From: Lachnospiraceae bacterium | Lineage (GTDB): Bacteria > Bacillota > Clostridia > Lachnospirales > Lachnospiraceae | Direction: 5' to 3' | Assembly (NCBI GenBank): GCA_022510615.1 | Contig: JAFLTC010000002.1 | Location: 67,850 to 131,849, forward strand | DNA length: 64,000 bases | Shown: one piece after another, positions 1 to 64,000 of the stretch | How the letters are laid out: each line of letters opens with the position of its first letter | How positions within the stretch are numbered: position 1 is the first letter of the stretch | Notes under the pieces: generated by a model | Database searches by the model: none | What the model saw: the letters and a program-made list of their open reading frames with translations, nothing else | Told to the model about the DNA's origin: nothing | Made by a program: the position numbers and the translations under genes

Positions 1-1
1 G

Positions 2-358
2 GAGAGCCGGGAAAGCACAGGCGGGCAGGAGGAAGTAACCGTTTATATTACAGAGACAGGAAGGGTATATCACAGGAAGCTGGACTGTACTTATTTAAAG
101 CTCAGTATATCCCAGATTTTATATGGGGATGTTTCCGGAATGAGAAATGAAAGTGGTGGGCGTTACAAACCCTGTGAACGCTGCTGCAAAGGAAAGACAT
201 TCACGGGGCAGTCGGTCATCTGGATTACAAACTTTGGTGACCGGTATCACAGCAGCCGCTCCTGCAGTGGGATAAAACGCAGTATTCTCACGATAAAATT
301 TTCAGAGGTGGGAAACCGTACGCCATGTAGTAAATGTGGAGAAGAAGGGAGGAAGTAG
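2..358 (+). CDS. C-terminal part of a TadE-like pilus-associated protein (5'-truncated by the window edge)
   Basis: The frame of ORF 140..358 is open back to position 2 (ESRESTGGQEEVTVYITETGRVYHRKLDC...). It has two V(Y/W)IT-x2-G-x2-YH...C...PC-x2-C repeats and lies next to a prepilin peptidase. Confidence 0.65.
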   Translation, partial: ESRESTGGQEEVTVYITETGRVYHRKLDCTYLKLSISQILYGDVSGMRNESGGRYKPCERCCKGKTFTGQSVIWITNFGDRYHSSRSCSGIKRSILTIKFSEVGNRTPCSKCGEEGRK

Positions 359-359
359 T

Positions 360-779
360 ATGAATCAGATGCTTATTCTTTTGGCAGGCATTTATCTGGC
401 AGTCATGGCAGTCCTAGATAGAAAATATAAAAAGATTCCAGTCATACCGGGTGTAGTCTGTCTTGTGTTTGTCATATTGGGACAATTTGTTGCCGGACAA
501 TCCGTTCTCCACTGGCTTCCCGGTGTTTTCATAGGTGCGTTTTTATACGCAGTAAGCCGAACCAGCGGAGGCAGTATTGGAGAAGGAGATGCCATTGTTT
601 ATCTGGTAACCGGAGCGACGTTGGGATTTTACCGGAATCTGGAACTGTTAATGCTCAGCCTGATGTTAGCTGCCATGATGAGTCTTGTTCTTTTGGTAAT
701 TAAAAAAGTGGGGAGAAGGTACGCACTTCCTTTTATTCCCTTCACGGCGGTTGCTTATGGGATGGTGGTGTTATTATGA
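360..779 (+). CDS. Prepilin peptidase (A24 family, TadV/CpaA-like)
   Basis: Hydrophobic protein with D-x5-IP, IGEGD and C-terminal LPFIPF motifs. GGAGG RBS precedes ATG 360. Confidence 0.85.
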   Translation: MNQMLILLAGIYLAVMAVLDRKYKKIPVIPGVVCLVFVILGQFVAGQSVLHWLPGVFIGAFLYAVSRTSGGSIGEGDAIVYLVTGATLGFYRNLELLMLSLMLAAMMSLVLLVIKKVGRRYALPFIPFTAVAYGMVVLL

Positions 780-1207
780 AAAAAGGAGGCTACTTTACAG
801 TAGAGGCAGTTTTTGTTGTGTCAATATGTATCTGGATTTTTGCGGCACTTGTCTTTCAGGGACTCCATGTGCATGACAGAGTTGTCATAGAATCGGTAAC
901 AAATGAACAGACGGCACAGTGGTTGTCGAAGGGAAAGGAAGAAAAAGCGGAAACGTGGAAAAAGAAGACGGAAAAGGTGTTGGAAAGCCGGTTATTGTTG
1001 ATGAAAGTAAACAAGATAGAGCCGGAGGATAGGCAGACAAAGGTTATAGTGAAGGTTCATTATACGATCCCTATTTCGCTGCCCTATATGAAAAAAATAT
1101 TATCCGGGGGCAGTGGATTATCGGTCTTTGAGACAGAAAGAGAACATGTATGTGGAGCAAAATACCGGTGGGACCATGAAGCGTTATTGGAAAAGAAGGG
1201 GGAGTGA
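776..1207 (+). CDS. TadE/TadG-like pseudopilin
   Basis: N-terminal G-YFTVEAVFV prepilin-like cleavage motif followed by a hydrophobic helix. ATGA overlap with the peptidase gene. Confidence 0.7.
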   Translation: MKKGGYFTVEAVFVVSICIWIFAALVFQGLHVHDRVVIESVTNEQTAQWLSKGKEEKAETWKKKTEKVLESRLLLMKVNKIEPEDRQTKVIVKVHYTIPISLPYMKKILSGGSGLSVFETEREHVCGAKYRWDHEALLEKKGE

Positions 1208-1210
1208 CGA

Positions 1211-2398
1211 ATGGAATATCAACTGTTACAGGATGGAACGGGAAATTATTTAAAAATAATAGGTAAAGCAGAAGAAACAATCAGTGACCGGATTTTTTCT
1301 TTTCAGGAGATAAAGGGTTTTCTACCGATGGAAATTCATTGGATAAATGGACAGAAAGAGGCCATTTATGATATTTCCGGTTGCGTATCTTTGGCATATT
1401 ATCTGACAGAAACAGTGTTTACTCTGGCAGATATTCAAAATATCTTTTTTCAGTTAGAAGCTATGATAAAGCAACTGACAGACTATCTTTTAGATAACCG
1501 GGGGTTGGTCATCCACGAAGATTTTCTTTATATCGAGAAAGAATCCGGACAGGTGGAGGGCATTTTTTGTCCGGAGGCAGAAAAGGGGGATGTAAAGGCA
1601 TTGGGACGACTGTTGGAATATATCATGGAAAAAATGAATCAGCAGGATCAGGAGCTGGTATTTTTTGTCTATGGTATGCACAAACTGACAAAGGAAGTCG
1701 GCGTTACACCGGCACGTTTGTGGGAATATGTAAAAAATATGAAACATGAAGAAATTTCTGTCCCGGAGAAAGAGGGGTGGATTATTTATCCGCACCAGGA
1801 TGAAAAATCCAGTCCGCCGATAAAGGAAAAGGCAGGCCAGCCCTTCTTAAAAGAATATTTATTTCCCGGCGTAATCGCCTTGTTGGGAGTGGGCGCCTTT
1901 CTTTTTCTCTGGCAGCTTGGTTTTTTTCGTATGCCATTATCCGGGCAGACGGATTGGAAAAAGACAGTGGGAATGGCAGCCTTTTTTCTGGCAGTTGCCG
2001 GCTATGGTGTGTGGAAAACAATACCGTCAAGGCAGGAAAAGAGAGAGTCTGATCATGTAGATTATCGGGAAGAAAAAGAGGCGAAAAAGGCCTGTTTGAT
2101 ACCTTGTCAGGGTACCGGGGAACCCATACCGGTTACCTGTTTTCCTTTTCAGATCGGCCGTGCGGCAGGAAAGGTAAATGCATTTCTCAGTGATCAGGGA
2201 ATCAGTCGGATACATGCCCAGATACTACAAGAGGGTGGAAATATTTTTGTGATGGATGAAGAATCGAGAAATGGGACGTTTCGGAATAACGAAAGACTGG
2301 TGCCGTGGCAGAAAACGAAACTCAATGACGGAGATTTACTTCGTCTGGCAGGAAATGAATATGTAGTGGAAATTACTCACTCGGAATATGTCATATGA
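1211..2398 (+). CDS. DUF6382-type N-terminal domain, 2 TM helices and C-terminal FHA domain protein (Tad locus-associated)
   Basis: FHA motifs IGR, ISRIHA and SRNGTF. Two central TM segments. Confidence 0.8.
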   Translation: MEYQLLQDGTGNYLKIIGKAEETISDRIFSFQEIKGFLPMEIHWINGQKEAIYDISGCVSLAYYLTETVFTLADIQNIFFQLEAMIKQLTDYLLDNRGLVIHEDFLYIEKESGQVEGIFCPEAEKGDVKALGRLLEYIMEKMNQQDQELVFFVYGMHKLTKEVGVTPARLWEYVKNMKHEEISVPEKEGWIIYPHQDEKSSPPIKEKAGQPFLKEYLFPGVIALLGVGAFLFLWQLGFFRMPLSGQTDWKKTVGMAAFFLAVAGYGVWKTIPSRQEKRESDHVDYREEKEAKKACLIPCQGTGEPIPVTCFPFQIGRAAGKVNAFLSDQGISRIHAQILQEGGNIFVMDEESRNGTFRNNERLVPWQKTKLNDGDLLRLAGNEYVVEITHSEYVI

Positions 2399-3777
2399 TG
2401 GATAAATTGTTTTTCAAAATAGGAGCTTTCGGCTAGATTGACATGATTGACCGGAGGTATAAAAAGGGTGTCCGGCTCTTTTACGGCAAATTCCCACAGA
2501 CCTCGCAGGCAGGTATTTCCCATGGGATGCATGACATCAGGGGAAACAGAAGAAAACATTCTCAGTGTCTGACAGTCCGCCGGATTAAGATAAAAGCCAA
2601 AACCACCGCCTAAATAAAAGTCTGTAATTTCCTCCGGTGCTATTCCGGCGGTATGAGAAAGAGTTTCAATGCCGGCTGCAATGGCGGCAGCCGCCAGCTG
2701 GATATTCCGGAAATCCTCCGGGGTAAGGAAAAGAGAAGTACCCTCAGCCGACGAGGAGAGAAAAATTCCTTCCGCCGGAAAGCGTTCGCTTAATATGCCC
2801 TCTTTTGACACATAGTTTTTTCGGATTAATTCCGCGCATAATTGAATAGCACCGCAACCGCATATGCCCACGGGGAGCTTATTGTCAATGGTGGTAACTG
2901 TCGGGCGGAGAGGCTTTAAGTGGACGCCGCATATGGCACCGGGAATGGCCGGACAGCCACAGGACAGACCACCCCCCTCAAAGGCAGGACCGGCGGCTGT
3001 GGCGGCTGTATATAAAGTATTGTTATAAAAAAGAGCCATTTCGCCATTTGTACCGAGGTCTAAAAAGAGAGTCGGTGTTTCTTTTTCTGTCAGATGACAG
3101 GCAAAAAGACCGGCGGTAATATCGCCGCCGACAAAGGCGGAGAGCCATGGAAGAATGGTTACCTTACAGTTTTTGTAGTAAAAGGGCTCCGGCGATGGTA
3201 CATGGATAGAAAAGGGGCTGGCAGCAAGACCGCTGCAGTCATATCCCATCAAAAGATGAATCATCGTAGTATTTCCTCCGATTAAGCAGGAGGTTATCTG
3301 TTCCGGCCGCTGATGGTTTTTCTGACAAAGGAGAGAAACCTGCCTTGTCAGTGCCGAAATAATTGTTTGCCGTAAATCCTTTAAGCTGCCGGAGCAGGCG
3401 GCCTGAATCCGGGCAATAATATCCGCACCATACGTTCTCTGGGGATTGGAAAAGCTCAGAGTCTGCCGCAGAGTACCACCGTTTTTTTCCATCAGGGCAA
3501 GAGCCACGGTAGTTGTACCAAGGTCAATTAAAAGAGTATCCCCGATTCCCGGAGAGGATACCATATCCTCTAAGGCAATCCCGGTAATATCTCCGGTGGT
3601 ATCCGGTAGTGTTATCGTAATGGGTTCTTTTGGAATCAGAGAACAGTCGAAGGAATATAGTTTCCCGTTGCAGTGGTGCTGTCCATGACAATTACAGGGC
3701 AGGGAATATCCCATTTGCTCTAAAAGTGTCAGAATATGTTTGTCATTATTTTTGTCAGCCTTTACGGTAATTTTCAT
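2377..3777 (-). CDS. ASKHA-domain ATPase, RACo/DUF4445-like reductive activator with an N-terminal Fe-S region
   Basis: DLGTTT, NPQ-x2-GADII-RI, DLGTNGE, AAGPAFEG and GGGFG motifs. N-terminal Cys cluster. Confidence 0.8.
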   Translation of the reverse strand: MKITVKADKNNDKHILTLLEQMGYSLPCNCHGQHHCNGKLYSFDCSLIPKEPITITLPDTTGDITGIALEDMVSSPGIGDTLLIDLGTTTVALALMEKNGGTLRQTLSFSNPQRTYGADIIARIQAACSGSLKDLRQTIISALTRQVSLLCQKNHQRPEQITSCLIGGNTTMIHLLMGYDCSGLAASPFSIHVPSPEPFYYKNCKVTILPWLSAFVGGDITAGLFACHLTEKETPTLFLDLGTNGEMALFYNNTLYTAATAAGPAFEGGGLSCGCPAIPGAICGVHLKPLRPTVTTIDNKLPVGICGCGAIQLCAELIRKNYVSKEGILSERFPAEGIFLSSSAEGTSLFLTPEDFRNIQLAAAAIAAGIETLSHTAGIAPEEITDFYLGGGFGFYLNPADCQTLRMFSSVSPDVMHPMGNTCLRGLWEFAVKEPDTLFIPPVNHVNLAESSYFEKQFIHHMTYSE

Positions 3778-3915
3778 CCATACTCACTCCTATATTTCGA
3801 TTCATTGACCAGTTTTTTGTTCTGTGTTACAATTTCAATCATAGCATAAACAAAAATTACAGTCCAGCAGGAGAATGCAAAGAGGGATACTTCTTCCATG
3901 GATAGGGAGGTCAGG

Positions 3916-4527
3916 ATGCGGGAAAAAAATATAATTCCTGTCATTACGATTGTACTGGCAGCGATAAATGTATTGGTATATGTTTTTGTGGAGTGGTTTG
4001 GCTCCAGCTACGATACCGGTTTTATGATGAAAATGGGAGCAATATATGAGCCGTTGATACTAGAGGACCATGAATATTACCGGCTTATTACTCATTTTTT
4101 TCTCCATTTTGGCTTTGATCATCTGTTACACAATATGGTATCACTTCTCATATTGGGATGTACATTGGAAAGGGTTATGGGGAAAGTGAAATATTTTGTT
4201 TTATATTTTCTTTCCGGAATTCTTGCAGGAGTTACCTCTATCGTTTATAATGTAGTTGTTGGTAATGAGTATGTTGTTTCCTGTGGAGCATCAGGGGCAA
4301 TCTATGGACTGACAGGGGCACTTTTAGTCCTTTTGATAATAGGAAATCGGAACCGCGGAACATCGGAAGTAACCCGATACCTTTTATTTATCGGACTTAG
4401 CTTATATAGTGGAATTCGGGATACCAGTATTGACAACGCTGCCCATATCGGTGGATTTATTACCGGATTTCTGATTTGTTTGATTATGTCAAGAAAGAAA
4501 AGGATGGAGGTTACCTATGAGAGTTAA
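3916..4527 (+). CDS. Rhomboid family intramembrane serine protease
   Basis: HFGFDHLLHN, GASGAIYG and AHIGG motifs. GGGAGG RBS favours ATG 3916. Confidence 0.9.
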   Translation: MREKNIIPVITIVLAAINVLVYVFVEWFGSSYDTGFMMKMGAIYEPLILEDHEYYRLITHFFLHFGFDHLLHNMVSLLILGCTLERVMGKVKYFVLYFLSGILAGVTSIVYNVVVGNEYVVSCGASGAIYGLTGALLVLLIIGNRNRGTSEVTRYLLFIGLSLYSGIRDTSIDNAAHIGGFITGFLICLIMSRKKRMEVTYES

Positions 4528-5506
4528 TATTTATTATGGAGGAAGAGGGCTGATTGATGACCCCACACTATTTGCCATTGAAAAAATTACAAAGGTACTG
4601 GATGAATTGCGGGTTACGGTGGAACGATATAATCTGTACGAGGAAAAAAGCAGTATTACTGTTTTGCCAAAGACGTTAAAAGATGCCGATGGTGTAATTC
4701 TTGCCGCCTCTGTGGAATGGTTTGGTATCGGGGGATTTTTACAGCAGTTTTTAGATGCCTGCTGGCTGTATGGAGATAAGGAAAGTATCTCTCACATTTA
4801 TATGCTTCCTCTTGTCATGGCAACTACTTATGGAGAACGGGAGGCGGAATATACCCTGATTCGTGCGTGGGAAATGCTAGGTGGAGTTCCTTGCGAAGGC
4901 TTGTGTGCTTATGTGGATAACCATGTGGATTTTGAGACAAATGCGGAATATAATCTAATGATAGAAAAAAAGATAGAGAATTTTTACCGCACAATTTCTA
5001 AAAAAGCAGTGGCATTTCCGAACAGCAGCATGCAGGTGAAAGAGACGATGCTTCGTAGCAGCTCTCTCTCTTTGACACCGCAGGAAAGTGAGCAGTTGTC
5101 GGTTTATGTTTCCAATGATAACTATGTCAAGAAACAGAAAGAAGATATCGAAGAACTAGCAAGTTTGTTTAAGGGAATGTTGGGTGAGGATGGGGATGCC
5201 GATATTTATATTCGTAAACTAAAGGAAAACTTTTATCCATTAGATGATATGAAGGCAATCTTTCAGATTGATTTGACAGACGAAAATACTTCCCTGGTCA
5301 TTGACATAAATGAAGATAAAATGGAGTGTTACCTGGGCAGTGTGGAAGAGTCAGATGTCACGGCAAAGGTAAAAAAGGAGGTCTTTACCGATATCTTGAA
5401 CGGCGCAAAAACATTCCAGAGTGCATTTATGTCAGGGGAGTTATCCGCTCAGGGAAACTTTAAAATATTGAGAAATTTTGACACGATTTTCCGTTTCGGG
5501 AAGTAG
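4517..5506 (+). CDS. Flavodoxin-like (FMN reductase-type) protein fused to a C-terminal SCP2 domain
   Basis: N-terminal flavodoxin-like region (DADGVILAASVEW) and an SCP2-like tail (AFMSGELSAQGN). Confidence 0.7.
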   Translation: MRVNIYYGGRGLIDDPTLFAIEKITKVLDELRVTVERYNLYEEKSSITVLPKTLKDADGVILAASVEWFGIGGFLQQFLDACWLYGDKESISHIYMLPLVMATTYGEREAEYTLIRAWEMLGGVPCEGLCAYVDNHVDFETNAEYNLMIEKKIENFYRTISKKAVAFPNSSMQVKETMLRSSSLSLTPQESEQLSVYVSNDNYVKKQKEDIEELASLFKGMLGEDGDADIYIRKLKENFYPLDDMKAIFQIDLTDENTSLVIDINEDKMECYLGSVEESDVTAKVKKEVFTDILNGAKTFQSAFMSGELSAQGNFKILRNFDTIFRFGK

Positions 5507-5554
5507 AGTATTCTGAAAGAATAGGTCTAAGAAAGGCAATGGAGGTATAAAGAA

Positions 5555-5974
5555 ATGAAGGATGAAAATTGTATTTTTTGTAAAATTTTAGCGGGAGAAA
5601 TTCCGTCAACGACGGTTTATGAGGATGATTCCTTTCAGGCCATTTTAGATGTCAGTCCGGCAGCAAGAGGTCATGTTATTATTTTGCCGAAAAATCATGC
5701 GGCAAATTTATTTGAGTTATCGGAAGAGGATGCGGCAGGCATTATGGTTGTGGCAAAAAAAATTGCAACGGCTGTCAAAAAGACCTATCAATGTGACGGT
5801 ATCAATGTACTCCAGAATAACGGGGAGGCAGCGGGACAGTCGGTATTCCATCTCCATGTTCATGTAATACCGAGATTTGAGGGCGACACCGATACGATTA
5901 ATATTGGTTGGAAGCCGGGAGAGATGCCGTTAGATATGGCAGCGATAGCAGATGAAATCAAAGCAAATTTATAG
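5555..5974 (+). CDS. HIT family nucleotide hydrolase
   Basis: CIFCKI and HLHVHVIPR motifs. Confidence 0.95.
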   Translation: MKDENCIFCKILAGEIPSTTVYEDDSFQAILDVSPAARGHVIILPKNHAANLFELSEEDAAGIMVVAKKIATAVKKTYQCDGINVLQNNGEAAGQSVFHLHVHVIPRFEGDTDTINIGWKPGEMPLDMAAIADEIKANL

Positions 5975-5986
5975 GGAGGTATTACG

Positions 5987-7060
5987 GTGAAACGGATTAT
6001 ACTGACAGGCGGAGGAACCGCGGGACATGTGACGCCGAATATTGCATTAATTCCGGAATTGCAGAAGCGGGATTATGAAATTCATTATATTGGCTCGAAA
6101 ACCGGAATTGAAAAAGAACTGATTAGTAATTTTGACATCCCTTACTATGGGATTTCTTCCGGTAAGCTTCGCCGGTATTTTGACGTTAAGAATTTTACGG
6201 ACCCGGTTCGGATTTTAAAGGGCTATGCTGAGGCAGATAAGTTGATGAAAAAAATCAAACCGGATGTGGTATTTTCCAAGGGCGGGTTTGTGACCGTGCC
6301 GGTTGTAAAGGCGGCAAAGCGGAGACATGTCCCTTGTGTTTTGCATGAATCGGATATTTCTCCAGGTCTGGCAAACCGTTTGTGTATTTCTTCGGCAGCG
6401 GCGATTTGTGCCAATTTTCCGGAGACCCTGGAAAATCTCCCAAAGGAAAAGGCGTATCTGACCGGTTCGCCAATCCGGGGCGAACTTTTTTCCGGAAATC
6501 GTCTGAAGGGACTGGATTTTTGTGGCTTTACCGCAAATAGACCGGTTATTCTTGTCATTGGAGGAAGCCTCGGGTCTGTGCGGGTCAATGAAGCCGTGAG
6601 AGAGATTTTGCCGGAGTTGTTGGAGCGTTACCAGATTATCCATCTTTGTGGAAAGGATAAAGTAGAGGAATCACTGAAGGGGACAGAGGGGTATGTTCAG
6701 TATGAATATATTCAGAAGGAACTCTGCGACCTTTTAGATGCTGCTGACATTGTTATTTCCCGTGCCGGTGCCAATGCCATCTGCGAATTGCTGGCACTGC
6801 ATAAGCCGAATATTCTGATTCCGCTCTCTCTGGAAGCCAGTCGAGGAGATCAGATTTTAAATGCCGCTTCTTTTGAAAAGCAGGGCTTTAGTTATGTGAT
6901 CCGGGAAGAAGAGCTGACCAGTGAGAAGCTTTTAGAGGCAGTTCGTCAGGTGGATGAAAAGAAACAGGAGTATCAGGCGGCCATGTCTGCCAGCGACCAG
7001 CAGAATGCGGTGATAAAGGTGGCAGATATTATCGATAAAACGGTTCTTGCCGAACAATAA
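5987..7060 (+). CDS. murG: Undecaprenyldiphospho-muramoylpentapeptide N-acetylglucosaminyltransferase
   Basis: TGGGTAGHV, GGSLGS, SRAGAN and DQILNA motifs. GTG start with RBS. Confidence 0.95.
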   Translation: MKRIILTGGGTAGHVTPNIALIPELQKRDYEIHYIGSKTGIEKELISNFDIPYYGISSGKLRRYFDVKNFTDPVRILKGYAEADKLMKKIKPDVVFSKGGFVTVPVVKAAKRRHVPCVLHESDISPGLANRLCISSAAAICANFPETLENLPKEKAYLTGSPIRGELFSGNRLKGLDFCGFTANRPVILVIGGSLGSVRVNEAVREILPELLERYQIIHLCGKDKVEESLKGTEGYVQYEYIQKELCDLLDAADIVISRAGANAICELLALHKPNILIPLSLEASRGDQILNAASFEKQGFSYVIREEELTSEKLLEAVRQVDEKKQEYQAAMSASDQQNAVIKVADIIDKTVLAEQ

Positions 7061-7195
7061 GAAGATGTTAGTCGTATTGTGTCATACGATTTTTTAAAAA
7101 GTCAGGAATACCATCTGGTATCCTTCCCCCTTCACTGTTATACTGACGGAAAACTCGGAGAATTTCAGCCGGGAGTCAGAAATGGAGGGACTGAT

Positions 7196-7900
7196 ATGAG
7201 GGAATTTTTAAACTACTACGGTGTTGTATATGGAGTGATTGCACTCTGTATGCTGGAAATCCTGACGAAGGGAATGCTTAGCCATACATATAAGCGTCTT
7301 TTAAAGGCGGCGAAAGATATGGGTCATTCGGAGCACCGGCTGATGAAGTCGTTGCGTATGAAATTTGAGACCTGCTATAAATTAAAAATTGGTGTTCCCA
7401 ATGTGGAAATTTTTGTTGAAAAGTATCTCAGACATTATCATGTTTTGGGACTGCATTTGAAGACATGGGAAACCTTTTGCAATCAATGTATGCTGCTTTC
7501 CATGATTGGCAGTTTTGGCTTTGGAATCTGGGCGATGATTATAAACTCAAGCCCGGAAGTTATTTTTTCCAGTCTGTTTGTCGGGGTATTGGGAAACGGG
7601 ATTGTTTTATTATTTGACGGCTTATTTGGCATTGGCAGTAAGCGTGAGCTTTTGCGTATTGACATGATGGATTTTCTTGAAAACATATACAAGCCGCGAC
7701 TGGAAAACGAGACGTTCCATTCTCAGATGATGGAAGAATATCAGCAGGAATATTTTGATTTTGATAAGGAGATAGAAAAGCAGGCAAAGGTAGTCAATCT
7801 TGTTCCGAAGGAGGAAGAAACAATACCGGGACTGTCCATTGATTTTACAAAAGAGGAAGAAGAAGTAATCCGGGAGGTAATCCGGGAATATCTGGGATAA
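7196..7900 (+). CDS. Hypothetical membrane protein
   Basis: GGAGG RBS before ATG 7196. Three hydrophobic segments and an acidic tail. Confidence 0.7.
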   Translation: MREFLNYYGVVYGVIALCMLEILTKGMLSHTYKRLLKAAKDMGHSEHRLMKSLRMKFETCYKLKIGVPNVEIFVEKYLRHYHVLGLHLKTWETFCNQCMLLSMIGSFGFGIWAMIINSSPEVIFSSLFVGVLGNGIVLLFDGLFGIGSKRELLRIDMMDFLENIYKPRLENETFHSQMMEEYQQEYFDFDKEIEKQAKVVNLVPKEEETIPGLSIDFTKEEEEVIREVIREYLG

Positions 7901-7903
7901 AGG

Positions 7904-7933
7904 TTGACAGAGAGATTTACAAAAGGGTATAAT
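7904..7933 (+). promoter_or_regulatory. SigA promoter of pgi
   Basis: TTGACA (7904-7909), 18-nt spacer, TATAAT (7928-7933). Confidence 0.75.
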
Positions 7934-7996
7934 TCATTTAGAAAACTGTCCTGATAAAAAAGGGCGATATGAATATTGTACAGGAGGATTAATACA

Positions 7997-9349
7997 ATGA
8001 AAAACCATGTTACATTTGACTATTCTCTGGCAGGAAAATTTATTCGGGAAGATGAAATTACATCCATGAAGGCACTGGCAGAGACAGCAAGGGATACTTT
8101 GGAGAACAAGAAGGGTGCGGGAAATGATTTTCTTGGCTGGATTGATTTGCCGGTAGACTATGATAAAGAGGAATTTGCAAGAATACAAAAGGCAGCGGAA
8201 AAGATTCAGTCGGATTCTGAGGTTTTAGTCGTAATCGGTATCGGTGGTTCCTATCTGGGAGCCCGTGCGGCAATTGAGTTTTTGCGCCACTGCTTTTACA
8301 ACAGTGTGGACAAGTCGGTGCGAAAGACACCGGAAATTTATTATGCCGGAAACAGCATCAGCGGCACATATCTGTCCCAGTTGGTAGAAACTATCGGAGA
8401 CAGAGATTTTTCTGTCAATGTTATAAGTAAGTCCGGTACAACGACAGAACCGGCTATTGCTTTCCGTGTATTTAAGGAAATGCTGGAAAATAAATATGGA
8501 AAAGAAGGAGCGGCAAAACGTATTTATGCCACCACCGATAAGGCCAGAGGAGCTCTCAAGGGACTGGCAGACGAGGAAGGATATGAAACCTTTGTTGTGC
8601 CGGATGACGTAGGGGGACGTTTTTCCGTTCTTACCGCAGTTGGGCTTTTGCCAATCGCTGCCAGCGGTGCTGATATTAGCAAATTAATGGAGGGCGCCCA
8701 GAGCATGAGAAAGCTTTGTCTGGAAACCCCGATTGAAAAAAATGATTCCATTTTATATGCCATTATCCGAAACATTCTGCACCAGAAGGGCAAGGATGTG
8801 GAAGTGCTGGCAAACTATGAGCCAATTTTCCATTATGTAGCAGAGTGGTGGAAGCAGTTGTACGGCGAGAGCGAAGGAAAGGATCAGAAGGGTATCTTCC
8901 CGGCATCTGTGGATTTGACAACTGACTTGCACTCCATGGGTCAGTTTATTCAGGACGGTTCCCGCATTATGTATGAAACTGTTATGGAGTTGGAAAAACC
9001 GGCACTGGATATTACGTTGAAGGAAGAGGCAAAGGATTTGGACGGCTTGAATTATCTGGCGGGCAAAACAATGGATTTCATCAATAAGAGCGCCATGAAG
9101 GGAACCCAGTTAGCCCATACGGACGGTAATGTTCCAAACCTTATTATTCGCGTTCCGGAGCAGGATGAATTCTGTCTGGGCGAGTTGTTCTATTTCTTTG
9201 AGTATGCCTGTGGTATCAGTGGCTATCTCTTAGGAGTAAATCCGTTTAACCAGCCTGGTGTGGAGAGCTATAAAAAGAATATGTTTGCGCTGCTTGGCAA
9301 ACCGGGCTATGAGGATTTGAGTAAAGAATTACTGGCAAGACTGGGATAA
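7997..9349 (+). CDS. pgi: Glucose-6-phosphate isomerase
   Basis: [28 protein letters not shown] and NQPGVE motifs. AGGAGG RBS. Confidence 0.97.
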
Positions 9350-9407
9350 TGTAATGGAATAATACATTGAAATATTCTTTTTTGAGAAATTAAATAAAGA
9401 TATTTGG

Positions 9408-9435
9408 GAAGCAGGAATGGGTTCATTCCTGCTTC
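9408..9435 (+). terminator. Hairpin downstream of pgi, probable terminator
   Basis: GAAGCAGGAATG-ggtt-CATTCCTGCTTC, with a weak U tail. Confidence 0.55.
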
Positions 9436-9458
9436 TGTTATGTGGCAACCAATTTTTG

Positions 9459-9496
9459 TGCCAGATATATCAATTTTTGTTCCGAAAACATCATAG
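9459..9496 (+). promoter_or_regulatory. Candidate AraC-family activator site upstream of the esterase gene
   Basis: 38-bp motif with 32/38 identity to 10974-11011 and an internal 21-bp-period repeat. Confidence 0.55.
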
Positions 9497-9563
9497 TAAT
9501 TTTTTCTCATAGCACTTAAAATAAAAATAATATAGATATTTTTGTATAAAAGGAGGAAAATTT

Positions 9564-10868
9564 ATGAGGCATTGGAAACGCATAACCGGAATTGTTCTGT
9601 CCGGAATGTTAGTACTGTCAATGACAATAAGCAGCGCCACAGGTGGATTATCTGTAGCAAAGACAAAAAAAGCAACATTAAAAACAAAAAATGTAAAACT
9701 GAAGGTGGGCAAGAAAAAAACGATTAAAATTAGAAATAAGAAAAAATCCTGTAAATATACCTTTAAAAGCAACAAGAAAAAGGTGGCTACCGTATCAAAA
9801 AAAGGTAAAATTAAAGCAATCAAAACAGGCTCTGCCAGAATTACGGTAAAAGAGATTGCAAAAAGGGGAAAAGGGAAATCAAGGAGAGTTGGTACCGTGA
9901 AGGTGAAGATTACAGAATCAGGAAATGATAATAAGGCAACAGAGACACCAAATTATAATCCGACAAAGGCGCCTACAGCTAGTCCGAATAATATACCGAC
10001 TCCGTCGCCGACACCGAGCACAGAACCAACCGCAAGTCCGACACCAAGTCCGGGCACATCTTCAGATTATAACCCTCCAAGTGATTATACAACGAAAAAA
10101 GCAGATGTGGTATATGGTAAAAGAGAGCTGATTGAATATTACTCAACAACGACAGAGAAAAACCGGAAGGCCTATGTGGTTTTGCCGAACGGATATGACG
10201 AAAGTAAACAATATCCTGTTGTATACCTATTACATGGTATCGGAGGTGATCATACTGAGTGGTTCCAAGGCAAACCTGTGGAAATTCTTGGCAATCTGAT
10301 TGCCGCAGGAGAAGCGGACGAGATGATTATGGTGTTCCCGAACATTCGTGCCAGGGCGAATGATGCGGCTTCTTATGAGCTTACCGTGGAAGCCTTCCAG
10401 GCATTTGACAATTTTATTAATGATCTCCGTGATAACTTGATGCCATATATAGAGAAGAATTATGCTGTAAAAACCGGACGCGAAAATACGGCGGTGTGTG
10501 GATTATCCATGGGAGGAAGAGAGTCCTTGAATATAGGTCTTAAAATGGCAGATAAATTCGGTTATATAGGTGCCTTTGAGCCAGCTATCGGTGTACTCCC
10601 TTATGAGATAGAGGGTGGACTGTTTACCACGGAAACCATGACACTGCCGGACAAATACAAGAACAGTACCTTCCTTATGATTGTAAAGGGACAGAGTGAT
10701 GGTGTTGTAGGAGAATGGCCGCTGACATACCATAATACCCTAGAAAAGAACGGTGTACCGCATCTCTACTATGATATGCCGGGAGGACACGATTTCAGTG
10801 TATGGAATAACGGTCTCTACAATTTTGCCAAGAGAATTTTCAGTAAAAGTTCCATTACAGTAAAATAG
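9564..10868 (+). CDS. Secreted CE1 (feruloyl/acetyl xylan) esterase with a Lys-rich Ig-like (Big_2-type) N-domain and PT linker
   Basis: Signal peptide, YPVVYLLHGIGG, GLSMGG nucleophile elbow and GGHDF. Similar to the XynZ esterase domain type. Confidence 0.85.
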   Translation: MRHWKRITGIVLSGMLVLSMTISSATGGLSVAKTKKATLKTKNVKLKVGKKKTIKIRNKKKSCKYTFKSNKKKVATVSKKGKIKAIKTGSARITVKEIAKRGKGKSRRVGTVKVKITESGNDNKATETPNYNPTKAPTASPNNIPTPSPTPSTEPTASPTPSPGTSSDYNPPSDYTTKKADVVYGKRELIEYYSTTTEKNRKAYVVLPNGYDESKQYPVVYLLHGIGGDHTEWFQGKPVEILGNLIAAGEADEMIMVFPNIRARANDAASYELTVEAFQAFDNFINDLRDNLMPYIEKNYAVKTGRENTAVCGLSMGGRESLNIGLKMADKFGYIGAFEPAIGVLPYEIEGGLFTTETMTLPDKYKNSTFLMIVKGQSDGVVGEWPLTYHNTLEKNGVPHLYYDMPGGHDFSVWNNGLYNFAKRIFSKSSITVK

Positions 10869-10973
10869 GTGGGATAGATATATTTAATAGATATTATTCA
10901 GTCGGTAGGGCTTCCGGATATCTTGCATCTGGGAGCCCTACTTATTGTATGGTTCTTTGGTCTAACGGGAATA

Positions 10974-11011
10974 TGCCAGATATGTCAATATTTATTCGCA
11001 AAATATCATAG
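10974..11011 (+). promoter_or_regulatory. Candidate AraC-family activator site upstream of the GH43 gene
   Basis: Second copy of the 38-bp motif, followed at the same distance by an AT-rich -10-like region. Confidence 0.55.
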
Positions 11012-11084
11012 AAATTTCCTTTCCTCCCATTTAAAATAATACTATCATAAAGGTTTCGAACAATAATAAAAGGAGGATGAGGAA

Positions 11085-13538
11085 ATGAAAAAGGAAAAAC
11101 GTGTAGGCAGCATTGTTTTGACCGGGCTGTTAGTGCTATCCATGACAATCAGTGGCATGGCCGGCACAACATCCGATGCAAAGGCAAAAAAGGCTACATT
11201 AAAAACAAAGAAGGTAAACTTGAGGGTGGGTGAAAAGAAAAAAATCAAAATTAATAACAAGAAAAAATCCTGCAAATATACCTTCAAGAGTAACAAAAAG
11301 AAGGTGGCAACGGTGTTAAAGAAAGGTCAGATTAAAGCTAAGAAAACAGGCAACGCCAAAATTACCGTAAAAGAGGTTTCCAAAAAGGGAAAAGGAAAGG
11401 CTAGAAAGGTTGGCATTGTAAAAGTGAAGGTTAAGCAAAAGCAGGTACAACCGAATAAGACGGCACAGCCGAATAAGACGATACAACCAAATAAAACAAC
11501 ACAACCGAATAAGACGACACAGCCAAATAAACCTCTTTCACCTGACGAAGTTTCCATAAAGGTGTATACAGATGAGATTTCAGAGGATAATCTGATTGCG
11601 AAGGCAGGTGGCGTAGGAACTCCTCCGACACCGTCACCAACTCCGTTTACCGGTACCCCGACGCCGAAGCCGACGCCACAGGTGTTATTTAATGCAACAA
11701 TGGAGGATGATAGTACTACACCGATTGTAAAACGTGGTAATGCAACTGTTTCCGTGGAGGAGGATGGAGCTAACGGAACCTCTAAATGTGCAAAGGTTAC
11801 TGACCGTACAGCCGACTGGCATGGTGCTCAGATTGATATTACAAAGATGGCTGTCACAGGCAGCAAGTATGAGTTGAAATTTTATGCCAAGCAGTCTACC
11901 GGAGAGAAAAGAAAAATTGATTTGAGTATGCAGTATGTAGATGCTGATTCCGGAGATGAAAAATATGATAGCATTAAATCTTATGAGTTACCGAATGACA
12001 TATGGACGGAATGTACGGCTTCTTTCACACTTCCTGACCATATAGGTGACATCATTGTTTATTGGCAGTCCGTATATAATTCCAATAACTATATGGATTT
12101 TTATCTGGATGAGGTAAGTATGCAGGGTATAGCAAAATCAGGGGAGGATGAAAACTTACCGGATATCAGCGCAGGACTGGTAAAGGGTACGGTGGGAAAT
12201 CCAATTATGACCTCTCGTCTGACAGCAGACCCGTGGGCCATGGAATATAACGGAAGAGTATATGTATATGGCACAAATGATTCCCAGCAATATGCTGTGG
12301 CTCCTGAGAGGGATAATAACTATGACAAGATTACTACATTGAACTGTTATTCCTCTGCGGATATGGTAAACTGGACCGATCACGGAACCATCAATGTAAA
12401 GAAAGCGGCTACCTGGTCATCCAACTCATGGGCTCCGGCAGTAGCTCACAAGACAATAAACGGAAAGGAGAAATTTTTCCTTTATTTTGCAAACAATGCC
12501 AGCAGCATTGGTGTACTGACAGCAGACAGTCCGGTGGGACCATGGACCGATCCGATTGGTAAACCGATTATTAACCGTGAAATCGGAAATTGTGGCGAGG
12601 ATGATGTCGAATGGCTCTTTGACCCGGCAGTTCTGGTAGACGATGACGGACAGGGATATTTATATTTTGGCGGCTTTGGAAGCTCCAAGGATACTCCGGA
12701 ATATAATGCAAACCCTAAATGTGCCCGGGTAATTAAGCTGGGAGATAATATGGTAACTACCGTAGGTGATGCCGTCACCATTGATGCTCCATATATGTTT
12801 GAGGACTCCGGTATCAACAAGATTAATGGTAAATATTACTATAGCTATTGTACGAACTGGACAAATGAGGCCAGACAGAATTCAAAAGTAGGGGCAGCCA
12901 CCATCGCCGTAATGGAAAGTGATAGCCCGATGACAGGCTTTACGTATGTGGGCTCTGTTATGCCGAATCCGGGTAAGTTCTTTTCTGGAGCAGATGGAAA
13001 CAACCATCATTGCTTTGCGGAATTCAAAGGTAAATTCTACGCATTTTACCATACAAAGTACGATACTATACGGCTGGGAATGAAGAAGGATTTCCGTACT
13101 ACCTACGTAAATGAGTTAAATCTGGGAGAAAACGGAGATTTTACAAATAAAAATGGATCCATTGCTTCTACAAAGATGACAAAAACCGGTGCAACAGCCG
13201 TATCCACTATTAATCCATACAAAACAGTGGAGGCTGAAACCTTTGCCATGGCGGATACCGCAGGTACGGTAGAAAATACACTGAAAAACTCCAATGCCGA
13301 CTGGTTAACAAACTACTCGGTATTTAACGGCAAAATCGGCAGTTATGTCGGTGTAACAGAGGTGGATTTCGGAGAAGAGGGAGCGAGTGAGGTTACTATG
13401 AAGCTTGGCGAAACAGGCTCGGATAACTATAAGGATGTAACGGTTAAGCTGGATAAAAAAGTTACAGGAAAGCATACTATTTATTTTGAATTTGTAAAAT
13501 GTGGTATATTGATGGATTCCTGGCGTTTCAAAAAATAA
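11085..13538 (+). CDS. Secreted GH43 arabinoxylan arabinofuranohydrolase-like enzyme (Big_2-type, CBM4/22-like, GH43, CBM6-like)
   Basis: ADP, WAP, FDPAV, FED and NNHH GH43 motifs. CBM22-like VTDRTADWHG...FYLDEV region. NPYKTVEAET start of a CBM6-like domain. Confidence 0.85.
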   Translation: MKKEKRVGSIVLTGLLVLSMTISGMAGTTSDAKAKKATLKTKKVNLRVGEKKKIKINNKKKSCKYTFKSNKKKVATVLKKGQIKAKKTGNAKITVKEVSKKGKGKARKVGIVKVKVKQKQVQPNKTAQPNKTIQPNKTTQPNKTTQPNKPLSPDEVSIKVYTDEISEDNLIAKAGGVGTPPTPSPTPFTGTPTPKPTPQVLFNATMEDDSTTPIVKRGNATVSVEEDGANGTSKCAKVTDRTADWHGAQIDITKMAVTGSKYELKFYAKQSTGEKRKIDLSMQYVDADSGDEKYDSIKSYELPNDIWTECTASFTLPDHIGDIIVYWQSVYNSNNYMDFYLDEVSMQGIAKSGEDENLPDISAGLVKGTVGNPIMTSRLTADPWAMEYNGRVYVYGTNDSQQYAVAPERDNNYDKITTLNCYSSADMVNWTDHGTINVKKAATWSSNSWAPAVAHKTINGKEKFFLYFANNASSIGVLTADSPVGPWTDPIGKPIINREIGNCGEDDVEWLFDPAVLVDDDGQGYLYFGGFGSSKDTPEYNANPKCARVIKLGDNMVTTVGDAVTIDAPYMFEDSGINKINGKYYYSYCTNWTNEARQNSKVGAATIAVMESDSPMTGFTYVGSVMPNPGKFFSGADGNNHHCFAEFKGKFYAFYHTKYDTIRLGMKKDFRTTYVNELNLGENGDFTNKNGSIASTKMTKTGATAVSTINPYKTVEAETFAMADTAGTVENTLKNSNADWLTNYSVFNGKIGSYVGVTEVDFGEEGASEVTMKLGETGSDNYKDVTVKLDKKVTGKHTIYFEFVKCGILMDSWRFKK
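11448..11531 (+). repeat. Intragenic 18-bp tandem repeat (about 4.7 units) encoding QPNKTx
   Basis: CA(A/G)CC(G/A)AATAA(G/A)AC repeated in frame in the linker. Confidence 0.85.
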
Positions 13539-13551
13539 TAAATTATTTTTC

Positions 13552-13599
13552 AAAAAACCAAGTGGGTTCGTGTCCGGCACGAATCCACTTGGTTTTTTT
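13552..13599 (+). terminator. Rho-independent terminator after the GH43 gene
   Basis: AAAAAACCAAGTGGGTTCGTG / CACGAATCCACTTGGTTTTTTT. Confidence 0.8.
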
Positions 13600-13636
13600 G
13601 GATTAATGTGGTAAAATCGGTATTGGAGGGGGCATC

Positions 13637-14431
13637 ATGTTTAAAATATTGTATGCAATGGTAAAGGAACATATGGAAGAGGGGTTTGAGGATAATTTGG
13701 TCTTTGTCGATGGAGAATATGAAATGATGCTCTTTGAAACAGAGACATTAATTGAGGTAAATGGTGAAATGAGGGCCTATCCACCACATACTGGCATTAT
13801 ATATAAGCCCGGCCAGCGTGTCCACTATACAGCCAAAAGTGGCAAATTGATTTACACATGGATACGTTTTGACTGTGATGAACCCCTGTTTGCAGAGGGG
13901 TATGTACCCTTTGGAGTTCCTATTCTATGTGAAAATTATGATTATTTTTTAAGATACTGGGAGCTTGTGGCATGCGAAAATTTCTGGCATAGCCAAAGTG
14001 AAGAGCATATTATAACGGATTTAATGCACATCATTTTCCACTGGTTCCATGATTATGCCTTTCCCACGGAAAGTTCACGCTACCAAAATGTATTGGAAAG
14101 CCTGCGTGCAGATATTTATGCCCATCCGGAGTATGATTGGACATTAGAGAAAATGGCAGAGCGCACAAGTATGAGTACACGTTCTCTGCTAAAGTTATAT
14201 AAAGATTTTGCGCATATTTCCTGTATTGCCGAAGTGATTGAAAGCCGTATGGCACGTGCCAAGATGCTATTGCTACAGACAAAATATACGATTGATGAGA
14301 TTAGTGACCGATGTGGTTATCATAATGTAGAACATTTTTGCCGGCAGTTCAAACGCCATGAGAGTATCTCTCCGGGCAGATATCGAAAACAGCACCGGAT
14401 TGGAACGGATATGGGTGATTCTTACGAATAG
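13637..14431 (+). CDS. AraC family transcriptional regulator
   Basis: C-terminal double HTH (ISDRCGYHNVEHFCRQFKRHESISPGRYR). Confidence 0.9.
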   Translation: MFKILYAMVKEHMEEGFEDNLVFVDGEYEMMLFETETLIEVNGEMRAYPPHTGIIYKPGQRVHYTAKSGKLIYTWIRFDCDEPLFAEGYVPFGVPILCENYDYFLRYWELVACENFWHSQSEEHIITDLMHIIFHWFHDYAFPTESSRYQNVLESLRADIYAHPEYDWTLEKMAERTSMSTRSLLKLYKDFAHISCIAEVIESRMARAKMLLLQTKYTIDEISDRCGYHNVEHFCRQFKRHESISPGRYRKQHRIGTDMGDSYE

Positions 14432-14453
14432 AAATGCCGAATTTTCTGTAAAT

Positions 14454-14493
14454 AAAAAGAAGTTGTCACTTAATATGACAACTTCTTTCTTTT
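14454..14493. terminator. Bidirectional terminator between the AraC gene and the ferredoxin gene
   Basis: AAAGAAGTTGTCA-cttaata-TGACAACTTCTTT with A/T tails. Confidence 0.8.
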
Positions 14494-14504
14494 GATCAGA
14501 ATAA

Positions 14505-14672
14505 TTATGCCTCAATAGCACCTGTAGGACATGTAGCTGCACAAGAACCACAGTCTAAACAAGCATCGGCATCAATTTCATAATGAGCGTCTCCTTCAGA
14601 GATTGCTCCAACTGGACAATCAGCTGCACAAGAACCACAGCTAATGCATGCATCCGTAATTTTATAAGCCAT
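14505..14672 (-). CDS. fdx: Clostridial-type 2[4Fe-4S] ferredoxin (55 aa, absent from the ORF track)
   Basis: Hand translation gives MAYKITDACISCGSCAADCPVGAISEGDAHYEIDADACLDCGSCAATCPTGAIEA, with two CxxCxxCxxxCP motifs. AAGGAGG RBS. Confidence 0.95.
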   Translation of the reverse strand: MAYKITDACISCGSCAADCPVGAISEGDAHYEIDADACLDCGSCAATCPTGAIEA

Positions 14673-14873
14673 TTTTTGTATCCTCCTTTATTATATTGAA
14701 CATACTCACATCATAATACAAAATCCGAAAAAATACAAGTAGAATTTAACAGGAAATGAATAGTTTGAGAGAAATGGGGGAATACTTTCTTGACAAGGAT
14801 GGAAGTTCTGACTATAATCGTAACAGAGAAAGTTATTTATTATAGAGCTAGCAACGATAAGGAGGATATAGAA

Positions 14874-15086
14874 ATGTTAAAAGAAGTGACAAAGGATATG
14901 TTGATTGGTCAGATTTTACAGGAGGATGCTACCATTGCTCCTATTTTGATGGCTTCCGGTATGCACTGCATTGGATGTCCGGCATCTCAGGGAGAGAGCT
15001 TAGAGGAAGCATCTATGGTGCACGGCATGGACTGCAATGATTTGGTTGGAAAGATTAATGAATATCTGGCGACAAAGAACGCCTGA
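14874..15086 (+). CDS. DUF1858 / hybrid-cluster-associated redox disulfide domain protein
   Basis: GMHCIGCP...ESLEEA...HG motif. AAGGAGG RBS before ATG 14874. Confidence 0.85.
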   Translation: MLKEVTKDMLIGQILQEDATIAPILMASGMHCIGCPASQGESLEEASMVHGMDCNDLVGKINEYLATKNA

Positions 15087-15114
15087 AAAGTGAAGTTTTA
15101 GCTTACAATAATTA

Positions 15115-15197
15115 AAACAAGGGATACCATCTAATCGACTCAAACCGATAACGCTTCGCGTTAAAGGTTCTCGCTGATTGGATGGTATCCCTTGTTT
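15115..15197 (+). repeat. Dispersed structured hairpin element, copy 1
   Basis: AAACAAG-N11-AATCGACTC...AACGCTTCGCGTT...CTCGCTGATT-N11'-CTTGTTT. The same core recurs at 33026, 44419 and 44663. Confidence 0.9.
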
Positions 15198-15242
15198 AAA
15201 GATTCTAACCAAAAATTCTTTTCAATACTTATAATTTCTTTA

Positions 15243-16997
15243 TCAATTCGTTAGGGCGTTCATGACACCGTAATAGGCTGGCTTTGGCTGGAAGTTCTGG
15301 TCAAACAGTCTTGCCCAGCAGTCCTGGTCAGGGGCTGGATTCGTACCGAATACACTATAGGGATTATCGATTAAGCCGAAGAAGGTGACATTGGTAATAT
15401 TAGCGGTTCCACCTCCGTCTGTATCCTCATCGATGAGCATGTCCATCAATGCCTGATAATTTTTTCCCTGTTGTGTATAATCCGCCTCTGTCGGATTTTT
15501 GTAATCCGGTACCCGGTAGGTCAGTTCGGTCAGATGTATTTCCAATCCGGCTGCCGCAAAGTTTTGAATAGCCGTTCTGACACTGGCTACTCCGGGCCAG
15601 TTGGAATTTAAATAGGATTGCATACCAACACCGTCCAAAAGTCCGGCTTCCTTAATCGGTTTAACAATCTCAATAATTTTTTCGTTCTTGTCGGGCTGAA
15701 AGGTATTAAAATCATTGTAAAACAGCTTTACATCTTTATCGGCATACTTTCTTGCGTAGTAGAAGGCATCTGCCACAAATTCTTCTCCGATAATCTGATA
15801 CCAGGTAGAGTTGCGGTATCCATTTGGGGTAGAGGTGTCCACTGCCTCATTTACGACATCCCAGCAGTAGACAACACCTGGGTAATAGGTCTGGCAAAAT
15901 TCAAGAAGCTGTCTTATGTAGCTGCCCATTCGTTTTTGCATGGTTGTTTTATCTACATAGGCACCGCCACTGGAAAAACCTTCCCGGAAGAACCAATCCG
16001 GTGTCTGGGTGTGCCATACAAGAACGTGTCCGCGCATTTTGATTCCGCTTTGCTTACAAAATTCCAGATTATCCACAATCGGGCTGTAATTAAGGGCAGG
16101 AGTGTCATTTTTTCCGCTGGCGGCGTTTGACTGACTGGCCGACTGGTTTAACAAAAACTGAGGCTTCATCAGATTACTCAGTGTCGTACTGTTAAAGTGC
16201 CGTTTCATTACCTGCCGCATCTCCGGGGAAGCCGCCGTACTGTTGCCGGCAGAAGTACCGTTAATGGCTGCACCGATACTGAAATAGTTGCTGTAGGCAT
16301 CCTTTACGGAATCTAGATTTAAAGCAGTGGTTAAATCGTAGGTTGAAGAGGAGGATATGGTATCGGTATAGGAAGCATTTACGCTTGGTTTTGCCGGTAC
16401 ACTGACTGCCTCTGCCTCCGGAAGGGAGCCCGGGTTAAATGGTGAGGCTGTGCCACTCGGGGTGGCAGACGGACTCGCTGTTGGAGTATTGCCAGGGGTG
16501 GCAGACGGACTCACCGTTGGGGTGCCACTCGGGGTTGCGGACGGGCTCGCCGTTGGGGTGTTGCCGGGACCAGGAGACTTCACAACAGGTGTGGTAGCTG
16601 CTGCTGTCCTTGTCGGTGTAACAGTCGGCTTTATCGGTTCTTTGGCACGAATCGTAACCTTGCAGGAAAGACGATAGGTCTTTTTCCCCTTTTTTCGTTT
16701 TAATGTAACTCGTGCTGTAACACGGGCAGTACCTTTTTTTACTCCCCTTACAATGACGGAATTTTTCTTTTTAGATTTCAGTTTGATTTTTTTGTTGGAA
16801 GTTTTCCATTTTGTTTTCCGAATAAGGCTTTTCTTGACGCCGGTTACCTTTAATTTCTTTTTGCCGGCAATGGTTATTGACGCTTTTTTTGTCAGCTTAG
16901 GCTTTTTTACTTTGGCAGATGACAATTCCACCGGAGAAGTAAAAAGCAGAGTAAACAAAAGTAAAATTGCTATCCAACGTTGTTTTGTCTGAAACAT
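15243..16997 (-). CDS. Secreted GH10 endo-1,4-beta-xylanase with a Lys-rich Ig-like N-domain and P/S/T linker
   Basis: RGHVLVWH, WDVVNE, FYNDFN and HLTEL motifs. Signal peptide. GGAGG RBS favours 16997. Confidence 0.9.
   Translation of the reverse strand: MFQTKQRWIAILLLFTLLFTSPVELSSAKVKKPKLTKKASITIAGKKKLKVTGVKKSLIRKTKWKTSNKKIKLKSKKKNSVIVRGVKKGTARVTARVTLKRKKGKKTYRLSCKVTIRAKEPIKPTVTPTRTAAATTPVVKSPGPGNTPTASPSATPSGTPTVSPSATPGNTPTASPSATPSGTASPFNPGSLPEAEAVSVPAKPSVNASYTDTISSSSTYDLTTALNLDSVKDAYSNYFSIGAAINGTSAGNSTAASPEMRQVMKRHFNSTTLSNLMKPQFLLNQSASQSNAASGKNDTPALNYSPIVDNLEFCKQSGIKMRGHVLVWHTQTPDWFFREGFSSGGAYVDKTTMQKRMGSYIRQLLEFCQTYYPGVVYCWDVVNEAVDTSTPNGYRNSTWYQIIGEEFVADAFYYARKYADKDVKLFYNDFNTFQPDKNEKIIEIVKPIKEAGLLDGVGMQSYLNSNWPGVASVRTAIQNFAAAGLEIHLTELTYRVPDYKNPTEADYTQQGKNYQALMDMLIDEDTDGGGTANITNVTFFGLIDNPYSVFGTNPAPDQDCWARLFDQNFQPKPAYYGVMNALTN
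16450..16567 (-). repeat. 30-bp-period linker repeats (PSATP/GNTPTAS) within the GH10 gene
   Basis: GGGGT(G/T)GC(A/G)GACGG(A/G)CTC recurs every 30 bp. Confidence 0.7.
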
Positions 16998-17070
16998 AGG
17001 GTTCCCTCCTTTAATAAAATAAAAGGGTGTGGTCAAATCACACCCTTTTGAAAAATCATGTTAATGGTTA

Positions 17071-17892
17071 TTACAATTTGGCTAGCTGTGCTAAAGCTTT
17101 ATCCTTGACAATAATTTGAAAGTGTTCATTATAATAATCCTGAGTGGCATAGGTTACCGTTTCTTCTTTTCCAAATTCTGAAATAACAGAACATGCCAGT
17201 TGGAAAGAGGTTTTGGCATTGCCACGGTTTAAGAGGAGATAATAGCGGTTCGTTACCGTATCTTTCCATACCGTATTTTTTCCGGAATAATTTTCATTTA
17301 CCAGATGGGCAACCTCAATAATTGGATTCAGGGACAGGAAAGAATATACCTTTACACGCTCCTGAATTGCCTCTGTACTTTTTTTCTTATTTGTCTTTTT
17401 CCCTTTTTTTCCTTTTTGTAATGCCTCGCTTAACGGGATAAATTCGGATGAATCACGAGAGGAATTTTTACTTTCTGCTTCTTCAATCAAATCATGCAAC
17501 TGCTCAAAGCAATTTACAATTTCTGAGGCATCAATAGAGGAAGCATCCTCCTCGTCCTCTTCCATGTCCAGCTCATCCTCATCTTCATCCTCAAAATCCT
17601 CATCCTGAATACCAAAACGGGAAAATTTTTCATCAAATTCTTCCGGATTATCCACCTTGGTAATTACGAGGACAATGGAGTCCCGGGAAGTCGGGATTGC
17701 TTCTATCATCAAAGGAATGTCATCTGCATCAAATCCAAAATCGATGTTGGCTTGTTCCATCATATCACGAAAAAGTTCCTTCGCTTTCTCGGAACCATAG
17801 GCCAGCTCACTTATTTTAAGATGGCGTTCCATCAAATCGTGTTTGCTCAAAGTACAGCGGATTTGATTTTCACTAATTCGTTCAATCTTCAC
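17071..17892 (-). CDS. mecA: ClpC adaptor protein MecA
   Basis: N-terminal KIERISENQIRCTL, LMIEAIP, acidic linker and C-terminal ISEFG...EH motifs. Confidence 0.9.
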   Translation of the reverse strand: MKIERISENQIRCTLSKHDLMERHLKISELAYGSEKAKELFRDMMEQANIDFGFDADDIPLMIEAIPTSRDSIVLVITKVDNPEEFDEKFSRFGIQDEDFEDEDEDELDMEEDEEDASSIDASEIVNCFEQLHDLIEEAESKNSSRDSSEFIPLSEALQKGKKGKKTNKKKSTEAIQERVKVYSFLSLNPIIEVAHLVNENYSGKNTVWKDTVTNRYYLLLNRGNAKTSFQLACSVISEFGKEETVTYATQDYYNEHFQIIVKDKALAQLAKL

Positions 17893-18334
17893 AAGCACAC
17901 TTCCTTTCTAGTCGAACTGACTTATATTTGTATCAAAAGTATAAGTTATATTTGCCCTAAAGTCAACATATTAGAGGAAAAAAGTATCTGGAAATATTTA
18001 TATTATATGTTTAAACGGTATGAATTTTCGTATATACGACACTTGATTTTGCAAAACACCGTTAAGTATAATATAGTTAAGGGTAAAGCTGCACTAAAAT
18101 TGGGAGGTGGTTATCGGGGCTGATTTTACATATATTAAGTAATGAAAAGGAACATGTCAATATTTTTCGCAAATCTTTTTTTCTATTTTATTCATAGCAG
18201 TTAGTTACATTATAGTTATATTTCAATAAAAAATTCACAAAAAAATAAGGCAGTCTTTACCTGCAAGCTACAAAAGAATGGTTTACATCACGGAATACAC
18301 CTTCTTTTACTTTGTAGTTACAATAGGAGGACAT

Positions 18335-18580
18335 ATGCAAAACAATCAATGGATACTGGAGGAAGCGGCGTATGCAAAAGAACATGGAATCGCCATTGAT
18401 GTCGAAGGTATTTCCTACGAGGATAAAAGTCAGACAGAGCTTCTGAAGGTATTGGAACATGGGTCCTATATGTTAGATTATGAGGGGGATGCACTCGGTC
18501 GGATTATTGCTCTGCATGTTGACAGGGTGGGACCGTCTGAAAAACCGTCTTATAAATCGTTACGATGTACAAAAAAATAG
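18335..18580 (+). CDS. Small hypothetical protein
   Basis: AGGAGG RBS before ATG 18335, followed by a terminator-like hairpin. Confidence 0.65.
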   Translation: MQNNQWILEEAAYAKEHGIAIDVEGISYEDKSQTELLKVLEHGSYMLDYEGDALGRIIALHVDRVGPSEKPSYKSLRCTKK

Positions 18581-18678
18581 GCCGGAAAAGGGGCACGGGA
18601 ATTACGCGGTTTCCGTGCCTTATCCTATGTAGTGTGTCGTATTTGACAAAAAGAAGTGTATAAATTTCAAAAAAAGTA

Positions 18679-18707
18679 TTGACAAAAAAATGAGTGTGGG
18701 ATATAAT
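18679..18707 (+). promoter_or_regulatory. Consensus SigA promoter of the sulfur amino-acid operon
   Basis: TTGACA-17 nt-TATAAT with an A-rich UP region. Confidence 0.9.
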
Positions 18708-18714
18708 CCTAGTA

Positions 18715-18735
18715 TTCCTAGCAAACATGTAGGAA
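18715..18735. promoter_or_regulatory. Palindromic operator, probably for an Rrf2-family (CymR/IscR-like) repressor
   Basis: TTCCTA-N9-TAGGAA immediately downstream of the predicted +1. Confidence 0.6.
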
Positions 18736-18774
18736 AACTAAGAAATAAAAAATCCAAAGAAAGGAGAGCGCGTT

Positions 18775-18885
18775 ATGAAAAAAGTAACAACACGAAAAAT
18801 GATGCAGAGCAGGATGTGTTGCTGTAGCTTCATGCAGATGTGCGTGGCTATGGATTATTTTCATGCGTGTTGTTCTCCGGTGTGA
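18775..18885 (+). CDS. Met/Cys-rich leader peptide (36 aa), putative attenuator
   Basis: AAGGAG RBS. MKKVTTRKMMQSRMCCCSFMQMCVAMDYFHACCSPV contains 7 Met and 6 Cys. A terminator follows 25 nt after the stop. Confidence 0.8.
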   Translation: MKKVTTRKMMQSRMCCCSFMQMCVAMDYFHACCSPV

Positions 18886-18910
18886 TTGTGATATAGAATG
18901 CAAACATACG

Positions 18911-18945
18911 GCGCGGATACATCACGGCATGTGTCTGCGTTTTTT
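18911..18945 (+). terminator. Leader (attenuator) terminator
   Basis: GCGCGGATACAT-cacggc-ATGTGTCTGCGT (12 bp with G.U pairs) followed by a U-tract, upstream of the mccB RBS. Confidence 0.8.
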
Positions 18946-19002
18946 ATTGTCAACCTTCTTCGGAGTGAAACAGGAGAAAGAAAAGCAGAAAGGAATTTTA
19001 TT

Positions 19003-20166
19003 ATGAGTGAATTTAAAAATCATGCAATAAATACAAAATTGATTCATGGAGGGATTTCCACAGATGAGGCAACAGGGGCAGTAAATGTCCCGATTTACCA
19101 GACCTCGACCTTTAAGCAGGAAATTCCGGGCGTACATAAAGGATATGAATATTCTCGAACCGGGAATCCGACAAGAGAGGCGCTGGAAGCATTGATTGCA
19201 GAGTTAGAGGAGGGAATAGCCGGATTTGCCTTTGCCTCCGGGCTGGCAGCCATTACCGCAGTACTCAGCCTGTTTCAGACCGGGGATAAGCTGGTTATAT
19301 CCGATAACGTGTACGGCGGAACCTTCCGGGTACTGGATAAGGTCTTCAATAATTTTGGCATTGGCTATGTGTTAGTAGATACGACAGATATTAACAAGGT
19401 AGAAGAAGCCATAGATGAAACCGTGAAGGCGGTATATATTGAAACTCCGACCAATCCGCTCCTTGGCATTACGGATATCCGTGCCGTGTCGGAAATTGCA
19501 AAGAAAAAAGGGCTTCTAACGATTGTGGATAATACCTTCTATACACCGTATCTGCAGAGACCGATTCCGGAAGGGGCGGATATTGTCATTCACAGTGCTA
19601 CAAAGTATCTGGGAGGACACAGTGATGTAGTGGCAGGGCTGGTTGTGGTAAATGATAAAGAGCTGGCAGAAAAAATTGCCTTTTTGCAAAATTCCACCGG
19701 CGGAGTGCTTTCTCCATTTGATTCCTTTTTACTGATTCGGGGTATCCGGACGTTGGGTGTACGGCTGGACCGGCATGTGGAAAACGCAGAAAAGCTGGCA
19801 CAGTTTTTGCAGGGTCATCCGGAAGTAAAAAAGGTATACTATCCGGGATTGAAAGAGCATCCGGGATATAAAATTAATAAAAAGCAGGCAAAGAACGGCG
19901 GTGCTATGATTGCCTTTGAATTAACGGAAAACCATGATGTTAATAGATTTTTCAAAAACCTTCATATTATCAGTCTGGCAGAGAGTCTGGGAGGAATTGA
20001 ATCCCTTGTCTGCCATCCGGCTTCCATGACCCATGCGGCAATTCCGGAAGAAATCCGGAATGCGGTGGGAATTACAAAAGGACTCATCCGGCTCTCTACC
20101 GGAATAGAGGAGAGAGAGGAATTAAGGCAGGATTTGGAGCAGGCGATTACCGCTTCCCGGATTTGA
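19003..20166 (+). CDS. mccB: Cystathionine gamma-lyase / PLP-dependent transsulfuration enzyme
   Basis: PIYQTSTF, YSRTGNPT, ETPTNP, DNTF, HSATKYLGGHSD and SLGGIESL motifs. Adjacent to an MccA-like gene. Confidence 0.85.
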   Translation: MSEFKNHAINTKLIHGGISTDEATGAVNVPIYQTSTFKQEIPGVHKGYEYSRTGNPTREALEALIAELEEGIAGFAFASGLAAITAVLSLFQTGDKLVISDNVYGGTFRVLDKVFNNFGIGYVLVDTTDINKVEEAIDETVKAVYIETPTNPLLGITDIRAVSEIAKKKGLLTIVDNTFYTPYLQRPIPEGADIVIHSATKYLGGHSDVVAGLVVVNDKELAEKIAFLQNSTGGVLSPFDSFLLIRGIRTLGVRLDRHVENAEKLAQFLQGHPEVKKVYYPGLKEHPGYKINKKQAKNGGAMIAFELTENHDVNRFFKNLHIISLAESLGGIESLVCHPASMTHAAIPEEIRNAVGITKGLIRLSTGIEEREELRQDLEQAITASRI

Positions 20167-20179
20167 AAGGGGGAGGCCT

Positions 20180-21097
20180 ATGAAATACTATGAATCTACA
20201 CAGGATATGATTGGCGATACCCCCATGGTTAAGCTCTCTTACATGGGAGCGGGCCTTAGGCCAGAGATATTTGCAAAATTGGAACTCTACAATCCGTCGG
20301 GCAGTGTAAAAGACCGTATCGGAAAATACATGATAGAGGATGCTGAGAAAAAAGGGTTGCTAAAGCAGGGTTCCACAATCGTGGAAGCTACGGCGGGAAA
20401 CACCGGACTGGGAATAGCCTTTGCCGCATTAAACAAAGGTTACCGGATTATCTTTGTCGTGCCGGATAAATTTTCCATAGAAAAGCAGCAGTTAATGAAA
20501 GCACTGGGAGCAGAGCTGGTGCATACGGCGAGAAAAGACGGTATGCAGGGAGCCGTGAAGAAGGCGGAAGAACTGAGGGAGGAAATCCCCGGAGCCATTT
20601 CTCTGGAGCAGTTTAAAAACCAGAGCAATCCCCTGGCTCATTATGAGACAACGGGACCGGAAATCTATGAAGCCATGGAAGGCAACATTGATTATGTGGT
20701 GTTAGGTGCCGGAAGCGGAGGAACCTTTACCGGAATAGTAAAGTATCTGAAGGAAAGAAATCCGAAGATACAGGGAATTTTGGCAGATCCCATTGGCTCC
20801 ACCATAGGAGGCGGAGAACATGGTGATTACAATATAGAAGGAATCGGGAATGATTTCATTGCGGACACAATGGACATAAGTCTTGTGGATGAGGTCATTA
20901 AGGTGTCCGACAGAGAAGCCTTTGAGGCTTCCCGCCAGCTGGCAAAAAAAGAGGGGATATTTGCAGGAAGCTCCTCCGGTGCGGCACTGGCCGCCGCCAT
21001 AAAGCTGGCAGAAACAAAGGCGGGCGGAAATATTGTTGTGGTATTACCGGACAGGGGTGACAGATATTTCAGTGCCCACTTATATGATGAGGAATGA
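20180..21097 (+). CDS. mccA: O-acetylserine-dependent cystathionine beta-synthase / cysteine synthase family enzyme
   Basis: NPSGSVKDR, EATAGNTG, GSGGT and IEGIG motifs. The ATAGNTG/KFS-EK signature and pairing with mccB favour MccA over CysK. Confidence 0.75.
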   Translation: MKYYESTQDMIGDTPMVKLSYMGAGLRPEIFAKLELYNPSGSVKDRIGKYMIEDAEKKGLLKQGSTIVEATAGNTGLGIAFAALNKGYRIIFVVPDKFSIEKQQLMKALGAELVHTARKDGMQGAVKKAEELREEIPGAISLEQFKNQSNPLAHYETTGPEIYEAMEGNIDYVVLGAGSGGTFTGIVKYLKERNPKIQGILADPIGSTIGGGEHGDYNIEGIGNDFIADTMDISLVDEVIKVSDREAFEASRQLAKKEGIFAGSSSGAALAAAIKLAETKAGGNIVVVLPDRGDRYFSAHLYDEE

Positions 21098-21111
21098 AAG
21101 GTGGTATAACC

Positions 21112-22146
21112 ATGAGCGAAGAAACAGAAATATTCCGGCTGGAGCATGTATCCAAAGTATTCCGGGACAAAAATGCGGAAGTTACGGCGGTGGATGATGT
21201 CAGCCTCAGTATCCATAAGGGCGAGGTGTTTGGCATTATTGGTATGAGCGGTGCCGGTAAAAGTACGCTGGTTCGGACGCTGAATCGACTGGAAAATGTG
21301 ACAGAGGGAAGGATTTCCTTTGACGGTGAGGTTTTAGGAGAACTGTCGGAGAAAAGACTTCGAAAGGTCAGACAGTCCATGGCGATGATATTCCAGAGCT
21401 TTAATCTGCTGATGCAGAAAAATGTGCTGGCAAATGTAATGCTGCCGATGAAAATAGCTAAGGTAGAAAGAAAAGAGCGGAGAGAACGAGCGCTTGAAAT
21501 GCTCCGGGTAGTAGGATTAGAGGATAAGGCGAAAGCATATCCGGCACAGCTGTCCGGTGGGCAGAAACAGAGAGTTGCCATTGCCAGAGCACTATCCATG
21601 AATCCGAAGGTTCTTCTCTGCGATGAGGCCACCAGTGCCTTAGACCCGAAAATTACCGAGGAAATTCTGACTTTGCTGGGAGAAATTAACAAGACGATGA
21701 AGCTGACCATTGTCATTATCACCCACGAAATGTCCGTGGTAGAAAAAATCTGTGACAGGGTAGCGATTATTGATAAAGGGAAATTAGCCGAGGTAGGACC
21801 GGTGGAGGAAATCTTTACCAGTCCAAAGACAGAAGCAGCAAAACATCTTGTATTCCCGGCGAAGCAGGAAATGGATAATCCCTTCCATATGACAGATAAA
21901 AGATGTGTCCGGATTGTATTTGACGGACTTGCCGCCAATGAGCCGATTATTGCCAACCTGGTGCAGGATACCGGGGAAAAGGTAAATATCCTCTGTGCCA
22001 ATACAAAAAGTGTTGGCGGTGTGGGATTTGGGCAGATGATAGTAGAGCTGCCTAAAAACCCGGATGCGGCAGAAAGAGTATTAGAGTATTTCAAACAGGC
22101 AGGTGTAGTTACCACTGAGGTTGAGAGAGAGGAGGAAAATGTATGA
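21112..22146 (+). CDS. metN: Methionine ABC transporter ATP-binding protein
   Basis: GMSGAGKS, LSGGQKQR, CDEATSALDP motifs and a C-terminal NIL domain. Confidence 0.92.
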   Translation: MSEETEIFRLEHVSKVFRDKNAEVTAVDDVSLSIHKGEVFGIIGMSGAGKSTLVRTLNRLENVTEGRISFDGEVLGELSEKRLRKVRQSMAMIFQSFNLLMQKNVLANVMLPMKIAKVERKERRERALEMLRVVGLEDKAKAYPAQLSGGQKQRVAIARALSMNPKVLLCDEATSALDPKITEEILTLLGEINKTMKLTIVIITHEMSVVEKICDRVAIIDKGKLAEVGPVEEIFTSPKTEAAKHLVFPAKQEMDNPFHMTDKRCVRIVFDGLAANEPIIANLVQDTGEKVNILCANTKSVGGVGFGQMIVELPKNPDAAERVLEYFKQAGVVTTEVEREEENV

Positions 22147-22796
22147 CACAACAGCTTTGGGAAATGATTGGTCAGGGAGTAGTCGAAACTCTCCAGATGA
22201 CGGTTATTTCTACGATATTAGCCTATGTCGTAGGGCTGCCACTGGGTATCGTTCTGGTCATAACGGATAAAGGACATATTTTACCAAACCGGATTGTAAA
22301 TGGAATTATCGGAGCCATTGTAAACATATTCCGTTCCATTCCCTTTCTTATCCTGTTAGTATTTCTGATTCCTTTTACCAGATTTGTAACCGGAGCGTCC
22401 ATTGGAACGACGGCAACGATTGTGCCGCTGACAGTGGGAGCCATACCGATTATCGCCCGTATGGTGGAATCGTCCTTAAAGGAGGTGCCGTCGGGAATTA
22501 TCGAGGCAGCACAGGCGATGGGGGCCTCCCCCATAGAGATTATAACACGCTTTTTATTACCGGAGGCAGTGCCTTCCCTGCTCTTAGGGGCAGCCATTAA
22601 CCTGGCAACCATCCTTGGCTATTCAGCCATGGCAGGATGTATCGGCGGTGGCGGACTTGGCGCAATCGCATTAAACTATGGATATTATCGGTATCAGACA
22701 GATGTTTTGTGGATAACTGTAGCGATACTGATAATCATTGTGCAGATTTTCCAGGAAGTGGGAACACGACTTTCTGTTAATCGACGACATTCATAA
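22143..22796 (+). CDS. metI: Methionine ABC transporter permease
   Basis: RSIPFLIL, EAAQAMGAS and SAMAG-IGGGGLG motifs. Confidence 0.92.
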   Translation: MTQQLWEMIGQGVVETLQMTVISTILAYVVGLPLGIVLVITDKGHILPNRIVNGIIGAIVNIFRSIPFLILLVFLIPFTRFVTGASIGTTATIVPLTVGAIPIIARMVESSLKEVPSGIIEAAQAMGASPIEIITRFLLPEAVPSLLLGAAINLATILGYSAMAGCIGGGGLGAIALNYGYYRYQTDVLWITVAILIIIVQIFQEVGTRLSVNRRHS

Positions 22797-22828
22797 ATTA
22801 ATATTAAAAAGTTCAGGAGGAAAGAAAC

Positions 22829-23671
22829 ATGAAGAAATTATTATCACTTGCATTAGTTGCAGCACTCACATTAGGTACCTTGACAGGATGTGGAGAGACA
22901 GAGACTTCCACATCCGAGGGAAATACGGGAACTACAGAAAGTAGTCAGACAATTACCGTAGGGGCTTCTCTGACACCTCACGCAGAGATTTTAAGACAGG
23001 CAAAACCGATTTTAGCTAACGATGGAATCACATTGGAAATTGTAGAAATTGAAGATGTCGTAACACCGAATACCGGATTGGCAGAGGGAAGCTTAGATGC
23101 AAACTTTTTTCAGCATCAGCCGTATCTGGATGATTTCAACAGCGAAAACGGAACAGACTTAGTATCTGTCGGTAATGTACATTATGAGCCATTTGGTATT
23201 TATGCCGGAAAGACAACAAGTCTGGATGCGCTTCCGGACGGGGCAACAGTAGCTGTACCGAATAACGTAACCAACGAGGCGAGAGCACTTCTTTTATTAC
23301 AGCAGGAAGGACTTCTTACCTTAAAGGATGGCGTGGATATTAAAGCAACCGTAAATGACATTGTGGAAAATAAGAAAAATATACAGTTTAAAGAAATTGC
23401 ACCGGAGCAGCTCGTTCGTTCCCTGCCAGATGTAGATGTGGCAGTTATCAATGGAAACTATGCCATTGAGGGCGGCCTTCATGTAAAGGATGCGCTGGCA
23501 GTAGAGTCTGACCAGTCCGTAGCGGCAAAGACCTATGCCAATATTGTAGCGGTGCAGAAAAAGGATGAAAACAACGAAGCGATCAAGAAGCTGATTGAGG
23601 TGCTTCAGGGCGATGAAATCAAAAAGTACATCAATGACACCTATGATGGTGCAGTAGTACCGATTAACTAA
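22829..23671 (+). CDS. metQ: Methionine ABC transporter substrate-binding lipoprotein
   Basis: Lipobox LTGC. PHAEIL, DANFFQHQPYL and NEARALLLL motifs. Confidence 0.92.
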   Translation: MKKLLSLALVAALTLGTLTGCGETETSTSEGNTGTTESSQTITVGASLTPHAEILRQAKPILANDGITLEIVEIEDVVTPNTGLAEGSLDANFFQHQPYLDDFNSENGTDLVSVGNVHYEPFGIYAGKTTSLDALPDGATVAVPNNVTNEARALLLLQQEGLLTLKDGVDIKATVNDIVENKKNIQFKEIAPEQLVRSLPDVDVAVINGNYAIEGGLHVKDALAVESDQSVAAKTYANIVAVQKKDENNEAIKKLIEVLQGDEIKKYINDTYDGAVVPIN

Positions 23672-23704
23672 AACAAAATTTGAAAATTGAAAGGAGATAA
23701 AAAA

Positions 23705-24259
23705 ATGGCTAGAGTAAAATTAGTAGAGGCAAATGAGGTAACAGGGAAAGAAAAGGAAGCGTATGATGAGCTGGCAGGAAGAAATGCTGTGACAAATATG
23801 AAAAGAGCATTATTGCAGGATTATGCTACCTATGATGCGTTCATGGGATGGTATACATCATGGGCTCGTCTGGTAGAGGTTGTGGGCGAAAAAGCAGCAA
23901 CCATCTATGCTCATTCGGTATCCACCACAAACGGATGCCTGTTATGCTCACTGTTCTTTATCAGTGACTTAAAGGATCTGGGACTGGATCCGAATAATCT
24001 GGAGTTTGATGAGAAAGAAAAGCTGCTGGCACAGTTAGGTCAGCAGATTGTAAAGGATCCGACAGCAGTATCTGATGAACTGATTGACGAGTTGAAAGAA
24101 TTCTTTGATGACCGTGAGCTGGTAGTTATCGTAGGATTTGGAGCACAGATGATTGCGACTAACAATTTCAATTCTGTATTAAAGATTGATGTAGATAACA
24201 GACTTCTTTCGATTCAGGGAGAATTTAAACCGGCAACCTGGAGAGAAAATATTCAGTAA
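23705..24259 (+). CDS. AhpD / carboxymuconolactone decarboxylase-like protein
   Basis: VS-x2-NGCLLCS (CxxC) and C-terminal helical AhpD-like pattern. Confidence 0.7.
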   Translation: MARVKLVEANEVTGKEKEAYDELAGRNAVTNMKRALLQDYATYDAFMGWYTSWARLVEVVGEKAATIYAHSVSTTNGCLLCSLFFISDLKDLGLDPNNLEFDEKEKLLAQLGQQIVKDPTAVSDELIDELKEFFDDRELVVIVGFGAQMIATNNFNSVLKIDVDNRLLSIQGEFKPATWRENIQ

Positions 24260-24271
24260 AACAGAGAAAGG

Positions 24272-25447
24272 ATGGGTACAATGGTTAATTTTCAATATCA
24301 TAACCCTGCGAAGATTGTATTTGGACAGGGTTCGGAAAAGGAATTACACAGACTCTTAGAGGAGGAAAAAGCCGCCTCTGTCCTGATGGTCTACAGTGGA
24401 GATTTTATAAAAGAGCTTGGCATTTATGCTGCAGTGGAAAAGATCTGCAAGGATTTGGATATTGCCTTTTATGAAAACGGAACCGTTGTACCAAATCCTT
24501 CTGTGGAACTGGTGCGGGAGTTGGTGACACTTGGCAAGGAGAAAAAAGTAGATTTTGTTCTTGCCGTAGGAGGAGGCAGTGCCATTGACACGGCAAAGGC
24601 GATTGCCCTGGGAATTCCTTATGAAGGAGATGTATGGGATTTCTTTGACAAGGGTGTTTTGCCGGAGGAGGTTTTACCGACTGGCGTGATTACCACCCTG
24701 CCGGCCAGTGGCTCGGAAACTTCGAACTGTGCCATTATCTCCAATGGAGAGTGGAAGTTAGGTTTTGAGGATGACCGGATTATTCCGAAATTCGCCATTA
24801 TGAATCCGGAGTATACACTGGGACTTCCGGCATATCAGACCTCCTGTGGCGTGGCGGATATTTTATCTCATCTGTTGGAGCGGTATTTTTCCGACGTAAC
24901 CCACACGGATGTTACCGATTATCTGCTGGAGGGAGCGATTAATGCCCTTCTTGTCAATGGGGACAGGCTGATAAAAAATCCTGAAAATCTGGAGGCAAGA
25001 GCAGAAATCCAGTGGCTTGCTTCCATCGCTCACAATAATCTTTTAGATACGGGAAGAGTAGCGGACTGGGGTTCCCACCGCATTGAACATGAATTAAGTG
25101 CCCAATACGGCATTACCCACGGTGAGGGTATGGCGGTGGTACTGGTGGCATGGACCAAATATATGGCGAAGGTAAAACCGTGGAAATTAGCCCAGCTTGC
25201 CAACCGTGTATTTCATGTGGATGACCGGAACTATACCGAGGAAGAGATGGCAGAAATTTTATCGGAGAAGTTAAAGGCATTCTTTATATCGCTGAATTTA
25301 AAAACCTCATTGGCGGAGTTGTCCATCGGTTCTGAGCATTTTGAGGAAATGGCAGACCGGGCAACGAAAAACGGAACCCAGACGGTAGGACATTATGTGC
25401 CGTTAGACAAAGGGAAATTTCAGGAAGTGTTAGCGCTGGCTCTTTGA
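24272..25447 (+). CDS. Iron-containing alcohol dehydrogenase (BdhA/YqhD-like)
   Basis: GGGSAIDTAK, ASGSE, SHRIEHELS and HGEG motifs. Confidence 0.9.
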   Translation: MGTMVNFQYHNPAKIVFGQGSEKELHRLLEEEKAASVLMVYSGDFIKELGIYAAVEKICKDLDIAFYENGTVVPNPSVELVRELVTLGKEKKVDFVLAVGGGSAIDTAKAIALGIPYEGDVWDFFDKGVLPEEVLPTGVITTLPASGSETSNCAIISNGEWKLGFEDDRIIPKFAIMNPEYTLGLPAYQTSCGVADILSHLLERYFSDVTHTDVTDYLLEGAINALLVNGDRLIKNPENLEARAEIQWLASIAHNNLLDTGRVADWGSHRIEHELSAQYGITHGEGMAVVLVAWTKYMAKVKPWKLAQLANRVFHVDDRNYTEEEMAEILSEKLKAFFISLNLKTSLAELSIGSEHFEEMADRATKNGTQTVGHYVPLDKGKFQEVLALAL

Positions 25448-25489
25448 ATCGGTACATAATACAGGCGCACTAACAGAAAGGAGACCGGG

Positions 25490-26329
25490 GTGAAATTTTC
25501 AGTAAACAATTCATATCGGGATTTGGAATATAAAACAAAAGAGAGGATGCCGGATGCGGTTCCCCTCAATATTATCAGTGGAGGTTGTCATCTGTATGGC
25601 TATCTTCTGACCCCGGGGGATACTTATGAAGCTCCTCACCCGGCGGTTATCATGTTTCATGGATTTCCCGGCTATACGACCAACAATGATCTGGAATATG
25701 CTTTGATGCGGATGGGCTGTGTCGTAATTCATGTCAATCACCGCGGTGCATGGGGAAGTGAGGGGAATTATTTATTTTCCCATTTGGTGGATGATGCCAT
25801 AGCCATAGCAAAATGGGCGCATAACCCAGCAGTTACAACTCAGTACCAGATCGATGAAAAGGCAATTTTTCTCGTGGGGCACAGTATGGGAGGCATGACG
25901 GTTTTAAATGCAGTGGGGAAATTACCTTTTATCCGTGGCGTAGCAGCCATTGCTCCCTATGATTTGTATGCGGCATTTCATAAAGGACTGGAAAAGGAAC
26001 TGTTTCTCATGATAGAAGGCGAGGGGCAGTGCCTGCATATGACTTCAGCCAGTGCGGTTTATGAAAATGCCATGGAGTACAGCGGAAGTCTTTCTGTTGT
26101 CCAGACCTATGACCACTTAAAGGACCAGAACGTGCTTTTTGTAGCGGCCACGGAAGATACGGTGGCACCGGTGGAGTATATGATTATGCCGGTCTATGAC
26201 CGTCTGATAAAAAATCCAGGGAAGGGGCAGTGTGAGCTGATTTCCTTGGATACGAACCACGGCCTGTGCGGACAGCGGATTAGGCTGGCAGAAACGCTGG
26301 GGCGATGGATGGAGCAGCAGTTAAAATAG
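25490..26329 (+). CDS. Alpha/beta hydrolase
   Basis: HGFPG, RGAWGSEG, GHSMGG, plus catalytic D and H candidates. Confidence 0.85.
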   Translation: MKFSVNNSYRDLEYKTKERMPDAVPLNIISGGCHLYGYLLTPGDTYEAPHPAVIMFHGFPGYTTNNDLEYALMRMGCVVIHVNHRGAWGSEGNYLFSHLVDDAIAIAKWAHNPAVTTQYQIDEKAIFLVGHSMGGMTVLNAVGKLPFIRGVAAIAPYDLYAAFHKGLEKELFLMIEGEGQCLHMTSASAVYENAMEYSGSLSVVQTYDHLKDQNVLFVAATEDTVAPVEYMIMPVYDRLIKNPGKGQCELISLDTNHGLCGQRIRLAETLGRWMEQQLK

Positions 26330-26353
26330 AAACAGAACTAGGAGAGTGATAGT

Positions 26354-26899
26354 ATGACGCGAGAAGAGGCATGGGAATTACTGACAGAATATAATAAAGA
26401 ACCATTTCATCTGGAGCATGCACAGATTGTGGAGCAGACGATGAAATATTTTGCCAGAAAGCTTGGCTACGGTGAGGAAGAGGAATTCTGGGGTATTGTC
26501 GGACTTCTCCATGATTTGGATTTTGAGCAGTTTCCGGAGGAACACTGTATTAAGGAACAGGAAATTATGCGCAGTCGGGGTGTGGAGGAGAGAATGATCC
26601 ATGCCACTGCCAGTCATGGCTATTCCATTACAGTGGACATCGAACCGGAGCATGAAATGGAAAAGGTTCTTTATGCTGTGGATGAGCTAACTGGATTGAT
26701 TGGTGCTGTCGTGAGGATGCGCCCGTCAAAGAGCGTTCAGGATCTGGAGGTGAAATCGGTCAAGAAGAAATATAAAAGTAAGGGCTTTGCGGCAGGCTGT
26801 TCCAGAGAGGTGATTCAGAGGGGAGCGGATATGCTGGACTGGACGTTAGAGGAACTGATACAGCAGACAATCGATGCCCTTCGAACTTTCCAAGATTAA
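26354..26899 (+). CDS. HD-domain (HDIG) hydrolase
   Basis: GLLHDLDFE, DELTGLI and FAAGCSR motifs. Confidence 0.85.
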   Translation: MTREEAWELLTEYNKEPFHLEHAQIVEQTMKYFARKLGYGEEEEFWGIVGLLHDLDFEQFPEEHCIKEQEIMRSRGVEERMIHATASHGYSITVDIEPEHEMEKVLYAVDELTGLIGAVVRMRPSKSVQDLEVKSVKKKYKSKGFAAGCSREVIQRGADMLDWTLEELIQQTIDALRTFQD

Positions 26900-27035
26900 A
26901 AAAATAAAAAAATTTATATTTTTGCAACATATTCTCCTGTTGAATCGTTTTATTGGTATAAAGAGTAAAAAATACCCGCAACGCAATTAAATAGTGCAGG
27001 ATTCGGGAGGAGAAAGTTTTTTTATATCGGGAGTG

Positions 27036-27079
27036 GCACCGCCAGTTTGGACCTTGGTTCAGATTGGCGGTGCTTTTTT
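27036..27079 (+). terminator. Rho-independent terminator
   Basis: GCACCGCCAGTTTGGAC / GTTCAGATTGGCGGTGC followed by T6. Confidence 0.85.
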
Positions 27080-27143
27080 GCTATCTGTCAGGATTTGTGA
27101 TAAAATCCAGATAGATAGAAATATTAATAGCAGGGAGGTACGC

Positions 27144-27836
27144 ATGGATAACCGTCATAAGGAACTAAAGAAATGGCTGAAGGAAGAGGCGGGGGTAGAT
27201 TATAAAAAATTTTCTGCCAGTCTGGTTCCCGGCTGTGATAATATGCTGGGCGTAAGAATTCCTCTGCTACGAAAGAAAGCAAAGGAACTGGCAAAGGAGA
27301 ACTGGCGTGAATTTGTCCGGGAATCACAGGATGAATTTTTTGAAGAGACGATGATTGCCGGTATGGTAATCGGTTATGCCAAGGCAGATATTTATGAAAA
27401 GATAGACGCCGTGCGGGAATTTATTCCCCGCATTCAGAACTGGTCGGTAAACGACTGTTTTTGTAGTACGATTAAGCTGAAGCCGTCAGAGAGGGAACCC
27501 TTCTGGGATTTTCTTATGGAGTATAAAGATTCCAAAAAGGAGTTCGAGGTGCGGGTGGTGGCGGTTATGCTGTTAGATCAGTACCTGATACCGGAATATA
27601 TTGAAAAAACTGTGAAAACCCTTGATTATCTATATGATGGGGATTATTATGGAAGCATGGCGATTGCCTGGGCATTGGCTACGGCGTATGCAAAATTTCC
27701 GAGGGAAACGTTGTCGCTTTTGCAGGGAAAAAATCATTTGTCTGATTTTACTTATAACAAGGCGATTCAAAAAATGACGGAGTCATACCGGGTATCCCCG
27801 GAGGACAAGGCGATGCTTCGGAGTATGAAACGGTAA
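27144..27836 (+). CDS. DNA alkylation repair protein (AlkD-like HEAT-repeat glycosylase)
   Basis: LGVRIPLLRK-AK, NWSVND and MAIAWALAT motifs. GGAGG RBS and its own TTGCTA-17-TAAAAT promoter. Confidence 0.85.
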   Translation: MDNRHKELKKWLKEEAGVDYKKFSASLVPGCDNMLGVRIPLLRKKAKELAKENWREFVRESQDEFFEETMIAGMVIGYAKADIYEKIDAVREFIPRIQNWSVNDCFCSTIKLKPSEREPFWDFLMEYKDSKKEFEVRVVAVMLLDQYLIPEYIEKTVKTLDYLYDGDYYGSMAIAWALATAYAKFPRETLSLLQGKNHLSDFTYNKAIQKMTESYRVSPEDKAMLRSMKR

Positions 27837-27849
27837 AGGAGAGATCTGA

Positions 27850-28488
27850 ATGAAAGAACGATGGATAAAAATACAAACAGCACTGATTGTACTTGTACTA
27901 GTGGCCTTTGGTGTAGTGGAATATATTCAGCTGATGAATGCTTTTGACTTGCCGCAGGTTATGTTGGTGATGCCGGTGACAGGGGCAGTATCGGTAATTG
28001 TGCTGAAAAAGTTCAGCTTTTTAGTCCCTGTCGGTACAGCACTTCTTGCCTGTATGTACCAGATCGTGGCGGGAGATTCCAATGCCATTACTTACTTACA
28101 GACGAATGCGGGGAGTGTTCTTAGAATCCTTGCTTATGTGCTGCCAATCTGCCTGCTTTTTATGCTGCTCGGCATGGGTGGCGGAGCTTTGATTCGCGTA
28201 CTTATCAATCGGAAAAAGAAAATTGCTGTCGGGGTAGTCTGCCTGATTGCCGGACTGGTTATCATATTTACCCCGTATCTATTTGTTTTTGGAAATCCTC
28301 TCTATCCGATTCAGGCACGCATCCGCCTGAACCGTTACGCAGAAGAGAACTTTACGGATGATGAAATCACTGAGAAACGAATTTATTTCAGCATGCAGAC
28401 CTCGGATTACCAGTGCCGTGTCTTTATGTCAGACGGTGTCCTGCACCAGATTGGCATCGATGAAAATGGCGATGTGACGGAAGGGTAG
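27850..28488 (+). CDS. Hypothetical multi-pass membrane protein
   Basis: RBS present. About 5 hydrophobic segments. Confidence 0.7.
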   Translation: MKERWIKIQTALIVLVLVAFGVVEYIQLMNAFDLPQVMLVMPVTGAVSVIVLKKFSFLVPVGTALLACMYQIVAGDSNAITYLQTNAGSVLRILAYVLPICLLFMLLGMGGGALIRVLINRKKKIAVGVVCLIAGLVIIFTPYLFVFGNPLYPIQARIRLNRYAEENFTDDEITEKRIYFSMQTSDYQCRVFMSDGVLHQIGIDENGDVTEG

Positions 28489-28552
28489 TGTAACGGTGCC
28501 GTTAGGTTAGTGCACGACCATCTAGTTTTGCGGTTTATAATCGCAAAACTTA

Positions 28553-28581
28553 TTGAAATTATAAATAATTTCGGGTATAAT
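28553..28581 (+). promoter_or_regulatory. SigA promoter of the AAA ATPase gene
   Basis: TTGAAA-17-TATAAT, preceded by the palindrome AGTTTTGCG...CGCAAAACT. Confidence 0.65.
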
Positions 28582-28604
28582 ACGTATAATAGGAGGTGGT
28601 CGAA

Positions 28605-29816
28605 ATGATTTACAGACCCATGTATGTTGATAAAATCATGGCTTATGCAGATACGCCCTTTGTTAAAATCCTCACGGGGATTCGGCGCTGTGGTAAATCC
28701 ACCATACTGAAGATGATTATGGAAAAGCTGCACAGGGAAAAAGGTATACGGAAAGAGCAGATCGTCAGCTGCCGTTTTGACTCCATGGAATATGAAGATA
28801 TGACTGCAAAACGGATGTATGAGGAATTGAAGAGCAGATTGTATGAAAAGGGCAAAACTTATTTTTTTCTGGATGAAATACAGGAAATCGAGAAATGGGA
28901 AAAAGTAGTCAATTCTCTGGCATCCGATTTTGATGTGGATATATATGTGACTGGATCAAATTCTCGGATGATGTCCTCGGAAATTTCGACGTACCTGACT
29001 GGGCGGTATGTGGCATTCCGTATTTTTACATTGTCTTTTGGTGAATATCTGGATTTTAAAAATCATTATACATCTCTTGAAGATTATAGAGTGGAACTTG
29101 CGAATTATATCCGACTTGGTGGTTTTCCGGCTACTCATTTACAGAACTACGGTCAGGATGAAGTATATACTATCGTTAGGGACATTTATAACTCAACCAT
29201 TTTTTCAGATATTGTCAAACGGAATCAGATACGTAAGATTGATCAGCTGGAGCGTGTTGTGAAATTCACGTTCAACAATGTGGGCAATACATTTTCTGCA
29301 AAATCTATTTCTGACTATCTGAAAGCAGAGCATCGATCTTTGGATCATGAGACGGTATACAGTTACCTCGAAAAATTGGAAAAGGCATATTTACTGCACC
29401 GCTGTTCCCGTTATGATCTGCAAGGTAAGGAAATACTCAAGACACAGGAAAAATTTTATTTGGCGGATACAGCACTTCGTTATGGTGTATTGGGCTATGA
29501 TGCGGACACAGTGGCATCAAGTCTGGAAAGTGTGGTCTATCTGGAATTATGTCGCCGTGGATACACTGTTCATATCGGTAAAACAAGAGATGGTGAAGTG
29601 GATTTCGTTGCTATTCGTCAGAATGAAAGACTCTATGTTCAAGTTACAGAGAGGATTCTTTCAGAAAAGACTGAGAAACGAGAATATGATCGGCTTTTAG
29701 AGATTAAAGATAACTACCCAAAGTATGTTTTGCGGACAGATGAATTTGCCGGGGGGAATTACGAAGGAATCAAAACTATGCATGTTGCAGATTTTCTTCT
29801 GAGCTCTGAGTTCTGA
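28605..29816 (+). CDS. AAA+ ATPase (AAA_14 plus DUF4143 type)
   Basis: GIRRCGKST, FFLDEIQ, TGSNS, GGFP and EVDF motifs. Confidence 0.9.
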   Translation: MIYRPMYVDKIMAYADTPFVKILTGIRRCGKSTILKMIMEKLHREKGIRKEQIVSCRFDSMEYEDMTAKRMYEELKSRLYEKGKTYFFLDEIQEIEKWEKVVNSLASDFDVDIYVTGSNSRMMSSEISTYLTGRYVAFRIFTLSFGEYLDFKNHYTSLEDYRVELANYIRLGGFPATHLQNYGQDEVYTIVRDIYNSTIFSDIVKRNQIRKIDQLERVVKFTFNNVGNTFSAKSISDYLKAEHRSLDHETVYSYLEKLEKAYLLHRCSRYDLQGKEILKTQEKFYLADTALRYGVLGYDADTVASSLESVVYLELCRRGYTVHIGKTRDGEVDFVAIRQNERLYVQVTERILSEKTEKREYDRLLEIKDNYPKYVLRTDEFAGGNYEGIKTMHVADFLLSSEF

Positions 29817-29979
29817 TGCGATTCTCATAAACAAAGAGAAGCGGTTTTGTACCACTTGACTTTATACCTTACTTGCGAGTGGCTGTCTGAGGGTATTTAT
29901 AGGATAGCATTATAAAGATATTGTAAAATCGGCACATCTATATAAAAAAATATATGTTAAAAAACAACCATCAGGGGTA

Positions 29980-30034
29980 TGAACCGACCTCCAATCGTTA
30001 GATTTTTGGTCTAACTTTTTGGGGGGGCGGTTCA
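29980..30034. mobile_element. 55-bp MITE-like remnant made of two IS3-family (IS150/IS861-type) ends, inside a terminator hairpin
   Basis: TGAACCGACCTCCAATCGTTAGA...TCTAACTTTTTGGGGGGGCGGTTCA with TG..CA termini. Flanked by the stem AACAACCATCAG/CTGATGGTTGTT. Confidence 0.65.
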
Positions 30035-30099
30035 TTCCTCTGATGGTTGTTATGTTATATACTTATTTATCACAAAATATGTTGGTACTGATGGTTATT

Positions 30100-31116
30100 T
30101 TATTTACGTATTTTTTTTATTTCGTCGCTCTTTAATACAAAGCTTATCGTAGGTCTTAATGCGTCATAGTATTTTTTAAATGTTACTTTATTCAGCTCTG
30201 CCGGGGGGACCTCATTGTCATACCATACTGTTGTAGTGCCCCAGTTGTATTTTGTCGGTAGGGACGCCTTCAAATTGCGACCATAAGATGTTGTAGCAAT
30301 GCCAGCCCAGTAAGACGTACCATGTTTATCGGTTGCACGAATAACAGTCCACGCATGATTTTGATCTTTATCAACTACATAATAAGCTTTCATACCAAGA
30401 AACCCACAAATATCATAGGCGATTGACGCACCATCTTCACATACTCCCATAAACTTACCCTGATAAAGCTGTTTGAAAAATTTATTGCTGTGGGAGCGAT
30501 TGAACTTATAATTACACCGCTTTCCATATGTCATCCTCTGGGTGCAGTATGCCTGCAGGATGAATGCTTTCTTTTGTGACTTTGTATAATTTTCCAAGAG
30601 AACATCTAACGGTATAGATACATTATAATTCGTGCCTTGTTTGTAGGTGTGCCCGTTGATTATGAGCTTATACGTACAGTTATCCTCTGATTCCCAATAA
30701 TTTTTCCAGTCAATTAAAATTTTCTGCAAACCTTCATCCGGATTAGCCAGAAGCGGATTCAACTCATTCACAATTTTCTTTGCATAAGATGGAAGCACTG
30801 TTTTAATCTTATATTTCTGAGTACGGCTGTTGGTGTATTTAACTTTTATTGTCTGTGTTTTACCGTAATCAGTATCATATACCTTGAATTTCTTGGCTGA
30901 TGTCAAGTAGGAAACATCGAAGTTCTTATCTTTTGAGCAAATTGTTATCTTCCTGATTTTCTTTTTCGTTTTCACTTTCTTTGACTTAAAGACTGTGACT
31001 TTTATGGTCTTTGTCTTATAAGCTTTTGCTTCTGCTTTTACATTTGTGATTGATGACGAAGCGACAAACAGTACAAACGCCACTAACATAATTTTGTAAA
31101 TTTTCATTGTTTTCAT
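30100..31116 (-). CDS. Secreted transglutaminase-like (Cys-His) protein with a Lys-rich N-terminus
   Basis: Signal peptide, GVCEDGA and NHAW motifs. AT-rich. Confidence 0.7.
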   Translation of the reverse strand: MKTMKIYKIMLVAFVLFVASSSITNVKAEAKAYKTKTIKVTVFKSKKVKTKKKIRKITICSKDKNFDVSYLTSAKKFKVYDTDYGKTQTIKVKYTNSRTQKYKIKTVLPSYAKKIVNELNPLLANPDEGLQKILIDWKNYWESEDNCTYKLIINGHTYKQGTNYNVSIPLDVLLENYTKSQKKAFILQAYCTQRMTYGKRCNYKFNRSHSNKFFKQLYQGKFMGVCEDGASIAYDICGFLGMKAYYVVDKDQNHAWTVIRATDKHGTSYWAGIATTSYGRNLKASLPTKYNWGTTTVWYDNEVPPAELNKVTFKKYYDALRPTISFVLKSDEIKKIRK

Positions 31117-31383
31117 AATCAATCCCTCCATTTCATTTTTTTGATTTTATTTTTATTCAAAAATTATCAGGGTGTGGTGTTTACCCCACAGAAATTGCAA
31201 ACAGGTATCTGTCTGCGATTTGTAAATCATCTGCTTTGTGTCCCCACACTTTGATTTTGTTTTAAGTTATTCAAAGATTTAGAGGGGTTCGGGGACTTAG
31301 TCCCCGAGTTAGGGTCCTCACGTATGTTAGGGCCCGGCCTCTGAAATACGCTCGTTTTATTGAAAGTGTAGTTTCAAATATTA

Positions 31384-31908
31384 CTATTTCAGCTTGTTAA
31401 TTTTGCGTTGGGCTAAGACTGTTTTCACGAGCTGATAAATAAAGGCGGGGATTCCGACGATAACCGATAATACTGCTTTAACTGCTATGTATATAATCCA
31501 AAACCAAAATGTCCCAAATAATGAGACAGGAAAGAACGATTGCAGATATGTAAGGAATTTCCAGCCAAATGGAACAAAAAACCAAGCGACGATTGCATTC
31601 GCATAGTCGCCAAAATTACTAAGATTGCCATTATTGGCCGTCCACCATGTAGCAATGACACTGACGAGAATGCCGATAACAGTGGTTTTTATGAACTCGC
31701 CGCGGGTGTCAACCAAAGCGGTCCTGTATTTTTCCTTTCGCTGATTTTCTCTGTTCTGGGCTTGCTCCTGCTTGTTCTGCTGAACATGGGCGGCACAGGG
31801 ATCGCACATACAAGGTGTATACTTTTCGGCACATTCTCGGCATAATCCCTTTCCGCATTTTTGGCAGGTTGCGACAGCTTCTCTTTCAGTATGGTTAAAA
31901 CATTTCAT
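31384..31908 (-). CDS. Membrane protein with an N-terminal B-box-like zinc finger
   Basis: C-x2-H-x7-C-x2-C-x4-C-x2-C followed by a coiled region and TM helices. AAGGAG RBS. Confidence 0.75.
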   Translation of the reverse strand: MKCFNHTEREAVATCQKCGKGLCRECAEKYTPCMCDPCAAHVQQNKQEQAQNRENQRKEKYRTALVDTRGEFIKTTVIGILVSVIATWWTANNGNLSNFGDYANAIVAWFFVPFGWKFLTYLQSFFPVSLFGTFWFWIIYIAVKAVLSVIVGIPAFIYQLVKTVLAQRKINKLK

Positions 31909-31923
31909 GGTGATAATACTCCT

Positions 31924-32102
31924 TTACGTCCTTATTTTCTTGTTGTTTTTCAGTTTTAGTTTCTTAGACTGTCCTACCTTGACAGTCAGCTTTTTTGTGC
32001 TGAGTGACACTTTTTTGCGGCACTCGCATTAGTTCCGGGGATACTGCTAAGTATCAGTGAAAATGTCAGCAAAACAGAAAGACATTTTACATTTTGTCTC
32101 AT
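31924..32102 (-). pseudogene. Truncated, frameshifted remnant of a secreted Lys-rich Ig-like surface protein
   Basis: MRQNVKCLSVLLTFSLILSSIPGTNASAAK, then a -1 shift at an A6 tract, then KVSLSTKKLTVKVGQSKKLKLKNNKKIRT*. Same style of N-terminus as the CE1/GH43/GH10 proteins. Confidence 0.7.
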
Positions 32103-32144
32103 CAATGTTCTCTTTTCGTATGTGAATTTTGTTGATGATTGAGA

Positions 32145-32170
32145 ATGTCAAAAAGTGTACCTTTTGACAA
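32145..32170. other. Serine-recombinase crossover site, left (hix-like, core GT)
   Basis: ATGTCAAAAAGT-GT-ACCTTTTGACAA, a 12+2+12 dyad. Confidence 0.8.
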
Positions 32171-32255
32171 TAGCCCATTTTTGTCTAATCAGGTGATATT
32201 CTTTTAGTAATTTGAATATTTTTTATAAAAGATTTCACTAAAATAAGAAAATTTG

Positions 32256-32284
32256 TTGTCTATCACCAATATATATGGTAAAAT
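32256..32284 (+). promoter_or_regulatory. SigA promoter inside the invertible segment
   Basis: TTGTCT-17-TAAAAT with an extended -10 TG. It currently points at the 3' end of the recombinase gene. Confidence 0.65.
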
Positions 32285-32300
32285 ATTCCATGCGTAAGAT

Positions 32301-32326
32301 GTATCAAAAGGTACACCTTTTGACAC
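32301..32326. other. Serine-recombinase crossover site, right (hix-like, core AC)
   Basis: GTATCAAAAGGT-AC-ACCTTTTGACAC, an inverted copy of the left site, 4 bp past the recombinase stop codon. Confidence 0.8.
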
Positions 32327-32330
32327 TTTT

Positions 32331-32975
<645 letters not shown>

Positions 32976-33025
32976 TTAAGTAAGACGGCATTTGCCTTTC
33001 GGAAATCAATTATAAAACAGAGCCC

Positions 33026-33111
33026 AAACAAAAAGAAACCATCCAATCAGCGAAAACCTTTAACGCGAACGCGTTACCGGTTTGAGTCGATTGGATGGTT
33101 TCTTTTTATTT
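33026..33111 (-). repeat. Dispersed structured hairpin element, copy 2 (downstream of nfnB)
   Basis: Reverse complement of the copy-1 core with a covarying outer stem. Confidence 0.88.
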
Positions 33112-33121
33112 TATCCCTCTT

Positions 33122-34516
33122 TTATTTTGATGTTATATACTCATCAATCGCTTTTGCAGCAGCCTTTCCGGCTCCCATGGCGAGGATTACGGTGGCGGCA
33201 CCGGTTACGGCGTCACCGCCGGCGTATACGCCCTCGCGGGTAGTCAGACCGGAGTCATCCTTTGTAATCAGGCAGCCACGGTTATTTGCCTCCAGACCCG
33301 GAGTCGTGGAACGAATCAGTGGGTTCGGGCTCGTACCGATGGACATAATAACGGAATCCACATCAAGGACGAATTCGCTGCCCGCTTTTTCTATAGGGCG
33401 GCGGCGTCCGCTTTCGTCCGGCTCGCCGAGCTCCATTTCGATACATTTGATACCGCTTACCATACCTTCCTCATTTCCGAGAATTTCCACCGGATTATTT
33501 AAGGTCTTAAAGATAATGCCTTCTTCTTCGGCATGCTCTACTTCCTCTTTTCTAGCTGGGAGTTCTTCCATACCACGCCGGTAAACGATGTAAACTTCTT
33601 CTGCACCAAGACGTTTTGCGCTACGGGCAGCATCCATTGCCACATTACCACCGCCTACGACGGCAACCTTCTTAGCGTGCTGAATCGGTGTCTTGCTTCC
33701 TTCCTGATAAGCTTTCATTAAGTTAATACGGGTTAAGAATTCGTTGGCGGAATAAACGCCCTTCAAGCTCTCGCCCGGAATATTCATAAACCGTGGAAGT
33801 CCGGCACCGGAGCCCACGAAAATGGCCTCATTGCCCATTTCAAAAATTTCGTCAATGGTAAGGACCTTACCGATAACCATATTCGTTTCCACATCAACGC
33901 CAATGGCCTTTAAGTTATCAATTTCCTTTTGAACAATCGCCTTTGGAAGACGGAATTCAGGAATTCCGTAAACCAGTACGCCACCGGCAAGATGAAGGGC
34001 CTCAAAAATCGTTACCTTATATCCCATTTTAGCCAAATCACCGGCCACGGTAAGACCGCTTGGGCCGGCACCGATGACAGCTACCTTATGTCCGTTTGGT
34101 TCCGGTTTCACCGGTGTCTCGTTGGAATTCTCTCTGTGATAGTCAGCGACAAAGCGCTCCAGACGACCGATTCCCACCGGTTCGCCCTTAATGCCGCGGA
34201 CACATTTTCCCTCACACTGGGTTTCCTGTGGGCACACACGTCCGCAGACAGCCGGAAGGGAAGTGGACTGGGAAAGAACTTCAAAAGCTCCCTCAATATC
34301 CTCATTTGCTACTTTTTCAATAAAAGCCGGAATGTCAATCTGTACAGGGCATGCACTGACACATGGCTTTTTCGGGCAGTTCAGACAACGGCGTGCCTCA
34401 TTTACTGCCATATCATACGTATAGCCAAGGGCTACTTCATCAAAGTTTTTATTTCTCACATCCGGGTCCTGTACCGGCATAGGACATTTGTTCATATCCA
34501 TATTACGTTCTGCCAT
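33122..34516 (-). CDS. nfnB: NADH-dependent reduced ferredoxin:NADP+ oxidoreductase large subunit (GltD/SudA-like)
   Basis: RCLNC...CP, CGRVCPQETQCE, GAGPSG and GGGNVAMD motifs. Paired with an NfnA-like gene, and no GltB is nearby. Confidence 0.85.
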   Translation of the reverse strand: MAERNMDMNKCPMPVQDPDVRNKNFDEVALGYTYDMAVNEARRCLNCPKKPCVSACPVQIDIPAFIEKVANEDIEGAFEVLSQSTSLPAVCGRVCPQETQCEGKCVRGIKGEPVGIGRLERFVADYHRENSNETPVKPEPNGHKVAVIGAGPSGLTVAGDLAKMGYKVTIFEALHLAGGVLVYGIPEFRLPKAIVQKEIDNLKAIGVDVETNMVIGKVLTIDEIFEMGNEAIFVGSGAGLPRFMNIPGESLKGVYSANEFLTRINLMKAYQEGSKTPIQHAKKVAVVGGGNVAMDAARSAKRLGAEEVYIVYRRGMEELPARKEEVEHAEEEGIIFKTLNNPVEILGNEEGMVSGIKCIEMELGEPDESGRRRPIEKAGSEFVLDVDSVIMSIGTSPNPLIRSTTPGLEANNRGCLITKDDSGLTTREGVYAGGDAVTGAATVILAMGAGKAAAKAIDEYITSK

Positions 34517-34518
34517 GA

Positions 34519-35361
34519 TTACTTGCCCTCCTTTTTCAATAAGTTACATGCTTCTTCGCGGGCCTTTGTCTCAAAGTCCTTATACATAGTACCGCGGTGC
34601 ATCGCTTCGTCAAAGTCAACCAGATGTCCGTCAAAATCAGGACCGTCAACGCAGGCAAACTTAGTTTCTCCACCTACAGTCAGGCGGCATCCGCCACACA
34701 TACCGGTTCCGTCAATCATAATCGGATTCATGCTGACAACAGTTTTAATGTTATGTTTTTTTGTCGTGAGACAGACAAATTTCATCATAATCAATGGTCC
34801 GATGGCAATGACTTCATCATATTCATTCCCCTCCTGAATTAATTTCTCGAGGGCATCGGTAACCAGACCTTTTTCTCCATAGCTTCCGTCATCGGTCATC
34901 ATAACAAACTGGGAGCTGGCTGCTTTAAATTCATCCTCCAGAATTACCAGGTCCTTGTTACGGAAACCGACAATGGCATGGACCTCTGCGCCCATCTCAT
35001 GCAGCTTCTTTGTCACCGGATAGGCAATGGCACAACCAACGCCGCCGCCCACAACGGCAACTTTTTTTAATCCCTCTGTGTGGGTAGGAACTCCCAGAGG
35101 TCCCACAAAATCATGTACATATTCTCCTTCTTTCAGAGTATCTAGTTCCATGGTACCGGCACCCACAATCTGATAAATGATAGTAACGGTACCAGCTTCA
35201 CGGTCAAAATCTGCAATCGTCAAAGGAATTCGTTCACTGTCTTCCTTGGCACGAAAAATGATAAACTGTCCCGGTTCTGCTTTTTTAGCAATCAGCGGAG
35301 CCTCCACTGTTATTTTTGAAACAGTTGGATTCAGGGACATTTTTTCTACAATTTTAAACAT
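34519..35361 (-). CDS. nfnA: Nfn small subunit (SudB/PyrK-like, FAD and 2Fe-2S)
   Basis: PGQFII, ERIPLTI, GPLG, GGGVG and DGTGMCGGCR...CVDGP motifs. Confidence 0.88.
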   Translation of the reverse strand: MFKIVEKMSLNPTVSKITVEAPLIAKKAEPGQFIIFRAKEDSERIPLTIADFDREAGTVTIIYQIVGAGTMELDTLKEGEYVHDFVGPLGVPTHTEGLKKVAVVGGGVGCAIAYPVTKKLHEMGAEVHAIVGFRNKDLVILEDEFKAASSQFVMMTDDGSYGEKGLVTDALEKLIQEGNEYDEVIAIGPLIMMKFVCLTTKKHNIKTVVSMNPIMIDGTGMCGGCRLTVGGETKFACVDGPDFDGHLVDFDEAMHRGTMYKDFETKAREEACNLLKKEGK

Positions 35362-35578
35362 CTTTCCTCCATTCTGTGCCAACCCTGTGCGCCGGCACAA
35401 ATTATAATTTTCACATAGCATTCCTATTTTATCACAAGAAACGACCAAATTCAATTAGAAACCTTGTTTTTTATGCTGAATGGGGTTGACAAAACAAGAG
35501 CTATAATGTAATCTTTACAATAAGAAGTGGTTTTAAAAACTACATCCAGTAGAAAAAAAGTCTACCAACAAAGAAAGG

Positions 35579-37270
35579 ATGACAGAAATGAGCCTTAGTA
35601 AAGACGCCGTTGTGGCACCGTATATCCAAGTAGAAGAAGATGCACAGGGAGTATTGCAGAACATCCATTTTACCAATGATGATAAATTTAATTTTGCTTA
35701 CGATATCGTAGACCGTCTGGCTAAAAAATGTCCTGACAAGGTGGCGATGGTGCATATTTCCAGAGAGGGAAAGGAGCGTACCTTTACTTTTTACGATATG
35801 TCACGCTATTCCTCTAAGGTGGCAAATTATTTGCAATTTCTTGGAATCCGTAAGGGTGACAGGGTAATGCTTGTGTTAAAACGGCATTATCAGTTCTGGT
35901 TTGCGATTCTGGCTCTCCATAAAATCGGGGCAGTGGCGATTCCTGCTACGAATCTTCTCTTAAAGTCCGATTTTGAATATCGGTTCAAGACGGGAAACGT
36001 GGATGCAATTCTCTGTACGGCAGATGGTTCTGTTTCCAGGGAAGTTGACAAGGCCGCTAAGTCTTATAAGAATTTAAAGGTAAAGATTATGGTTGGTGCG
36101 AGCCGTCCGGGCTGGCGAAGCTTTAATAAAGAAGTAAAATATTTTTCCAGCCATTTTGCAAAACCGAGGGGGGAAAATGCGATTCAAGGGGACGACCCGA
36201 TGATTATGTTTTTCACTTCCGGTACAACTTCTTATCCTAAAATTACCATGCATAGCTTTAAGTATCCGCTGGGACATTATATTACGGCAAAGTACTGGCA
36301 TCAGGTAGACCCGGATGGAATTCATTTTGCCATTTCCGATACCGGCTGGGGAAAAGCACTCTGGGGCAAGCTATATGGACAGTGGCTTTGTGAGGCGGCT
36401 ATTTTTACCTATGACTTTGATGATTTTGATGCAAAAGAAATTTTACAGATGATAGAGAAATATAAAATTACGACATTTTGTGCACCGCCGACGGTGTACC
36501 GTGTCATGGTTCACCTGAAGTTAGACCAGTATGATTTATCCTCCCTGCAAAATGTGACGACGGCAGGGGAGGCTCTGAATCCGGAAATATTTGAAAAATT
36601 CAAGGCAAAGACCGGCTTAACTCTGATGGAAGGCTTTGGGCAGACCGAGACAACATTGACGATTGGAAATCTTGTAGGTACTACGCCAAAACCGGGTTCC
36701 ATGGGAAAACCGAGTCCACAGTATGATGTAAAGATTATGCTTCCGGACGGCACGCTGGCAAAGCCGGAGGAAGAAGGCGAAATTGTGATCTGCACAGAGG
36801 AGAATATTCCGAATGGTCTTTTTACCAAGTACTATGGGGATGAGGAAAAGACAACGGCGGCATGGCATGATGGCTATTATCATACCGGTGATACCGCATA
36901 TTATGATGAGGATGGATTTTTGTGGTATGTGGGACGGACTGATGATGTCATTAAGTCTTCCGGCTACCGCATCGGACCATTTGAAATTGAAAATGAAATT
37001 ATGAAACTTCCTTATGTGCTGGAATGTGCCGTTACCGCAGTGCCGGACCCAATCCGCGGTCAGGCGATTAAGGCAAGTATTGTACTGGCAAACGGGCAGG
37101 AGGCATCCGACCGGTTAAAAACGGAGATTATGAAATCCCTGAAAAAAAATATTGCTTCTTATAAATGGCCGAAGATTCTTGATTTTACAAAGGAACTGCC
37201 AAAGACCATCAGTGGAAAGATACGCAGAAAGGAAATAAAAGAAAATGACTGGAATGAAGATGTCGAATAG
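35579..37270 (+). CDS. AMP-forming short/medium-chain acyl-CoA synthetase
   Basis: FTSGTTSYPK, GFGQTE, YHTGD, GRTDDVIK and PKTISGKI motifs. Confidence 0.9.
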   Translation: MTEMSLSKDAVVAPYIQVEEDAQGVLQNIHFTNDDKFNFAYDIVDRLAKKCPDKVAMVHISREGKERTFTFYDMSRYSSKVANYLQFLGIRKGDRVMLVLKRHYQFWFAILALHKIGAVAIPATNLLLKSDFEYRFKTGNVDAILCTADGSVSREVDKAAKSYKNLKVKIMVGASRPGWRSFNKEVKYFSSHFAKPRGENAIQGDDPMIMFFTSGTTSYPKITMHSFKYPLGHYITAKYWHQVDPDGIHFAISDTGWGKALWGKLYGQWLCEAAIFTYDFDDFDAKEILQMIEKYKITTFCAPPTVYRVMVHLKLDQYDLSSLQNVTTAGEALNPEIFEKFKAKTGLTLMEGFGQTETTLTIGNLVGTTPKPGSMGKPSPQYDVKIMLPDGTLAKPEEEGEIVICTEENIPNGLFTKYYGDEEKTTAAWHDGYYHTGDTAYYDEDGFLWYVGRTDDVIKSSGYRIGPFEIENEIMKLPYVLECAVTAVPDPIRGQAIKASIVLANGQEASDRLKTEIMKSLKKNIASYKWPKILDFTKELPKTISGKIRRKEIKENDWNEDVE

Positions 37271-38495
37271 CAGATTGGTTGTAACCGGTATGGGAGCGGT
37301 GACCCCTATCGGTATCGGAGTAGAGGAATATTGGAAAAATCTTGTGGCAGGAAAATGCGGTGTAGAAAAAATTACCCGCTTTGATACGGAAAATCTTCCG
37401 GTTAAAATTGCGGCAGAGGTAAAAAATTTTGATGCTCTTCAGTTTATGCCGAAAAAGCTCACGAGAGAAATGGATGTTTTCATGCAGTATGGATATGCAG
37501 CGGCAATGGAAGCAATCGAGCAGGCCGGTAAACCGGCAGCCACACCGGATCGTATGGGTATTGTCGTGGGAACAGCATTGGGTGGGATTGCGCCGATTGC
37601 AGAAACACAGCATGGCGTCAGCACCGGTGAGCATAAAAAGGTAAGCCCGAGATTTGTTCCGAAAATTATCGGAAACGAGGCAGCAGCCCAGGTAGCGATT
37701 GAGAAGGGATACCGGGGCCCGAGCCTTACCGTCAGCACGGCATGTTCCTCCGGAGGGGATGCCATCAGCGCAGCGGCGATGCTTCTCATGTCAGGTCAGG
37801 CAGATGCTGTTTTGGCAATGGGAACGGAATCGGCATTATCACCGCTTTTTATTCTGGGTCTTTCTTCTGCCCATGCACTGTCTACTAATAATGATAATCC
37901 ACAGGGAGCCAGTCGGCCCTTCGATAAGAACCGGGATGGTTTCGTCATCGGCGAAGGGGGCGGTGCCCTTATTATAGAAACAGAAGAAAATGCAAAAAAA
38001 CGCGGAGCAAAAATTTTAGCCGAACTGGCAGGTTTTTCAAACTGCACAGACGGCTATCATGTAACGAGCCCTCATCCGGAGGGCGTCGGTGCCATATTCT
38101 GTATGGAAAAGGCGATTTCCCATGCGGGGCTAAAGCCGGAGGATGTGGATTATATCAACACCCACGGAACCTCTACCCCGGTGGGAGACCCGATTGAGAC
38201 GGCGGCCATCGCCGAACTTTTCGGCAGCCACGCCCCGGACATGGCGGTAACCTCCACAAAGGGAGCTACCGGACACATGATGGGGGCAGGTGGAATTACC
38301 GAGGCGATTACCTGTATTCAGTGTATCCGCACCGGAGTAGTGCCGCCGACCTTAAATTATGAAACCCCGGATGAAAAATGTGTACCGTTAAATTTCGTGC
38401 CGGGAAAGGCCATTGAGAAAAAAGTTCAGGTTGCCATGAGTAACTCCTTTGGCTTCGGCGGTCAAAACTCCAGTGTTGTATTTCGGAAATATTAA
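37260..38495 (+). CDS. fabF: 3-oxoacyl-ACP synthase II
   Basis: TACSSG, HGTST-GD, KGATGH and SNSFGFGG motifs. Confidence 0.92.
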   Translation: MSNSRLVVTGMGAVTPIGIGVEEYWKNLVAGKCGVEKITRFDTENLPVKIAAEVKNFDALQFMPKKLTREMDVFMQYGYAAAMEAIEQAGKPAATPDRMGIVVGTALGGIAPIAETQHGVSTGEHKKVSPRFVPKIIGNEAAAQVAIEKGYRGPSLTVSTACSSGGDAISAAAMLLMSGQADAVLAMGTESALSPLFILGLSSAHALSTNNDNPQGASRPFDKNRDGFVIGEGGGALIIETEENAKKRGAKILAELAGFSNCTDGYHVTSPHPEGVGAIFCMEKAISHAGLKPEDVDYINTHGTSTPVGDPIETAAIAELFGSHAPDMAVTSTKGATGHMMGAGGITEAITCIQCIRTGVVPPTLNYETPDEKCVPLNFVPGKAIEKKVQVAMSNSFGFGGQNSSVVFRKY

Positions 38496-39673
38496 TGATT
38501 CTTTGTCAAATTTGCTTCTGAATCATATCCTAACAATGGCAGCGTATGGTGTTCCTTATAATGCTTTCCATTATAATCGTAGGCCGGATAGTAGTGTTCC
38601 TCATAATATTTCTTCCATTTCTGATAGGACTCTTTGCGCTCCTGAATCACTGTACCAATATTCTCCCTTGTCAGAAGCCGTCCAAATCCTTCAAAAGGAC
38701 ATTCTTTTCCGGTCATGACATCTACCATCAAATTACCGACTTCAGCGAAAAAATGTGCCGGGTTGTAGAAATTATATGGACACAGGGCAATATCGCTGTA
38801 GTTATTAAAGCACCATACATCGCCACAGAGCATAACGGTTTCTTCCATAAATTCATAGAATACATCCGTTTCATATTGTATCATCTGTGCGGCAAACAGC
38901 GGGGCAAAATATACCTGCAGTTCCACGCCATGCTTATCACAGACTTCCTTGATCTCTTTTAATTTTTCCAGACTGGCTTCCTTGTTTTCCTCTATGTCCC
39001 TCAGCTGTTTATAGAAAAACTTGTAGTATACATAGGAGCCACGAAATATATACTTATAATATTCGTCGTTTTTCAGTTTTGATTTCAGATTCGCATAGTA
39101 GTGAGAGATATCACGCTCTCCGGTTTCTTTATTTGGACGAATCACAGGAGGGTCCAGTAACCTTTCCACTGATGTTTTCGGGTTTTTCATCAGGAAAGTA
39201 ACTGCCTCTACCAGTTTTGATTCTCCTGTTACCTGTGCCGGTATTTTATAAATAGGTCCTTTATCCGAGCGGTCAACATCGTATAGCTCGGAGGTAGATA
39301 TCTGAAGAAGAATTTTTTTGGCATTGGTGTTCTCGCATATATATTTTGCATAAGCAGCATAATCGTTAAAATTTCCCGACAATACCCAGCAATTATAATA
39401 TTTGTAACCATCCAGTTCCGTCAGCTTGGAAGGCTGCATGACACCTGCTTTGGAACCGCCAATCAGATAAGCATCATACCGATCTGAAAAATATTTGATA
39501 TGCTGTGCTTTCTGTTCACGCATATACTCACTCGTGCCCAAATTGTAGTAGTCTCCGGGCTGGCTTCTAAAATACCCATACGGGTCCACAAAATAATTCA
39601 ATGACATAATCACAATCAGACATATCAGAATCAATGCCAGAAAGGAAATTGTCCATTTTTTTGCACTCATCAT
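38492..39673 (-). CDS. Membrane-anchored SGNH-like partner of the MBOAT O-acyltransferase
   Basis: N-terminal TM helix with VDPYG, plus GGSK and FYNPAHF motifs. Directly downstream of the MBOAT gene. Confidence 0.6.
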   Translation of the reverse strand: MMSAKKWTISFLALILICLIVIMSLNYFVDPYGYFRSQPGDYYNLGTSEYMREQKAQHIKYFSDRYDAYLIGGSKAGVMQPSKLTELDGYKYYNCWVLSGNFNDYAAYAKYICENTNAKKILLQISTSELYDVDRSDKGPIYKIPAQVTGESKLVEAVTFLMKNPKTSVERLLDPPVIRPNKETGERDISHYYANLKSKLKNDEYYKYIFRGSYVYYKFFYKQLRDIEENKEASLEKLKEIKEVCDKHGVELQVYFAPLFAAQMIQYETDVFYEFMEETVMLCGDVWCFNNYSDIALCPYNFYNPAHFFAEVGNLMVDVMTGKECPFEGFGRLLTRENIGTVIQERKESYQKWKKYYEEHYYPAYDYNGKHYKEHHTLPLLGYDSEANLTKNH

Positions 39674-39696
39674 AACAAGTATCTCCTTTCCCCAAA

Positions 39697-41109
39697 TTAA
39701 AACTGGAAGTACAAAAATTGTACCACTTTATCCATACTGCAAATACATATAATGAGAAGGGCTGCAGCATACACAAGAGAGATCCAGTTCGTCTTAAACT
39801 TCTCTGTAAGCTTCTTTGTTGTCGGCAGGAACCAGCAAATTCCCAGACCCACAAAGGTCAATACAATATTTTTCCAATTATCATTTGCAAAGGCAATCGC
39901 ATCTGCCATGTGAAGAGAACCGACACGTATCAGGCTTTTGAGCACCTGCCAGGCATCCCTAAAGGTCTCAGACACAAACAAAATACGGGTCATTACTGCC
40001 AGTAAGAATGTTAGCGGCACTCCTAACCACACCGGTGTATTCATTCCCTTGCGATTGCGCCAGGAAGCAATACATACAAGAATACCGTTTACAATACCCC
40101 AGACAACAAATGTCCATCCGGCACCGTGCCAGAAACCGGATACAAAGAAGGTTACCATCGTTGCCACATAATAATTGCGATATTTACTTCCTTTCTTGAA
40201 TACATTCCGGAATACATAGGCTCCCAGAAATCTTGATAATGTCATGTGCCATCTCTGCCAGTATTCCTGAAAATCCTTTGCCTTGTACGGCGAATTGAAG
40301 TTCTGTGGTATCGCAATATTGAACATCCAGCCAAGTCCGATTGCCATATCCGCATAACCGGACAAATCGAAGTAATAGGATACGGTATACTCAATGGAGT
40401 GAAACCATGACTGCAGCATCGGCAGATGATTATTGATATCTCCGAAAAAGATCTCGGCATCGGTGGTCAATGGGTCGGCCAGAAGCATTTTTTTGGCACA
40501 TCCAATAGAAAAGATTAACAGACCTTTCGCCACATTATCCCAGATAATTTTTGAATTATCCGGATTTTCAAACTGCGGTACAACCTCTGCATGATGTATA
40601 ATAGGTCCCACAATCAGCTGCGGGAAAAATGTAATAAACAGTAAATAGTGCAAAACATCATAAGTCTTTGTTTCACCGCGGTATGAGTCAACTAAAAAGG
40701 CAATCAGCTGGAAGGTAAAGAATGAGATACCAATCGGTAAAACAATATGCTTCAGTGCAAAATCTGCACCCGTCAGCCGGTTGACATTCACTAGGAAAAA
40801 GTCGGTATATTTGTAATAACCAAGCAGACCACAGTTGGCCAGAACACCTACCGTTAAAAGCAGGGCGCGCTCAATCCGGTGCTTGTCTCCCTGTAAATTA
40901 CTGAGCGTGCTGCCGATTACATAGTTCCCAACTACACTGCCCAGGAAAAATGGGAAGAAGTCCGGACTTCCCTGTGAATAAAAGTAAAAGGATGCCAGTA
41001 CCAGCCATAGCTTTGCGGCGGATTGCAGTTTAAAATGATGGAGCATAAAATAACCGCAAAAAGTAATTGGCAAAAAGATTAAAATAAATTGATACGTTGA
41101 AAAAATCAT
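39697..41109 (-). CDS. MBOAT family O-acyltransferase (AlgI/DltB-like)
   Basis: LPIGISFFTFQ, FFPQLIVGPI, DLSGYADMA, WQRWHMTLS, SGFWHGA and FLYFQF motifs. Confidence 0.92.
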   Translation of the reverse strand: MIFSTYQFILIFLPITFCGYFMLHHFKLQSAAKLWLVLASFYFYSQGSPDFFPFFLGSVVGNYVIGSTLSNLQGDKHRIERALLLTVGVLANCGLLGYYKYTDFFLVNVNRLTGADFALKHIVLPIGISFFTFQLIAFLVDSYRGETKTYDVLHYLLFITFFPQLIVGPIIHHAEVVPQFENPDNSKIIWDNVAKGLLIFSIGCAKKMLLADPLTTDAEIFFGDINNHLPMLQSWFHSIEYTVSYYFDLSGYADMAIGLGWMFNIAIPQNFNSPYKAKDFQEYWQRWHMTLSRFLGAYVFRNVFKKGSKYRNYYVATMVTFFVSGFWHGAGWTFVVWGIVNGILVCIASWRNRKGMNTPVWLGVPLTFLLAVMTRILFVSETFRDAWQVLKSLIRVGSLHMADAIAFANDNWKNIVLTFVGLGICWFLPTTKKLTEKFKTNWISLVYAAALLIICICSMDKVVQFLYFQF

Positions 41110-41172
41110 AGTGTTTTTGTCAGGCTAATTGCGCCGTTCCTCCTCGTTCTAATATTTTTTATTTGAAAATAG

Positions 41173-43401
41173 CTATTTATATGAAGGTACTTCTGCGGGC
41201 ATAAAGTACCGGTCTTTCCATAGGGACTCAGTCAGTGCGGTATATTCTGCTTCCGTAGTATTTTTCATCACATTTTTAAAAATGGTATCGGAATCATATA
41301 GTTCCGCGCTCATGGCAGAAGTTACCTTCGTTAAATTAGCATTCAAATACATAATTTTTTTTGTTCCTGCATTCGGACTCCACACATTCCATTTTGGAAG
41401 TGAGGTGCCATTTGGATTGCCGTTTGTCATAAAATTTTTCAGATAGGAACGCATCTGATCAGTCAAAGCTAGTCTTCCCGCTCTGTTTTTAGAAGAAATC
41501 GCATCCGGTGAGTATTCCTCCATTACCTTTTTAAATTTTCCCAGCAGAAAATACCGGGTCTGTCCATGGTAGGCTCCCACATACTTACTATAGAAACCAT
41601 CCGTTACAGAAGGATTTGTTCCCCACAGCAGTCGGTAAGCGTATACATTTTTATGCGAAGCGTCCTGATAAAGGGCGTTTACCGTATTTTCAATGTAGAA
41701 ATAGGACTGTAGCATGCTGCCGTACCTAATTCCCTTTTCCAGTAGTTCCAACATCTTTGTGGATGAAAGTGACGATAAATCCGCATCACTGGATATGAGT
41801 TTTCCCTTCAGCGCAAATTCAGCAAATTCCGTAACATCACTGCCCAGCATAATAGGCACACGGTTATAATTCCCCGTTTTTATAAGTTCAAATCCTTTTT
41901 TCGGCAATACGGTACCATCGGTAAAGCCCTGAGGAAAAGAAGTCAGCCTCAAGGTAGCACTTTTAAATATCCAGGCGACCTCTGCCGTCGTCAGACTCCG
42001 AAAAAGTTGATTCAACTCTTCTGTTGTGGAAGATTTAATATAGTCGAGGGCGTCGTTATCAGTTTCATAGGCTCCCCGTTGTACTAAAATGGCGGCCAGC
42101 CGTTCTTCTACCTTTTGCTGCCCATCCTCCGGCGTACAGGTAGTGTATCCCCCACTCATAATAAATGCCTTTTGGAATAATCCCTTCATCATCGGTGAAA
42201 TCAGACACATCAGTGCATCCCTGCCCCCACAGGAGAACCCGGACAGCGTTACATTGGAAGGATTACCGCCAAATGTCGCAATCTCTTTTTGGGTCCAGAG
42301 TAACGCCTCGTGGATATCTAACAAAGTGAAGTTGCCACTGTTTTCCTCCGGTGTGCCATTCTGCAGTGCCGGATGGCTTAAGTAGCCAAAGGCTCCCACG
42401 CGAAAGGAAACAGAAACAATGACAATACCCATGGAAGCCGCCATATCACCAAAATCAACATTGGCGGTTCCCGATACATTGCCGCCACCATGTAAGTACA
42501 CCAATACAGGTAAGTTCTCATTTGATGAATAGGGACGATATACATTTACATACAGACAATCTTCCGTTCCTATATATCCGTTGGTACTGGAACTGCTATA
42601 GGAGACGGCATCTTCACGCTCTGTCGTGGTATTTTTTGTTCCCGACCACGCAGCCACCGGCTGAGGTGCCCTCCAGCGATTGGCGCCCCCTGTAGAGGCC
42701 CCATACGGAATGCCGTACCACGCCATGGCTGTTCCGGAAGAAATCTTTAGCCCTTTTACCTTTCCTTTTAATGTAGTACGTGTCAGCGCGGGCTTCTCTT
42801 CAACGGTGACTTTAATGATGATGCTCTTCATTCCGTTCTTTTTCTTTGTGTAGCCAGTTACCTTTGTCGTTCCGGCCGCTACTGCGACAATTTTCTTGTT
42901 GGAAATTTTAACAATTTTTTTATTTGCCGATTTCCATTTCAGCTTGGAAACCTTCTTTTTCCTGGCAGCGGATAATTTGCTCTGGTTAGTAACCGCCGTG
43001 ATCTTAACCGAATCTCCGTTATACATACGATAGGAAATATTCGAAGGCTTCGGAACAACGGTAACCTTAATGGTGATACTCTTTTCTTCATTCTTTTTAT
43101 AGCCGATAATCTTTGTCGTTCCCGCTTTCACGGCGACAATTTTCTTTTTAGAAATTCTGGCATATTTTTTCTTTTTAGACTTCCATTTCAGTTTGGAAAC
43201 CTCTTTTTTCTCGGCAGCGGATAATTTGCTTTTTTTGACAACTGTCTTAAGCTTAACTTTATCCCCTTTATACATTTGATAGGAAATCACAGATGCCGCC
43301 TCACTGACGGTGGTATTTCCCATAAAGGATGGTTGAACCAAGCCTGCAAACATAGAACATATTATGATAAATATCCCTGCTTTGCCTGTTATTATCCTCA
43401 T
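41173..43401 (-). CDS. Secreted type-B carboxylesterase with two tandem Lys-rich Ig-like domains
   Basis: GIPY, EDCLYVNV, HGGG, FGGNPSNVT and GFSCGG motifs. Duplicated ISYxMYxGDxVK...IxVTV module. Confidence 0.85.
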   Translation of the reverse strand: MRIITGKAGIFIIICSMFAGLVQPSFMGNTTVSEAASVISYQMYKGDKVKLKTVVKKSKLSAAEKKEVSKLKWKSKKKKYARISKKKIVAVKAGTTKIIGYKKNEEKSITIKVTVVPKPSNISYRMYNGDSVKITAVTNQSKLSAARKKKVSKLKWKSANKKIVKISNKKIVAVAAGTTKVTGYTKKKNGMKSIIIKVTVEEKPALTRTTLKGKVKGLKISSGTAMAWYGIPYGASTGGANRWRAPQPVAAWSGTKNTTTEREDAVSYSSSSTNGYIGTEDCLYVNVYRPYSSNENLPVLVYLHGGGNVSGTANVDFGDMAASMGIVIVSVSFRVGAFGYLSHPALQNGTPEENSGNFTLLDIHEALLWTQKEIATFGGNPSNVTLSGFSCGGRDALMCLISPMMKGLFQKAFIMSGGYTTCTPEDGQQKVEERLAAILVQRGAYETDNDALDYIKSSTTEELNQLFRSLTTAEVAWIFKSATLRLTSFPQGFTDGTVLPKKGFELIKTGNYNRVPIMLGSDVTEFAEFALKGKLISSDADLSSLSSTKMLELLEKGIRYGSMLQSYFYIENTVNALYQDASHKNVYAYRLLWGTNPSVTDGFYSKYVGAYHGQTRYFLLGKFKKVMEEYSPDAISSKNRAGRLALTDQMRSYLKNFMTNGNPNGTSLPKWNVWSPNAGTKKIMYLNANLTKVTSAMSAELYDSDTIFKNVMKNTTEAEYTALTESLWKDRYFMPAEVPSYK

Positions 43402-43593
43402 TGTCAGTTCCTATCCTTTCTTGCTATAATCCAACATATGCTATCATAACATAATGATAAAATTTTGTCATTATATATAATACATAAATTTTTCCAGATA
43501 GTTATTCTTTATTTTAGCATATGTATAAAATGTTTTTTCTGGGAAATCCTATATATAAAGGAAAAATAACCTTTAGAAAGGAAGGATTACAGG

Positions 43594-44052
43594 TTGAAAT
43601 TTAAATTTAGGGCAGCAGTTACCGTGGCAGTAGTTTTTTGGACGGTAGTTTTTGTACAGATAGCAGTAACCCGGCTTTATATGTCAAAAACCGGTTTTAC
43701 ACAGGCCTTTGCCAGAAACCAGCTTGTTGTGACAAAGGAAAATACGGATTCCCGGAACACGCAAGAAGGAAACACTTGCATTGAGGGAAGGGTTCTTGGT
43801 AAAATGGTAAAAGAAGATATGGCGGAGCTGGCAGAGGAGCTGTTTCGCAGTATGGGTGGAAGCCGTGTCCTTGATAGTAGTATGGACACCTATGGAAATT
43901 ATTATGTAGCCTATGGATATACAAGCGGTATTGCCAATACAAAAAACGTAAACGGAAAAAATATTAATCTTAATGTTGCCATGTCGTATAACGAGGAAGA
44001 AAATTGTACGGAGATTATTATGGGAACGCCGCTTATCAATTCGGACTTTTAA
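43594..44052 (+). CDS. YwmB-like protein
   Basis: N-terminal TM helix. GKNINLNVAM...GTPLI-xDF C-terminus. Confidence 0.7.
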   Translation: MKFKFRAAVTVAVVFWTVVFVQIAVTRLYMSKTGFTQAFARNQLVVTKENTDSRNTQEGNTCIEGRVLGKMVKEDMAELAEELFRSMGGSRVLDSSMDTYGNYYVAYGYTSGIANTKNVNGKNINLNVAMSYNEEENCTEIIMGTPLINSDF

Positions 44053-44109
44053 TGTCCCTGGCATTGTTATGCTATCATTGTGTCAGATGAAAATGAAGGG
44101 GGAAGGACT

Positions 44110-44394
44110 ATGCCTACGGAAGAAAAATTGTATGACCTTGCGGAGCTGTTTAAGGTTTTCGGCGATACGACAAGAATCCGTATTCTATATGAATTATTTG
44201 AAAAGGAAATGTGCGTGGGGGATATTGCCGATACGTTACATATGACCCAGAGTGCCATTTCCCACCAGCTGAGGGTATTAAAGCAGAATCGTTTGGTAAA
44301 ATTCCGTAAAGAGGGGAAGACCGTGTTTTATTCTCTGGATGATGACCATGTGCGGAGTGTGATAGAGATGGGGCTGGAGCATGTGATGGAGTAG
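44110..44394 (+). CDS. ArsR/SmtB (CadC-like) metal-sensing repressor
   Basis: LAELFKVFGDTTRIRIL, CVGDIA, QSAISHQL and DDHV...EH motifs. Confidence 0.92.
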   Translation: MPTEEKLYDLAELFKVFGDTTRIRILYELFEKEMCVGDIADTLHMTQSAISHQLRVLKQNRLVKFRKEGKTVFYSLDDDHVRSVIEMGLEHVME

Positions 44395-44418
44395 AGGTGT
44401 TGCCTGAAACAGTTTTGG

Positions 44419-44501
44419 AAACAAGAGAGATTAGTCAATCGACTCGAACCGGAAACGCTTCGCGTTTGAGGTTCTCGCTGATTGACTAATCTCTCTTGTT
44501 T
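44419..44501 (+). repeat. Dispersed structured hairpin element, copy 3 (downstream of the ArsR gene)
   Basis: Same 83-bp architecture and core as copy 1, with a different but complementary stem. Confidence 0.9.
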
Positions 44502-44662
44502 GAAACTATCAGGCGACACCTCTGCTTCATCACATGGCGAGATGGCTTTCCTGTTACTCTGTTTAGTAACGTCATTTTTTTTGTTCCAAGGAAAAGCTGA
44601 CCCGGCGGCGGATAGAGTTGTAAACTTTTGCATTTTTGTTAGCTGTCGTTTTAATAGTGTAA

Positions 44663-44747
44663 AAACAAGAAACATCCACTAACCAGCGAGAGCATTTAAT
44701 GCGAAGCATTACTTCTGCTCGAGTCGGTTAGTGGATGTTTCTTGTTT
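44663..44747 (-). repeat. Dispersed structured hairpin element, copy 4 (downstream of cadA)
   Basis: Core with compensatory changes (AATGC/GCATT, GAGCA/TGCTC, AACC/GGTT) and AAACAAG...CTTGTTT ends. Confidence 0.88.
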
Positions 44748-44799
44748 ATTTAAGCCTATCAGAAACGACAAACTCCAAAATGCGAAACTTTAATATTCT

Positions 44800-46746
44800 C
44801 TACCGCCGCCGGGTCAGCAGCATCCTGACGGAGTTCAGCACACACAGTAGCGCCACACCGGAATCGGCGAATACGGCAAGCCACATATTGGCAAGGCCAA
44901 AGAAGCTGAGTGCCATGATTCCGATTTTTATGACAAGGGCAAATATAATATTTTGTCTGGCAATAAATAGCGTTTGTCTGGCAAGGGATATGGATTCCGG
45001 AACGGCCATGAGGTCCGAGGTCATAAATACCACATCGGCGGCCTCAATGGCGGCGTCTGCCCCATCTCCCATGGCAGCACCTACATCGGCACCGGCAAGC
45101 ACCGGGGCATCATTAATGCCATCCCCCACAAACATAACAGCTCCCTTGTCGGAACGGACCTGTTGCAGACGTGTCAGCTTTTCCTCTGGGAGAAGCTTTC
45201 CGTACACCGTATCGATTCCCACCTTTTTACCTACGAGGGAGGCAGACTGCTCGTTGTCACCGGTCAGCATAACCGTATAAATGCCGTTTTGTTTCATTTT
45301 GCGCACTGCTTTTTCAGAGGTCGGTTTTATCGTGTCTGCCAGTGCAATATAGCCGAGGTAGATCTGGTCAGAAGCCAACAAAACGAGAGTTTTGTCATCT
45401 GATTTTATATTGTCCGGAACAGAAATTTTATTATCGATTAAAAGAGTACGGTTTCCGCATAAAATCTTTTTGCCATCTATTTCTGCTGAAAGTCCCTTTC
45501 CTGCCACCTCAGACAGTCCTGTAGTTTCCGGAGGAGTAATGTTTTTCTGATGGGCATATTCCATAATGCTCAGGGCAATCGGATGTGTGGAAGACTGTTC
45601 CATACCGGCAGCAAGGGTGAGAAGTTCTTCTGCTGTGGTTTCCTCGGCAGTTTCAATTTTTTGTACCGCAAAGTTACCTATTGTAATTGTGCCGGTTTTA
45701 TCCATGACAACGGCTTTTAGTTTCGTAATCATTTCAATAGAGGAACCGCCCTTGAACAAAATGCCTTTGCGAGAACCGGTTCCGATGCCTGCAAAAAAAG
45801 CAAGGGGAACACTGAGAACCAGTGCACAGGGACAGCTGATAACCAAAAAGGTCAGAGCAGTATAAATATAGTAGGACCAGTTTCCCGTAATCAGAGATGG
45901 CACAATGGCGGTAATCAGTGCCACCAGACAGACAATTGGTGTATAAATACGGGCAAAGCGTGTAATAAATCGGTCTAAATGCGGTTTGGATTCAGCAGCT
46001 TCCTCCACAGAAGTAAGGATCCTGCTGACCATGGATTCCGAAAGTGGTTTCGTAACACGGAGATGGAGCAGACCGTCCGTGTTGACACATCCGGATAACA
46101 GGGCGGATCCAGGTTCTGCTTTTATTGGAACCGGTTCGCCGGTAACCGGAGAGGTGTCGATACGGCTTTCTCCCTTGATCACTTCGCCATCTAATGGGAT
46201 GCGGTCGCCGGGACGTACTACGATACAATCCCCGACGACAGCTTCCTCTGCCGGAATCGTTTCAATAGAATCATCTGCCTTTATTTTCTGAACTGTTTCA
46301 GGACGCATGTCAACGGCAGCGGATATAGAAGCCCGGCTTTTATCCACCGCTTTATCTTCAAAATATTCGCCCACCCGGAAAAACAACATGACAGCGGCGG
46401 CCTCGGGGAAATCCCCAATACAGAAAGCTCCCAGTGTAGCCACGGTCATAAGAAAATTTTCGTCAAATAATTCTCCGTGAAAAATTCCCGTAACTGCATG
46501 GAATGCTACCTCCCAGCCAAGACACAGCCACGCCACCGCATAAAAAACCGGTGAAAATGGTATTTCCGGCAGGGTAGATATGTGCTCAAAAAGAAAAACG
46601 AGGACAAAAAGGCTGATGCCCCCGATAAAAAGTACTTTATCCAAAACCGGGTGTTCGGATTCTTCATGATGGTCGCAGCCGCAACTACAACCACAACTGC
46701 ATCCAGTATGCTCTTTTCCCTGATGATGTGTATGGGTATCTGACAT
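44800..46746 (-). CDS. cadA: Heavy-metal (Zn/Cd) P1B-type ATPase
   Basis: His/Cys-rich N-terminus. TGE, SCPCAL, DKTGT, HP and GDGINDAP motifs. Confidence 0.92.
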   Translation of the reverse strand: MSDTHTHHQGKEHTGCSCGCSCGCDHHEESEHPVLDKVLFIGGISLFVLVFLFEHISTLPEIPFSPVFYAVAWLCLGWEVAFHAVTGIFHGELFDENFLMTVATLGAFCIGDFPEAAAVMLFFRVGEYFEDKAVDKSRASISAAVDMRPETVQKIKADDSIETIPAEEAVVGDCIVVRPGDRIPLDGEVIKGESRIDTSPVTGEPVPIKAEPGSALLSGCVNTDGLLHLRVTKPLSESMVSRILTSVEEAAESKPHLDRFITRFARIYTPIVCLVALITAIVPSLITGNWSYYIYTALTFLVISCPCALVLSVPLAFFAGIGTGSRKGILFKGGSSIEMITKLKAVVMDKTGTITIGNFAVQKIETAEETTAEELLTLAAGMEQSSTHPIALSIMEYAHQKNITPPETTGLSEVAGKGLSAEIDGKKILCGNRTLLIDNKISVPDNIKSDDKTLVLLASDQIYLGYIALADTIKPTSEKAVRKMKQNGIYTVMLTGDNEQSASLVGKKVGIDTVYGKLLPEEKLTRLQQVRSDKGAVMFVGDGINDAPVLAGADVGAAMGDGADAAIEAADVVFMTSDLMAVPESISLARQTLFIARQNIIFALVIKIGIMALSFFGLANMWLAVFADSGVALLCVLNSVRMLLTRRR

Positions 46747-46778
46747 AACAAACCTCCATTTAAGAAAATAATTTTATC

Positions 46779-46831
46779 ATATGAATGATTGCTCATATAT
46801 TCATAATAAAGCAGGGAGAGGAAATTGTCAA
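46779..46831 (-). promoter_or_regulatory. cadA promoter with an SmtB/CadC-type operator
   Basis: Minus-strand TTGACA-17-TATTAT, followed by the dyad ATATGAGCAATCATTCATAT. Confidence 0.75.
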
Positions 46832-46875
46832 GGAGATTTTTGTTTAAAAATAAAAAAATTGATATAAGTCTTCCT

Positions 46876-46902
46876 TAAGAAATAACAGACGTTATCCGAT
46901 AT
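46876..46902 (+). promoter_or_regulatory. Sigma28 (FliA/SigD)-like promoter with a palindromic operator in the spacer
   Basis: TAAG-15 nt-TCCGATAT. The ATAAC-agac-GTTAT dyad overlaps the spacer. Confidence 0.55.
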
Positions 46903-46936
46903 AAACATTATAAGGACAAAAATGGAGGGTACTGGT

Positions 46937-47338
46937 ATGGGCAAAGAGGATTTAATGCCAAGCGAAAGTGAATGGCTTGTGATGGAGATACTCTGGGATA
47001 ATGCGGTTCCGCTAACCTCCATGGAGGTCATTCGGAGAGTGCAGGAAAACAGGAAAATGTCAGCCAAGACAGTACGGGTTCTGATGAATCGCCTGTGCCA
47101 GAAAAAAATCATTGACTACACCGTTGATAAAGAGGATGCCAGAGTGTATCATTACTTTGCCCTCCGCTCAAAAGAAGAGTGTTTGAGGGAAAAGAGTAAA
47201 CATTTTATTGACAGCTATTTTTCCGGTAACAAGACAAATGCTCTGGCGGCATTGCTGAAGAACTGCGATTTGACAACAGAGCAAATCGAAGAATTAGAGG
47301 GAATTCTTGAAAAGAGCAAGGAGAGGGACGATAAATGA
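46937..47338 (+). CDS. BlaI/MecI/CopY family repressor
   Basis: SESEWLVMEILW, TVRVLMNRL-x2-K motifs. Confidence 0.92.
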   Translation: MGKEDLMPSESEWLVMEILWDNAVPLTSMEVIRRVQENRKMSAKTVRVLMNRLCQKKIIDYTVDKEDARVYHYFALRSKEECLREKSKHFIDSYFSGNKTNALAALLKNCDLTTEQIEELEGILEKSKERDDK

Positions 47339-48573
47339 CGTGGCTGATGCTGTTTCAATTTTTTAATGTCTGTGTCATGTACCTGGCAGTGGTGCTTGGA
47401 CATTGTGTGTTAATTTCCTTTCCGGTGCTGGGGATTATTCTCCTTTTGCGAAAGCTGACAGGCAGGGATAAATGCTTTCTGCGGGGAGGTCTCTGGAGCC
47501 TGATGATACCGGTGCTTTTTGCTGGGAGGCTGCGGTTTTTTTATGAGACTTATCTGGGAGTGTATTTGTTCTGGTGGCAGGGACTGTGCATCCGATATTC
47601 CCTGATTGCATGGATTTATTTGACCGGGATACTCGTTATGGCAGTGGTACTTCTCCGCCGCCGTCTCAAACTGAAACGCTTTGTCAGAGGGCTGAAAAGG
47701 GTATCGGTATCGGGCACTGATGTATATCTTTGTGCCTCTGCAGTTTCGCCCTTTACCACGGGAATGTTACGGCCGCGGATTGTGATGCCGGAGAAAATGT
47801 TTACAGAACTTTCCGAGGAGGAATGGCAGGTCGTACTGCTTCATGAAAAGGTACATATCCGTCTGGGACATTTGTGGATATATTTTTTCTGGGACGTGTT
47901 GCGAATGCTTTGCTGGTGGAATCCGTTTCTGACATTATGCGGCAAATATCTGAGGACAGATATAGAGGATATTTGTGACCGGGTAACGATTCAGGAAAGC
48001 GGGAAGCAAAGCGGAGAATATGGAAAGGTACTATTAAAAAGTATTCAGATATTAAAAAAGGATAACCGGCAGGTGGGCTTGTCCGCATCCCTTGCCGGAG
48101 AAACCGGATACCGGAGCATTCACAGGCGGTTTGAAAAAATAGCCCGATATGCGCCTTATCGGAAGAGAGGGGCGATGGGACTTTGCGCTGCCATCGTATG
48201 TATGGTGGCGGTGTTGGTGATAGGAGTGAAGGTTTATTCTTATCCCCGATATACGGAATTTGAATCGGTTACGGTTTATAATGACACGGGAAGAAAACTG
48301 CTTGTTAATGACAGTCCGGAACTCCGGAAAGCCATTGTAGTAGAGAAAGACAATATTAAAATTTCCAGACAGGCACTGGATGTCATTTTAAATGAAAATC
48401 ATGTAACAGAAAAAAGATTTTTTATCGGATGTGGTGGATTTTACAAAGTGCCCGGTATCGGAGGCGGCGTTAATGCCGTATTTGTCGATTATGCGGAGGG
48501 GCAGGGGGATTTGACGATACCTTATATCGATAATGGCAGGGACTGGATGAACAGAACCTTACAATATTTATAA
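47335..48573 (+). CDS. M56 (BlaR1-like) membrane metallopeptidase lacking a penicillin-binding sensor domain
   Basis: SPFTTG-x2-RPRI, HEKVH, WWNP and E-x2-CD motifs. Short (about 110 aa) C-terminal extracellular domain. Confidence 0.88.
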   Translation: MTWLMLFQFFNVCVMYLAVVLGHCVLISFPVLGIILLLRKLTGRDKCFLRGGLWSLMIPVLFAGRLRFFYETYLGVYLFWWQGLCIRYSLIAWIYLTGILVMAVVLLRRRLKLKRFVRGLKRVSVSGTDVYLCASAVSPFTTGMLRPRIVMPEKMFTELSEEEWQVVLLHEKVHIRLGHLWIYFFWDVLRMLCWWNPFLTLCGKYLRTDIEDICDRVTIQESGKQSGEYGKVLLKSIQILKKDNRQVGLSASLAGETGYRSIHRRFEKIARYAPYRKRGAMGLCAAIVCMVAVLVIGVKVYSYPRYTEFESVTVYNDTGRKLLVNDSPELRKAIVVEKDNIKISRQALDVILNENHVTEKRFFIGCGGFYKVPGIGGGVNAVFVDYAEGQGDLTIPYIDNGRDWMNRTLQYL

Positions 48574-48591
48574 GAAGAAAGGAGAGACATT

Positions 48592-49221
48592 ATGAATATC
48601 AGATTGGATCAGGGAGGTTTCTTAAGTAATATATTGGGACCCAGCACGAAAAGTGCACAGCATCTTGCGGAGCGGCAGAAAAAATGTGAGAATGAGGTAA
48701 ATTACTGGGAAGGAAAAAAGGAAAGCTTAAAGGGCGTGAAATGTGAAACGGTGGAGGAAATCGCCGAAAAGCTTGATGCGCTGCAATCCTATCAGGATCA
48801 GATTGCGGCGGTAAAGACCGCTTATAATAATGAGCAGATGTGGCATGTATTAGACGAAGCGAAGGAGATCGGCGAAAAGATTGCCGAGGAAGCAGAAAAG
48901 AATGCACCAAAGACTGCCGAGGAAAGAAGAGAAGAACTGGCAGAGGAAGTACTGGGAACCGAAGAAAACAAAGGCGTGCTGTCAGAAGCACTGGAGGAAC
49001 TTAGAGAGGTTGCAGAAGAAACTCTGGAACAGATGTCAGAGGAAGAGATGTCCCACGAGATATCGGATGCCATAAAAGAGGCAGAAGAGGCGACGGAGGA
49101 CAAAAAGGAACTGACAGAAACGATAGAGGAAGATATCGCAGAGGCCGTGCAGGAGGATGTGATTCGGAAGGCTTCGTTAAAGAAACAAGATGGTTACAAA
49201 AGAATGGACATACGAATTTAA
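48592..49221 (+). CDS. Acidic coiled-coil hypothetical protein
   Basis: Strong RBS. Glu-rich and ends in GYKRMDIRI. Confidence 0.75.
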   Translation: MNIRLDQGGFLSNILGPSTKSAQHLAERQKKCENEVNYWEGKKESLKGVKCETVEEIAEKLDALQSYQDQIAAVKTAYNNEQMWHVLDEAKEIGEKIAEEAEKNAPKTAEERREELAEEVLGTEENKGVLSEALEELREVAEETLEQMSEEEMSHEISDAIKEAEEATEDKKELTETIEEDIAEAVQEDVIRKASLKKQDGYKRMDIRI

Positions 49222-49244
49222 TAATAATCGATTGAAGAATGATT

Positions 49245-49286
49245 GGTGCCAGCCCGGATTTTTTTTCGGCTGGCACTATTTTGTTT
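49245..49286 (+). terminator. Probable terminator
   Basis: GTGCCAGCC...GGCTGGCAC followed by TATTTTGTTT. Confidence 0.65.
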
Positions 49287-49377
49287 CCGGGAGTTATTTT
49301 TTTCCTAAAAGGTGCCGATATACAAAATAGCGACATTAGCGACAAGGAAGTCATTTTAAAATCAAGGAGGGACAAAT

Positions 49378-50043
49378 ATGAACAAGATTGACAATTACAG
49401 TATTTATCAGAATAATTATTATGAGAATACGGTAAAGAAAAACGAAAAAAACGACAAAACACAGAAAACTAAAACAGACGAGACGAAAAAGAAAAAACAG
49501 GTAGAGCTGAGTGACAAGGCAAAGGCATTATTACAGGAACTGCAAAAAAAATATGGGAATATGGATTTCATCATAGCAAATTATGAAACGGAGGAAGAGG
49601 CAGCTTCTTATCTTTCCCGCGGAACAAAGGAGTTCACTGTGCTGATTGAGCCAGAGCTGTTAGAAGAGATGGCAGCGGATGATTCTGTTAAGGAAAAATA
49701 CCTTGGAATCATTGACGGGGCAACACAGAATTTGCAGGATATGAAACAGAAGCTTGGTGAGGAAGGAAAGGATATAACCAGACTGGGAATCACCATTGAT
49801 AAGGACGGAACGGTATCTTACTTTGCAGAGCTGGAGCAGCTCAGTGAAAAACGCCAGGAGCATCTTGAAAAAACAAAAGAAAACAAAAAGGCAGAAAAGG
49901 CTGAGCAGGAAAGAACGAAACGAGCCCAGGTGCGAGCAGATTCTATAGAAGAACTACTGGAAAAGATTAAAAATCTTGACTGGGACAAAATTCGGGAGGA
50001 AGAGAAGGCAACAAGCGGAGATAAGTTTGACCTTAGCATTTAA
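49378..50043 (+). CDS. DUF6033-like hypothetical protein
   Basis: VELSDKAKALLQEL-x2-KYG, LLEEMAAD and GITIDKDG motifs. Ends in SGDKFDLSI. GCCGATAT lies upstream at 49314. Confidence 0.7.
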   Translation: MNKIDNYSIYQNNYYENTVKKNEKNDKTQKTKTDETKKKKQVELSDKAKALLQELQKKYGNMDFIIANYETEEEAASYLSRGTKEFTVLIEPELLEEMAADDSVKEKYLGIIDGATQNLQDMKQKLGEEGKDITRLGITIDKDGTVSYFAELEQLSEKRQEHLEKTKENKKAEKAEQERTKRAQVRADSIEELLEKIKNLDWDKIREEEKATSGDKFDLSI

Positions 50044-50067
50044 TTAAGAATATCGGGAATAAACTTT

Positions 50068-50133
50068 AGGGGCAAATTTTTACATGCAACGCGTAACCAT
50101 GTCTCGTGGAAAGCATGTAAAGATTTGCCCTTT
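50068..50133. terminator. Long hairpin between the DUF6033-like gene and the ECF sigma gene
   Basis: AGGGGCAAATTTTTACATGC / GCATGTAAAGATTTGCCCTTT with a 25-nt loop. Confidence 0.6.
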
Positions 50134-50156
50134 AAAAATATTACGAGGCATACAAG

Positions 50157-50693
50157 ATGATAGAGTTACTCCTACTAATTGAAACACCGGAAGATAAAAT
50201 CAAATTTGAAAAACTGTATAAGAATATTCATCGCAGGCTATTATATGTAGCGCTGAAATTTTTGCATAACCAGCAGGATGCGGAGGATATTGTCCATGAT
50301 GTATTTGCCAAGATTGCAAAAGATTATCCCAAATATCGGGGAAAGCCGGAGAAAGAAATGCTGAGTCTCGGTTTTGTTATGGTGAGGAATGCAAGCATTA
50401 ATTTGATTCGCGCCAGAGAACGCCATAAAGAAACTCCGATTGAAATCAAGGACGATCTGCTGGGAACAGAGGCAGATCCTTTGGAAGATGTACTGAAAGA
50501 GGAAAATGTGGAAGTTCTGAATCAGGCTCTGACAGATCTGAATGAAGAGGATAAAAATATTTTAGTTCTTCGTTATTACCACAGCATGAGTTACAAGGAA
50601 ATTGGAAAACTATTAGGGTTGAAGGTAAAAACAATTGATATGCGTCTGTATCGTATAAAGAAGAGGTTGAGGGAGGTAATTTCATATGAATAG
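50157..50693 (+). CDS. ECF sigma-70 factor
   Basis: DAEDIVHDVF (region 2) and LRYYHSMSYKEIG...RLYRIKKRL (region 4). Confidence 0.92.
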   Translation: MIELLLLIETPEDKIKFEKLYKNIHRRLLYVALKFLHNQQDAEDIVHDVFAKIAKDYPKYRGKPEKEMLSLGFVMVRNASINLIRARERHKETPIEIKDDLLGTEADPLEDVLKEENVEVLNQALTDLNEEDKNILVLRYYHSMSYKEIGKLLGLKVKTIDMRLYRIKKRLREVISYE

Positions 50694-51381
50694 TGAAGAA
50701 CTTTTAAGGCAGGCGGTCATTCAGTTTCATGAAGCAGAACTAAAGTTGTTGCCAATAAACGAATCGTTGGAAAATGAAATAGAAGTCAGCCCGGAATTTG
50801 AACTCCGAATGCAACAAATGATTCGCAAAAGCAGGCGGCATGCCGTTGTGAATAAAATTGCCCGCCGGGCAGCAGGTTTCTTTATCGGTATTGTTGCAGG
50901 CATTGTTTTCCTGTGTACCGTCAATGAAAATATCAGGGCAAGGTGTTTGCAATTTTTAAGAGAAATTATAGATGGCATGACACAATATAGCAGCACAATG
51001 GAAACGCCAAATCCGGTAGATGAAGATATCATCGGGTTGCAGCTTGGGTATGTGCCGGCGGGGTTTGAGTTGACTTACAGTAATTTGAGTGAAGGAATGA
51101 TCACTTACAAACTCTCAGATAAAGAAATCTATCTGGATTTTGATTATGATAAAACAGCGAATGCTAATATCAGGTTATACAGTGAGCATTCTACGGTAAA
51201 AAAAGTTATATTAAAGGACGGAAGTGAGTGTGACTACTATAAAGGCGAGAGAGAAGAAGATCCGGATTTACTCATATGGCAGATAGGGCAATATGCCTGT
51301 TACCTATCAATTACCGGTGATTTTGATAATATTAATGAAGAATTAATAAAAATAGCAGAAAACGTTCAGATAATTAAATAG
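50686..51381 (+). CDS. Anti-sigma-like membrane protein (DUF4367-type)
   Basis: Overlaps the sigma gene. S-x-EFE-RM, one TM helix, YVPAGFEL and EELIKIAEN motifs. Confidence 0.8.
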   Translation: MNSEELLRQAVIQFHEAELKLLPINESLENEIEVSPEFELRMQQMIRKSRRHAVVNKIARRAAGFFIGIVAGIVFLCTVNENIRARCLQFLREIIDGMTQYSSTMETPNPVDEDIIGLQLGYVPAGFELTYSNLSEGMITYKLSDKEIYLDFDYDKTANANIRLYSEHSTVKKVILKDGSECDYYKGEREEDPDLLIWQIGQYACYLSITGDFDNINEELIKIAENVQIIK

Positions 51382-51386
51382 TGGTT

Positions 51387-51419
51387 TGTAGGATAAGCCT
51401 TCTTAAATTTGTTATTTAG
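51387..51419 (+). promoter_or_regulatory. Candidate ECF promoter, copy 1
   Basis: TGTAGGA...AATTTGTTAT, with identical spacing to 53328-53360. Confidence 0.6.
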
Positions 51420-51450
51420 GGTGAAAACAAATTTAAGGAGGCTTTTTTAT

Positions 51451-51846
51451 ATGAAAAGGTTTATTCGAATCAAATGTATCATTTTAGCGTTGGTATTAAT
51501 GTGTCAGTTTGTACTTGTCAAACAGGAGGCACAGGCCCAGGTCAATGCTGCCTCGGCAACTGTAAAATTAAGTTTTAGTGGTAAGACGGCAACTTGTGGT
51601 GCCAAAATTGTTGGTCTTTCAGGGGTAAACAAAATTACCGGAACACTTAAGCTGAAAAAGATAGAAAATAAAACTACTACCACAATTAAAACCTGGACAA
51701 TATCGGAAAGTGCAAGAACAATGGCAATGACAAAAACTTATAAAGTATCCTCAACGGGACAATATAAGGTGGTAATGTCTGTTAAGGTATATAAGGGCGG
51801 GGAGGCTCAGCAGATTACCATGAGCATATCGAGGTTTTGTATATGA
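51451..51846 (+). CDS. Small secreted beta-rich protein
   Basis: AAGGAGG RBS. Signal peptide ending in AQA. Confidence 0.75.
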   Translation: MKRFIRIKCIILALVLMCQFVLVKQEAQAQVNAASATVKLSFSGKTATCGAKIVGLSGVNKITGTLKLKKIENKTTTTIKTWTISESARTMAMTKTYKVSSTGQYKVVMSVKVYKGGEAQQITMSISRFCI

Positions 51847-51982
51847 TGAAGATGCGAAAGGAAAAGCTAGTTGGAGTAAAGATTCTGTCAGTTGAATAAA
51901 AAATAAAGGATGAGAGTATCCCTCCAAAAGGGTATAATGGAATTGAACCAAAAAACCATAACCCCAAAAGGAGGGATATATT

Positions 51983-53212
51983 TTGAAAAGAATTGTATAT
52001 ATATTTATTTTACTACTATTAAGTTTTACTGTTTTACATGGCAAAGCAAAAGCAGACAGTAGCGACAAAAAAATTAATTTAATTTTATTACGTTCAGATT
52101 CATTTGTTTTGACAAATGAAAGAGGAGAAAAATTAAATTATAATATGGAAAAGGTAACCGGAAATATGAAAGTGTACGAAAATAGGAAATTTGGGCTTCA
52201 AAAAAGAATTATGACTATTGACATGAGTAGCAAGTTTACATATCAAAGTAAAAAGACAACATCGTATTTGTGTTTAACTAATGATCAATGGTATAGTAGA
52301 ATGGTCACTCAAAATGCTACTTCTATTACGATACGTTATAGCAAAGATATGTCAATAATTCAAGCAAAAGGGGAGAATTTGACATTTACGCTTAATACGG
52401 ATAGTGTTCTGGCAGAGGAATCTTTTCTTACTATAACCGGTACAGGAAATAACGTGGAAATGAAAAATAGTAAAAAAGGGATTGAACTATCCAATTTAAC
52501 AGGAGCTTGTGATTTTAAAAGCAATGATTTACAATACAATAAAGATAGCGAAACCAGGTTGTGTTTCTTGCCAATCGCAAACAAAGTACAAATAAAAAAA
52601 CCAATGAGTAAAAAATTAAAAGTAGCGGGAGCGATTCCGTATAGCAAGAAGGTTTCAAAAACGGTAAAAAATGTCCATGTGCTGCCGGTGTCAAAAACTT
52701 CTCAGGCAGTTTCCTTTAACAAGGTAAAAAAGGCAAAGGGTTATGTGATTTACCGCCAAAAAAACGGTGGCGAAATGGAGCAGGCAGCAGTTTTAAAGGG
52801 AAATGGCTCCACCGTATGGATAGACAAAAATATTCCGGCGGGGGAACTGCAAACCTATGCTATTTCATCCTACAAAATAAAGGATGGGAATAAGGTTTAT
52901 TCTCAAAAGAGCTATTTAGTAAGTGGTGTGGTTTCTTCCGATATGAAAGCAAATGCCACCAAAGTTACCTTGAATAAAACGGGTAAGGTAAAGCTGAAAA
53001 AAGGAAAAACCTTAAAGCTAAAAGCAAAAGTGACAGGCACAAAAGGAAAAAAGCTGGTCAGTAAAAAAGTCCGTTGGTACAGTAAGAAAAAATCAGTGGC
53101 TATTGTGACCGGAGACGGAAAGGTGACGGCACTGAAAAACGGAACCTGCAAGATTTATGCTAAGGCTCACAATGGAAAGAACAGTAAAGTGGTAGTAATT
53201 AAGGTTGCGTAA
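51983..53212 (+). CDS. Secreted protein with an FN3-like domain and a C-terminal Big_2 Ig-like domain
   Basis: Signal peptide. KGYVIYR motif. WYSKKKSVAIVTGDGKVTALKNGTCKIYA. Confidence 0.75.
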   Translation: MKRIVYIFILLLLSFTVLHGKAKADSSDKKINLILLRSDSFVLTNERGEKLNYNMEKVTGNMKVYENRKFGLQKRIMTIDMSSKFTYQSKKTTSYLCLTNDQWYSRMVTQNATSITIRYSKDMSIIQAKGENLTFTLNTDSVLAEESFLTITGTGNNVEMKNSKKGIELSNLTGACDFKSNDLQYNKDSETRLCFLPIANKVQIKKPMSKKLKVAGAIPYSKKVSKTVKNVHVLPVSKTSQAVSFNKVKKAKGYVIYRQKNGGEMEQAAVLKGNGSTVWIDKNIPAGELQTYAISSYKIKDGNKVYSQKSYLVSGVVSSDMKANATKVTLNKTGKVKLKKGKTLKLKAKVTGTKGKKLVSKKVRWYSKKKSVAIVTGDGKVTALKNGTCKIYAKAHNGKNSKVVVIKVA

Positions 53213-53327
53213 TAAGTATAGTGAAATAAAAAATTAAATACCAGAAAGTTCTTCTTTGTGGAGTGGGGCGCGTTTTTTTGCCGCCCTTTTTTTATTGCAA
53301 AATTTTTCAAAAAATTTCTAAAAAGTC

Positions 53328-53360
53328 TGTAGGAAAATCCCATCTGAATTTGTTATCTAA
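53328..53360 (+). promoter_or_regulatory. Candidate ECF promoter, copy 2 (upstream of the LytTR regulator)
   Basis: TGTAGGA...AATTTGTTAT. Confidence 0.6.
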
Positions 53361-53401
53361 TATAGAACAAATGAAAAGCGTATTCAGGAGAGAAAAATAT
53401 A

Positions 53402-54112
53402 ATGATTGAAGTAGCTATTTGTGATGATGTAAGAGAAGACGCCATAGAATTGCAAAGCTATTTTGATAGCAGGATGTATGAAGTAAATTGTGATATTTTT
53501 TCCAATGCCATGGAATTTATTGCAGCAGAGAAAACGTATGATGTAATATTTCTGGATTTTGACCTGCCGGGCATGTCCGGAGAAGAGCTGGCAGAGAAAC
53601 TGCGGGAAGAGGAGACCGACAGCCTTTTAGTCTTTTTTACAGGCACGAGGGAACCGACACCGGAAATATTCACGCTACAGCCCTTTCGTTATCTGATGAA
53701 AGATATGCTGCCCGGACGGATGAAGAGAGAGGTTGGTGAAATACTGGAAAAATGTCGCGAGAGAAAAAAGGCATACCATATATATGCCAAGGAAGCCGGA
53801 GACATTGTGAAGGTGCCGGTTTATACAATTTCCTATATTGAACTGGCAAAGCATGGGAGCATTGTACACACCGTACAAAAAAATCAGCGCCAGCAGTACA
53901 CCCTGCGGGAAAATATACGGGAGATCGGAAAAAAACTGGAGGACTCCGGGTTTGTACAGGCACATAACAGTTATCTGGTAAATATGGAACATATTGTGCG
54001 ATACCATAAAACGTATATTCAGCTGCAGGAGGGAATCCAGTTAAATGTGTCCAGGGCATATCGAAAAAAGTTTGATTTGGCATTCAGGAGGTATTTACTA
54101 AACAAAGGTTGA
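53402..54112 (+). CDS. LytTR family response regulator (AgrA-like)
   Basis: ICDD, FLD-x2-LP, QPFRYLMK, F-x2-HNSYLVN and VSR motifs. Confidence 0.92.
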   Translation: MIEVAICDDVREDAIELQSYFDSRMYEVNCDIFSNAMEFIAAEKTYDVIFLDFDLPGMSGEELAEKLREEETDSLLVFFTGTREPTPEIFTLQPFRYLMKDMLPGRMKREVGEILEKCRERKKAYHIYAKEAGDIVKVPVYTISYIELAKHGSIVHTVQKNQRQQYTLRENIREIGKKLEDSGFVQAHNSYLVNMEHIVRYHKTYIQLQEGIQLNVSRAYRKKFDLAFRRYLLNKG

Positions 54113-54116
54113 AAGG

Positions 54117-55451
54117 ATGAGAGCGACTATGGAATGGTTGGCCAGCCATTTAGTAACGCTTACCAATATGGGTCTCTGCTGTTTTGAAGCATTTATGTTC
54201 TGGGATGTGGGGAAAAGTTTTCTGAAGCTGAGATTTAAAAATTATTGGGAAAACTTTCTGATTCTTGCGGGGCTCATACTGATTAGGCAGATACTAACAG
54301 CCAGAGAGGGTCCTACCACTGTTTTTATTGCATTTTTGTCAGGTTACTTTATCTGCTCCATTATATTGTTTTCTGATTACATTTTATGGAAAAGCATATA
54401 TGTAATCTTTTTTGCCGTTGTACAATGCGTCAGTGAATTGATTTTTTATATTGCGGCATTCGGAATCGGCATACAGGATATCGGACCGGAATCCGCATGG
54501 CAGTATGTCATTTTTGGGTTGATAAGCAAGTTGGTAGCGTTCTTAATTCTTGTGGTTGTTGCAAAAGGATTTTCCCCGGGGCAGATTGGACAGTTGCCAT
54601 GGAAGACTTTTTTTGCCTATTCTATTATGCCGGTTGCCTCATTTTTCATTCTGTTTTTTACCATGTCATTCCCGCCGGGCAACGGGGAGAGCAATACGAT
54701 GAGTGCCGGTCTGGTTGTCAGTAGCGTGGCCGTTCTGACTGCCAATGCGGTACTGCTTCATATCTTCGAGGGCTATGCAGAGAATATGGAGATAAAGCGC
54801 CAGGCAGAGCTGAGTGAGCAAAAGGCTTCCTTAGAGGCGAAGCATTATGAACAACTGGAAAAAATTAATCAGGAAAGCAGTCAGCACATGCATGATGTTA
54901 AACACATTCTCCAGTCAGCGAATCTGCTGCTTGGTTCAGGAGAAATTGAACAGGCACAAAAGGTATTAAGTAATGTGCATGAAAACATGGTTCATACTGA
55001 ACAGGAGCGCTACTGCCGTCACAGCATTATCAATGCCGTGCTTTGTAGCAAGCAGGAAGTAGCAAGGGCCTATGGAATCCAGTATCAGGTTGAGGTTGAA
55101 CCCGTTATCGACAGCGGCGTTCTGAGACCGGAAGATTTGATTGTGGTATTAGGAAATCTGTTAGATAACGCCATTGAGGCGGCATCGGAGTTACAGAGGA
55201 ATGGATTTATTAGAGTTTTTATCAAAATGAGAAACCGGGGTACCTTTTTGTCCATCAGTGTGGAGAATAATTACAGAGAAGAGCCGGAAAGAAGTGGAAA
55301 TCGCTTAATTACACGAAAAAGAAAAAATGAAACACATGGCTGGGGACTGAGAAGCATCAGTCGAATCGTAAAGTCTTGTAACGGAATGGAAAATATTTTC
55401 TATGAAAATAAAGTGTTTATACATCAAGTAGTATTAGGTACAAGACGCTAA
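54117..55451 (+). CDS. GHKL sensor histidine kinase (AgrC/VirS-like)
   Basis: About 6 TM helices. HDVKH, GNLLDNAIEA and HGWGL motifs. Confidence 0.92.
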   Translation: MRATMEWLASHLVTLTNMGLCCFEAFMFWDVGKSFLKLRFKNYWENFLILAGLILIRQILTAREGPTTVFIAFLSGYFICSIILFSDYILWKSIYVIFFAVVQCVSELIFYIAAFGIGIQDIGPESAWQYVIFGLISKLVAFLILVVVAKGFSPGQIGQLPWKTFFAYSIMPVASFFILFFTMSFPPGNGESNTMSAGLVVSSVAVLTANAVLLHIFEGYAENMEIKRQAELSEQKASLEAKHYEQLEKINQESSQHMHDVKHILQSANLLLGSGEIEQAQKVLSNVHENMVHTEQERYCRHSIINAVLCSKQEVARAYGIQYQVEVEPVIDSGVLRPEDLIVVLGNLLDNAIEAASELQRNGFIRVFIKMRNRGTFLSISVENNYREEPERSGNRLITRKRKNETHGWGLRSISRIVKSCNGMENIFYENKVFIHQVVLGTRR

Positions 55452-55480
55452 TAGGTTTTGTGGTTGAGAGTAGATGAAAT

Positions 55481-56206
55481 ATGATTACGAATGTGAAATA
55501 TTGTCGTATTGGAATTTGTGAGGACGACGGGCAATACCGGAATTTTTTAGTTGACCTGATTCGTAGGAATCTGGGAGATGAGGATAACATAGGAATATAT
55601 TTCTTCGCGGACGGAAAAAGTTTATTGTCAAGCAAAGAAAGAAATGAACTGGATATTTTGTTTATGGATGTGGAGCTGCCGGATGGTAACGGGAATGATT
55701 TTGTAAAAGAGTTTCGGCAGACAAACACAAAGGCAATTTTGAACTTTTGCACCAATGTCGGTTATCCTACAGCCGATACTTTTAAATTAGATGTTTACCG
55801 CTATATCCGAAAGGATGTAACGGAAGAAATATTAGAGAGGCAGATTATAGAAATTCTGGAGGAATACCGAAGGAAGAGGAAGCTTAAAAAATTTTATCTG
55901 GCTTCGGAGGAAATCGCTGTTAATATATCGGAAATTTTATACTGTGAAAAGCAAAAGAGAGGAACTAAAATTCATCTGCTGGATCAGGATGAAGGAGTTC
56001 TTGTGTCGGAGCATCTGGATAATATTTTTATCAGACTGGAGCAGTATGGATTTGGAAGGCCCCATGACAGCTATATTGTAAATTTCGAGCACATTATCTG
56101 CGTCAACAGGAAAAAATTGACCTTATTTGGGGGAAGTGAAATGACAATTGCACCCCGCAAATGGAAAAATTTCAGAGAAGCCTTTTATCAATATATAGTA
56201 ATATAG
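55481..56206 (+). CDS. Second LytTR family response regulator
   Basis: ICEDD, FMDVELP, YRYIRK and HDSYIVN motifs. Confidence 0.9.
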   Translation: MITNVKYCRIGICEDDGQYRNFLVDLIRRNLGDEDNIGIYFFADGKSLLSSKERNELDILFMDVELPDGNGNDFVKEFRQTNTKAILNFCTNVGYPTADTFKLDVYRYIRKDVTEEILERQIIEILEEYRRKRKLKKFYLASEEIAVNISEILYCEKQKRGTKIHLLDQDEGVLVSEHLDNIFIRLEQYGFGRPHDSYIVNFEHIICVNRKKLTLFGGSEMTIAPRKWKNFREAFYQYIVI

Positions 56207-56352
56207 GAAGATTCCCTTTTTACAGGAAAAACTGACCAAAATCGCCAAAATTCGACACAATTTTGCCCATTATATTGTAATAGGAACTAAAGTTTACTAT
56301 AACTATAATTGCTTAGGACATACAATATATTGTGGCAGAGGAGGTGAAATGA

Positions 56353-56502
56353 ATGAGAAAACTCATCAAGAAGTGTATGAACAGCGGCGTCATGGCGTCG
56401 TTAGCCCTTGCTTTAGTTATTGCAACGGCAAATTCCAGCTGCTCATGGCTTTTTGGTCAGGAAGAAGAACCAGATGCAGTAAAAGCACTGCGTAAGTTCT
56501 AA
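56353..56502 (+). CDS. agrD: Cyclic (thio)lactone autoinducer peptide precursor (49 aa, absent from the ORF track)
   Basis: GGAGGTG RBS. MRKLIKKCMNSGVMASLALALVIATANSSCSWLFGQEEEPDAVKALRKF has an amphipathic leader, a C-x-W-x-F ring and an acidic Q-x2-EP tail. agrB is nearby. Confidence 0.9.
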   Translation: MRKLIKKCMNSGVMASLALALVIATANSSCSWLFGQEEEPDAVKALRKF

Positions 56503-56648
56503 CACAACACGCTTATATACGCGCGGACCAAAGAATTAACGGGATAGGGGTGAATGAGGACACCGACCGCACCCGCGGGATTCTGCGGTCTGCGCTATAT
56601 AAAGAAAATTGTAGTCAGAAAAAAGGTAAAAAGGAGGCTTTATGATTT

Positions 56649-57266
56649 TTGGGCGATATTATTCTAGTTGAATATGAGAAAACAAGAGGGAAAAAATCTG
56701 CCGTTCAGGAAACGGGCCATCTAAAGGGATTGTTTTTCCTAATACTTATTATCATTTTGCTTGTGGTGAACCAGGTATATATTTATAATCTGTTTGTGCA
56801 GACCGGATTAAATATGCTTGGCTTTTTCGCGGCTTTTCTTTTATTTTACGGACAATGGAAGAAAAGAGAAGCGGTGGACAGGCAAAGTCTCATGGAATAT
56901 GCAGGAGATATGGAGTGTATGGAAAAAGTATTATATTGTCTGGATATTGATACTTATAATAAACTAGGACTTGTCATTGATGAGGTCCGGGCGAGAATAA
57001 TGGATGATGAAGAGGAAAGAAAAAAGAAGGAAAAAATTTCTGTTGTCAGCATCGTGGCGCTGACGGGAATGCTGTCTCTCATCTGCCTGTACCGGGGCGG
57101 AGACATAGACTCATATGTAGAATTGGGAAGCATACTGAATTTTTTTCTTATGGTACTGGCACTACTGTTAGCCTGTGTTTACATCGGAGCCAGATTGTTT
57201 TCTGCCAATCAAAAATATAAATGGCTTTATAAAGTTTTACTAAATGTAATGATTACAAAATTTTAA
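56649..57266 (+). CDS. Hypothetical 4-TM membrane protein between agrD and agrB (start uncertain)
   Basis: Open frame with four hydrophobic segments. The RBS-associated ATG at 56642 is out of frame. Confidence 0.6.
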   Translation: MGDIILVEYEKTRGKKSAVQETGHLKGLFFLILIIILLVVNQVYIYNLFVQTGLNMLGFFAAFLLFYGQWKKREAVDRQSLMEYAGDMECMEKVLYCLDIDTYNKLGLVIDEVRARIMDDEEERKKKEKISVVSIVALTGMLSLICLYRGGDIDSYVELGSILNFFLMVLALLLACVYIGARLFSANQKYKWLYKVLLNVMITKF

Positions 57267-57282
57267 CAGGGAGGATTTAAAT

Positions 57283-57873
57283 TTGGTTTCGGGAAAGGAA
57301 GCAAAAAAAAGAATGGAGGAAGATGGGATTCTCAGGAAATATGGAATGGATTTGTTGGGAGCCCAGTTGCTCAATCTGGGAGTAACACTTCTCATTGCAG
57401 TCATTAGCAGACGTTTTCTGGAAATATTGCTTTTTGTGCCGGTATTTACCTCTCTTCGGCGATATGCCGGTGGTTACCACGGGAAAAATAATAGAGAATG
57501 CTTCTGGCTGTCATCTGCTATCATGGCAGTATCCATATTTGCTATTGTATGCCTGGAAAACTGGATGGCTGTCAGCCCGGATGCTATAATTATCCTTGCC
57601 CTATGGGAGTTTGCAACAGGAATTTTTATTTGTATGACAGCTCCGGTGGCGGCAGAGAAAAAGCCGTTGGATGCACTGGAGAAAAAGGTATATGGCAGAC
57701 GTGCTATTCTGGTATTGGGGATTCAGATGATAATCGCATACTTGCTTCTTTTCCTAATAGGAGGAATCGGTTCTGTAGTGGTGGTGGCACACAGTGTTAT
57801 TGCCACTTCCATGCTTTGTGCTAAAATATTAAAGTACACCCGCCGTCCGCAGTATGAAAATCCAGACAGTTAG
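57283..57873 (+). CDS. agrB: Accessory gene regulator B (AIP-processing membrane peptidase)
   Basis: YG, LRRYAGGYH-x5-C and PV-x4-KPL motifs. Confidence 0.9.
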   Translation: MVSGKEAKKRMEEDGILRKYGMDLLGAQLLNLGVTLLIAVISRRFLEILLFVPVFTSLRRYAGGYHGKNNRECFWLSSAIMAVSIFAIVCLENWMAVSPDAIIILALWEFATGIFICMTAPVAAEKKPLDALEKKVYGRRAILVLGIQMIIAYLLLFLIGGIGSVVVVAHSVIATSMLCAKILKYTRRPQYENPDS

Positions 57874-58770
57874 CGTGACAGAGGATAACAGGGTTGTCAG
57901 CACAATGATACTGGAAGTCAGCGTGCTGTCATTCCCTGTATTCTTTGCCATAATATAGCAGGATACCGTGGCAGGAGAGCCGAGCATAATAAGGATTGCC
58001 ATCAGCTCCTGGTTGCGGTAGCCAAAATAAATGGCAAGAGGTAAAAAGAGCGCCGACAACAAAATAAGCTTGATAAAAGAAGCCGCCAGAGTCGGTTTTA
58101 TTTTTTTGATTGCTTTCCGCCCTTCAAAGCTGGCCCCAATCGATATCAAAGCGAGAGGAGTTGCGGTATTTCCCACACTGCTGATTGCCTTGTTTAGAAA
58201 GGCAGGAAAATGCAGATTGAAAAAAGCAAAGGGGAGGGAAATGAGAATACTGAGCAGAATCGGGTTTTTTATCACACTGACAAAGGTGCTTTTTAAATCC
58301 GGCTTCTGTCCGCCGTTATCCCCCTTTAAGGTCAGAATAATCACGGCAAAAATATTAAAAAGCGGAACGGCTCCAATAATCATTAAAGGTGCCATTCCTG
58401 CACCATTGTACATATTGTCGATAAAGGCAAGGCCCAAAATCGCTGCGCTGCTCCGGTAGGAGGCCTGAATAAAAGCGCCCTTTTCGGAATCTTCTTTCAT
58501 AAAAATTTCTGTCAGACCCCAGATCACAAGAATAATAGCGAGAGTGACGAAAAAGCAGAACAGGACATATCCTCCGTCAAAACCGGCACGAATATCGTTT
58601 TCCGTCAAATCCTGAAAGACAAGGGCTGGCAGGGCGATCATAAAAACATATTTATCCGCAATTTTCGTAAAGTGCTCATCAATCAGATGAATCCGGTACA
58701 AAAATTTTCCCAGTATCATCATAAGAAAAATAGGCAGAGTGGCATTGATGCTGTATATAAAATTATCCAT
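57829..58770 (-). CDS. AEC (auxin efflux carrier) family transporter
   Basis: PIFLMM-LG, ALPALVF, KNPIL and TPLALISIGA motifs. 45-bp convergent overlap with agrB. Confidence 0.88.
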   Translation of the reverse strand: MDNFIYSINATLPIFLMMILGKFLYRIHLIDEHFTKIADKYVFMIALPALVFQDLTENDIRAGFDGGYVLFCFFVTLAIILVIWGLTEIFMKEDSEKGAFIQASYRSSAAILGLAFIDNMYNGAGMAPLMIIGAVPLFNIFAVIILTLKGDNGGQKPDLKSTFVSVIKNPILLSILISLPFAFFNLHFPAFLNKAISSVGNTATPLALISIGASFEGRKAIKKIKPTLAASFIKLILLSALFLPLAIYFGYRNQELMAILIMLGSPATVSCYIMAKNTGNDSTLTSSIIVLTTLLSSVTLTVWIFILRTAGVL

Positions 58771-58902
58771 TGTGATACCTCCATTTGACCGGTATTGTAA
58801 CACTGGTAAGTGAGAAAGTAAAGTATTTCTTAGAATTTGTGCTATCATTAAATTTTGTCTCCCCTGCATATATTATAAAAATGGATTTTCAGGAGGCAAC
58901 TT

Positions 58903-60195
58903 TTGTCCTTTCTTTCCTCACTCAATCAATTTTTATGGGGCGGTCCGGTTCTTCTTTTACTTTTGGGACTTCATATTTATTATACTTTTCGCCTTTCCTT
59001 TGTGCAACGCTATGTCCTGCGTGGGATTCAGCTTTCTCTTGGGGATGATGACAGCCAGACTGCTGCCGGCTTCAGCCGCTTTGGTTCTCTGACTACTACG
59101 CTGGCAGCCACTCTTGGCACCGGCAATATTGTCGGTGTTTCCACCGCTATTTATCTGGGTGGTCCCGGGGCTATTTTCTGGTGCTGGCTCACGGGGGTAT
59201 TGGGTATGGCTACGACCTATGCCGAAACCTTTCTTTGCACAAAGTACCGGTATTGGGACGGAGAAAAACAATATCTGGGTGGTCCCATGTATCTTTTACA
59301 GTATTTATTGGGAAAGAAAAGACTTGCCTTTCTCTACAGTGCAGCATTGTGCTTATCCGCTTTTTTTATCGGCTGCACCACACAGAGCAATGCCATTGCT
59401 GATACATGTCAACAGGTCTTTGGTTTTATGCCGCCCATGACAGCTATTATTACAGCTTTTTTTGTGGGTTTGATTTTACTTCAGGGGAAAAAGTGGATTG
59501 AAAAATTTTCAATGGCGGTTGTTCCCTCCATGGCTTTTTTCTTTTTTGGCGGGTGTCTGTTATACCTGATTCTCCATGCGGACTACCTGTTGCCGTCACT
59601 TTCCCAGATAGTTTCCTCCGCCTTTGGAATCTCCCAGATTGGCGGCGGTGCCATTGGATTTACCTTGGGAAAAGCTGTCCGCTACGGCATTGCCAGAGGC
59701 CTTTTTACCAATGAAGCAGGTCTTGGAACCGCCGGTCTCATTGCCGGCAATTCATCGGAAACCTGTGCTAAGAACCAGGCTCTTATTTCCATGAGTGCTA
59801 CCTTTTGGGATACTGTCGTTCTCTGTGCCGTAACCGGACTTGTACTCACAGAATACCAGCTTGAATATGCTTCTGAATGGCCGTTTTTGTCCGCCGGCTC
59901 TTTAACGGCCGCTGCCTTCTCAAAGCTCCCCTTTTTCGGGGATGAAATACTGGCGATAGCCATTATCTGTTTTGCCCTCGCCACATTGGTGGGCTGGAGC
60001 TATTATGGCAGGCAGGGCTTTGAATTTTTGTTTCATGGAAAAGGTATATCAGGATATCATTATTTGTACATTATTATGATTTTTATTGGCGGTGTCATGC
60101 CTCTTACTCTGGTATGGGAACTGACGGATTTTATTAATTTTTTCCTTTTTATCCCCTCTTTTTACATGCTTGTCCGTTGCCGGAAGAAGTTTTAA
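58903..60195 (+). CDS. Alanine/glycine:cation symporter (AGCS) family protein
   Basis: TLGTGNIVGV, GGPGAIFW, GGPMY, RGLFTNEAGLG and GWSYYG motifs. Confidence 0.92.
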   Translation: MSFLSSLNQFLWGGPVLLLLLGLHIYYTFRLSFVQRYVLRGIQLSLGDDDSQTAAGFSRFGSLTTTLAATLGTGNIVGVSTAIYLGGPGAIFWCWLTGVLGMATTYAETFLCTKYRYWDGEKQYLGGPMYLLQYLLGKKRLAFLYSAALCLSAFFIGCTTQSNAIADTCQQVFGFMPPMTAIITAFFVGLILLQGKKWIEKFSMAVVPSMAFFFFGGCLLYLILHADYLLPSLSQIVSSAFGISQIGGGAIGFTLGKAVRYGIARGLFTNEAGLGTAGLIAGNSSETCAKNQALISMSATFWDTVVLCAVTGLVLTEYQLEYASEWPFLSAGSLTAAAFSKLPFFGDEILAIAIICFALATLVGWSYYGRQGFEFLFHGKGISGYHYLYIIMIFIGGVMPLTLVWELTDFINFFLFIPSFYMLVRCRKKF

Positions 60196-60272
60196 CAAAA
60201 AAAACATATATTTTACATATTTTTTGTATTATAATTACATTATAAGAACAAGTTCCACAAAGGAGGACGAGC

Positions 60273-61637
60273 ATGGCGGTAAAGATATCGACAAAAATAA
60301 AAGAGTGGACACAGTTTCATCTTGCCACGGGGAAAATAGATTATATGAGTTTAAACAGGCTTCGTCTGAACCTAACGGCAGACAGTGCTATTTCTTCCAG
60401 ACTCTCCCTTACCGAACAGACAAGAAAGCAGGAGGAAAAAATCCGCACCATCATAAAGGAAGAAGCTTTCTCTTTTGAATCCATGAAGCTTATTTTAAAT
60501 CCATACAAAACTACACCTTTAACAGCTCTTGCTATCTTCCATACCGATTTTTCCTGCCGGCTTTCCTACCGTGTGCAGGGGCACGGGGAGGAGTCTGACT
60601 ATTCTTATGTTTATCCCACACCGGTTACTACCCATGTCTGTCCGATATTCGGTCTTTACCCGGATACGGATAATCTTGTCACAATGGAACTAATTGCTAC
60701 CGAAGGTAATACCCTTGCTTCCCGTACTATCCGCATAAAAACCGGTCCGGTTTCGGACAATATTCTGTCAGGGCAGGAAGAATCCGGCTACCCTCTGCTT
60801 CGTGATGACGAGGGAAATATCCGGTATTATTTAAATGTGCCCGCCGGTGACATTGGAATCGTACCGATTTCCGATCAACGTTTTCTGTTGGCAGATGCTG
60901 CCATCCGGACCCGTACCGGACAAATGCCCCTGCCGACACATTTATATGAATTTGATTTGTTAGGACGATTTTACCGAACCTACTATGTGGGAAATGGAAT
61001 TGCCGACATTGTGGGAGAAAAGGAGGCGGGGGAAAATCTCTATCTCTTTACCCCTTCCTACTCCGGACCGGAAAATAATCTGCTGGAACTGAACCGGCAG
61101 ACTGGTGCCGTTGTAAAAGTGACTGCCACCGATCAGGTCGCCAAAAATTATTCCGGCAGAAACATAACCAGACAGCAGCTGGATACGCTCTCTGATTTTA
61201 TAAGCAGGGATTTTGCCGCCGGCACAGAAAGTTTTACGGACATTTTATATCCGGTCAGCGGCTGGTTAAAGACACCGGTTCCCTATAAGGGTGCTTCCAT
61301 TGAAACGACAGAGGGCATCAGTCTGGAAGATATGGCGAAACTCCACCAAATGCGTTTTTCCCTCTATGGTGACACACTGTTAGTTTCCACTATGGGACAC
61401 CGACTGCAGGAAATTTTGTTTGCCAGAACCGACAGGGTCTACCAGCTGGATTTAACCTTTCCGGCACTGATAGATGAAGCCTATGAGGATTATCCTTATC
61501 TTCTCGCTGTTCCCTTTACAGAAATGTATAGCGGCACGTATTCTGTGGTCCTCCGCTTTGCCGACGGCAGCCAGGAGGTATTAAAGGATACGATTACACT
61601 ATCCCGTACAAGACAAACAGTGCCGCCGGCTAACTAG
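60273..61637 (+). CDS. Protein with an arylsulfotransferase N-terminal Ig-like domain (degenerate ASST-like)
   Basis: LNPY-x2-PLTAL...PIFGLYP-x2-N-V, D-x2-GNIRYY and EFDLLGR motifs. Shorter than a full ASST. Confidence 0.6.
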   Translation: MAVKISTKIKEWTQFHLATGKIDYMSLNRLRLNLTADSAISSRLSLTEQTRKQEEKIRTIIKEEAFSFESMKLILNPYKTTPLTALAIFHTDFSCRLSYRVQGHGEESDYSYVYPTPVTTHVCPIFGLYPDTDNLVTMELIATEGNTLASRTIRIKTGPVSDNILSGQEESGYPLLRDDEGNIRYYLNVPAGDIGIVPISDQRFLLADAAIRTRTGQMPLPTHLYEFDLLGRFYRTYYVGNGIADIVGEKEAGENLYLFTPSYSGPENNLLELNRQTGAVVKVTATDQVAKNYSGRNITRQQLDTLSDFISRDFAAGTESFTDILYPVSGWLKTPVPYKGASIETTEGISLEDMAKLHQMRFSLYGDTLLVSTMGHRLQEILFARTDRVYQLDLTFPALIDEAYEDYPYLLAVPFTEMYSGTYSVVLRFADGSQEVLKDTITLSRTRQTVPPAN

Positions 61638-61689
61638 CACCATTGTGCTAGCATAACAGCGACACGGTCATTACACTTTTATGTTGGGA

Positions 61690-62733
61690 TTATTCCACCA
61701 TATCCCAATTTAACTGCACATCTGCCGCAATGTCCTCTGCGGCTCTGCGACCAAGAATTTTTTCATAATCCTCTGCCGGAATTTCGCCCGTTCCCGGACG
61801 CTTTACCCAGAGGTTTTCTTTTGTAAAACATTCTCCCTTTTTTACCGGCGAAATGGTAACCGCTGTGGCAAAGGCAAAGTCTATCGTTACCTGTTCCTCT
61901 GATAGCGCCACTTTCTTTCCGCCTAGCATCTGGGGAATTTCCTTCGCGGACAAAAGTAAATCTTCCAAAGCTTCTTTATCCATGGAGCAAGGCACATCCG
62001 GTCCCGTTCTTTGCATCGTGTCAGTAAAATGTCTCTCCACAACACTGGCTCCCAGTGCCAGTGCCGCCTTGCAGGCATTGTTATTCAGAGTGTGGTCGGA
62101 AAGTCCTACCGGTACGCCGGGAAACTCTTTTATCATCTCCAACATTGCTCCCAGTCGGACCTGCTCCGGCTTTGTGGGATATAAATTTGTCGTGTGCATC
62201 AGGGCATAGGAGACACCCCTCTTTTCCATAATATTTACCGCCTTATGAATCGACTCTATATCATTCATTCCCGTGGATACAATCATCGGTTTTCCGAAAG
62301 ATGCCACATGATCGATAAGGGGATAGTTATTCATTTCTCCGGAACCAATCTTATAGGCCGCCACTCCAAATTTTTCCAACCGCTCTGCGGCCGCCCGGGA
62401 AAATGGCGTACTGATGAACACCATACCAAGACTTTCCGTATAGCGTTTCATTTCCTTTTCTTCCTCTTCGTCAAGGGCGCATTCTGCCATAATATCATAG
62501 ATGGAAACATCCGCATTACCCGGCACAACTGCCTTCGCTGCCGGTGCCATCTCATCCTCCACAATGTGTGTCTGATGCTTTATCATCCTCGCCCCGGCAA
62601 GATAGGCGGCGTGAACCATTTCCTTGGCTATGGCAAGACTGCCACCGTGATTGATTCCAATTTCCGGAATTACCAGCGGGCGTTTTCCCTCACCTACCTC
62701 AATTCCTCCTATATTTAATATATTCCGGCTCAT
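61690..62733 (-). CDS. neuB: N-acetylneuraminate synthase family protein
   Basis: EIGINHGGS, KHQT, STPFS, KIGSGE, GLSDHT and ERHFT motifs, plus a C-terminal SAF domain (KRPGTG). Confidence 0.92.
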   Translation of the reverse strand: MSRNILNIGGIEVGEGKRPLVIPEIGINHGGSLAIAKEMVHAAYLAGARMIKHQTHIVEDEMAPAAKAVVPGNADVSIYDIMAECALDEEEEKEMKRYTESLGMVFISTPFSRAAAERLEKFGVAAYKIGSGEMNNYPLIDHVASFGKPMIVSTGMNDIESIHKAVNIMEKRGVSYALMHTTNLYPTKPEQVRLGAMLEMIKEFPGVPVGLSDHTLNNNACKAALALGASVVERHFTDTMQRTGPDVPCSMDKEALEDLLLSAKEIPQMLGGKKVALSEEQVTIDFAFATAVTISPVKKGECFTKENLWVKRPGTGEIPAEDYEKILGRRAAEDIAADVQLNWDMVE

Positions 62734-62750
62734 ATAACCTCCTGTATGTA

Positions 62751-63485
62751 TTACTCGGTAACCTCATAAAGAAAGCTGTTTCCTTTTTTTCCTACCCGTT
62801 CTACGATTCCCAGATAATATAATATATTTAATGCCGTCTGAGCATTGGACAGCGTCAGCTTTGTCGCTTTTGCATATTCCTTTGAGGTAAATTCCTGCAG
62901 CTCCGGCGGCACTAGCATACGATAGTCCTGGACACAATCCAGATGGAATTCCTCTATCAGCCCGATGGGAATCCGGTCATGTCTGCAGGAACCTTTTTTC
63001 CTGTCGGTACTCCAGCCGTTTAACAATCTTGTCTCCTCCATATCAATTAACAGTATATGGATGGATAGATTGGGCTCCTTCAAAAAGGATTTGATTTTAT
63101 ATAACTCCCGGAACACCGCATAGGGCGTCCCCCGTTTGGGGGACTTACGACGCTCCGATATTTCCCCGGTTTCTTCATCAAGCCAGCGCAGCCACTTCGT
63201 AGCTGGAACCGGATACACAATGGTAACCTGATATAACGGCAGGAGCGCTGCTAATTTGGCACGCATGGTATTGAAGTTTGCTGTCTGGATTTCAAATACC
63301 CTGCCCTCCCTGTAGACATCTGCCACATAACCTTCCAATGGAGTTTCATGAAAATCTTCGTCAGGCTCTACATAGTTTTTTACCACAGCATGTATCGTCT
63401 TTTCTCCCAGCGTTCCAATGCCATGGTTTTCATGCTCTCTTGCCAATATTTTGGCGGCAGCCTGATTAAATCGTATCTTGTCCAT
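62751..63485 (-). CDS. Hypothetical protein, possible PD-(D/E)XK nuclease fold
   Basis: GIGTLGEK-x2-H, VAD...EIQT motifs and a wHTH-like C-terminus. Confidence 0.6.
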
Positions 63486-64000
63486 AATAAGCATCTGCAC
63501 CGTGTTTTCTAAAATAGTGTTTATCCAACAAATATTGAGGTGCCCGCCCTGTCCGCGGATTTAAAGTCAGGGTATGATGCGCCATTTCTGCCACCTTATC
63601 CAGTACCACGGCATTGTATACGGCGTTTGCCGGAGAAGTTCCCCATGCAAAGGGACCATGGTTTTTCACGACAATTCCCGGAATCTCCAAGGGATCCTTA
63701 TCTCCGATAGTTTCAACAATAACCGTTCCGGTATTTCTTTCATAATCCCGGTGGATTTCTTCTGCCGTCAAGTCTCTTGTGCAGGGAATATCACCATAGA
63801 AATAATCGGCATGGGTTGTGCCAAGCGCCGGAATCGCCATGCCTGCCTGTGCAAAGGTAACTGCCCATACAGAGTGGGTGTGCACTACACCGGCCAAAGA
63901 CGGATACGCCTTATACAGTTCAATATGGGTTGCCGTATCCGAAGAAGGACGGTATTTTCCCTCTATCACATTCTGGTTAAAATCTACTACAACCATATCC
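63466..64000 (-). CDS. araD: L-ribulose-5-phosphate 4-epimerase (5'-truncated by the window edge)
   Basis: [27 protein letters not shown] and HYFRKHG-x2-YYGQ motifs. Confidence 0.93.

Follow-up and report, generated by a model that had tools for sequence, protein, structure and literature searches.

Our analysis of a 64,000-nt stretch of DNA (the window) and of related genomes revealed a family of dispersed, terminator-like palindromic repeats that is restricted to a single genus of the Lachnospiraceae. We consider it probable that these repeats serve as the intrinsic terminators of the genes they follow, that they have spread by copying and that their conserved internal loop is a recognition site. 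Each copy consists of an A-rich tract, a three-helix hairpin of approximately 35 bp and a T-rich tract. It follows a stop codon at a distance of between a few and a few tens of nucleotides and most likely provides the host gene with both its intrinsic terminator and its 3′-end hairpin.

The earlier note had described four copies in the window, and its coordinates and strands were all correct; a covariance model of the hairpin family (R1) matched these four only (97 to 102 bits, E value of approximately 1e-21). Copy 1 (15115 to 15197, plus strand; R1 match 15109 to 15203, 100.2 bits) is a B-type hairpin of −46.3 kcal/mol (z of −10.3 against shuffles) that lies 29 nt 3′ of the stop codon of a DUF1858 gene, with a convergent GH10 xylanase gene on its far side. 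Copy 2, also B-type (33026 to 33111, minus strand; R1 match 33021 to 33116, 97.2 bits; −45.5 kcal/mol), is found in a co-directional neighbourhood, 10 nt 3′ of the stop codon of an NfnB/GltD-like gene. The remaining two copies form a convergent (+,−) pair, in which the first partner is the B-type copy 3 (44419 to 44501, plus strand; R1 match 44413 to 44507, 101.4 bits; −47.7 kcal/mol), 25 nt 3′ of the arsR stop codon, and the second is the A-type copy 4 (44663 to 44747, minus strand; R1 match 44657 to 44753, 102.5 bits; −47.4 kcal/mol), 52 nt 3′ of the stop codon of a cadA-like P-type ATPase gene. Pfam bore out the identities given earlier to the flanking genes (DUF1858, NfnB/GltD-like oxidoreductase, ArsR and P-type ATPase). 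Each copy folds as a single long hairpin (−45.5 to −47.7 kcal/mol, z of −10.3 to −11.2), and none of 200 shuffles was equally stable. The apex reads GCTTCGC in copies 1, 3 and 4 (GCGAAGC on the opposite strand, as reported before) and GCGTTCGC in copy 2. The statement that the element belongs to no named family holds for Rfam: no family of Rfam 15 matched anywhere in the window at gathering thresholds, and in E-value mode just generic miRNA-type hairpin models appeared, at no more than 38 bits against cut-offs of 83 to 144 bits.

Scanning the genome and other Lachnospiraceae with the covariance model, as the earlier note had proposed, yielded approximately 48 copies in this 2.1-Mb genome, spread over some 25 contigs, and confined the range to one genus. 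The family is present in 25 of the 72 species of the genus (genomes of these other species carry G labels below), where the number of R1 matches that passed the search filters ranges from 1 to about 50 or more in each genome, and in 0 of 139 other genera of Lachnospiraceae. Pattern searches outside the genus yielded chance matches only, and pattern or BLAST searches of plasmids, phages and viral contigs returned no copies.

The stems covary, as had been claimed from the exchange of AACGC/GCGTT for AATGC/GCATT and of GAACC/GGTTC for GAGCA/TGCTC, and from lower stems that differ between copies yet remain complementary. When 58 copies drawn from a number of species were aligned, 97.1% of cells were paired, a value that 0 of 500 shuffles equalled, and 27 of the 29 pairs had changed on both sides. 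Older copies, including those of the window, would be retained by selection while their stems change through compensated substitutions. The internal loop, CGACTC opposite TCGCTG, is nearly fixed and persists even between species that differ in their stems and apex. Its inner part, GACTC/TCGCT, had been called invariant; this is so in the window but not genome-wide, where approximately eight copies carry CGATTC/TCACTG, in which a C-G pair within the loop has become T-A by compensated change. An abundant subfamily of G070 has TCTCTG in place of TCGCTG. Terminator function alone does not account for the conservation of the loop sequence across species, and the loop probably serves for recognition, be it by the machinery that makes new copies or by a factor that acts at the 3′ end of the RNA. 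The distal part varies as a module (short, full and long types occur), and the opposite-strand apex forms a GNA or GNRA-type loop (GAA, GGA, GCA or GTA) in 41 of 54 copies.

These features bear on the first of the two interpretations offered earlier, a protein-recognised RNA motif of 3′-UTRs. The 3′-end location, the orientation bias and a loop conserved across species while the stems turn over fit such a motif; a partner protein was not found, and neither was a sense excess of G.U pairs, of which there were 132 on the sense strand and 113 on the antisense strand. Because G.U pairs are not commoner on the sense strand, selection specific to the mRNA strand lacks support. Taken to its full extent, this interpretation makes the family a purely cis-acting structured RNA at mRNA 3′ ends, through which a clade-specific protein would control stability, processing or factor-dependent termination, with no mobility of its own. 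A loop that persists while stems and apex turn over, a distal part as modular as in functional RNAs and the sense bias toward the nearest stop codon all agree with it, and the describers of the mycobacterial TRIT repeat proposed likewise for TRIT (PMC3152330). We nevertheless judge it unlikely, given the near-identical G070 copies with their sharp boundary and accessory modules, the changed loop strand of the G070 subfamily, the patchy, species-specific copy numbers, the balance of G.U pairs and the roughly one-fifth of copies that lie antisense.

Copies concentrate between convergent genes. They occupy 27 of 194 convergent gaps in this genome, compared with 12 of 1252 co-directional and 1 of 181 divergent gaps, and a stop codon usually lies 20 to 40 nt upstream. 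The elements had been described as always sense to the upstream gene, which is true of the window, whereas genome-wide there is a strong bias only (approximately 80% of copies). The other 20% or so, antisense to the nearest gene, count against the terminator-repeat reading. Co-directional contexts hold about six to seven sense and four antisense copies, and where a lone copy separates two convergent genes, the gene to which it is sense was the nearer one in 18 of 21 cases. Close pairs in this genome and G049 were arranged (+,−) in about 14 cases, (−,+) in none and in the same sense in one; the paired copies differ in subtype (A with B) and in their stems. In G070, 19 of 20 copies were sense, 5 to 39 nt 3′ of the stop codon of a co-oriented reading frame, with which longer loci agree.

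Judged from sequence, the simplest functional reading, which the earlier note missed, is that the element stands in for the intrinsic terminator of the gene. A stable hairpin is followed by a T-rich tract and preceded by a mirror A-tract, with a mean of 5.3 T in the 9 nt that adjoin the outermost G-C pair on its 3′ side and 5.4 A on its 5′ side (2.5 expected). The copies lie at the ends of transcription units and avoid promoter regions, and the gene ends bearing the window copies have no other terminator-like site. The simple terminator scanner used does not flag the element because its stem is far longer than in typical terminators. In support of this reading, element and canonical terminator were interchanged at the four orthologous sites compared. 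At the nfnB-like site, G049 carries a short-type copy and G046 an ordinary GC-rich terminator; at efp and gdhA, the orthologous site of a sister species shows an ordinary hairpin, GC-rich and followed by a T-run, exactly at the position of the element; and the reverse case, with element and ordinary terminator interchanged, was found between locus L067 of G049 and contig C49 of this genome. We infer from position and anatomy that transcription does terminate there, and since the A tract on one side is the mirror of the T tract on the other, the element would usually act as a bidirectional terminator.

Eight to ten copies of the family are nested in bigger palindromes that cover the final codons and stop of the host gene. 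For copy 3, the proximal arm (44380 to 44407, plus strand), which contains the last arsR codons and the TAG stop (44392 to 44394), pairs with a distal arm (44509 to 44536, plus strand) that repeats the 3′ end of arsR in inverted form and lies in the spacer between both elements; 25 of 28 positions match in the flank inverted-repeat alignment (z of 12.5 against shuffles), and the whole extended region folds at −107.8 kcal/mol. The palindrome around copy 4 was detected at 44596 to 44816. Its proximal arm (44750 to 44816, minus strand) comprises the 3′-UTR, stop codon (44800 to 44802) and last codons of the cadA-like gene, and its distal arm (44596 to 44660, minus strand) is an inverted, slightly decayed copy of that 3′-UTR and the last codons, with 51 matches and 9 mismatches in the same type of alignment (z of 13.9) and a 251-nt fold of −126.8 kcal/mol. 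The arms decay mainly by transversions and without G.U excess (11 G.U, 7 A.C and 19 transversions).

This decay, together with mismatch statistics that are alike on both strands and the strong enrichment in convergent gaps, would fit a role at the level of DNA, in which the repeat forms a cruciform or a site for gyrase or a nucleoid protein, as in BIMEs, and eases supercoiling between convergent genes, its covariation arising by arm-to-arm template switching, as in quasipalindromes, and not through selection on RNA. A core flipped relative to its flanks at site L173 and a flipped apex in one copy of this genome (C48:16968) are what recombination between arms is expected to produce. Still, the bias to the nearest co-oriented stop (19 of 20 copies in G070) is hard to explain without transcription, and correction from arm to arm would erase the conserved mismatches unless these were selected, which makes such a role distinctly improbable in our view.

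In G070, 17 near-identical copies share a mosaic unit of approximately 110 nt with a sharp 5′ edge and 80 invariant columns, and the family forms mosaics with other repeated modules. Near-identical, sharp-edged mosaic copies imply that some copying mechanism exists; new copies would arise by such a process, with a recent burst in this one species. The copies of the genome under study are old, with a top pairwise identity of 89% and a similarity within the genome about equal to that between genomes, so that mobility here is shown indirectly only. Compared with G049, about half of the assessable sites are unshared; at the rnfB site, element type and orientation vary among three species, and the arsR/cadA-like pair of copies 3 and 4 is kept in G049 and absent from G046.

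Searches for a target-site duplication, a parent insertion sequence (IS) and a mobilising enzyme of the family found none. Considered as a MITE of the DDE type, the unit in G070 begins sharply on its 5′ side (GGGG...) and ends in a 3′ module that is loosely inverted; a duplication was not recognisable and a parent IS was not found. The distribution does not fit that of integron attC sites, which occur in cassette arrays beside an integrase gene: the copies are scattered over about 25 contigs, after housekeeping genes such as rnfB, efp, gdhA and nfnB.

The second interpretation of the earlier note, a REP/PATE-like element moved by a Y1 transposase, stood as far as a dispersed repeat, patchy within one genus and prone to bursts with near-identical copies in G070, is concerned; its link to a Y1 enzyme was not supported. 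A REP/REPIN- or PATE-like element that depends in trans on a Y1 transposase of the HUH class (a RAYT or the TnpA of an IS200/IS605) would suit an imperfect palindrome with conserved mismatches, the opposite-strand apex loops and the common inverted pairs, and a multi-copy IS200-like tnpA is present in G070, the species that had the recent burst. Y1_Tnp (PF01797), however, is absent from this genome (88% complete) and from the element-rich G015, G065, G219 and G075, and only a fragment occurs in G049, all as judged from incomplete genomes. The tnpA loci in G070 and G058 carry no element. Derivation as a PATE from IS200/IS605 was not supported, as the IS200 end hairpins of G070 are unrelated and the left module of the repeat occurs in 0 of 4 G070 tnpA loci (L178, L180, L182 and L183). 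The pairs, inverted (+,−) as in REP/REPIN doublets, join different subtypes with different stems rather than near-identical twin units, and two partners within 200 bp of each other cannot both follow the replication strand. In the incomplete genomes searched, no Y1 (RAYT) gene was flanked by repeats. Taken with these observations, a Y1-driven origin is very unlikely.

Spread could depend on the 3′ ends of transcripts or on the hairpin as such, for example through hairpin-primed template switching or an RNA-mediated step, so that terminators would be copied from one gene to another independently of a transposase and with the loop as the recognition point. We put this forward tentatively, as a possibility of low probability suggested by the young copies, which are nearly always sense and lie 5 to 39 nt past stops, and by the inverted last codons of the host gene that flank some copies. 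In the reading that we favour, structure, covariation, distribution, equivalence in position to terminators and recent amplification have been shown, and actual termination, the way in which copies are made and what the loop does are inferred.

For gut Firmicutes, the family provides a clean example, rich in covariation, of terminators with a conserved sequence. It is used by approximately 1 in 7 convergent gene pairs of this genome and is relevant to the annotation of transcription units in metagenome-assembled Lachnospiraceae genomes. Several R1 matches sit at contig ends in G049, and the element matters for assembly for that reason. The G070 burst, with its near-perfect placement and orientation past stops, offers a tractable system for studying how a terminator-like repeat spreads when no transposase is known for it and what recognises its conserved loop, questions that stand equally for SPRITE and TRIT.

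The repeat is a new family of a known kind, that of the SPRITE/TRIT/REP-like terminator repeats. Like the pneumococcal BOX, it is a modular Firmicutes repeat that may lack its inner module or hold several of them and in which the outer parts still pair; BOX differs in its terminal inverted repeats and target-site duplications, is not terminator-like and is weakly enriched in convergent gaps (PMC3049150). REP/BIME and REPIN-RAYT of proteobacteria (PMC3337134) are likewise extragenic imperfect palindromes at gene 3′ ends, with frequent inverted pairs, lineage-specific copy numbers and mosaics (here in one species). No RAYT was found for the present family, however, and its unit measures 85 to 95 nt against 20 to 40 nt, its pairs are of different subtypes and its orientation follows the nearest gene.

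TRIT, the Tuberculosis Rho-independent terminator (Gardner et al. 2011, PMC3152330), is also a sequence-conserved palindromic hairpin with approximately 50 to 150 copies, mostly bidirectional, genus-restricted and tightly tied to gene termini; like our extended arms, it reaches into the 3′ end of the coding sequence, and its authors suspected that an extra factor binds the conserved duplex. The description drawn on here makes no mention of recent amplification or a mosaic form, both of which our family has in G070. As described there, TRIT differs in its GC-rich actinobacterial host and has an unrelated sequence. According to later work, TRIT lacks a good U-tract, unlike the present family with its A and T tracts.

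The pneumococcal SPRITE, also proposed to be a co-opted terminator (2011, PMC3049150), comes from Firmicutes as well and has tens of copies with a long duplex between A and T runs. Each is the repeat most enriched between convergent genes, near the 3′ ends of coding sequences, with a narrow taxonomic range and without a known target-site duplication or related IS. By the description in the SPRITE paper (PMC3049150), the sequences are unrelated, and our hairpin exceeds that of SPRITE in length and has three helices, an internal loop of conserved sequence and modular apex variants, to which the family adds heavy compensatory change, arms over stop codons and a strong sense bias. What it shares with SPRITE and TRIT, namely a conserved multi-copy hairpin with A/T flanks near 3′ termini, convergent enrichment and a narrow range, places it with them in kind only.

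The four copies described in the earlier note, 15115-15197 (+), 33026-33111 (-), 44419-44501 (+) and 44663-44747 (-), here copies 1 to 4, are present at these positions and on these strands, and Pfam agreed with the naming of their neighbour genes (DUF1858, NfnB/GltD-like oxidoreductase, ArsR and P-type ATPase, respectively). Each copy forms a single long hairpin (-45.5 to -47.7 kcal/mol, z -10.3 to -11.2) of three helices with two symmetric internal loops between them, reading G.U, A/C, C-G, U/C, C/U and then GG facing AA. The proposed covariation was borne out by RNAalifold, which gave 35 pairs for the four copies, 18 of them with compensated double changes. The window corresponds to contig C42:67850-131849 of a draft genome of 2.11 Mb in 129 contigs (88% complete, 44% G+C). 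A regular expression recovered 18 copies from this genome, and a covariance model trained on them (R1) raised the number to approximately 48. R1 scored about 100 bits on the modelled strand versus about 50 on the reverse strand, and the orientation of a copy is therefore well defined. The family proved to be modular, with a full type (~95 nt) whose subtypes A and B are distinguished by their middle and apex helices and their lower stem, a short type (~76 nt) without the apex hairpin and a long type (~137 nt) with one additional hairpin. One contig, C73 (3,256 bp), is 98.6% identical over its full length to contig C81 of G049, another species genome of the genus, versus ~70-85% elsewhere in orthologous DNA, and probably comes from a G049-like strain through mis-binning. 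It is kept in the tally of ~48 copies, the orientation tally of single copies, the strand-stability count and the gap census, and left out of later counts.

An alignment of 58 copies from several species extended the structural result: 97.1% of pair cells were standard pairs and 27 of 29 pairs showed changes on both sides. None of 500 shuffles matched these pairing and covariation values, and slid controls fell to 36-46% paired. Four rows were reverse-strand matches, and among the remaining 54 sense-strand rows the 5′ loop strand read CGACTC[GA] in 41 and the 3′ loop strand [CT]TCGCTG in 42. The loop strands, previously taken as invariant, are thus nearly fixed, but in about seven copies a C-G to T-A swap occurs jointly on both strands. 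More distant species of the genus retain AATCGACTCRA...TYTCGCTGATT, but their apex stem (ATTCGC/GCGAAT) and lower stems are not the ones seen here. A K-turn reading of the loop was rejected on inspection, as the sense strand has neither a 3-nt bulge nor in-register tandem G.A pairs. On the antisense strand, tandem G.A pairs (CGAG/CGAG) and GNA loops would form, and this strand is the more stable one in 35 of 48 copies, though by only ~1 kcal/mol. G.U pairs are equally frequent on either strand (132 versus 113, C73 left out), so the structure itself is silent on which strand is read; given this balance and the GAAA on the sense strand of the short type, either strand may be the functional one.

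The position of the copies relative to genes is far from uniform. Using our own crude greedy ORF calls of 100 amino acids or more, we found elements in 27 of 194 convergent gaps, 12 of 1,252 co-directional gaps and 1 of 181 divergent gaps of the window's own genome. The copies are preceded (5′) by A-rich and followed (3′) by T-rich sequence, the two flanks mirroring each other (C73 left out). The elements were said to lie always sense to the upstream gene, that is, on its strand; genome-wide, this is a strong bias but not a law. In 18 of 21 convergent gaps with a single copy, the element lies closer to its sense gene than to the other gene, and co-directional contexts hold about six to seven sense copies versus four antisense ones, the latter located after gdhA, before ylxM-ffh, at C1:154496 and as the second member of a pair. 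Close pairs, which combine different subtypes, occur at about 14 independent sites of this genome and G049 in the convergent (+,-) orientation, at none as (-,+) and at one in the same sense. In G070, a further species genome, 19 of 20 copies lie 5-39 nt past the stop of a same-strand reading frame entering from the edge of the extracted locus, and this placement and orientation were confirmed on three longer loci. On contig C39, approximately 40-60 nt past the gdhA stop (L131:1200-1225), the stretch AATAATCAAGAAAATCC resembles the 5′ half of the A-type lower stem and stands just before the antisense copy; it may be a remnant of a lost sense partner from a former (+,-) pair.

Comparison with sister species revealed what replaces the element at orthologous gene ends. 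At four such sites, an ordinary GC-rich hairpin with a T-run stands exactly at the element position: the nfnB-like gene ends in a full copy in the window's own genome, a short copy in G049 and a canonical terminator in G046; efp ends in a long-type copy in the window's own genome and in a canonical terminator, different in each, in G049 and G046; gdhA ends in the element versus a canonical terminator in a sister species; and in the reverse case, G049 has the copy and the window's genome the canonical terminator. Within the window, a terminator pattern scan flagged no site in the gaps right after copy-bearing stops. We infer that the element acts as a terminator at its gene end. The gap between arsR and the ATPase gene holds a (+,-) pair both here and in G049. 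The corresponding stops in G046 lie ~70 nt apart with no hairpin, and no terminator is visible for these two convergent genes; this gap (L027:1400-1500) is made up of the arsR 3′ end in direct repetition, with GGAGCATGTGCTG.A.CTGTGA repeated. Directly downstream of copy 2, a gene at 32331-32945 (-) encodes a serine recombinase of 204 amino acids with a Resolvase N-terminal domain (Pfam). Because synteny with both sister species stops exactly at copy 2, the recombinase gene probably belongs to an insertion unique to this genome.

Larger palindromes enclose eight to ten copies of this genome, nearly all of them belonging to close pairs. The arms beyond the element (25-65 nt, about 88% complementary, z 9-23 versus shuffles) are inverted copies of the 3′ UTR, stop codon and last 3-10 codons of the adjacent gene. 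Both members of the window pair carry them, and the whole regions fold at -107.8 and -126.8 kcal/mol; one arm-bearing copy, C48:16758, is antisense to its gene. We considered arms as a sign of young copies and rejected this, since arm-bearing copies have no closer relatives among the copies, and since at the cadA site G049 has arms as well, with sequences that do not align to those found here, each set tracking its own gene end. Mismatches in the arms are mainly transversions (19, versus 11 G.U and 7 A.C), with no excess of G.U. In our interpretation, the palindrome itself probably generates and renews the arms as inverted duplications at the DNA level, via template switching between arms; in read-through RNA, they may hide the stop codon. 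Genome-wide, nine long palindromes were flagged, of which four are centred on family members and one (C51) is just a masked N run. A second, unrelated kind of long terminator-like hairpin was seen at C75:91391-91530 and C61:227-315, with the common stems GGAAAGAAC/GTTCTTTCC; the arms of the C75 hairpin extend as far as the stop codon upstream of it, and in G049 that site is occupied by a family member. A perfect palindrome with 54-bp arms at C35:27858-27965 could reflect either faulty assembly or an IS junction, and another perfect one, C97:17039-17127, adjoins a masked stretch.

The copies in the window's own genome are old: no two of them are more than 89% identical, and they resemble one another about as much within the genome as between genomes. 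The A and B subtypes are older than the split from G049, and the two genomes have several sites in common; of the G049 sites that could be assessed, about half are either empty or different in the window's genome. At the rnfB end, three species carry three versions, a sense B-type, a sense short A-type and an antisense B-type copy. G070 presented another picture, with 17 copies having a common unit of ~110 nt in which a small hairpin module on the left precedes an A-run, the core hairpin and a T-run. The 5′ edge of this unit is sharp, 80 of its columns are invariant and another 18 are conserved at 90% or above; alternative repeated right-hand modules follow it in a BIME-like mosaic. The modules (L160-L177) recur in varying order, one being the hairpin GTCTTAC...GTAAGAC and the other ATACTTATCTAGTGCTGACATTCC. 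One copy has its core inverted relative to the flanks, and the abundant G070 subfamily has TCTCTG rather than TCGCTG as the 3′ loop strand. Such near-identical units indicate that a copying mechanism was recently active in at least one lineage.

The link to a Y1 transposase suggested in the earlier note did not hold; no such gene was found in this draft genome or in several other element-bearing ones. Ordinary IS200-type copies do occur in other genomes, including G070, at loci without the element and with unrelated end hairpins. No recognisable target-site duplication was found at the elements, and a search for empty sites of the young G070 copies found no orthologues. An autonomous element between two C13 copies 1.3 kb apart was rejected on reading the translations by eye: neither ORF is transposase-like, one being a broken response-regulator-like gene and the other a 163-amino-acid ORF with a hydrophobic N-terminus. 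A recurrent neighbour gene as partner was likewise discarded, the sole recurrence being paralogous proteins related to the window's GH10-domain gene, the one member to which Pfam was applied. An IS with a DDE_Tnp_1_6 transposase (L155:1386-3011, from G012:C17), presumably IS1182-like judging from its Pfam hits, has inserted immediately beside the one copy of that genome, perhaps by chance and perhaps because the IS targets the hairpin.

The family has a narrow range. R1 matched 25 of 72 species genomes of the genus, with 1-49 matches per genome under the search filters, which are not copy numbers (46 in the window's own genome, 49 in G049, 31 in G070, 16 in G058, 13 in G065 and 12 in G219); these relatives are non-independent samples. 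In G049, R1 matches were in several cases located at contig ends. There was no match in 139 other genera of the Lachnospiraceae, and 1 of 16 other families of the order gave a weak one (8.7e-4). Scanning 185,579 species genomes for the exact pattern gave 56 stretches, of which the model confirmed 22, labelled Eubacterium sp., Clostridium sp. CAG:167, Clostridium sp. AF37-5, uncultured Lachnospiraceae or Clostridium; the others were dismissed as chance matches. BLAST found nothing similar in plasmid and phage collections, and the exact pattern had zero matches in IMG/VR viral contigs. The element had not been recognised as a named family, and indeed no Rfam 15 family reached its gathering threshold anywhere in the window; an E-value scan of 44300-44850 returned generic miRNA hairpin models alone, far under their cut-offs. 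An uptake-sequence function was rejected, the conserved 9-mers being found mostly within the elements themselves.

Among known systems, REP/BIME elements resemble the family in being palindromic and in forming inverted pairs and mosaics, but their defining link to a RAYT does not extend to the element. The nearest systems are SPRITE and TRIT, which like the element are dispersed, sequence-conserved, terminator-like hairpins of narrow range, are enriched at convergent gene ends and have no known mobilising enzyme. As described by its authors, who suspected a binding factor, TRIT overlaps stop codons. We file the element as a new family of the SPRITE/TRIT-like kind of dispersed terminator-like hairpins.

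Follow-up and report, generated by a model that had tools for sequence, protein, structure and literature searches.

The mccB-mccA-metNIQ operon lies in a stretch of 64,000 nucleotides from a Lachnospiraceae genome (contig JAFLTC010000002.1; hereafter the window) and raises the question of how a bacterium of this lineage couples the expression of these genes to its supply of sulfur amino acids. Leader-peptide attenuation is a classic case of gene control sensed by the ribosome; to our knowledge, nearly all described examples come from Proteobacteria and Actinobacteria. In Firmicutes, the described controls rely on T-boxes, S-boxes or proteins, apart from a His leader noted as an exception in bacilli (PMC2965389), and the controls described for the Clostridia lineage of the host are T-box and S-box RNAs (PMC2566862; PMC2965389). 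We consider it likely that mccB-mccA-metNIQ is nevertheless controlled by a leader-peptide (ribosome-mediated) transcription attenuator, which would respond mainly to how much charged tRNA-Cys is available.

The gene order given in a first-pass annotation of the window was confirmed by profile searches, which identified MccB-like, CysK/MccA-like, MetN, MetI and MetQ proteins. Since the start and stop codons of neighbouring genes overlap in the metNIQ stretch, we concluded that the genes form a single operon; its role is the import of methionine and the conversion of methionine to cysteine. The same annotation had noticed no T-box or SAM-I signature in the leader. Indeed, a search of positions 17500-20000 at E<=10 returned zero Rfam matches, whether to T-box, SAM or any other family, and no known riboswitch, T-box or leader family was detected at the gathering threshold in 40 related loci. 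The T-box model (RF00230) found none in 20 related leaders, and the same model detected seven T-boxes elsewhere in the genome, whereas the SAM-I model (S-box, RF00162) gave no match anywhere in this 88%-complete genome. For this leader and the related loci, we therefore rejected an explanation by any riboswitch, T-box or leader family already known.

The leader reads, from 5' to 3', as a promoter, a Shine-Dalgarno sequence, a 36-codon upstream open reading frame (uORF) and an intrinsic terminator, followed by mccB-mccA-metNIQ (Table 1). The distance from the promoter to the ATG of the uORF corresponds to a 5' UTR of about 60 nt. The terminator starts 25 nt 3' of the uORF stop codon and ends 57 nt 5' of the mccB start codon, and the mccB ribosome-binding site follows 40-50 nt past the terminator. 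All elements named in the first-pass annotation (promoter, ribosome-binding site, a 36-codon uORF with 7 Met and 6 Cys, and a hairpin with a U-tract 25 nt later) were present; the translation of the uORF was exactly as given there, and only its start coordinate was one base off.

Table 1 Features of the mccB leader and the downstream operon, in window coordinates
Feature	Position	Strand	Remarks
Sigma-70-type promoter, TTGACA-17 nt-TATAAT	18679..18707	+	consensus matches 12/12; the only promoter-like site on the + strand within 18200-19300
Palindromic operator, TTCCTA-N9-TAGGAA	18715..18735		spans the expected transcription start; candidate site for a CymR-like Rrf2 repressor
Helix P1, 5' strand	18762..18782	+	Shine-Dalgarno site and start codon of the uORF; pairs with 18857-18879
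Shine-Dalgarno sequence of the uORF, GGAG	18763..18766	+	8 nt 5' of the ATG
Leader peptide gene (uORF), 36 codons and TGA	18775..18885	+	predicted translation with 6 Cys and 7 Met, including the start
Regulatory cluster M14-C15-C16-C17	18814-18825	+	within the uORF
Region 1	18822..18836	+	5' arm of a hairpin that begins in the last Cys codon of the run
Region 2	18837..18853	+	3' arm of the 1:2 hairpin; candidate 5' strand of the antiterminator
Further Cys codon of the uORF	18841-18843	+	
Helix P1, 3' strand	18857..18879	+	distal uORF including the second Cys pair; possible alternative partner of the terminator 5' arm
Second Cys pair of the uORF	18868-18873	+	near the stop codon
Region 3	18904..18919	+	candidate 3' strand of the antiterminator; shares 9/12 nt of the terminator 5' arm
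Intrinsic terminator (regions 3:4)	18910/11..18945	+	stem of 12-13 bp, loop of 6 nt, T-run 18940-18945; −16.2 kcal/mol
mccB-like cystathionine gamma-lyase/homocysteine desulfhydrase gene	19003..20166	+	first structural gene; NF005810, 579 bits (cut-off 594)
mccA/cysK-family PLP enzyme gene	20180..21097	+	TIGR01136, 353 bits, exceeds the cut-off
metN-metI-metQ, methionine ABC importer	21094..23671	+	

The leader peptide is enriched in both sulfur amino acids compared to the long ORFs of the same genome (2.7% Met and 1.4% Cys), with p=3e-4 for Met and p=8e-6 for Cys. When we listed mini-ORFs of this genome that contain a Cys run and have a Shine-Dalgarno-like site as well as a downstream T-run, no other was comparable in Cys and Met by this crude filter, and the others mostly looked like chance frames. 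To find related leaders, mccB was used as the bait, and the search was hence blind to the leader itself. It revealed 24 distinct leaders with this architecture, whose hosts are members of the genus, further members of the family and a few rumen Clostridia besides these. The leader was present in 14 of the 18 genomes of the genus that have an mccB ortholog and at 9 of 25 family-level ortholog loci; metagenome-assembled genomes (MAGs) of rumen Clostridia contributed five further records with the leader, one of them identical to a leader of the same genus. Loci without the leader mostly have another gene on the same strand directly 5' of mccB, and in 14 leaderless loci with such an intervening gene a poly-Cys uORF was present about 1 kb further upstream.

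The reading frame of the uORF was open in all 24 leaders, with a median length of 41 codons, whereas the +1 and +2 frames contained on average 3.0 and 2.2 stops and were open in none. Cys accounts for 13.2% of the residues in these peptides versus 1.4% in the background (about 10-fold) and Met for 10.8% versus 2.7% (about 4-fold), and this enrichment is in frame and centred on a core M-C-C-(C/R)-M. The Cys codons exchange synonymously (94 TGT and 27 TGC), and 99 ATG triplets lie in frame, compared with 15 and 25 in the other two frames. A purine-rich Shine-Dalgarno sequence is located 6-10 nt 5' of the ATG in each of the leaders, and each also has a terminator-like hairpin with a T-run, which starts 17-37 nt 3' of the uORF stop codon in 23 of them; the exception, L136, has its best hairpin at a distance of 62 nt from the stop, and this hairpin is very weak (−0.3 kcal/mol). 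This comparison of orthologous operons, one of the checks proposed in the first-pass annotation, showed that composition and frame of the uORF are conserved and its sequence drifts: across the family, the Met/Cys cluster and the terminal Cys persist, and the remaining peptide sequence changes.

An undescribed riboswitch or protein-binding leader that uses the UGU/AUG-rich segment as a binding site, with the frame left untranslated, could account for the blocks AUGUGUUGYUGU, CGAAUG, CGAUGU and UUUUCAUGCGUGUUGUU, which are more constant than coding requires, and helix P1 would mask the Shine-Dalgarno sequence in the full-length fold. We regard this possibility as highly improbable. The single open frame with its Shine-Dalgarno sequence and properly spaced ATG in 24 of 24 leaders, against two to three stops in the other frames, as well as the synonymous exchange of Cys codons argue for coding; furthermore, peptide length and the position of the terminator relative to the stop codon are kept despite the variable sequence in between, and no Rfam model matches.

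The 24 leaders were divided into a sister group of 18 members and a subfamily of six sequences, i.e., the window copy and its five closest relatives. Within this subfamily the peptide is well conserved (MCCCSFMQMC..M.YFHACC), and the sister-group peptides have a stretch R-A-x-x-M-A-G-A-F in common. Such conservation would fit a functional small Cys-rich peptide (e.g., binding a metal or sulfur) that is co-expressed with the operon and does not sense anything. However, only the Met/Cys cluster and the terminal Cys are kept family-wide, and the conserved stretches overlap RNA helices (the 3' strand of P1 and CCGGGC/GGCCGG). A terminator and a pairing that competes with it would be unexpected for a simple co-expressed gene, and the genes next to the uORF are metabolic, with none for maturation or export among them. 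A functional peptide is thus most unlikely. For the same neighbourhood reasons, a RiPP or bacteriocin precursor was rejected.

The pairing that would compete with the terminator had not been established in the first-pass annotation; we found it in the sister group, and it is still tentative for the window copy. The upstream segment that pairs best with the terminator 5' arm begins, in 16 of the 24 leaders, 3-19 nt downstream of the final Cys codon in the run. In the alignment of the 18 sister-group sequences, the corresponding antiterminator helix was 83.9% paired, with changes on both sides in 8 of 10 pairs; its covariation score was equalled by 0 of 500 shuffles, and slid controls reached at most 51% paired. 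The predicted sister-group antiterminator, whose spacing from the Cys codons is the classical one, is therefore well supported by covariation. An anti-antiterminator proposed from one member (L006) and projected onto the 18 sequences was 68% paired and did not exceed shuffles in covariation, and we do not claim it.

In the window copy, a 1:2 hairpin of −14.4 kcal/mol spans the Cys run. It is supported by the six-sequence subfamily, in which it is 88% paired, with three pairs showing changes on both sides. This hairpin loses 12 pairs (8.4 kcal/mol) once a ribosome is placed on the last Cys codon; the local structure lost in this position averages 6.2 kcal/mol over the leaders. The freed region 2 could form a 2:3 duplex of −13.9 kcal/mol with region 3, which 5% of shuffles matched. 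The closest relative (L111) has an equivalent duplex of −12.0 kcal/mol (3% shuffle tail), and the duplex is weaker in the other four members, with −8.5 kcal/mol in one of them (4% tail) and shuffle-like values in L138, L002 and L135. A second candidate antiterminator pairing of the window copy has −11.2 kcal/mol, and neither of the two is robust. Indeed, in partition-function calculations the partners of the terminator arm varied with state and sequence within the window's subfamily, and with the 5' leader occupied by ribosomes the terminator 5' arm paired with the distal uORF strand, i.e., the 3' strand of P1, at a fraction of 0.66. The antiterminator of the window copy is accordingly given as tentative.

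Helix P1, in which the distal uORF pairs with its own beginning, has −20.4 kcal/mol in the window copy (z −2.6). An equivalent helix is present in 22 of the 24 leaders, and 80% of its cells are paired in the six-sequence subfamily. In the full-length fold, P1 occludes the uORF's ribosome-binding site. Full leaders were also folded at equilibrium with a ribosome footprint placed over the first Cys run, on the last Cys or at the stop codon, and the terminator retained P>0.8 in nearly all states. The footprint folding proposed in the first-pass annotation thus revealed the loss of local structure at the last Cys codon, but kept the terminator and did not discriminate between the states. Since the terminator persists in equilibrium folds with the ribosome mask, the switch must be kinetic.

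We infer that the uORF is translated, that ribosomes stall in it and that the RNA folds in the following order. Transcription would start at the consensus promoter, and a ribosome would load on the uORF while RNA polymerase proceeds. With plentiful Cys-tRNA, the ribosome would pass the M-C-C-C cluster and the 1:2 hairpin would re-form behind it; the distal uORF would then pair with the Shine-Dalgarno sequence and start codon of the uORF to give P1, the terminator 3:4 would form, and transcription would end before mccB is reached. With scarce Cys-tRNA, the ribosome would stall at codons 15-17 and its footprint would melt region 1; the freed strand, either region 2 or the distal strand of P1, could then pair with the terminator 5' arm, so that the terminator would be blocked and the operon transcribed. 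For Bacillus subtilis, runaway transcription has been reported (PMC13323073, PMC7858274). If this is valid here, the timing of a ribosome-coupled switch becomes less obvious.

The first-pass annotation had proposed an attenuator for both sulfur amino acids. Its attenuator core is well supported by the comparative evidence, and dual sensing is only plausible. A Met codon lies immediately 5' of the Cys run, where it may act in the same way as the Cys codons, and in an extension of the Cys-sensing attenuator a shortage of either Met-tRNA or Cys-tRNA would give a productive stall in the M-C-C-C/M-C-C-R-M cluster. The 4-fold enrichment of Met, the strong frame specificity of ATG and the Met importer encoded in the operon are consistent with such a two-input sensor. 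Furthermore, Met occupies the position −1 to the Cys run in 16 of 24 leaders and +2 in 14 of 24, mixed runs such as MCMCMCCC occur, and the footprint of a ribosome whose A site holds the −1 AUG would nearly coincide with that of one on the first Cys codon. However, the leaders contain similar numbers of Met codons whether their operon includes metN (mean 4.4) or lacks it (3.7), and the +2 AUG is part of a conserved CGAAUG strand (partner CGUUCG) and is thus perhaps structural. A stall at +2 would also cover the start of the antiterminator strand, and the pairing falls in most sister-group leaders. In the window copy, Met codons 9-10 precede the sensing site, and Met hunger would halt the ribosome early and favour termination; more MccAB during Met scarcity would, moreover, drain homocysteine. 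Taken together, we consider sensing of both amino acids possible, although somewhat doubtful.

The leader-peptide attenuator had been set against CymR-type control in the first-pass annotation. This opposition did not hold, as a conserved operator overlaps the transcription start and both layers probably act together. The sequence TTCCTA-N9-TAGGAA resembles the published CymR box, and 15 of the 24 leaders have a CCTA-N9-TAGG palindrome near their promoter, placed 3' of the −10 element or around −35. The perfect operator has only three copies in the 2.1 Mb genome, one of which sits between a gene for a CymR-like Rrf2 protein and an O-acetylhomoserine sulfhydrylase gene; CymR is the best specific model for this protein, with 139 bits versus a cut-off of 195. 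The third perfect copy is in the rpsJ-rplC spacer, where a link to sulfur is improbable. Judged by its sequence and position, the palindromic operator at the transcription start probably provides added repression by a CymR-like protein.

Could such a repressor be the only control, with the uORF and hairpin being a constitutive partial terminator or a fine-tuning element that senses no amino acid? The retention of the operator in most leaders and the rarity of perfect sites in the genome, one of them beside the genes for the Rrf2 protein and the O-acetylhomoserine sulfhydrylase, agree with it. Nevertheless, the 10-fold enrichment of Cys, the conserved open frame and the fixed spacing between stop codon and terminator would be left unexplained, as would the covarying pairing of the segment after the Cys codons with the terminator arm. 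Several leaders that have no operator retain the uORF and terminator, the Rrf2 protein does not reach the CymR cut-off, and one of the three perfect sites is that between rpsJ and rplC. Control by the promoter alone is thus very unlikely. A more elaborate form of the attenuator, a two-input two-layer sulfur switch that combines stalling at interleaved Met and Cys codons, a P1 helix limiting sensing to the first co-transcriptional ribosome and a CymR-like gate at the promoter, appears rather unlikely to us.

The proposed attenuator resembles the proteobacterial trpL, hisL, leuL, thrL and pheL leaders in its short leader ORF rich in codons for the supplied amino acid, in the terminator before the first structural gene and in the competing pairing of the terminator arm just 3' of the regulatory codons. 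In contrast to these leaders, it would sense Cys, and perhaps Met, and its host belongs to a lineage of the Clostridia. The uORF of the mccB family is long (26-45 codons) and extends about 60 nt beyond the sensing site, a helix masks the Shine-Dalgarno sequence and start codon of the uORF itself, a second Cys site is present at or near the stop codon, and the leader has neither a common sequence with the trpL-type leaders nor an Rfam model.

Cys-rich leaders are known from other phyla. The predicted attenuator uORFC-8-2, a uORF with tandem Cys codons and a terminator upstream of cysS in Rhodobacterales (Brewer et al. 2021, PMC8632094), shares with the mccB leader the tandem Cys codons to be read by the ribosome and the terminator stem with its U-run. 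It differs in its host (Alphaproteobacteria) and its target, a Cys-tRNA synthetase gene instead of an operon for Met import and Met-to-Cys conversion, and it has two Cys codons, no Met enrichment and another RNA architecture. In Actinobacteria, Cys leader peptides have been described, including one for the cbs gene in Bifidobacterium (Seliverstov et al. 2005, PMC1262725), and mycobacteria have polycysteine leaderless sORFs (Canestrari et al., bioRxiv 10.1101/834739). In these systems as in ours, stalling at a Cys tract would report the Cys supply to operons of cysteine metabolism, with several loci under one input. The mycobacterial sORFs are on leaderless mRNAs without a terminator hairpin, whereas the mccB leader has a 5' UTR, a Shine-Dalgarno sequence, an intrinsic terminator and a predicted antiterminator.

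A further counterpart is found within the same bacterial class. The ubiG-mccB-mccA operon of Clostridium acetobutylicum is controlled by a Cys-specific T-box and by S-box antisense control (Andre et al. 2008, PMC2566862); it shares mccB, mccA and leader antitermination at low charging of tRNA-Cys with the system proposed here. There, uncharged tRNA binds the T-box RNA; here, no T-box was detectable, and a predicted translated uORF takes its place. We found no published description of such a Cys/Met leader family in Clostridia.

If our interpretation is correct and Lachnospiraceae of rumen and gut widely carry a leader for Cys, and perhaps for Met, the reverse transsulfuration operon, which a T-box controls in C. 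acetobutylicum (PMC2566862), would have been rewired to a ribosome sensor. The leader family is a ready marker of sulfur amino-acid operons in MAGs and offers a natural test of transcription-translation coupling in Clostridia. Were the two-input two-layer switch to prove true, its spread would show that transcription and translation in these Lachnospiraceae are coupled closely enough for attenuation of the classical kind, in contrast to the runaway transcription reported for B. subtilis. The helix that hides the ribosome-binding site and the Cys site close to the stop codon, both outside the classical model, could explain how the leader switches when the polymerase outruns the ribosome.

The leader ahead of the mccB-like gene contains all the elements claimed for it in the first-pass annotation: the promoter, the ribosome-binding site, the 36-codon uORF with its Met and Cys codons, and a hairpin with a U-tract at the claimed distance. 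The peptide translation stood as well, and only the start had to be moved by one base, to 18775. Set against long ORFs from its own genome, in which Met makes up 2.7% and Cys 1.4%, the peptide is enriched in both residues (p = 3e-4 for Met and 8e-6 for Cys). The promoter is the sole plus-strand promoter-like site in the surrounding area. Upstream of it, window 18278-18620 holds a 100-residue ORF ending at 18580, without an NCBIfam match, which is followed by a hairpin of its own (~18594-18621), indicating that the leader promoter opens a separate transcription unit. Downstream, 57 nt separate the end of the terminator T-run from the ATG of the mccB-like gene at 19003, and cysK/mccA-like, metN, metI and metQ genes follow with overlapping stop and start codons, matching the mccB-mccA-metNIQ order read earlier. 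An AhpD/YciW-like gene (23687-24259) and an iron-containing alcohol dehydrogenase gene (24272-25447) lie close behind metQ on the same strand and may be operon members; in one related locus (L003), an AhpD-like ORF stands directly 5' of mccB.

Features of the leader in window coordinates, with predicted folding energies
Feature	Position	Strand	Remarks
Promoter TTGACA-17-TATAAT	18679-18707	+	12/12 consensus positions
Perfect palindrome TTCCTA-N9-TAGGAA	18715-18735	.	covers the expected transcription start
P1 helix	18762-18782 with 18857-18879	+	-20.4 kcal/mol
Shine-Dalgarno GGAG	8 nt 5' of the uORF ATG at 18775	+	ribosome-binding site of the uORF
uORF, 36-residue peptide	18775-18885	+	translation: 7 Met (including start), 6 Cys
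1:2 hairpin	18822-18836 with 18841-18853	+	-14.4 kcal/mol; starts in the third Cys codon
Candidate antiterminator 1	18837-18853 with 18904-18919	+	-13.9 kcal/mol; 5% of shuffles as good
Candidate antiterminator 2 (distal P1 strand)	~18862-18874 with 18905-18916	+	-11.2 kcal/mol
Terminator hairpin, 12-13 bp, then TTTTTT	18910/11-18940	+	begins 25 nt past the uORF stop

No known RNA family accounts for this region. Rfam gave no match in window positions 17500-20000 even at E<=10, in agreement with the earlier reading that the leader shows no T-box or SAM-I signature, and 40 related loci, some carrying the leader and some lacking it, also yielded no family. T-boxes do occur elsewhere in the genome (seven matches, one of them on the window's contig but outside the window, at C42:151581-151847), and the 88%-complete genome has no SAM-I match.

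Met/Cys-rich uORFs before orthologous operons, which the first-pass annotation had suggested looking for, were indeed found. The search started from the MccB protein and therefore took no account of the leader. Orthologs (E<=1e-130) were present in 18 of 72 same-genus genomes, and 14 of these 18 had a Met/Cys-rich uORF and a terminator directly upstream. In a family sample of 401 genomes, one per genus, 24 genomes had the ortholog, at 25 loci, and nine loci had the leader. The best 80 matches in a species-representative collection added five leader-bearing records, named as rumen Clostridiales, Ruminococcaceae, Lachnospiraceae, Clostridia and Eubacterium MAGs, one with a leader identical to a same-genus leader. 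The resulting 24 distinct leaders, which keep their composition while their sequence drifts, divide into the window's subfamily (6 members, peptide MCCCSFMQMC..M.YFHACC) and a sister group of 18 with the core M-C-C-R-M and the tail R-C(-C)-stop. In one leader (L005 and L103), a long, strongly self-complementary insert unique to it puts 203 nt between terminator and mccB; this insert could represent a mobile repeat or an additional RNA element.

At most loci scored as leaderless, another same-strand gene ends just 5' of mccB. At 14 such loci, a poly-Cys uORF with 4-6 Cys codons in a row lies ~1.0-1.2 kb upstream of mccB, before that preceding gene, and the device thus extends beyond the 24 leaders. 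These uORFs, each followed by a T-run (L119, L121, L126/L104, L036, L038, L050, L058, L074, L087, L092 and others), apparently represent another type of leader, serving a longer operon. The same arrangement is present in records named as Treponema and Cyanobacteria MAGs.

In all 24 leaders a Shine-Dalgarno site precedes an ATG from which the frame of the Cys run stays open (median 41 codons), whereas the +1 and +2 frames, with means of 3.0 and 2.2 stops, are open in none. The Cys codons vary synonymously (94 TGT, 27 TGC), and 99 ATGs are in frame, compared with 15 and 25 in the other two frames. This argues for selection on a translated frame and not on an RNA motif alone, and we infer from these comparisons that the uORF is translated. 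Outside the Met/Cys cluster and the terminal Cys the peptide drifts, which is the pattern expected of a sensing leader rather than of a functional protein. In most sister-group leaders (e.g. L004, L005, L006, L076, L096) the tail CGA-UGU(-UGY)-stop is kept at the nucleotide level, and CGA, an Arg codon, also follows the first Cys run.

A terminator-like hairpin with a T-run follows the uORF stop in 24/24 leaders, at 17-37 nt in 23 of them; the exception is L136, whose best hairpin, at 62 nt, is very weak (-0.3 kcal/mol). In 16/24 leaders the best upstream partner of the terminator 5' arm begins 3-19 nt past the final codon of the Cys run, the position at which a ribosome stalled on that codon would end on its 3' side. 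When the 18 sister leaders are aligned with MAFFT, this long-range antiterminator helix (columns 38-47 with 139-148) covaries: it is 83.9% paired, both sides have changed in 8 of 10 pairs (e.g. CCGGGC/GCCCGG, CCGAAC/GUUCGG, CCCAAGC/GCUUGGG), none of 500 shuffles reached its covariation score, and slid controls were at most 51% paired. Since the terminator stem is displaced a few bases downstream in several sister leaders, the terminator does not explain this covariation. The Cys codons and the following CGAAUG form the base of a local hairpin, a candidate anti-antiterminator, of which a ribosome on the last Cys codon takes away a mean of 6.2 kcal/mol; one explicit version of it covaried no better than shuffles in the 18-leader alignment. 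In 22/24 leaders the Shine-Dalgarno/start region also pairs with the distal uORF (P1, -15 to -28 kcal/mol), ending 3-18 nt before the stop, with sequences that differ among leaders. We read P1 as a putative closed default state, which would restrict translation to the ribosome loading during transcription. Folding with simulated ribosome footprints, as had been proposed, retained the terminator in every masked state at equilibrium, so that any switch must be kinetic.

For the window's own leader, the hairpin over the Cys run (1:2) is 88% paired with three compensatory pairs in the six-sequence subfamily, and in the folding model it is lost with a ribosome on codons 15-17. Candidate antiterminator 1 has a counterpart in the closest relative, L111 (-12.0 kcal/mol, 3% of shuffles), and is weaker in the other four members: L136 lies in a 4% tail but at only -8.5 kcal/mol, and L138, L002 and L135 are not better than shuffles. 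Candidate antiterminator 2 uses the distal P1 strand, the main partner of the terminator arm in the model once ribosomes cover the 5' part of the leader. Either assignment is tentative.

The first-pass annotation had proposed sensing of both Met and Cys. In favour of Met as a second input, Met codons are enriched 4-fold and frame-specifically in the 24 leaders and stand at -1 of the Cys run in 16 and at +2 in 14, and a ribosome stalled on the -1 AUG would mask nearly the same stretch of RNA as one stalled on the first Cys codon. However, the +2 AUG belongs to the conserved CGAAUG strand, and a stall there reduces antiterminator pairing in most sister-group models. Met content is similar in operons with and without metN, and a ribosome short of Met would be held at Met codons 9-10 of the window's leader, before it reached the sensing site. 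We consider a true two-input switch possible, but less likely than not.

The promoter may be under additional control. In 15/24 leaders the promoter region contains a CCTA-N9-TAGG palindrome, just past the -10 or wrapping the -35 element. Only three perfect TTCCTA-N9-TAGGAA copies exist in the 2.1 Mb genome: one at the leader promoter, one (contig C53 near 139740, L146) flanked by the genes of an Rrf2 regulator and of an O-acetylhomoserine sulfhydrylase, and one, probably unrelated, in the rpsJ-rplC spacer (contig C46 near 4147, L148). The best specific model for the Rrf2 protein is CymR (139 bits versus a cut-off of 195). This points to an attenuator that likely acts jointly with a CymR-like repressor at the candidate operator and does not replace it. 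Many sister-group leaders (L004, L142, L145, L006, L143, L144, L123, L086) carry GTGATAA-N7-9-TTATCAC followed by CGATAAA just upstream of -35, 60-110 nt before the uORF start, probably a site of another regulator.

In its proposed mode of action the window's leader resembles classical leader-peptide attenuators. Closest by input are the tandem-Cys uORF before cysS in Rhodobacterales (PMC8632094), the Cys leaders of Actinobacteria (PMC1262725) and the mycobacterial polycysteine sORFs, which have leaderless transcripts and act at the level of translation (bioRxiv 10.1101/834739). Where the pathway is concerned, the ubiG-mccBA operon of Clostridium acetobutylicum comes nearest; its control relies on a Cys T-box together with an antisense system based on an S-box (PMC2566862). 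For Firmicutes, the first regular leader peptide to be reported was a His leader in bacilli (PMC2965389). Full-text searches of literature outside subscription journals found no account of a Cys or Met leader peptide for mccB or for Clostridia. To summarize, the element is conserved and real, and it is very probably a Cys-sensing leader-peptide transcription attenuator. As far as we can tell, its host lineage, interleaved Met codons, P1 helix and terminal Cys site are new to the published record.

Follow-up and report, generated by a model that had tools for sequence, protein, structure and literature searches.

In a Lachnospiraceae genome, about a quarter of the copies of a hairpin repeat family most likely grew outward as inverted copies of neighbouring gene ends

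The window analysed here is the whole stretch of 64,000 nt taken from contig JAFLTC010000002.1 (positions 67,850 to 131,849) of a gut Lachnospiraceae bacterium (GenBank assembly GCA_022510615.1). The genome of this species, called G000 below, is a draft metagenome-assembled genome in 129 contigs. In the window, an arsR-family gene and a cadA-like gene converge on an intergenic region that holds two long, imperfect palindromes, each with a copy of one hairpin family in its middle. Two other copies of the family lie elsewhere in the window. The features are the following, in positions of the window:

44110..44394, plus strand: arsR-family gene (Pfam HTH_5), 94 aa, C-terminus ..EHVME, TAG at 44392-44394
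44380..44407, plus strand: proximal (source) outer arm of palindrome 1, covering the last 4 codons of arsR (HVME), the TAG and 13 nt of 3' UTR
44419..44501, plus strand: element copy 3, A-type, sense to arsR, with its own 17-bp stems
44436-44484, plus strand: conserved asymmetric core of copy 3, with a UUCG-type apical loop
44509..44536, plus strand: derived outer arm of palindrome 1 on the distal side, copied in antisense from 44380-44407 (25/28 positions paired)
44553..44582, plus strand: small 6-bp hairpin followed by T8, read by eye inside the 59-nt spacer that separates the two palindromes
44596..44662, no strand: distal arm of palindrome 2, antisense cadA end followed by diverged 3' UTR and B-type shell
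44663..44747, minus strand: element copy 4, B-type, sense to cadA, core at 44684-44728
44748..44818, minus strand: proximal arm of palindrome 2, with B-type shell, cadA 3' UTR, stop and last 5 codons
44800..46746, minus strand: cadA-like P1B-type heavy-metal ATPase, 648 aa, convergent with arsR, stop at 44800-44802
15115..15197 (C42:82982), plus strand: element copy 1, A-type, whose palindrome barely gets to the upstream stop
33026..33111 (C42:100893), minus strand: element copy 2, A-type, with the stop within the palindrome

An inverted-repeat search recovered the outer arms of both palindromes. At the end of arsR, 44380-44407 and 44509-44536 form arms of 28 nt that are 89% complementary, and all three mismatches are G.U pairs in the sense RNA. 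At the end of cadA, 44596-44611 and 44803-44818 are 16 nt long and 100% complementary; they belong to an imperfect palindrome of about 220 bp around copy 4, with arms of 113 and 107 nt. The first-pass annotation, made from the letters alone, had reported an antisense arm at the arsR end deviating only by G.U pairs on the mRNA strand, an exact 16-nt inverted copy before the cadA stop and a palindrome of this size, and all of these are real. The predicted RNA folds of the two regions are single long hairpins, at -107.8 kcal/mol (z = -15.4) and -124 kcal/mol (z = -14.4). A simple terminator scan of 44200-45000 flagged nothing, neither the elements nor the hairpin at 44553..44582, which may be the leftover of an ordinary terminator. 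We rejected an origin of the arsR arm by insertion between stem and canonical right shell motif, because in C86_48574 the shell directly abuts the stem. A direct repeat at the putative return point beside the arsR arm was not significant (p = 0.13).

The ArsR C-terminus is ancestral, since homologues terminate in ..EH[IV]xE followed by the stop. Its ancestral state was the sole use made of arsR-guided metagenome loci (80 recovered, at 70-79% amino-acid identity), and the element was found in 0/33 of those inspected. An exact look-up of the ArsR protein returned three contigs, all the same as the window, with no strain variation. Palindromes are known to give rise to chimeric reads, and this genome is fragmented, which could raise the suspicion of an assembly or amplification fold-back artefact. 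The chance of this is negligible: three independent public assemblies, from different samples, are identical over the 1.6 kb around the locus, the arms have diverged (75-89% identity, with indels), unlike perfect artefactual fold-backs, and the arm-bearing architecture recurs at other loci and in a sister species, called G050 below.

The hairpin family has around 40 dispersed copies over more than 25 contigs. They lie after unrelated genes, in both orientations and often as convergent pairs. Each has a conserved, asymmetric core of about 45 nt with a UUCG-type loop, and copy-specific 17-bp stems on either side of it. An A-tract precedes the element and a T-tract follows it, with at least 6 A out of 8 positions before the stem in 24/29 copies and at least 6 T out of 8 after it in 23/29. 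A-type elements span about 108 nt and B-type elements about 150 nt; the B-type shell resembles an older palindrome layer carried along with the core. The elements are found 3-30 nt downstream of stop codons, and the distance from stop to apex is 44-100 nt in most copies. The core is mostly in sense orientation relative to the upstream gene (13 sense-only contexts versus 2 antisense-only). The stems are 93% Watson-Crick paired, and the 29 copies have 29 distinct stems, i.e., covariation per copy is perfect. Because the stems are clearly maintained, at least the inner hairpin is under some structure-level selection. The family shares with intrinsic (Rho-independent) bidirectional terminators the succession of A-tract, hairpin and T-tract directly after the stop, and a stable hairpin with a U-tract after the gene predicts such a function. 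It differs from them by full stems of more than 30 bp, which have conserved internal mismatches, by a core repeated genome-wide and by the negative result of the simple scan. Judging from these traits of sequence, the hairpins probably act as terminators or 3'-end hairpins.

We then compared the family with known elements. There was no Rfam match at the gathering threshold in the window, and by E-value only sub-threshold matches to generic hairpins (miRNA precursors). The consensus motifs of hammerhead ribozymes, of the tRNA T-arm and of group II intron domain V do not fit by eye. An exact degenerate pattern of the core had 0 matches among 185,579 species representatives. Its stringency is the probable reason, since BLAST-type searching did find the family in G050, with traces in five other genomes of the genus. 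REP/BIME, Correia, ERIC and the pneumococcal BOX, RUP and SPRITE repeats (PMC1590033, PMC3049150, PMC12306157) also form tens of stable intergenic hairpins near gene 3' ends, are likely co-transcribed, have the potential to terminate or stabilise mRNAs and are restricted to narrow lineages. The present family departs from them in having no sequence or Rfam match, no Y1 (RAYT) gene in G000 and a stem sequence of its own in each copy, and neither a target-site duplication nor a parent IS was recognised. As regards MITEs, the whole element is palindromic, and direct repeats at its boundaries were not evident by inspection of the 29-copy alignment. BLAST revealed no longer element sharing the family ends. 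The Y1 (HUH) transposase (PF01797), typical of REP/BIME-RAYT and IS200/IS605 systems, had no match in G000 (88% complete) and matched only over a 48-position fragment in G050 (94% complete). The reverse transcriptase RVT_1 (PF00078) had no match in either genome, which argues against a retroelement spreading by self-primed cDNA of terminated mRNA. Hence, the obvious enzyme-based alternatives are removed, as far as these incomplete assemblies go. Integron attC sites or cassettes do not fit either: the copies are dispersed in both orientations and their stem ends lack RYYYAAC and GTTRRRY. An invertible (phase-variable) segment was also rejected, since the arms are specific to the locus rather than to a recombinase and the orientation of the core tracks the gene. 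We know of no report of locus-specific arms derived from the adjacent gene end in families of the REP, Correia, ERIC or BOX type.

To assess the outer arms, we scored 29 copies against 812 cross-copy pairings of left and right flanks. Complementarity exceeds all 812 controls in 6/29 copies, including those at arsR and cadA, and the 99th percentile of the controls in 8/29. The customised arms proposed by the first-pass annotation are therefore locus-specific and extend beyond the arsR–cadA locus, but they are not a property of all copies: around 40% have no detectable outer arm, although their stems are intact. Copies 1 and 2 do show the weaker extensions described for them, which are not significant (the fractions of controls at least as good are 0.07 and 0.11). 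The arms extend beyond the element by 0 to about 60 nt in G000 and by up to 135 nt in G050, and those of 28-135 nt duplicate up to 65 nt of coding sequence. In all strong cases they enter the coding sequence by 7-30 nt, and in the strongest ones they adjoin the element shell without a break. In the same genome, 5/16 element palindromes include a stop codon, versus 4/41 ordinary terminators. A hairpin outside the family and with a different core (C75:91391-91529) likewise embraces a stop and three codons. About one quarter of the copies have thus grown outward as inverted copies of the last codons and stop of the neighbouring gene, most likely through errors of DNA copying at the hairpin rather than through a need of the cell for the RNA structure that results.

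The direction of this copying emerges from comparison of two draft metagenome-assembled genomes, one per species, on which all inference is based. At C108, C48-B and G050-L148, the other species of the pair shares the gene end, and its site has neither element nor arm. The gene end has no inverted copy at the empty orthologous sites (C67 and C48 in G050, C41 in G000), where short terminators of the ordinary kind lie further downstream. The comparison of filled and empty alleles, suggested with the original observation, gave the same answer at three sites in two species: element and arm are present or absent together, and the arms are confined to sites bearing an element. By sequence comparison, the gene ends are ancestral and the distal arms are derived copies. 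One could imagine instead that the element inserted into the loops of long native terminators lying over the stops, the arms being the old stems. Mobile elements that insert into REPs or terminator hairpins are indeed known. Both species have elements at the same orthologous ends, in some cases of different types, which suggests a preference for certain sites, and the older look of the B-type shell would fit as well. We nevertheless regard these pre-existing palindromes as very improbable, given the empty sites just described and given that the arms are far longer than the stems of native terminators. Palindromes without an element reach the stop in only the 4/41 cases mentioned above, and then by at most 10 nt.

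The arms are also lineage-specific. In G050, the element at arsR has perfect stems and no arm. The cadA palindromes of G000 and G050 each mirror their own last codons, which differ between the two species. At cadA, arsR and the C24 gene, the C-termini of the two sister species diverge precisely at the boundary of the element. Some of the orthologous gene ends occupied in both species have different types (B in G000, A in G050). The core variants are species-specific too, with a diagnostic base pair common to all copies of a genome, orthologous ones included.

The closest view of how arms change is given by C73 in G000 and C81 in G050, which are about 98% identical across 2.2 kb. Of the 45 columns that differ, 37 fall within the palindrome arms. 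One outer arm has a 17-nt indel together with 14 substitutions, a pair with partners some 130 nt from each other went from A-T to G-C, and a stem gained 2 bp through a tandem GC/AT change. The core and stems are otherwise unchanged. The arms thus change by clustered, pair-preserving events between near-identical sequences. Since core and stems stayed identical, this change occurred without re-insertion. The opposite flank, which is the best candidate donor for a 38-nt segment specific to G000 (C73:2007-2044), shows a complementarity to it of only about 70%, and a search of the draft genome for another donor gave nothing beyond a 15-nt shell motif; for no event could an exact reverse-complement copy of an extant donor be reconstructed.

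These observations bear on the proposal that insertion itself duplicates the flank by fold-back. A hairpin-primed or fold-back step of mobility would copy the flank as the element inserts, and the armless copies would have lost their arms. This would account for the joint presence or absence of element and arm in 3/3 comparisons and for the unbroken junction between the strongest arms and the shell. At the phylogenetic resolution of two species, the restriction of arms to sites with an element is compatible with it too. The different types and core variants at orthologous ends suggest repeated insertion or replacement, each possibly regenerating an arm, as at cadA. We still find it unlikely. 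The arms keep to no set length (0 to 135 nt), a hairpin outside the family was extended in the same way, there is no candidate transposase or reverse transcriptase, and the outer arms of C73 and C81 were remodelled around an identical core. Together with the armless copies, among them that of G050 arsR, this indicates that insertion can probably take place without making an arm. A fold-back type of process is favoured by the ancestral gene ends, by the restriction of arms to sites with an element and by the pair-preserving changes; its obligatory coupling to insertion is hard to reconcile with the roughly 40% of copies that are armless.

The other explanation put forward in the first-pass annotation places the cause at the level of RNA: a long double-stranded 3' region would be selected because it sequesters the stop region, with effects on coupling to termination, on RNase III processing or on mRNA stability. 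The mostly sense cores, the UUCG-type loop, the perfectly covarying stems, the extreme predicted stability of the hairpins and the entry of all strong arms into coding sequence speak for it. The three G.U mismatches of the arsR arm do as well, along with a weak excess of G.U over the whole family. The asymmetry expected between G.U and A.C mismatches is weak in the stems (48:28, p = 0.03) and not significant in the outer arms (30:18, p = 0.11). There, the mismatches are mainly transversions (76) and gap columns (60), against 48 transitions. Most copies, G050 arsR included, lack significant arms. The palindrome C48_16781 covers around 30 nt of the coding end of gene A with a core that is antisense to this gene. 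The turnover of arms at about 98% identity is faster than compensatory evolution driven by selection plausibly acts. Moreover, as the elements lie 3-30 nt from stops, any extension of more than 30 nt must enter the coding sequence, and selection is not needed to explain it. Hence, a selected dsRNA that occludes the stop is poorly supported, and we consider it improbable.

The explanation that we favour, at a little better than even chances, is that the arms are made when replication folds back or switches template at a long hairpin resembling a terminator, and that they decay afterwards. The strand being synthesised would fold back or switch template at the long palindrome and copy the opposite flank as its reverse complement, so that the palindrome lengthens outward. 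The surviving events would be those in which a gene end served as template and non-coding DNA was overwritten or inserted into, which would account for the antisense last codons and stops seen in the arms. The arms themselves would be neutral: they would not be maintained, and ordinary mutation would erode them. Two signatures of template switching were found, i.e., reverse complements centred on an inverted repeat and clustered changes of the arms that keep the pairing. Since ordinary terminators rarely include the stop, a replication error of a purely general kind would explain the arms only on the further assumption that it strikes very long hairpins directly at stops with particular ease.

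The first-pass annotation went too far in stating that no system of this kind had been described, since mutation by template switching is already documented as a source of new or longer inverted repeats (PMC8794818, PMC5453318, PMC3820800). In the quasipalindrome models (Ripley and four-point models; PMC5453318, PMC8794818, PMC3820800, PMC7202029), reverse-complement copying likewise extends or perfects arms, substitutions and indels cluster between close relatives, and long perfect stems are possible in one step. The published cases are mostly short corrections in reporter genes, in rRNA or miRNA hairpins and in primate genomes, whereas here one repeat family appears to seed the process recurrently, with arms of 28-135 nt that systematically include the last codons and stop of protein-coding genes. 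Eukaryotic fold-back inverted duplications (PMC3907307, PMC10622511) share the hairpin-capable repeat that primes synthesis on the same strand and ends up at the centre, but they are induced by breaks, span kilobases to megabases and pass through dicentric intermediates, whereas the events described here involve tens of nucleotides and are resolved in place. The coding palindromes of Nematomorpha mitochondria (PMC6649704) are also long inverted repeats that overlap coding sequence; there both arms are coding and lie within genes, whereas here coding sequence is found in just one arm, and a repeat element in the 3' UTR forms the centre. In the literature, we found no description of template switching that captures bacterial gene 3' ends across a repeat family. 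The mutational mechanism is known already; what appears undescribed is that it captures gene ends systematically through a family of repeats.

If template-switch growth is the right reading, this family is a natural, genome-wide bacterial case of long hairpins growing by templated copying, in which one copied template is the end of a protein-coding gene. It would link dispersed palindromic repeats and template-switch mutagenesis to the evolution of gene 3' ends, with their terminators and 3' UTRs as well as the C-terminal residues. There is a practical warning in it, too: a copying bias at the DNA level can produce both perfect covariation in every copy and helices that embrace a stop, and these two traits alone are insufficient as evidence of functional RNA structure. 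The pair of G000 and G050 supplies filled, empty and remodelled alleles for the study of such events. Finally, the different types at orthologous sites and the species-diagnostic base pair present in all copies raise a more speculative prospect, which we hold to be doubtful: the core of about 45 nt could be a self-propagating palindrome seed without a transposase that repeatedly installs itself, or overwrites its own earlier copies, at the same gene 3' ends and drives the outward palindromisation of whatever lies beside it. Such a repeat would spread and remodel gene ends through the replication machinery only, a new mode of doing so, and would change the sequence of 3' UTRs and, at times, of the final codons and stop of host genes.

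The window corresponds to C42:67850-131849 of a 2.1-Mb draft genome (129 contigs, 44% G+C, 88% completeness), here G000. In it the convergent genes arsR and cadA are separated by a 405-nt spacer, and two copies of a dispersed long-hairpin repeat (the element) lie between them:

44110-44394, plus strand, arsR
44419-44501, element copy 3, centre of a long imperfect palindrome whose outer layer is 44380-44407/44509-44536
44663-44747, element copy 4, centre of a long imperfect palindrome whose outer layer is 44596-44611/44803-44818
44800-46746, minus strand, cadA-type P1B ATPase gene

An inverted-repeat search returned two arm pairs, a 28-nt one at 89% (44380-44407/44509-44536) and an exact 16-nt one (44596-44611/44803-44818), confirming the arms that the first-pass annotation had reported at both gene ends, and the architecture recurs elsewhere in G000 and in the sister species genome, G050. 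Each palindrome is predicted to fold as a single RNA hairpin, at -107.8 kcal/mol for copy 3 (z-score -15.4) and -124 kcal/mol for copy 4 (z-score -14.4). Since the palindrome sequence is identical across three independent assemblies, an assembly artefact, which had been raised as a possible undoing of these observations, is excluded, and artefact as an explanation retains a negligible probability. A SpoIIT gene adjoins arsR, and homologues were recovered from human-gut metagenomes; both suggest a spore-forming Firmicute of the gut. At most homologous loci an arsR-type regulator lies directly upstream of the metal ATPase gene and co-directional with it; here (44110-46746) and in G050 the two are convergent instead.

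BLAST and regular-expression searches identified about 40 element copies in G000. In a 29-copy alignment, the core is conserved, asymmetric and about 45 nt long; its apical loop is of the UUCG type, its internal mismatches are fixed, and the 17-bp stem is 93% Watson-Crick despite having 29 distinct sequences in 29 copies. The inner hairpin is thus clearly maintained, through selection or frequent short-range conversion. An A-rich run precedes the hairpin in 24 of the 29 copies and a T-rich run follows it in 23; the apex usually lies 44-100 nt from the upstream stop, and the core is in sense orientation to the adjacent gene in 13 of the informative contexts and antisense in 2. From these features we infer a dispersed terminator-like 3' hairpin. 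It matched nothing in Rfam, and is expanded only in G000 and G050 (at least 45 matches in the latter), with traces in five further genomes of the genus. There are two subtypes, A-type (about 108 nt) and B-type (about 150 nt), the latter with an additional conserved imperfect-palindrome shell. Long variants (C40:5598, C40:9817, C53:11223, C53:52476, C97:70495, and C119 at ~33549 on the reverse-complement strand) carry a further hairpin, about 45 nt long (..CTCGAAAGTGAGG..CCTCAC..), inserted into the core's 5' half, so that the element has two hairpins and resembles a three-way junction. Other elements (L098:229-300 in C108; C61 ~5970) have lost the apical part of the core and kept the stems, and such degenerate copies escape motif searches. 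The A-type copy C13_7994 (L100:586-669; C13:8085-8168) is preceded not by a protein-coding gene but by one for tRNA-Leu(CAA).

To quantify the outer arms, we aligned each left flank to the reverse complement of the right flank outward from the apex, scored only the stretch beyond the conserved element, and used all 812 left-by-right pairings of different copies as controls. Six of 29 copies exceeded every control (copies 3 and 4, C108_15655, C48_16781, C48_16992 and C86_48574) and 8 exceeded the 99th percentile; among the rest several were marginal, including window copies 1 and 2, and about 40% had no arm signal. In all strong cases the palindrome reaches 7-30 nt into coding sequence. Equivalent architecture was found at other G050 loci; in one copy there the arms are 135 nt long and reproduce 65 nt from the coding end of a deaminase-like gene. 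The stop is reached by 5/16 element palindromes versus 4/41 ordinary terminator palindromes, so hairpin length and position matter. An unrelated second hairpin family (C75:91391-91529 and C1:44682-44768; core GAAACGTGTTC(C)ACGTTTAAA) is extended slightly in a similar way in its C75 copy, where the outer arm of a 139-nt palindrome spans the upstream gene's TAA and the 3 codons before it.

ArsR homologues (70-79% identity) end in ..EH[IV]xE followed by the stop; hence the coding sequence in the arsR-side arm is ancestral, which makes the distal arm the derived one. The two species (coding identity ~72-80%) provide three clean filled/empty pairs: the C108 locus, C48 gene B, and G050 L148 versus G000 C41. 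In each the gene end is conserved; empty sites have a short ordinary terminator and no inverted gene-end copy, an observation that speaks against insertion of the element into pre-existing long palindromes, which we hold to be very improbable. Filled sites have element and arm together, the point on which an allele comparison had been proposed. Arms formed at the moment of insertion would give this pattern, and we give that reading a minor though real chance; at the arsR–cadA locus, where both species have both elements, the G050 arsR element has perfect stems and no arm. The cadA product ends in ..VFKRQ in G050 versus ..LLTRRR in G000, and each palindrome mirrors its own species' last codons.

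The arms had also been proposed to form a selected, stop-occluding dsRNA at the gene 3' end. All three mismatches of the arsR arm are indeed G.U on the sense strand. Family-wide, however, G.U outnumbers A.C only weakly, at 48 to 28 in stems (p = 0.03) and 30 to 18 in outer arms (p = 0.11). Outer-arm differences include 76 transversions and 60 gap columns, the C48_16781 palindrome takes in a gene's stop with its core lying antisense to that gene, and many copies are arm-less. Together these sequence patterns argue against the outer arms being kept for their pairing, and the dsRNA reading is improbable.

Replication that folds back or switches template at a very long hairpin would explain the arms most economically: it would copy the flank in reverse complement and extend the palindrome; purifying selection would discard events that overwrite coding sequence, and surviving arms would decay neutrally. 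Such replication is known to generate reverse-complement copies and quasipalindrome extension (PMC8794818, PMC5453318, PMC3820800). The fold-back origin put forward earlier is essentially supported at the DNA level, as a known mutational process and not a new system, while we found no published account of a repeat family that systematically captures gene ends. Neither draft genome yielded a reverse transcriptase; G000 likewise yielded no Y1 transposase, and G050 only a fragment.

Elements also turn over. At two orthologous gene ends, C38:21099 and C24:16583, the element is B-type in G000 and A-type in G050, and at C24 the stop codon comes from the B-type shell. An inner-hairpin pair that is A-T in G000 copies is G-C in each of the 12 B-type cores obtained from G050, even at orthologous sites; copies have therefore been re-installed or homogenised by copy-to-copy conversion in each lineage. 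Among G000 B-type cores, just one has the G-C pair, and it lies in C73:1016-3256. This stretch is ~98% identical over 2.2 kb to G050 C81 (L140), although orthologous genes of the two species are otherwise 72-80% identical, which suggests horizontal transfer in the recent past or possibly a contig binned with the wrong genome. Between these stretches, 37 of 45 differing alignment columns fall in the arms of their two elements: one outer arm has a 17-nt indel and 14 substitutions within 38 nt directly beside the stop, and the opposite arm three changes. A left-arm A/G difference is matched by T/C at the paired position ~130 nt away, and a tandem GC/AT change lengthens one stem by 2 bp; cores and stems show no other differences. 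On this timescale, such clustered, pair-preserving change is probably the signature of templated arm-to-arm copying, and is unlike selection-driven compensatory evolution.

Outside the window, coding-like DNA at C35:27858-27965 holds a perfect palindrome of 108 nt. At its centre is a self-complementary motif, short and AT-rich, that recurs in direct orientation just upstream; the palindrome resembles either an inverted duplication formed very recently by fold-back or an artefact of assembly. Between two elements at L098:311-357 (C108:15510-15556), a 43-47-nt sequence, rejected as a tRNA, is another small repeat family, with at least 10 copies (89-95% identity) scattered over G050 contigs.
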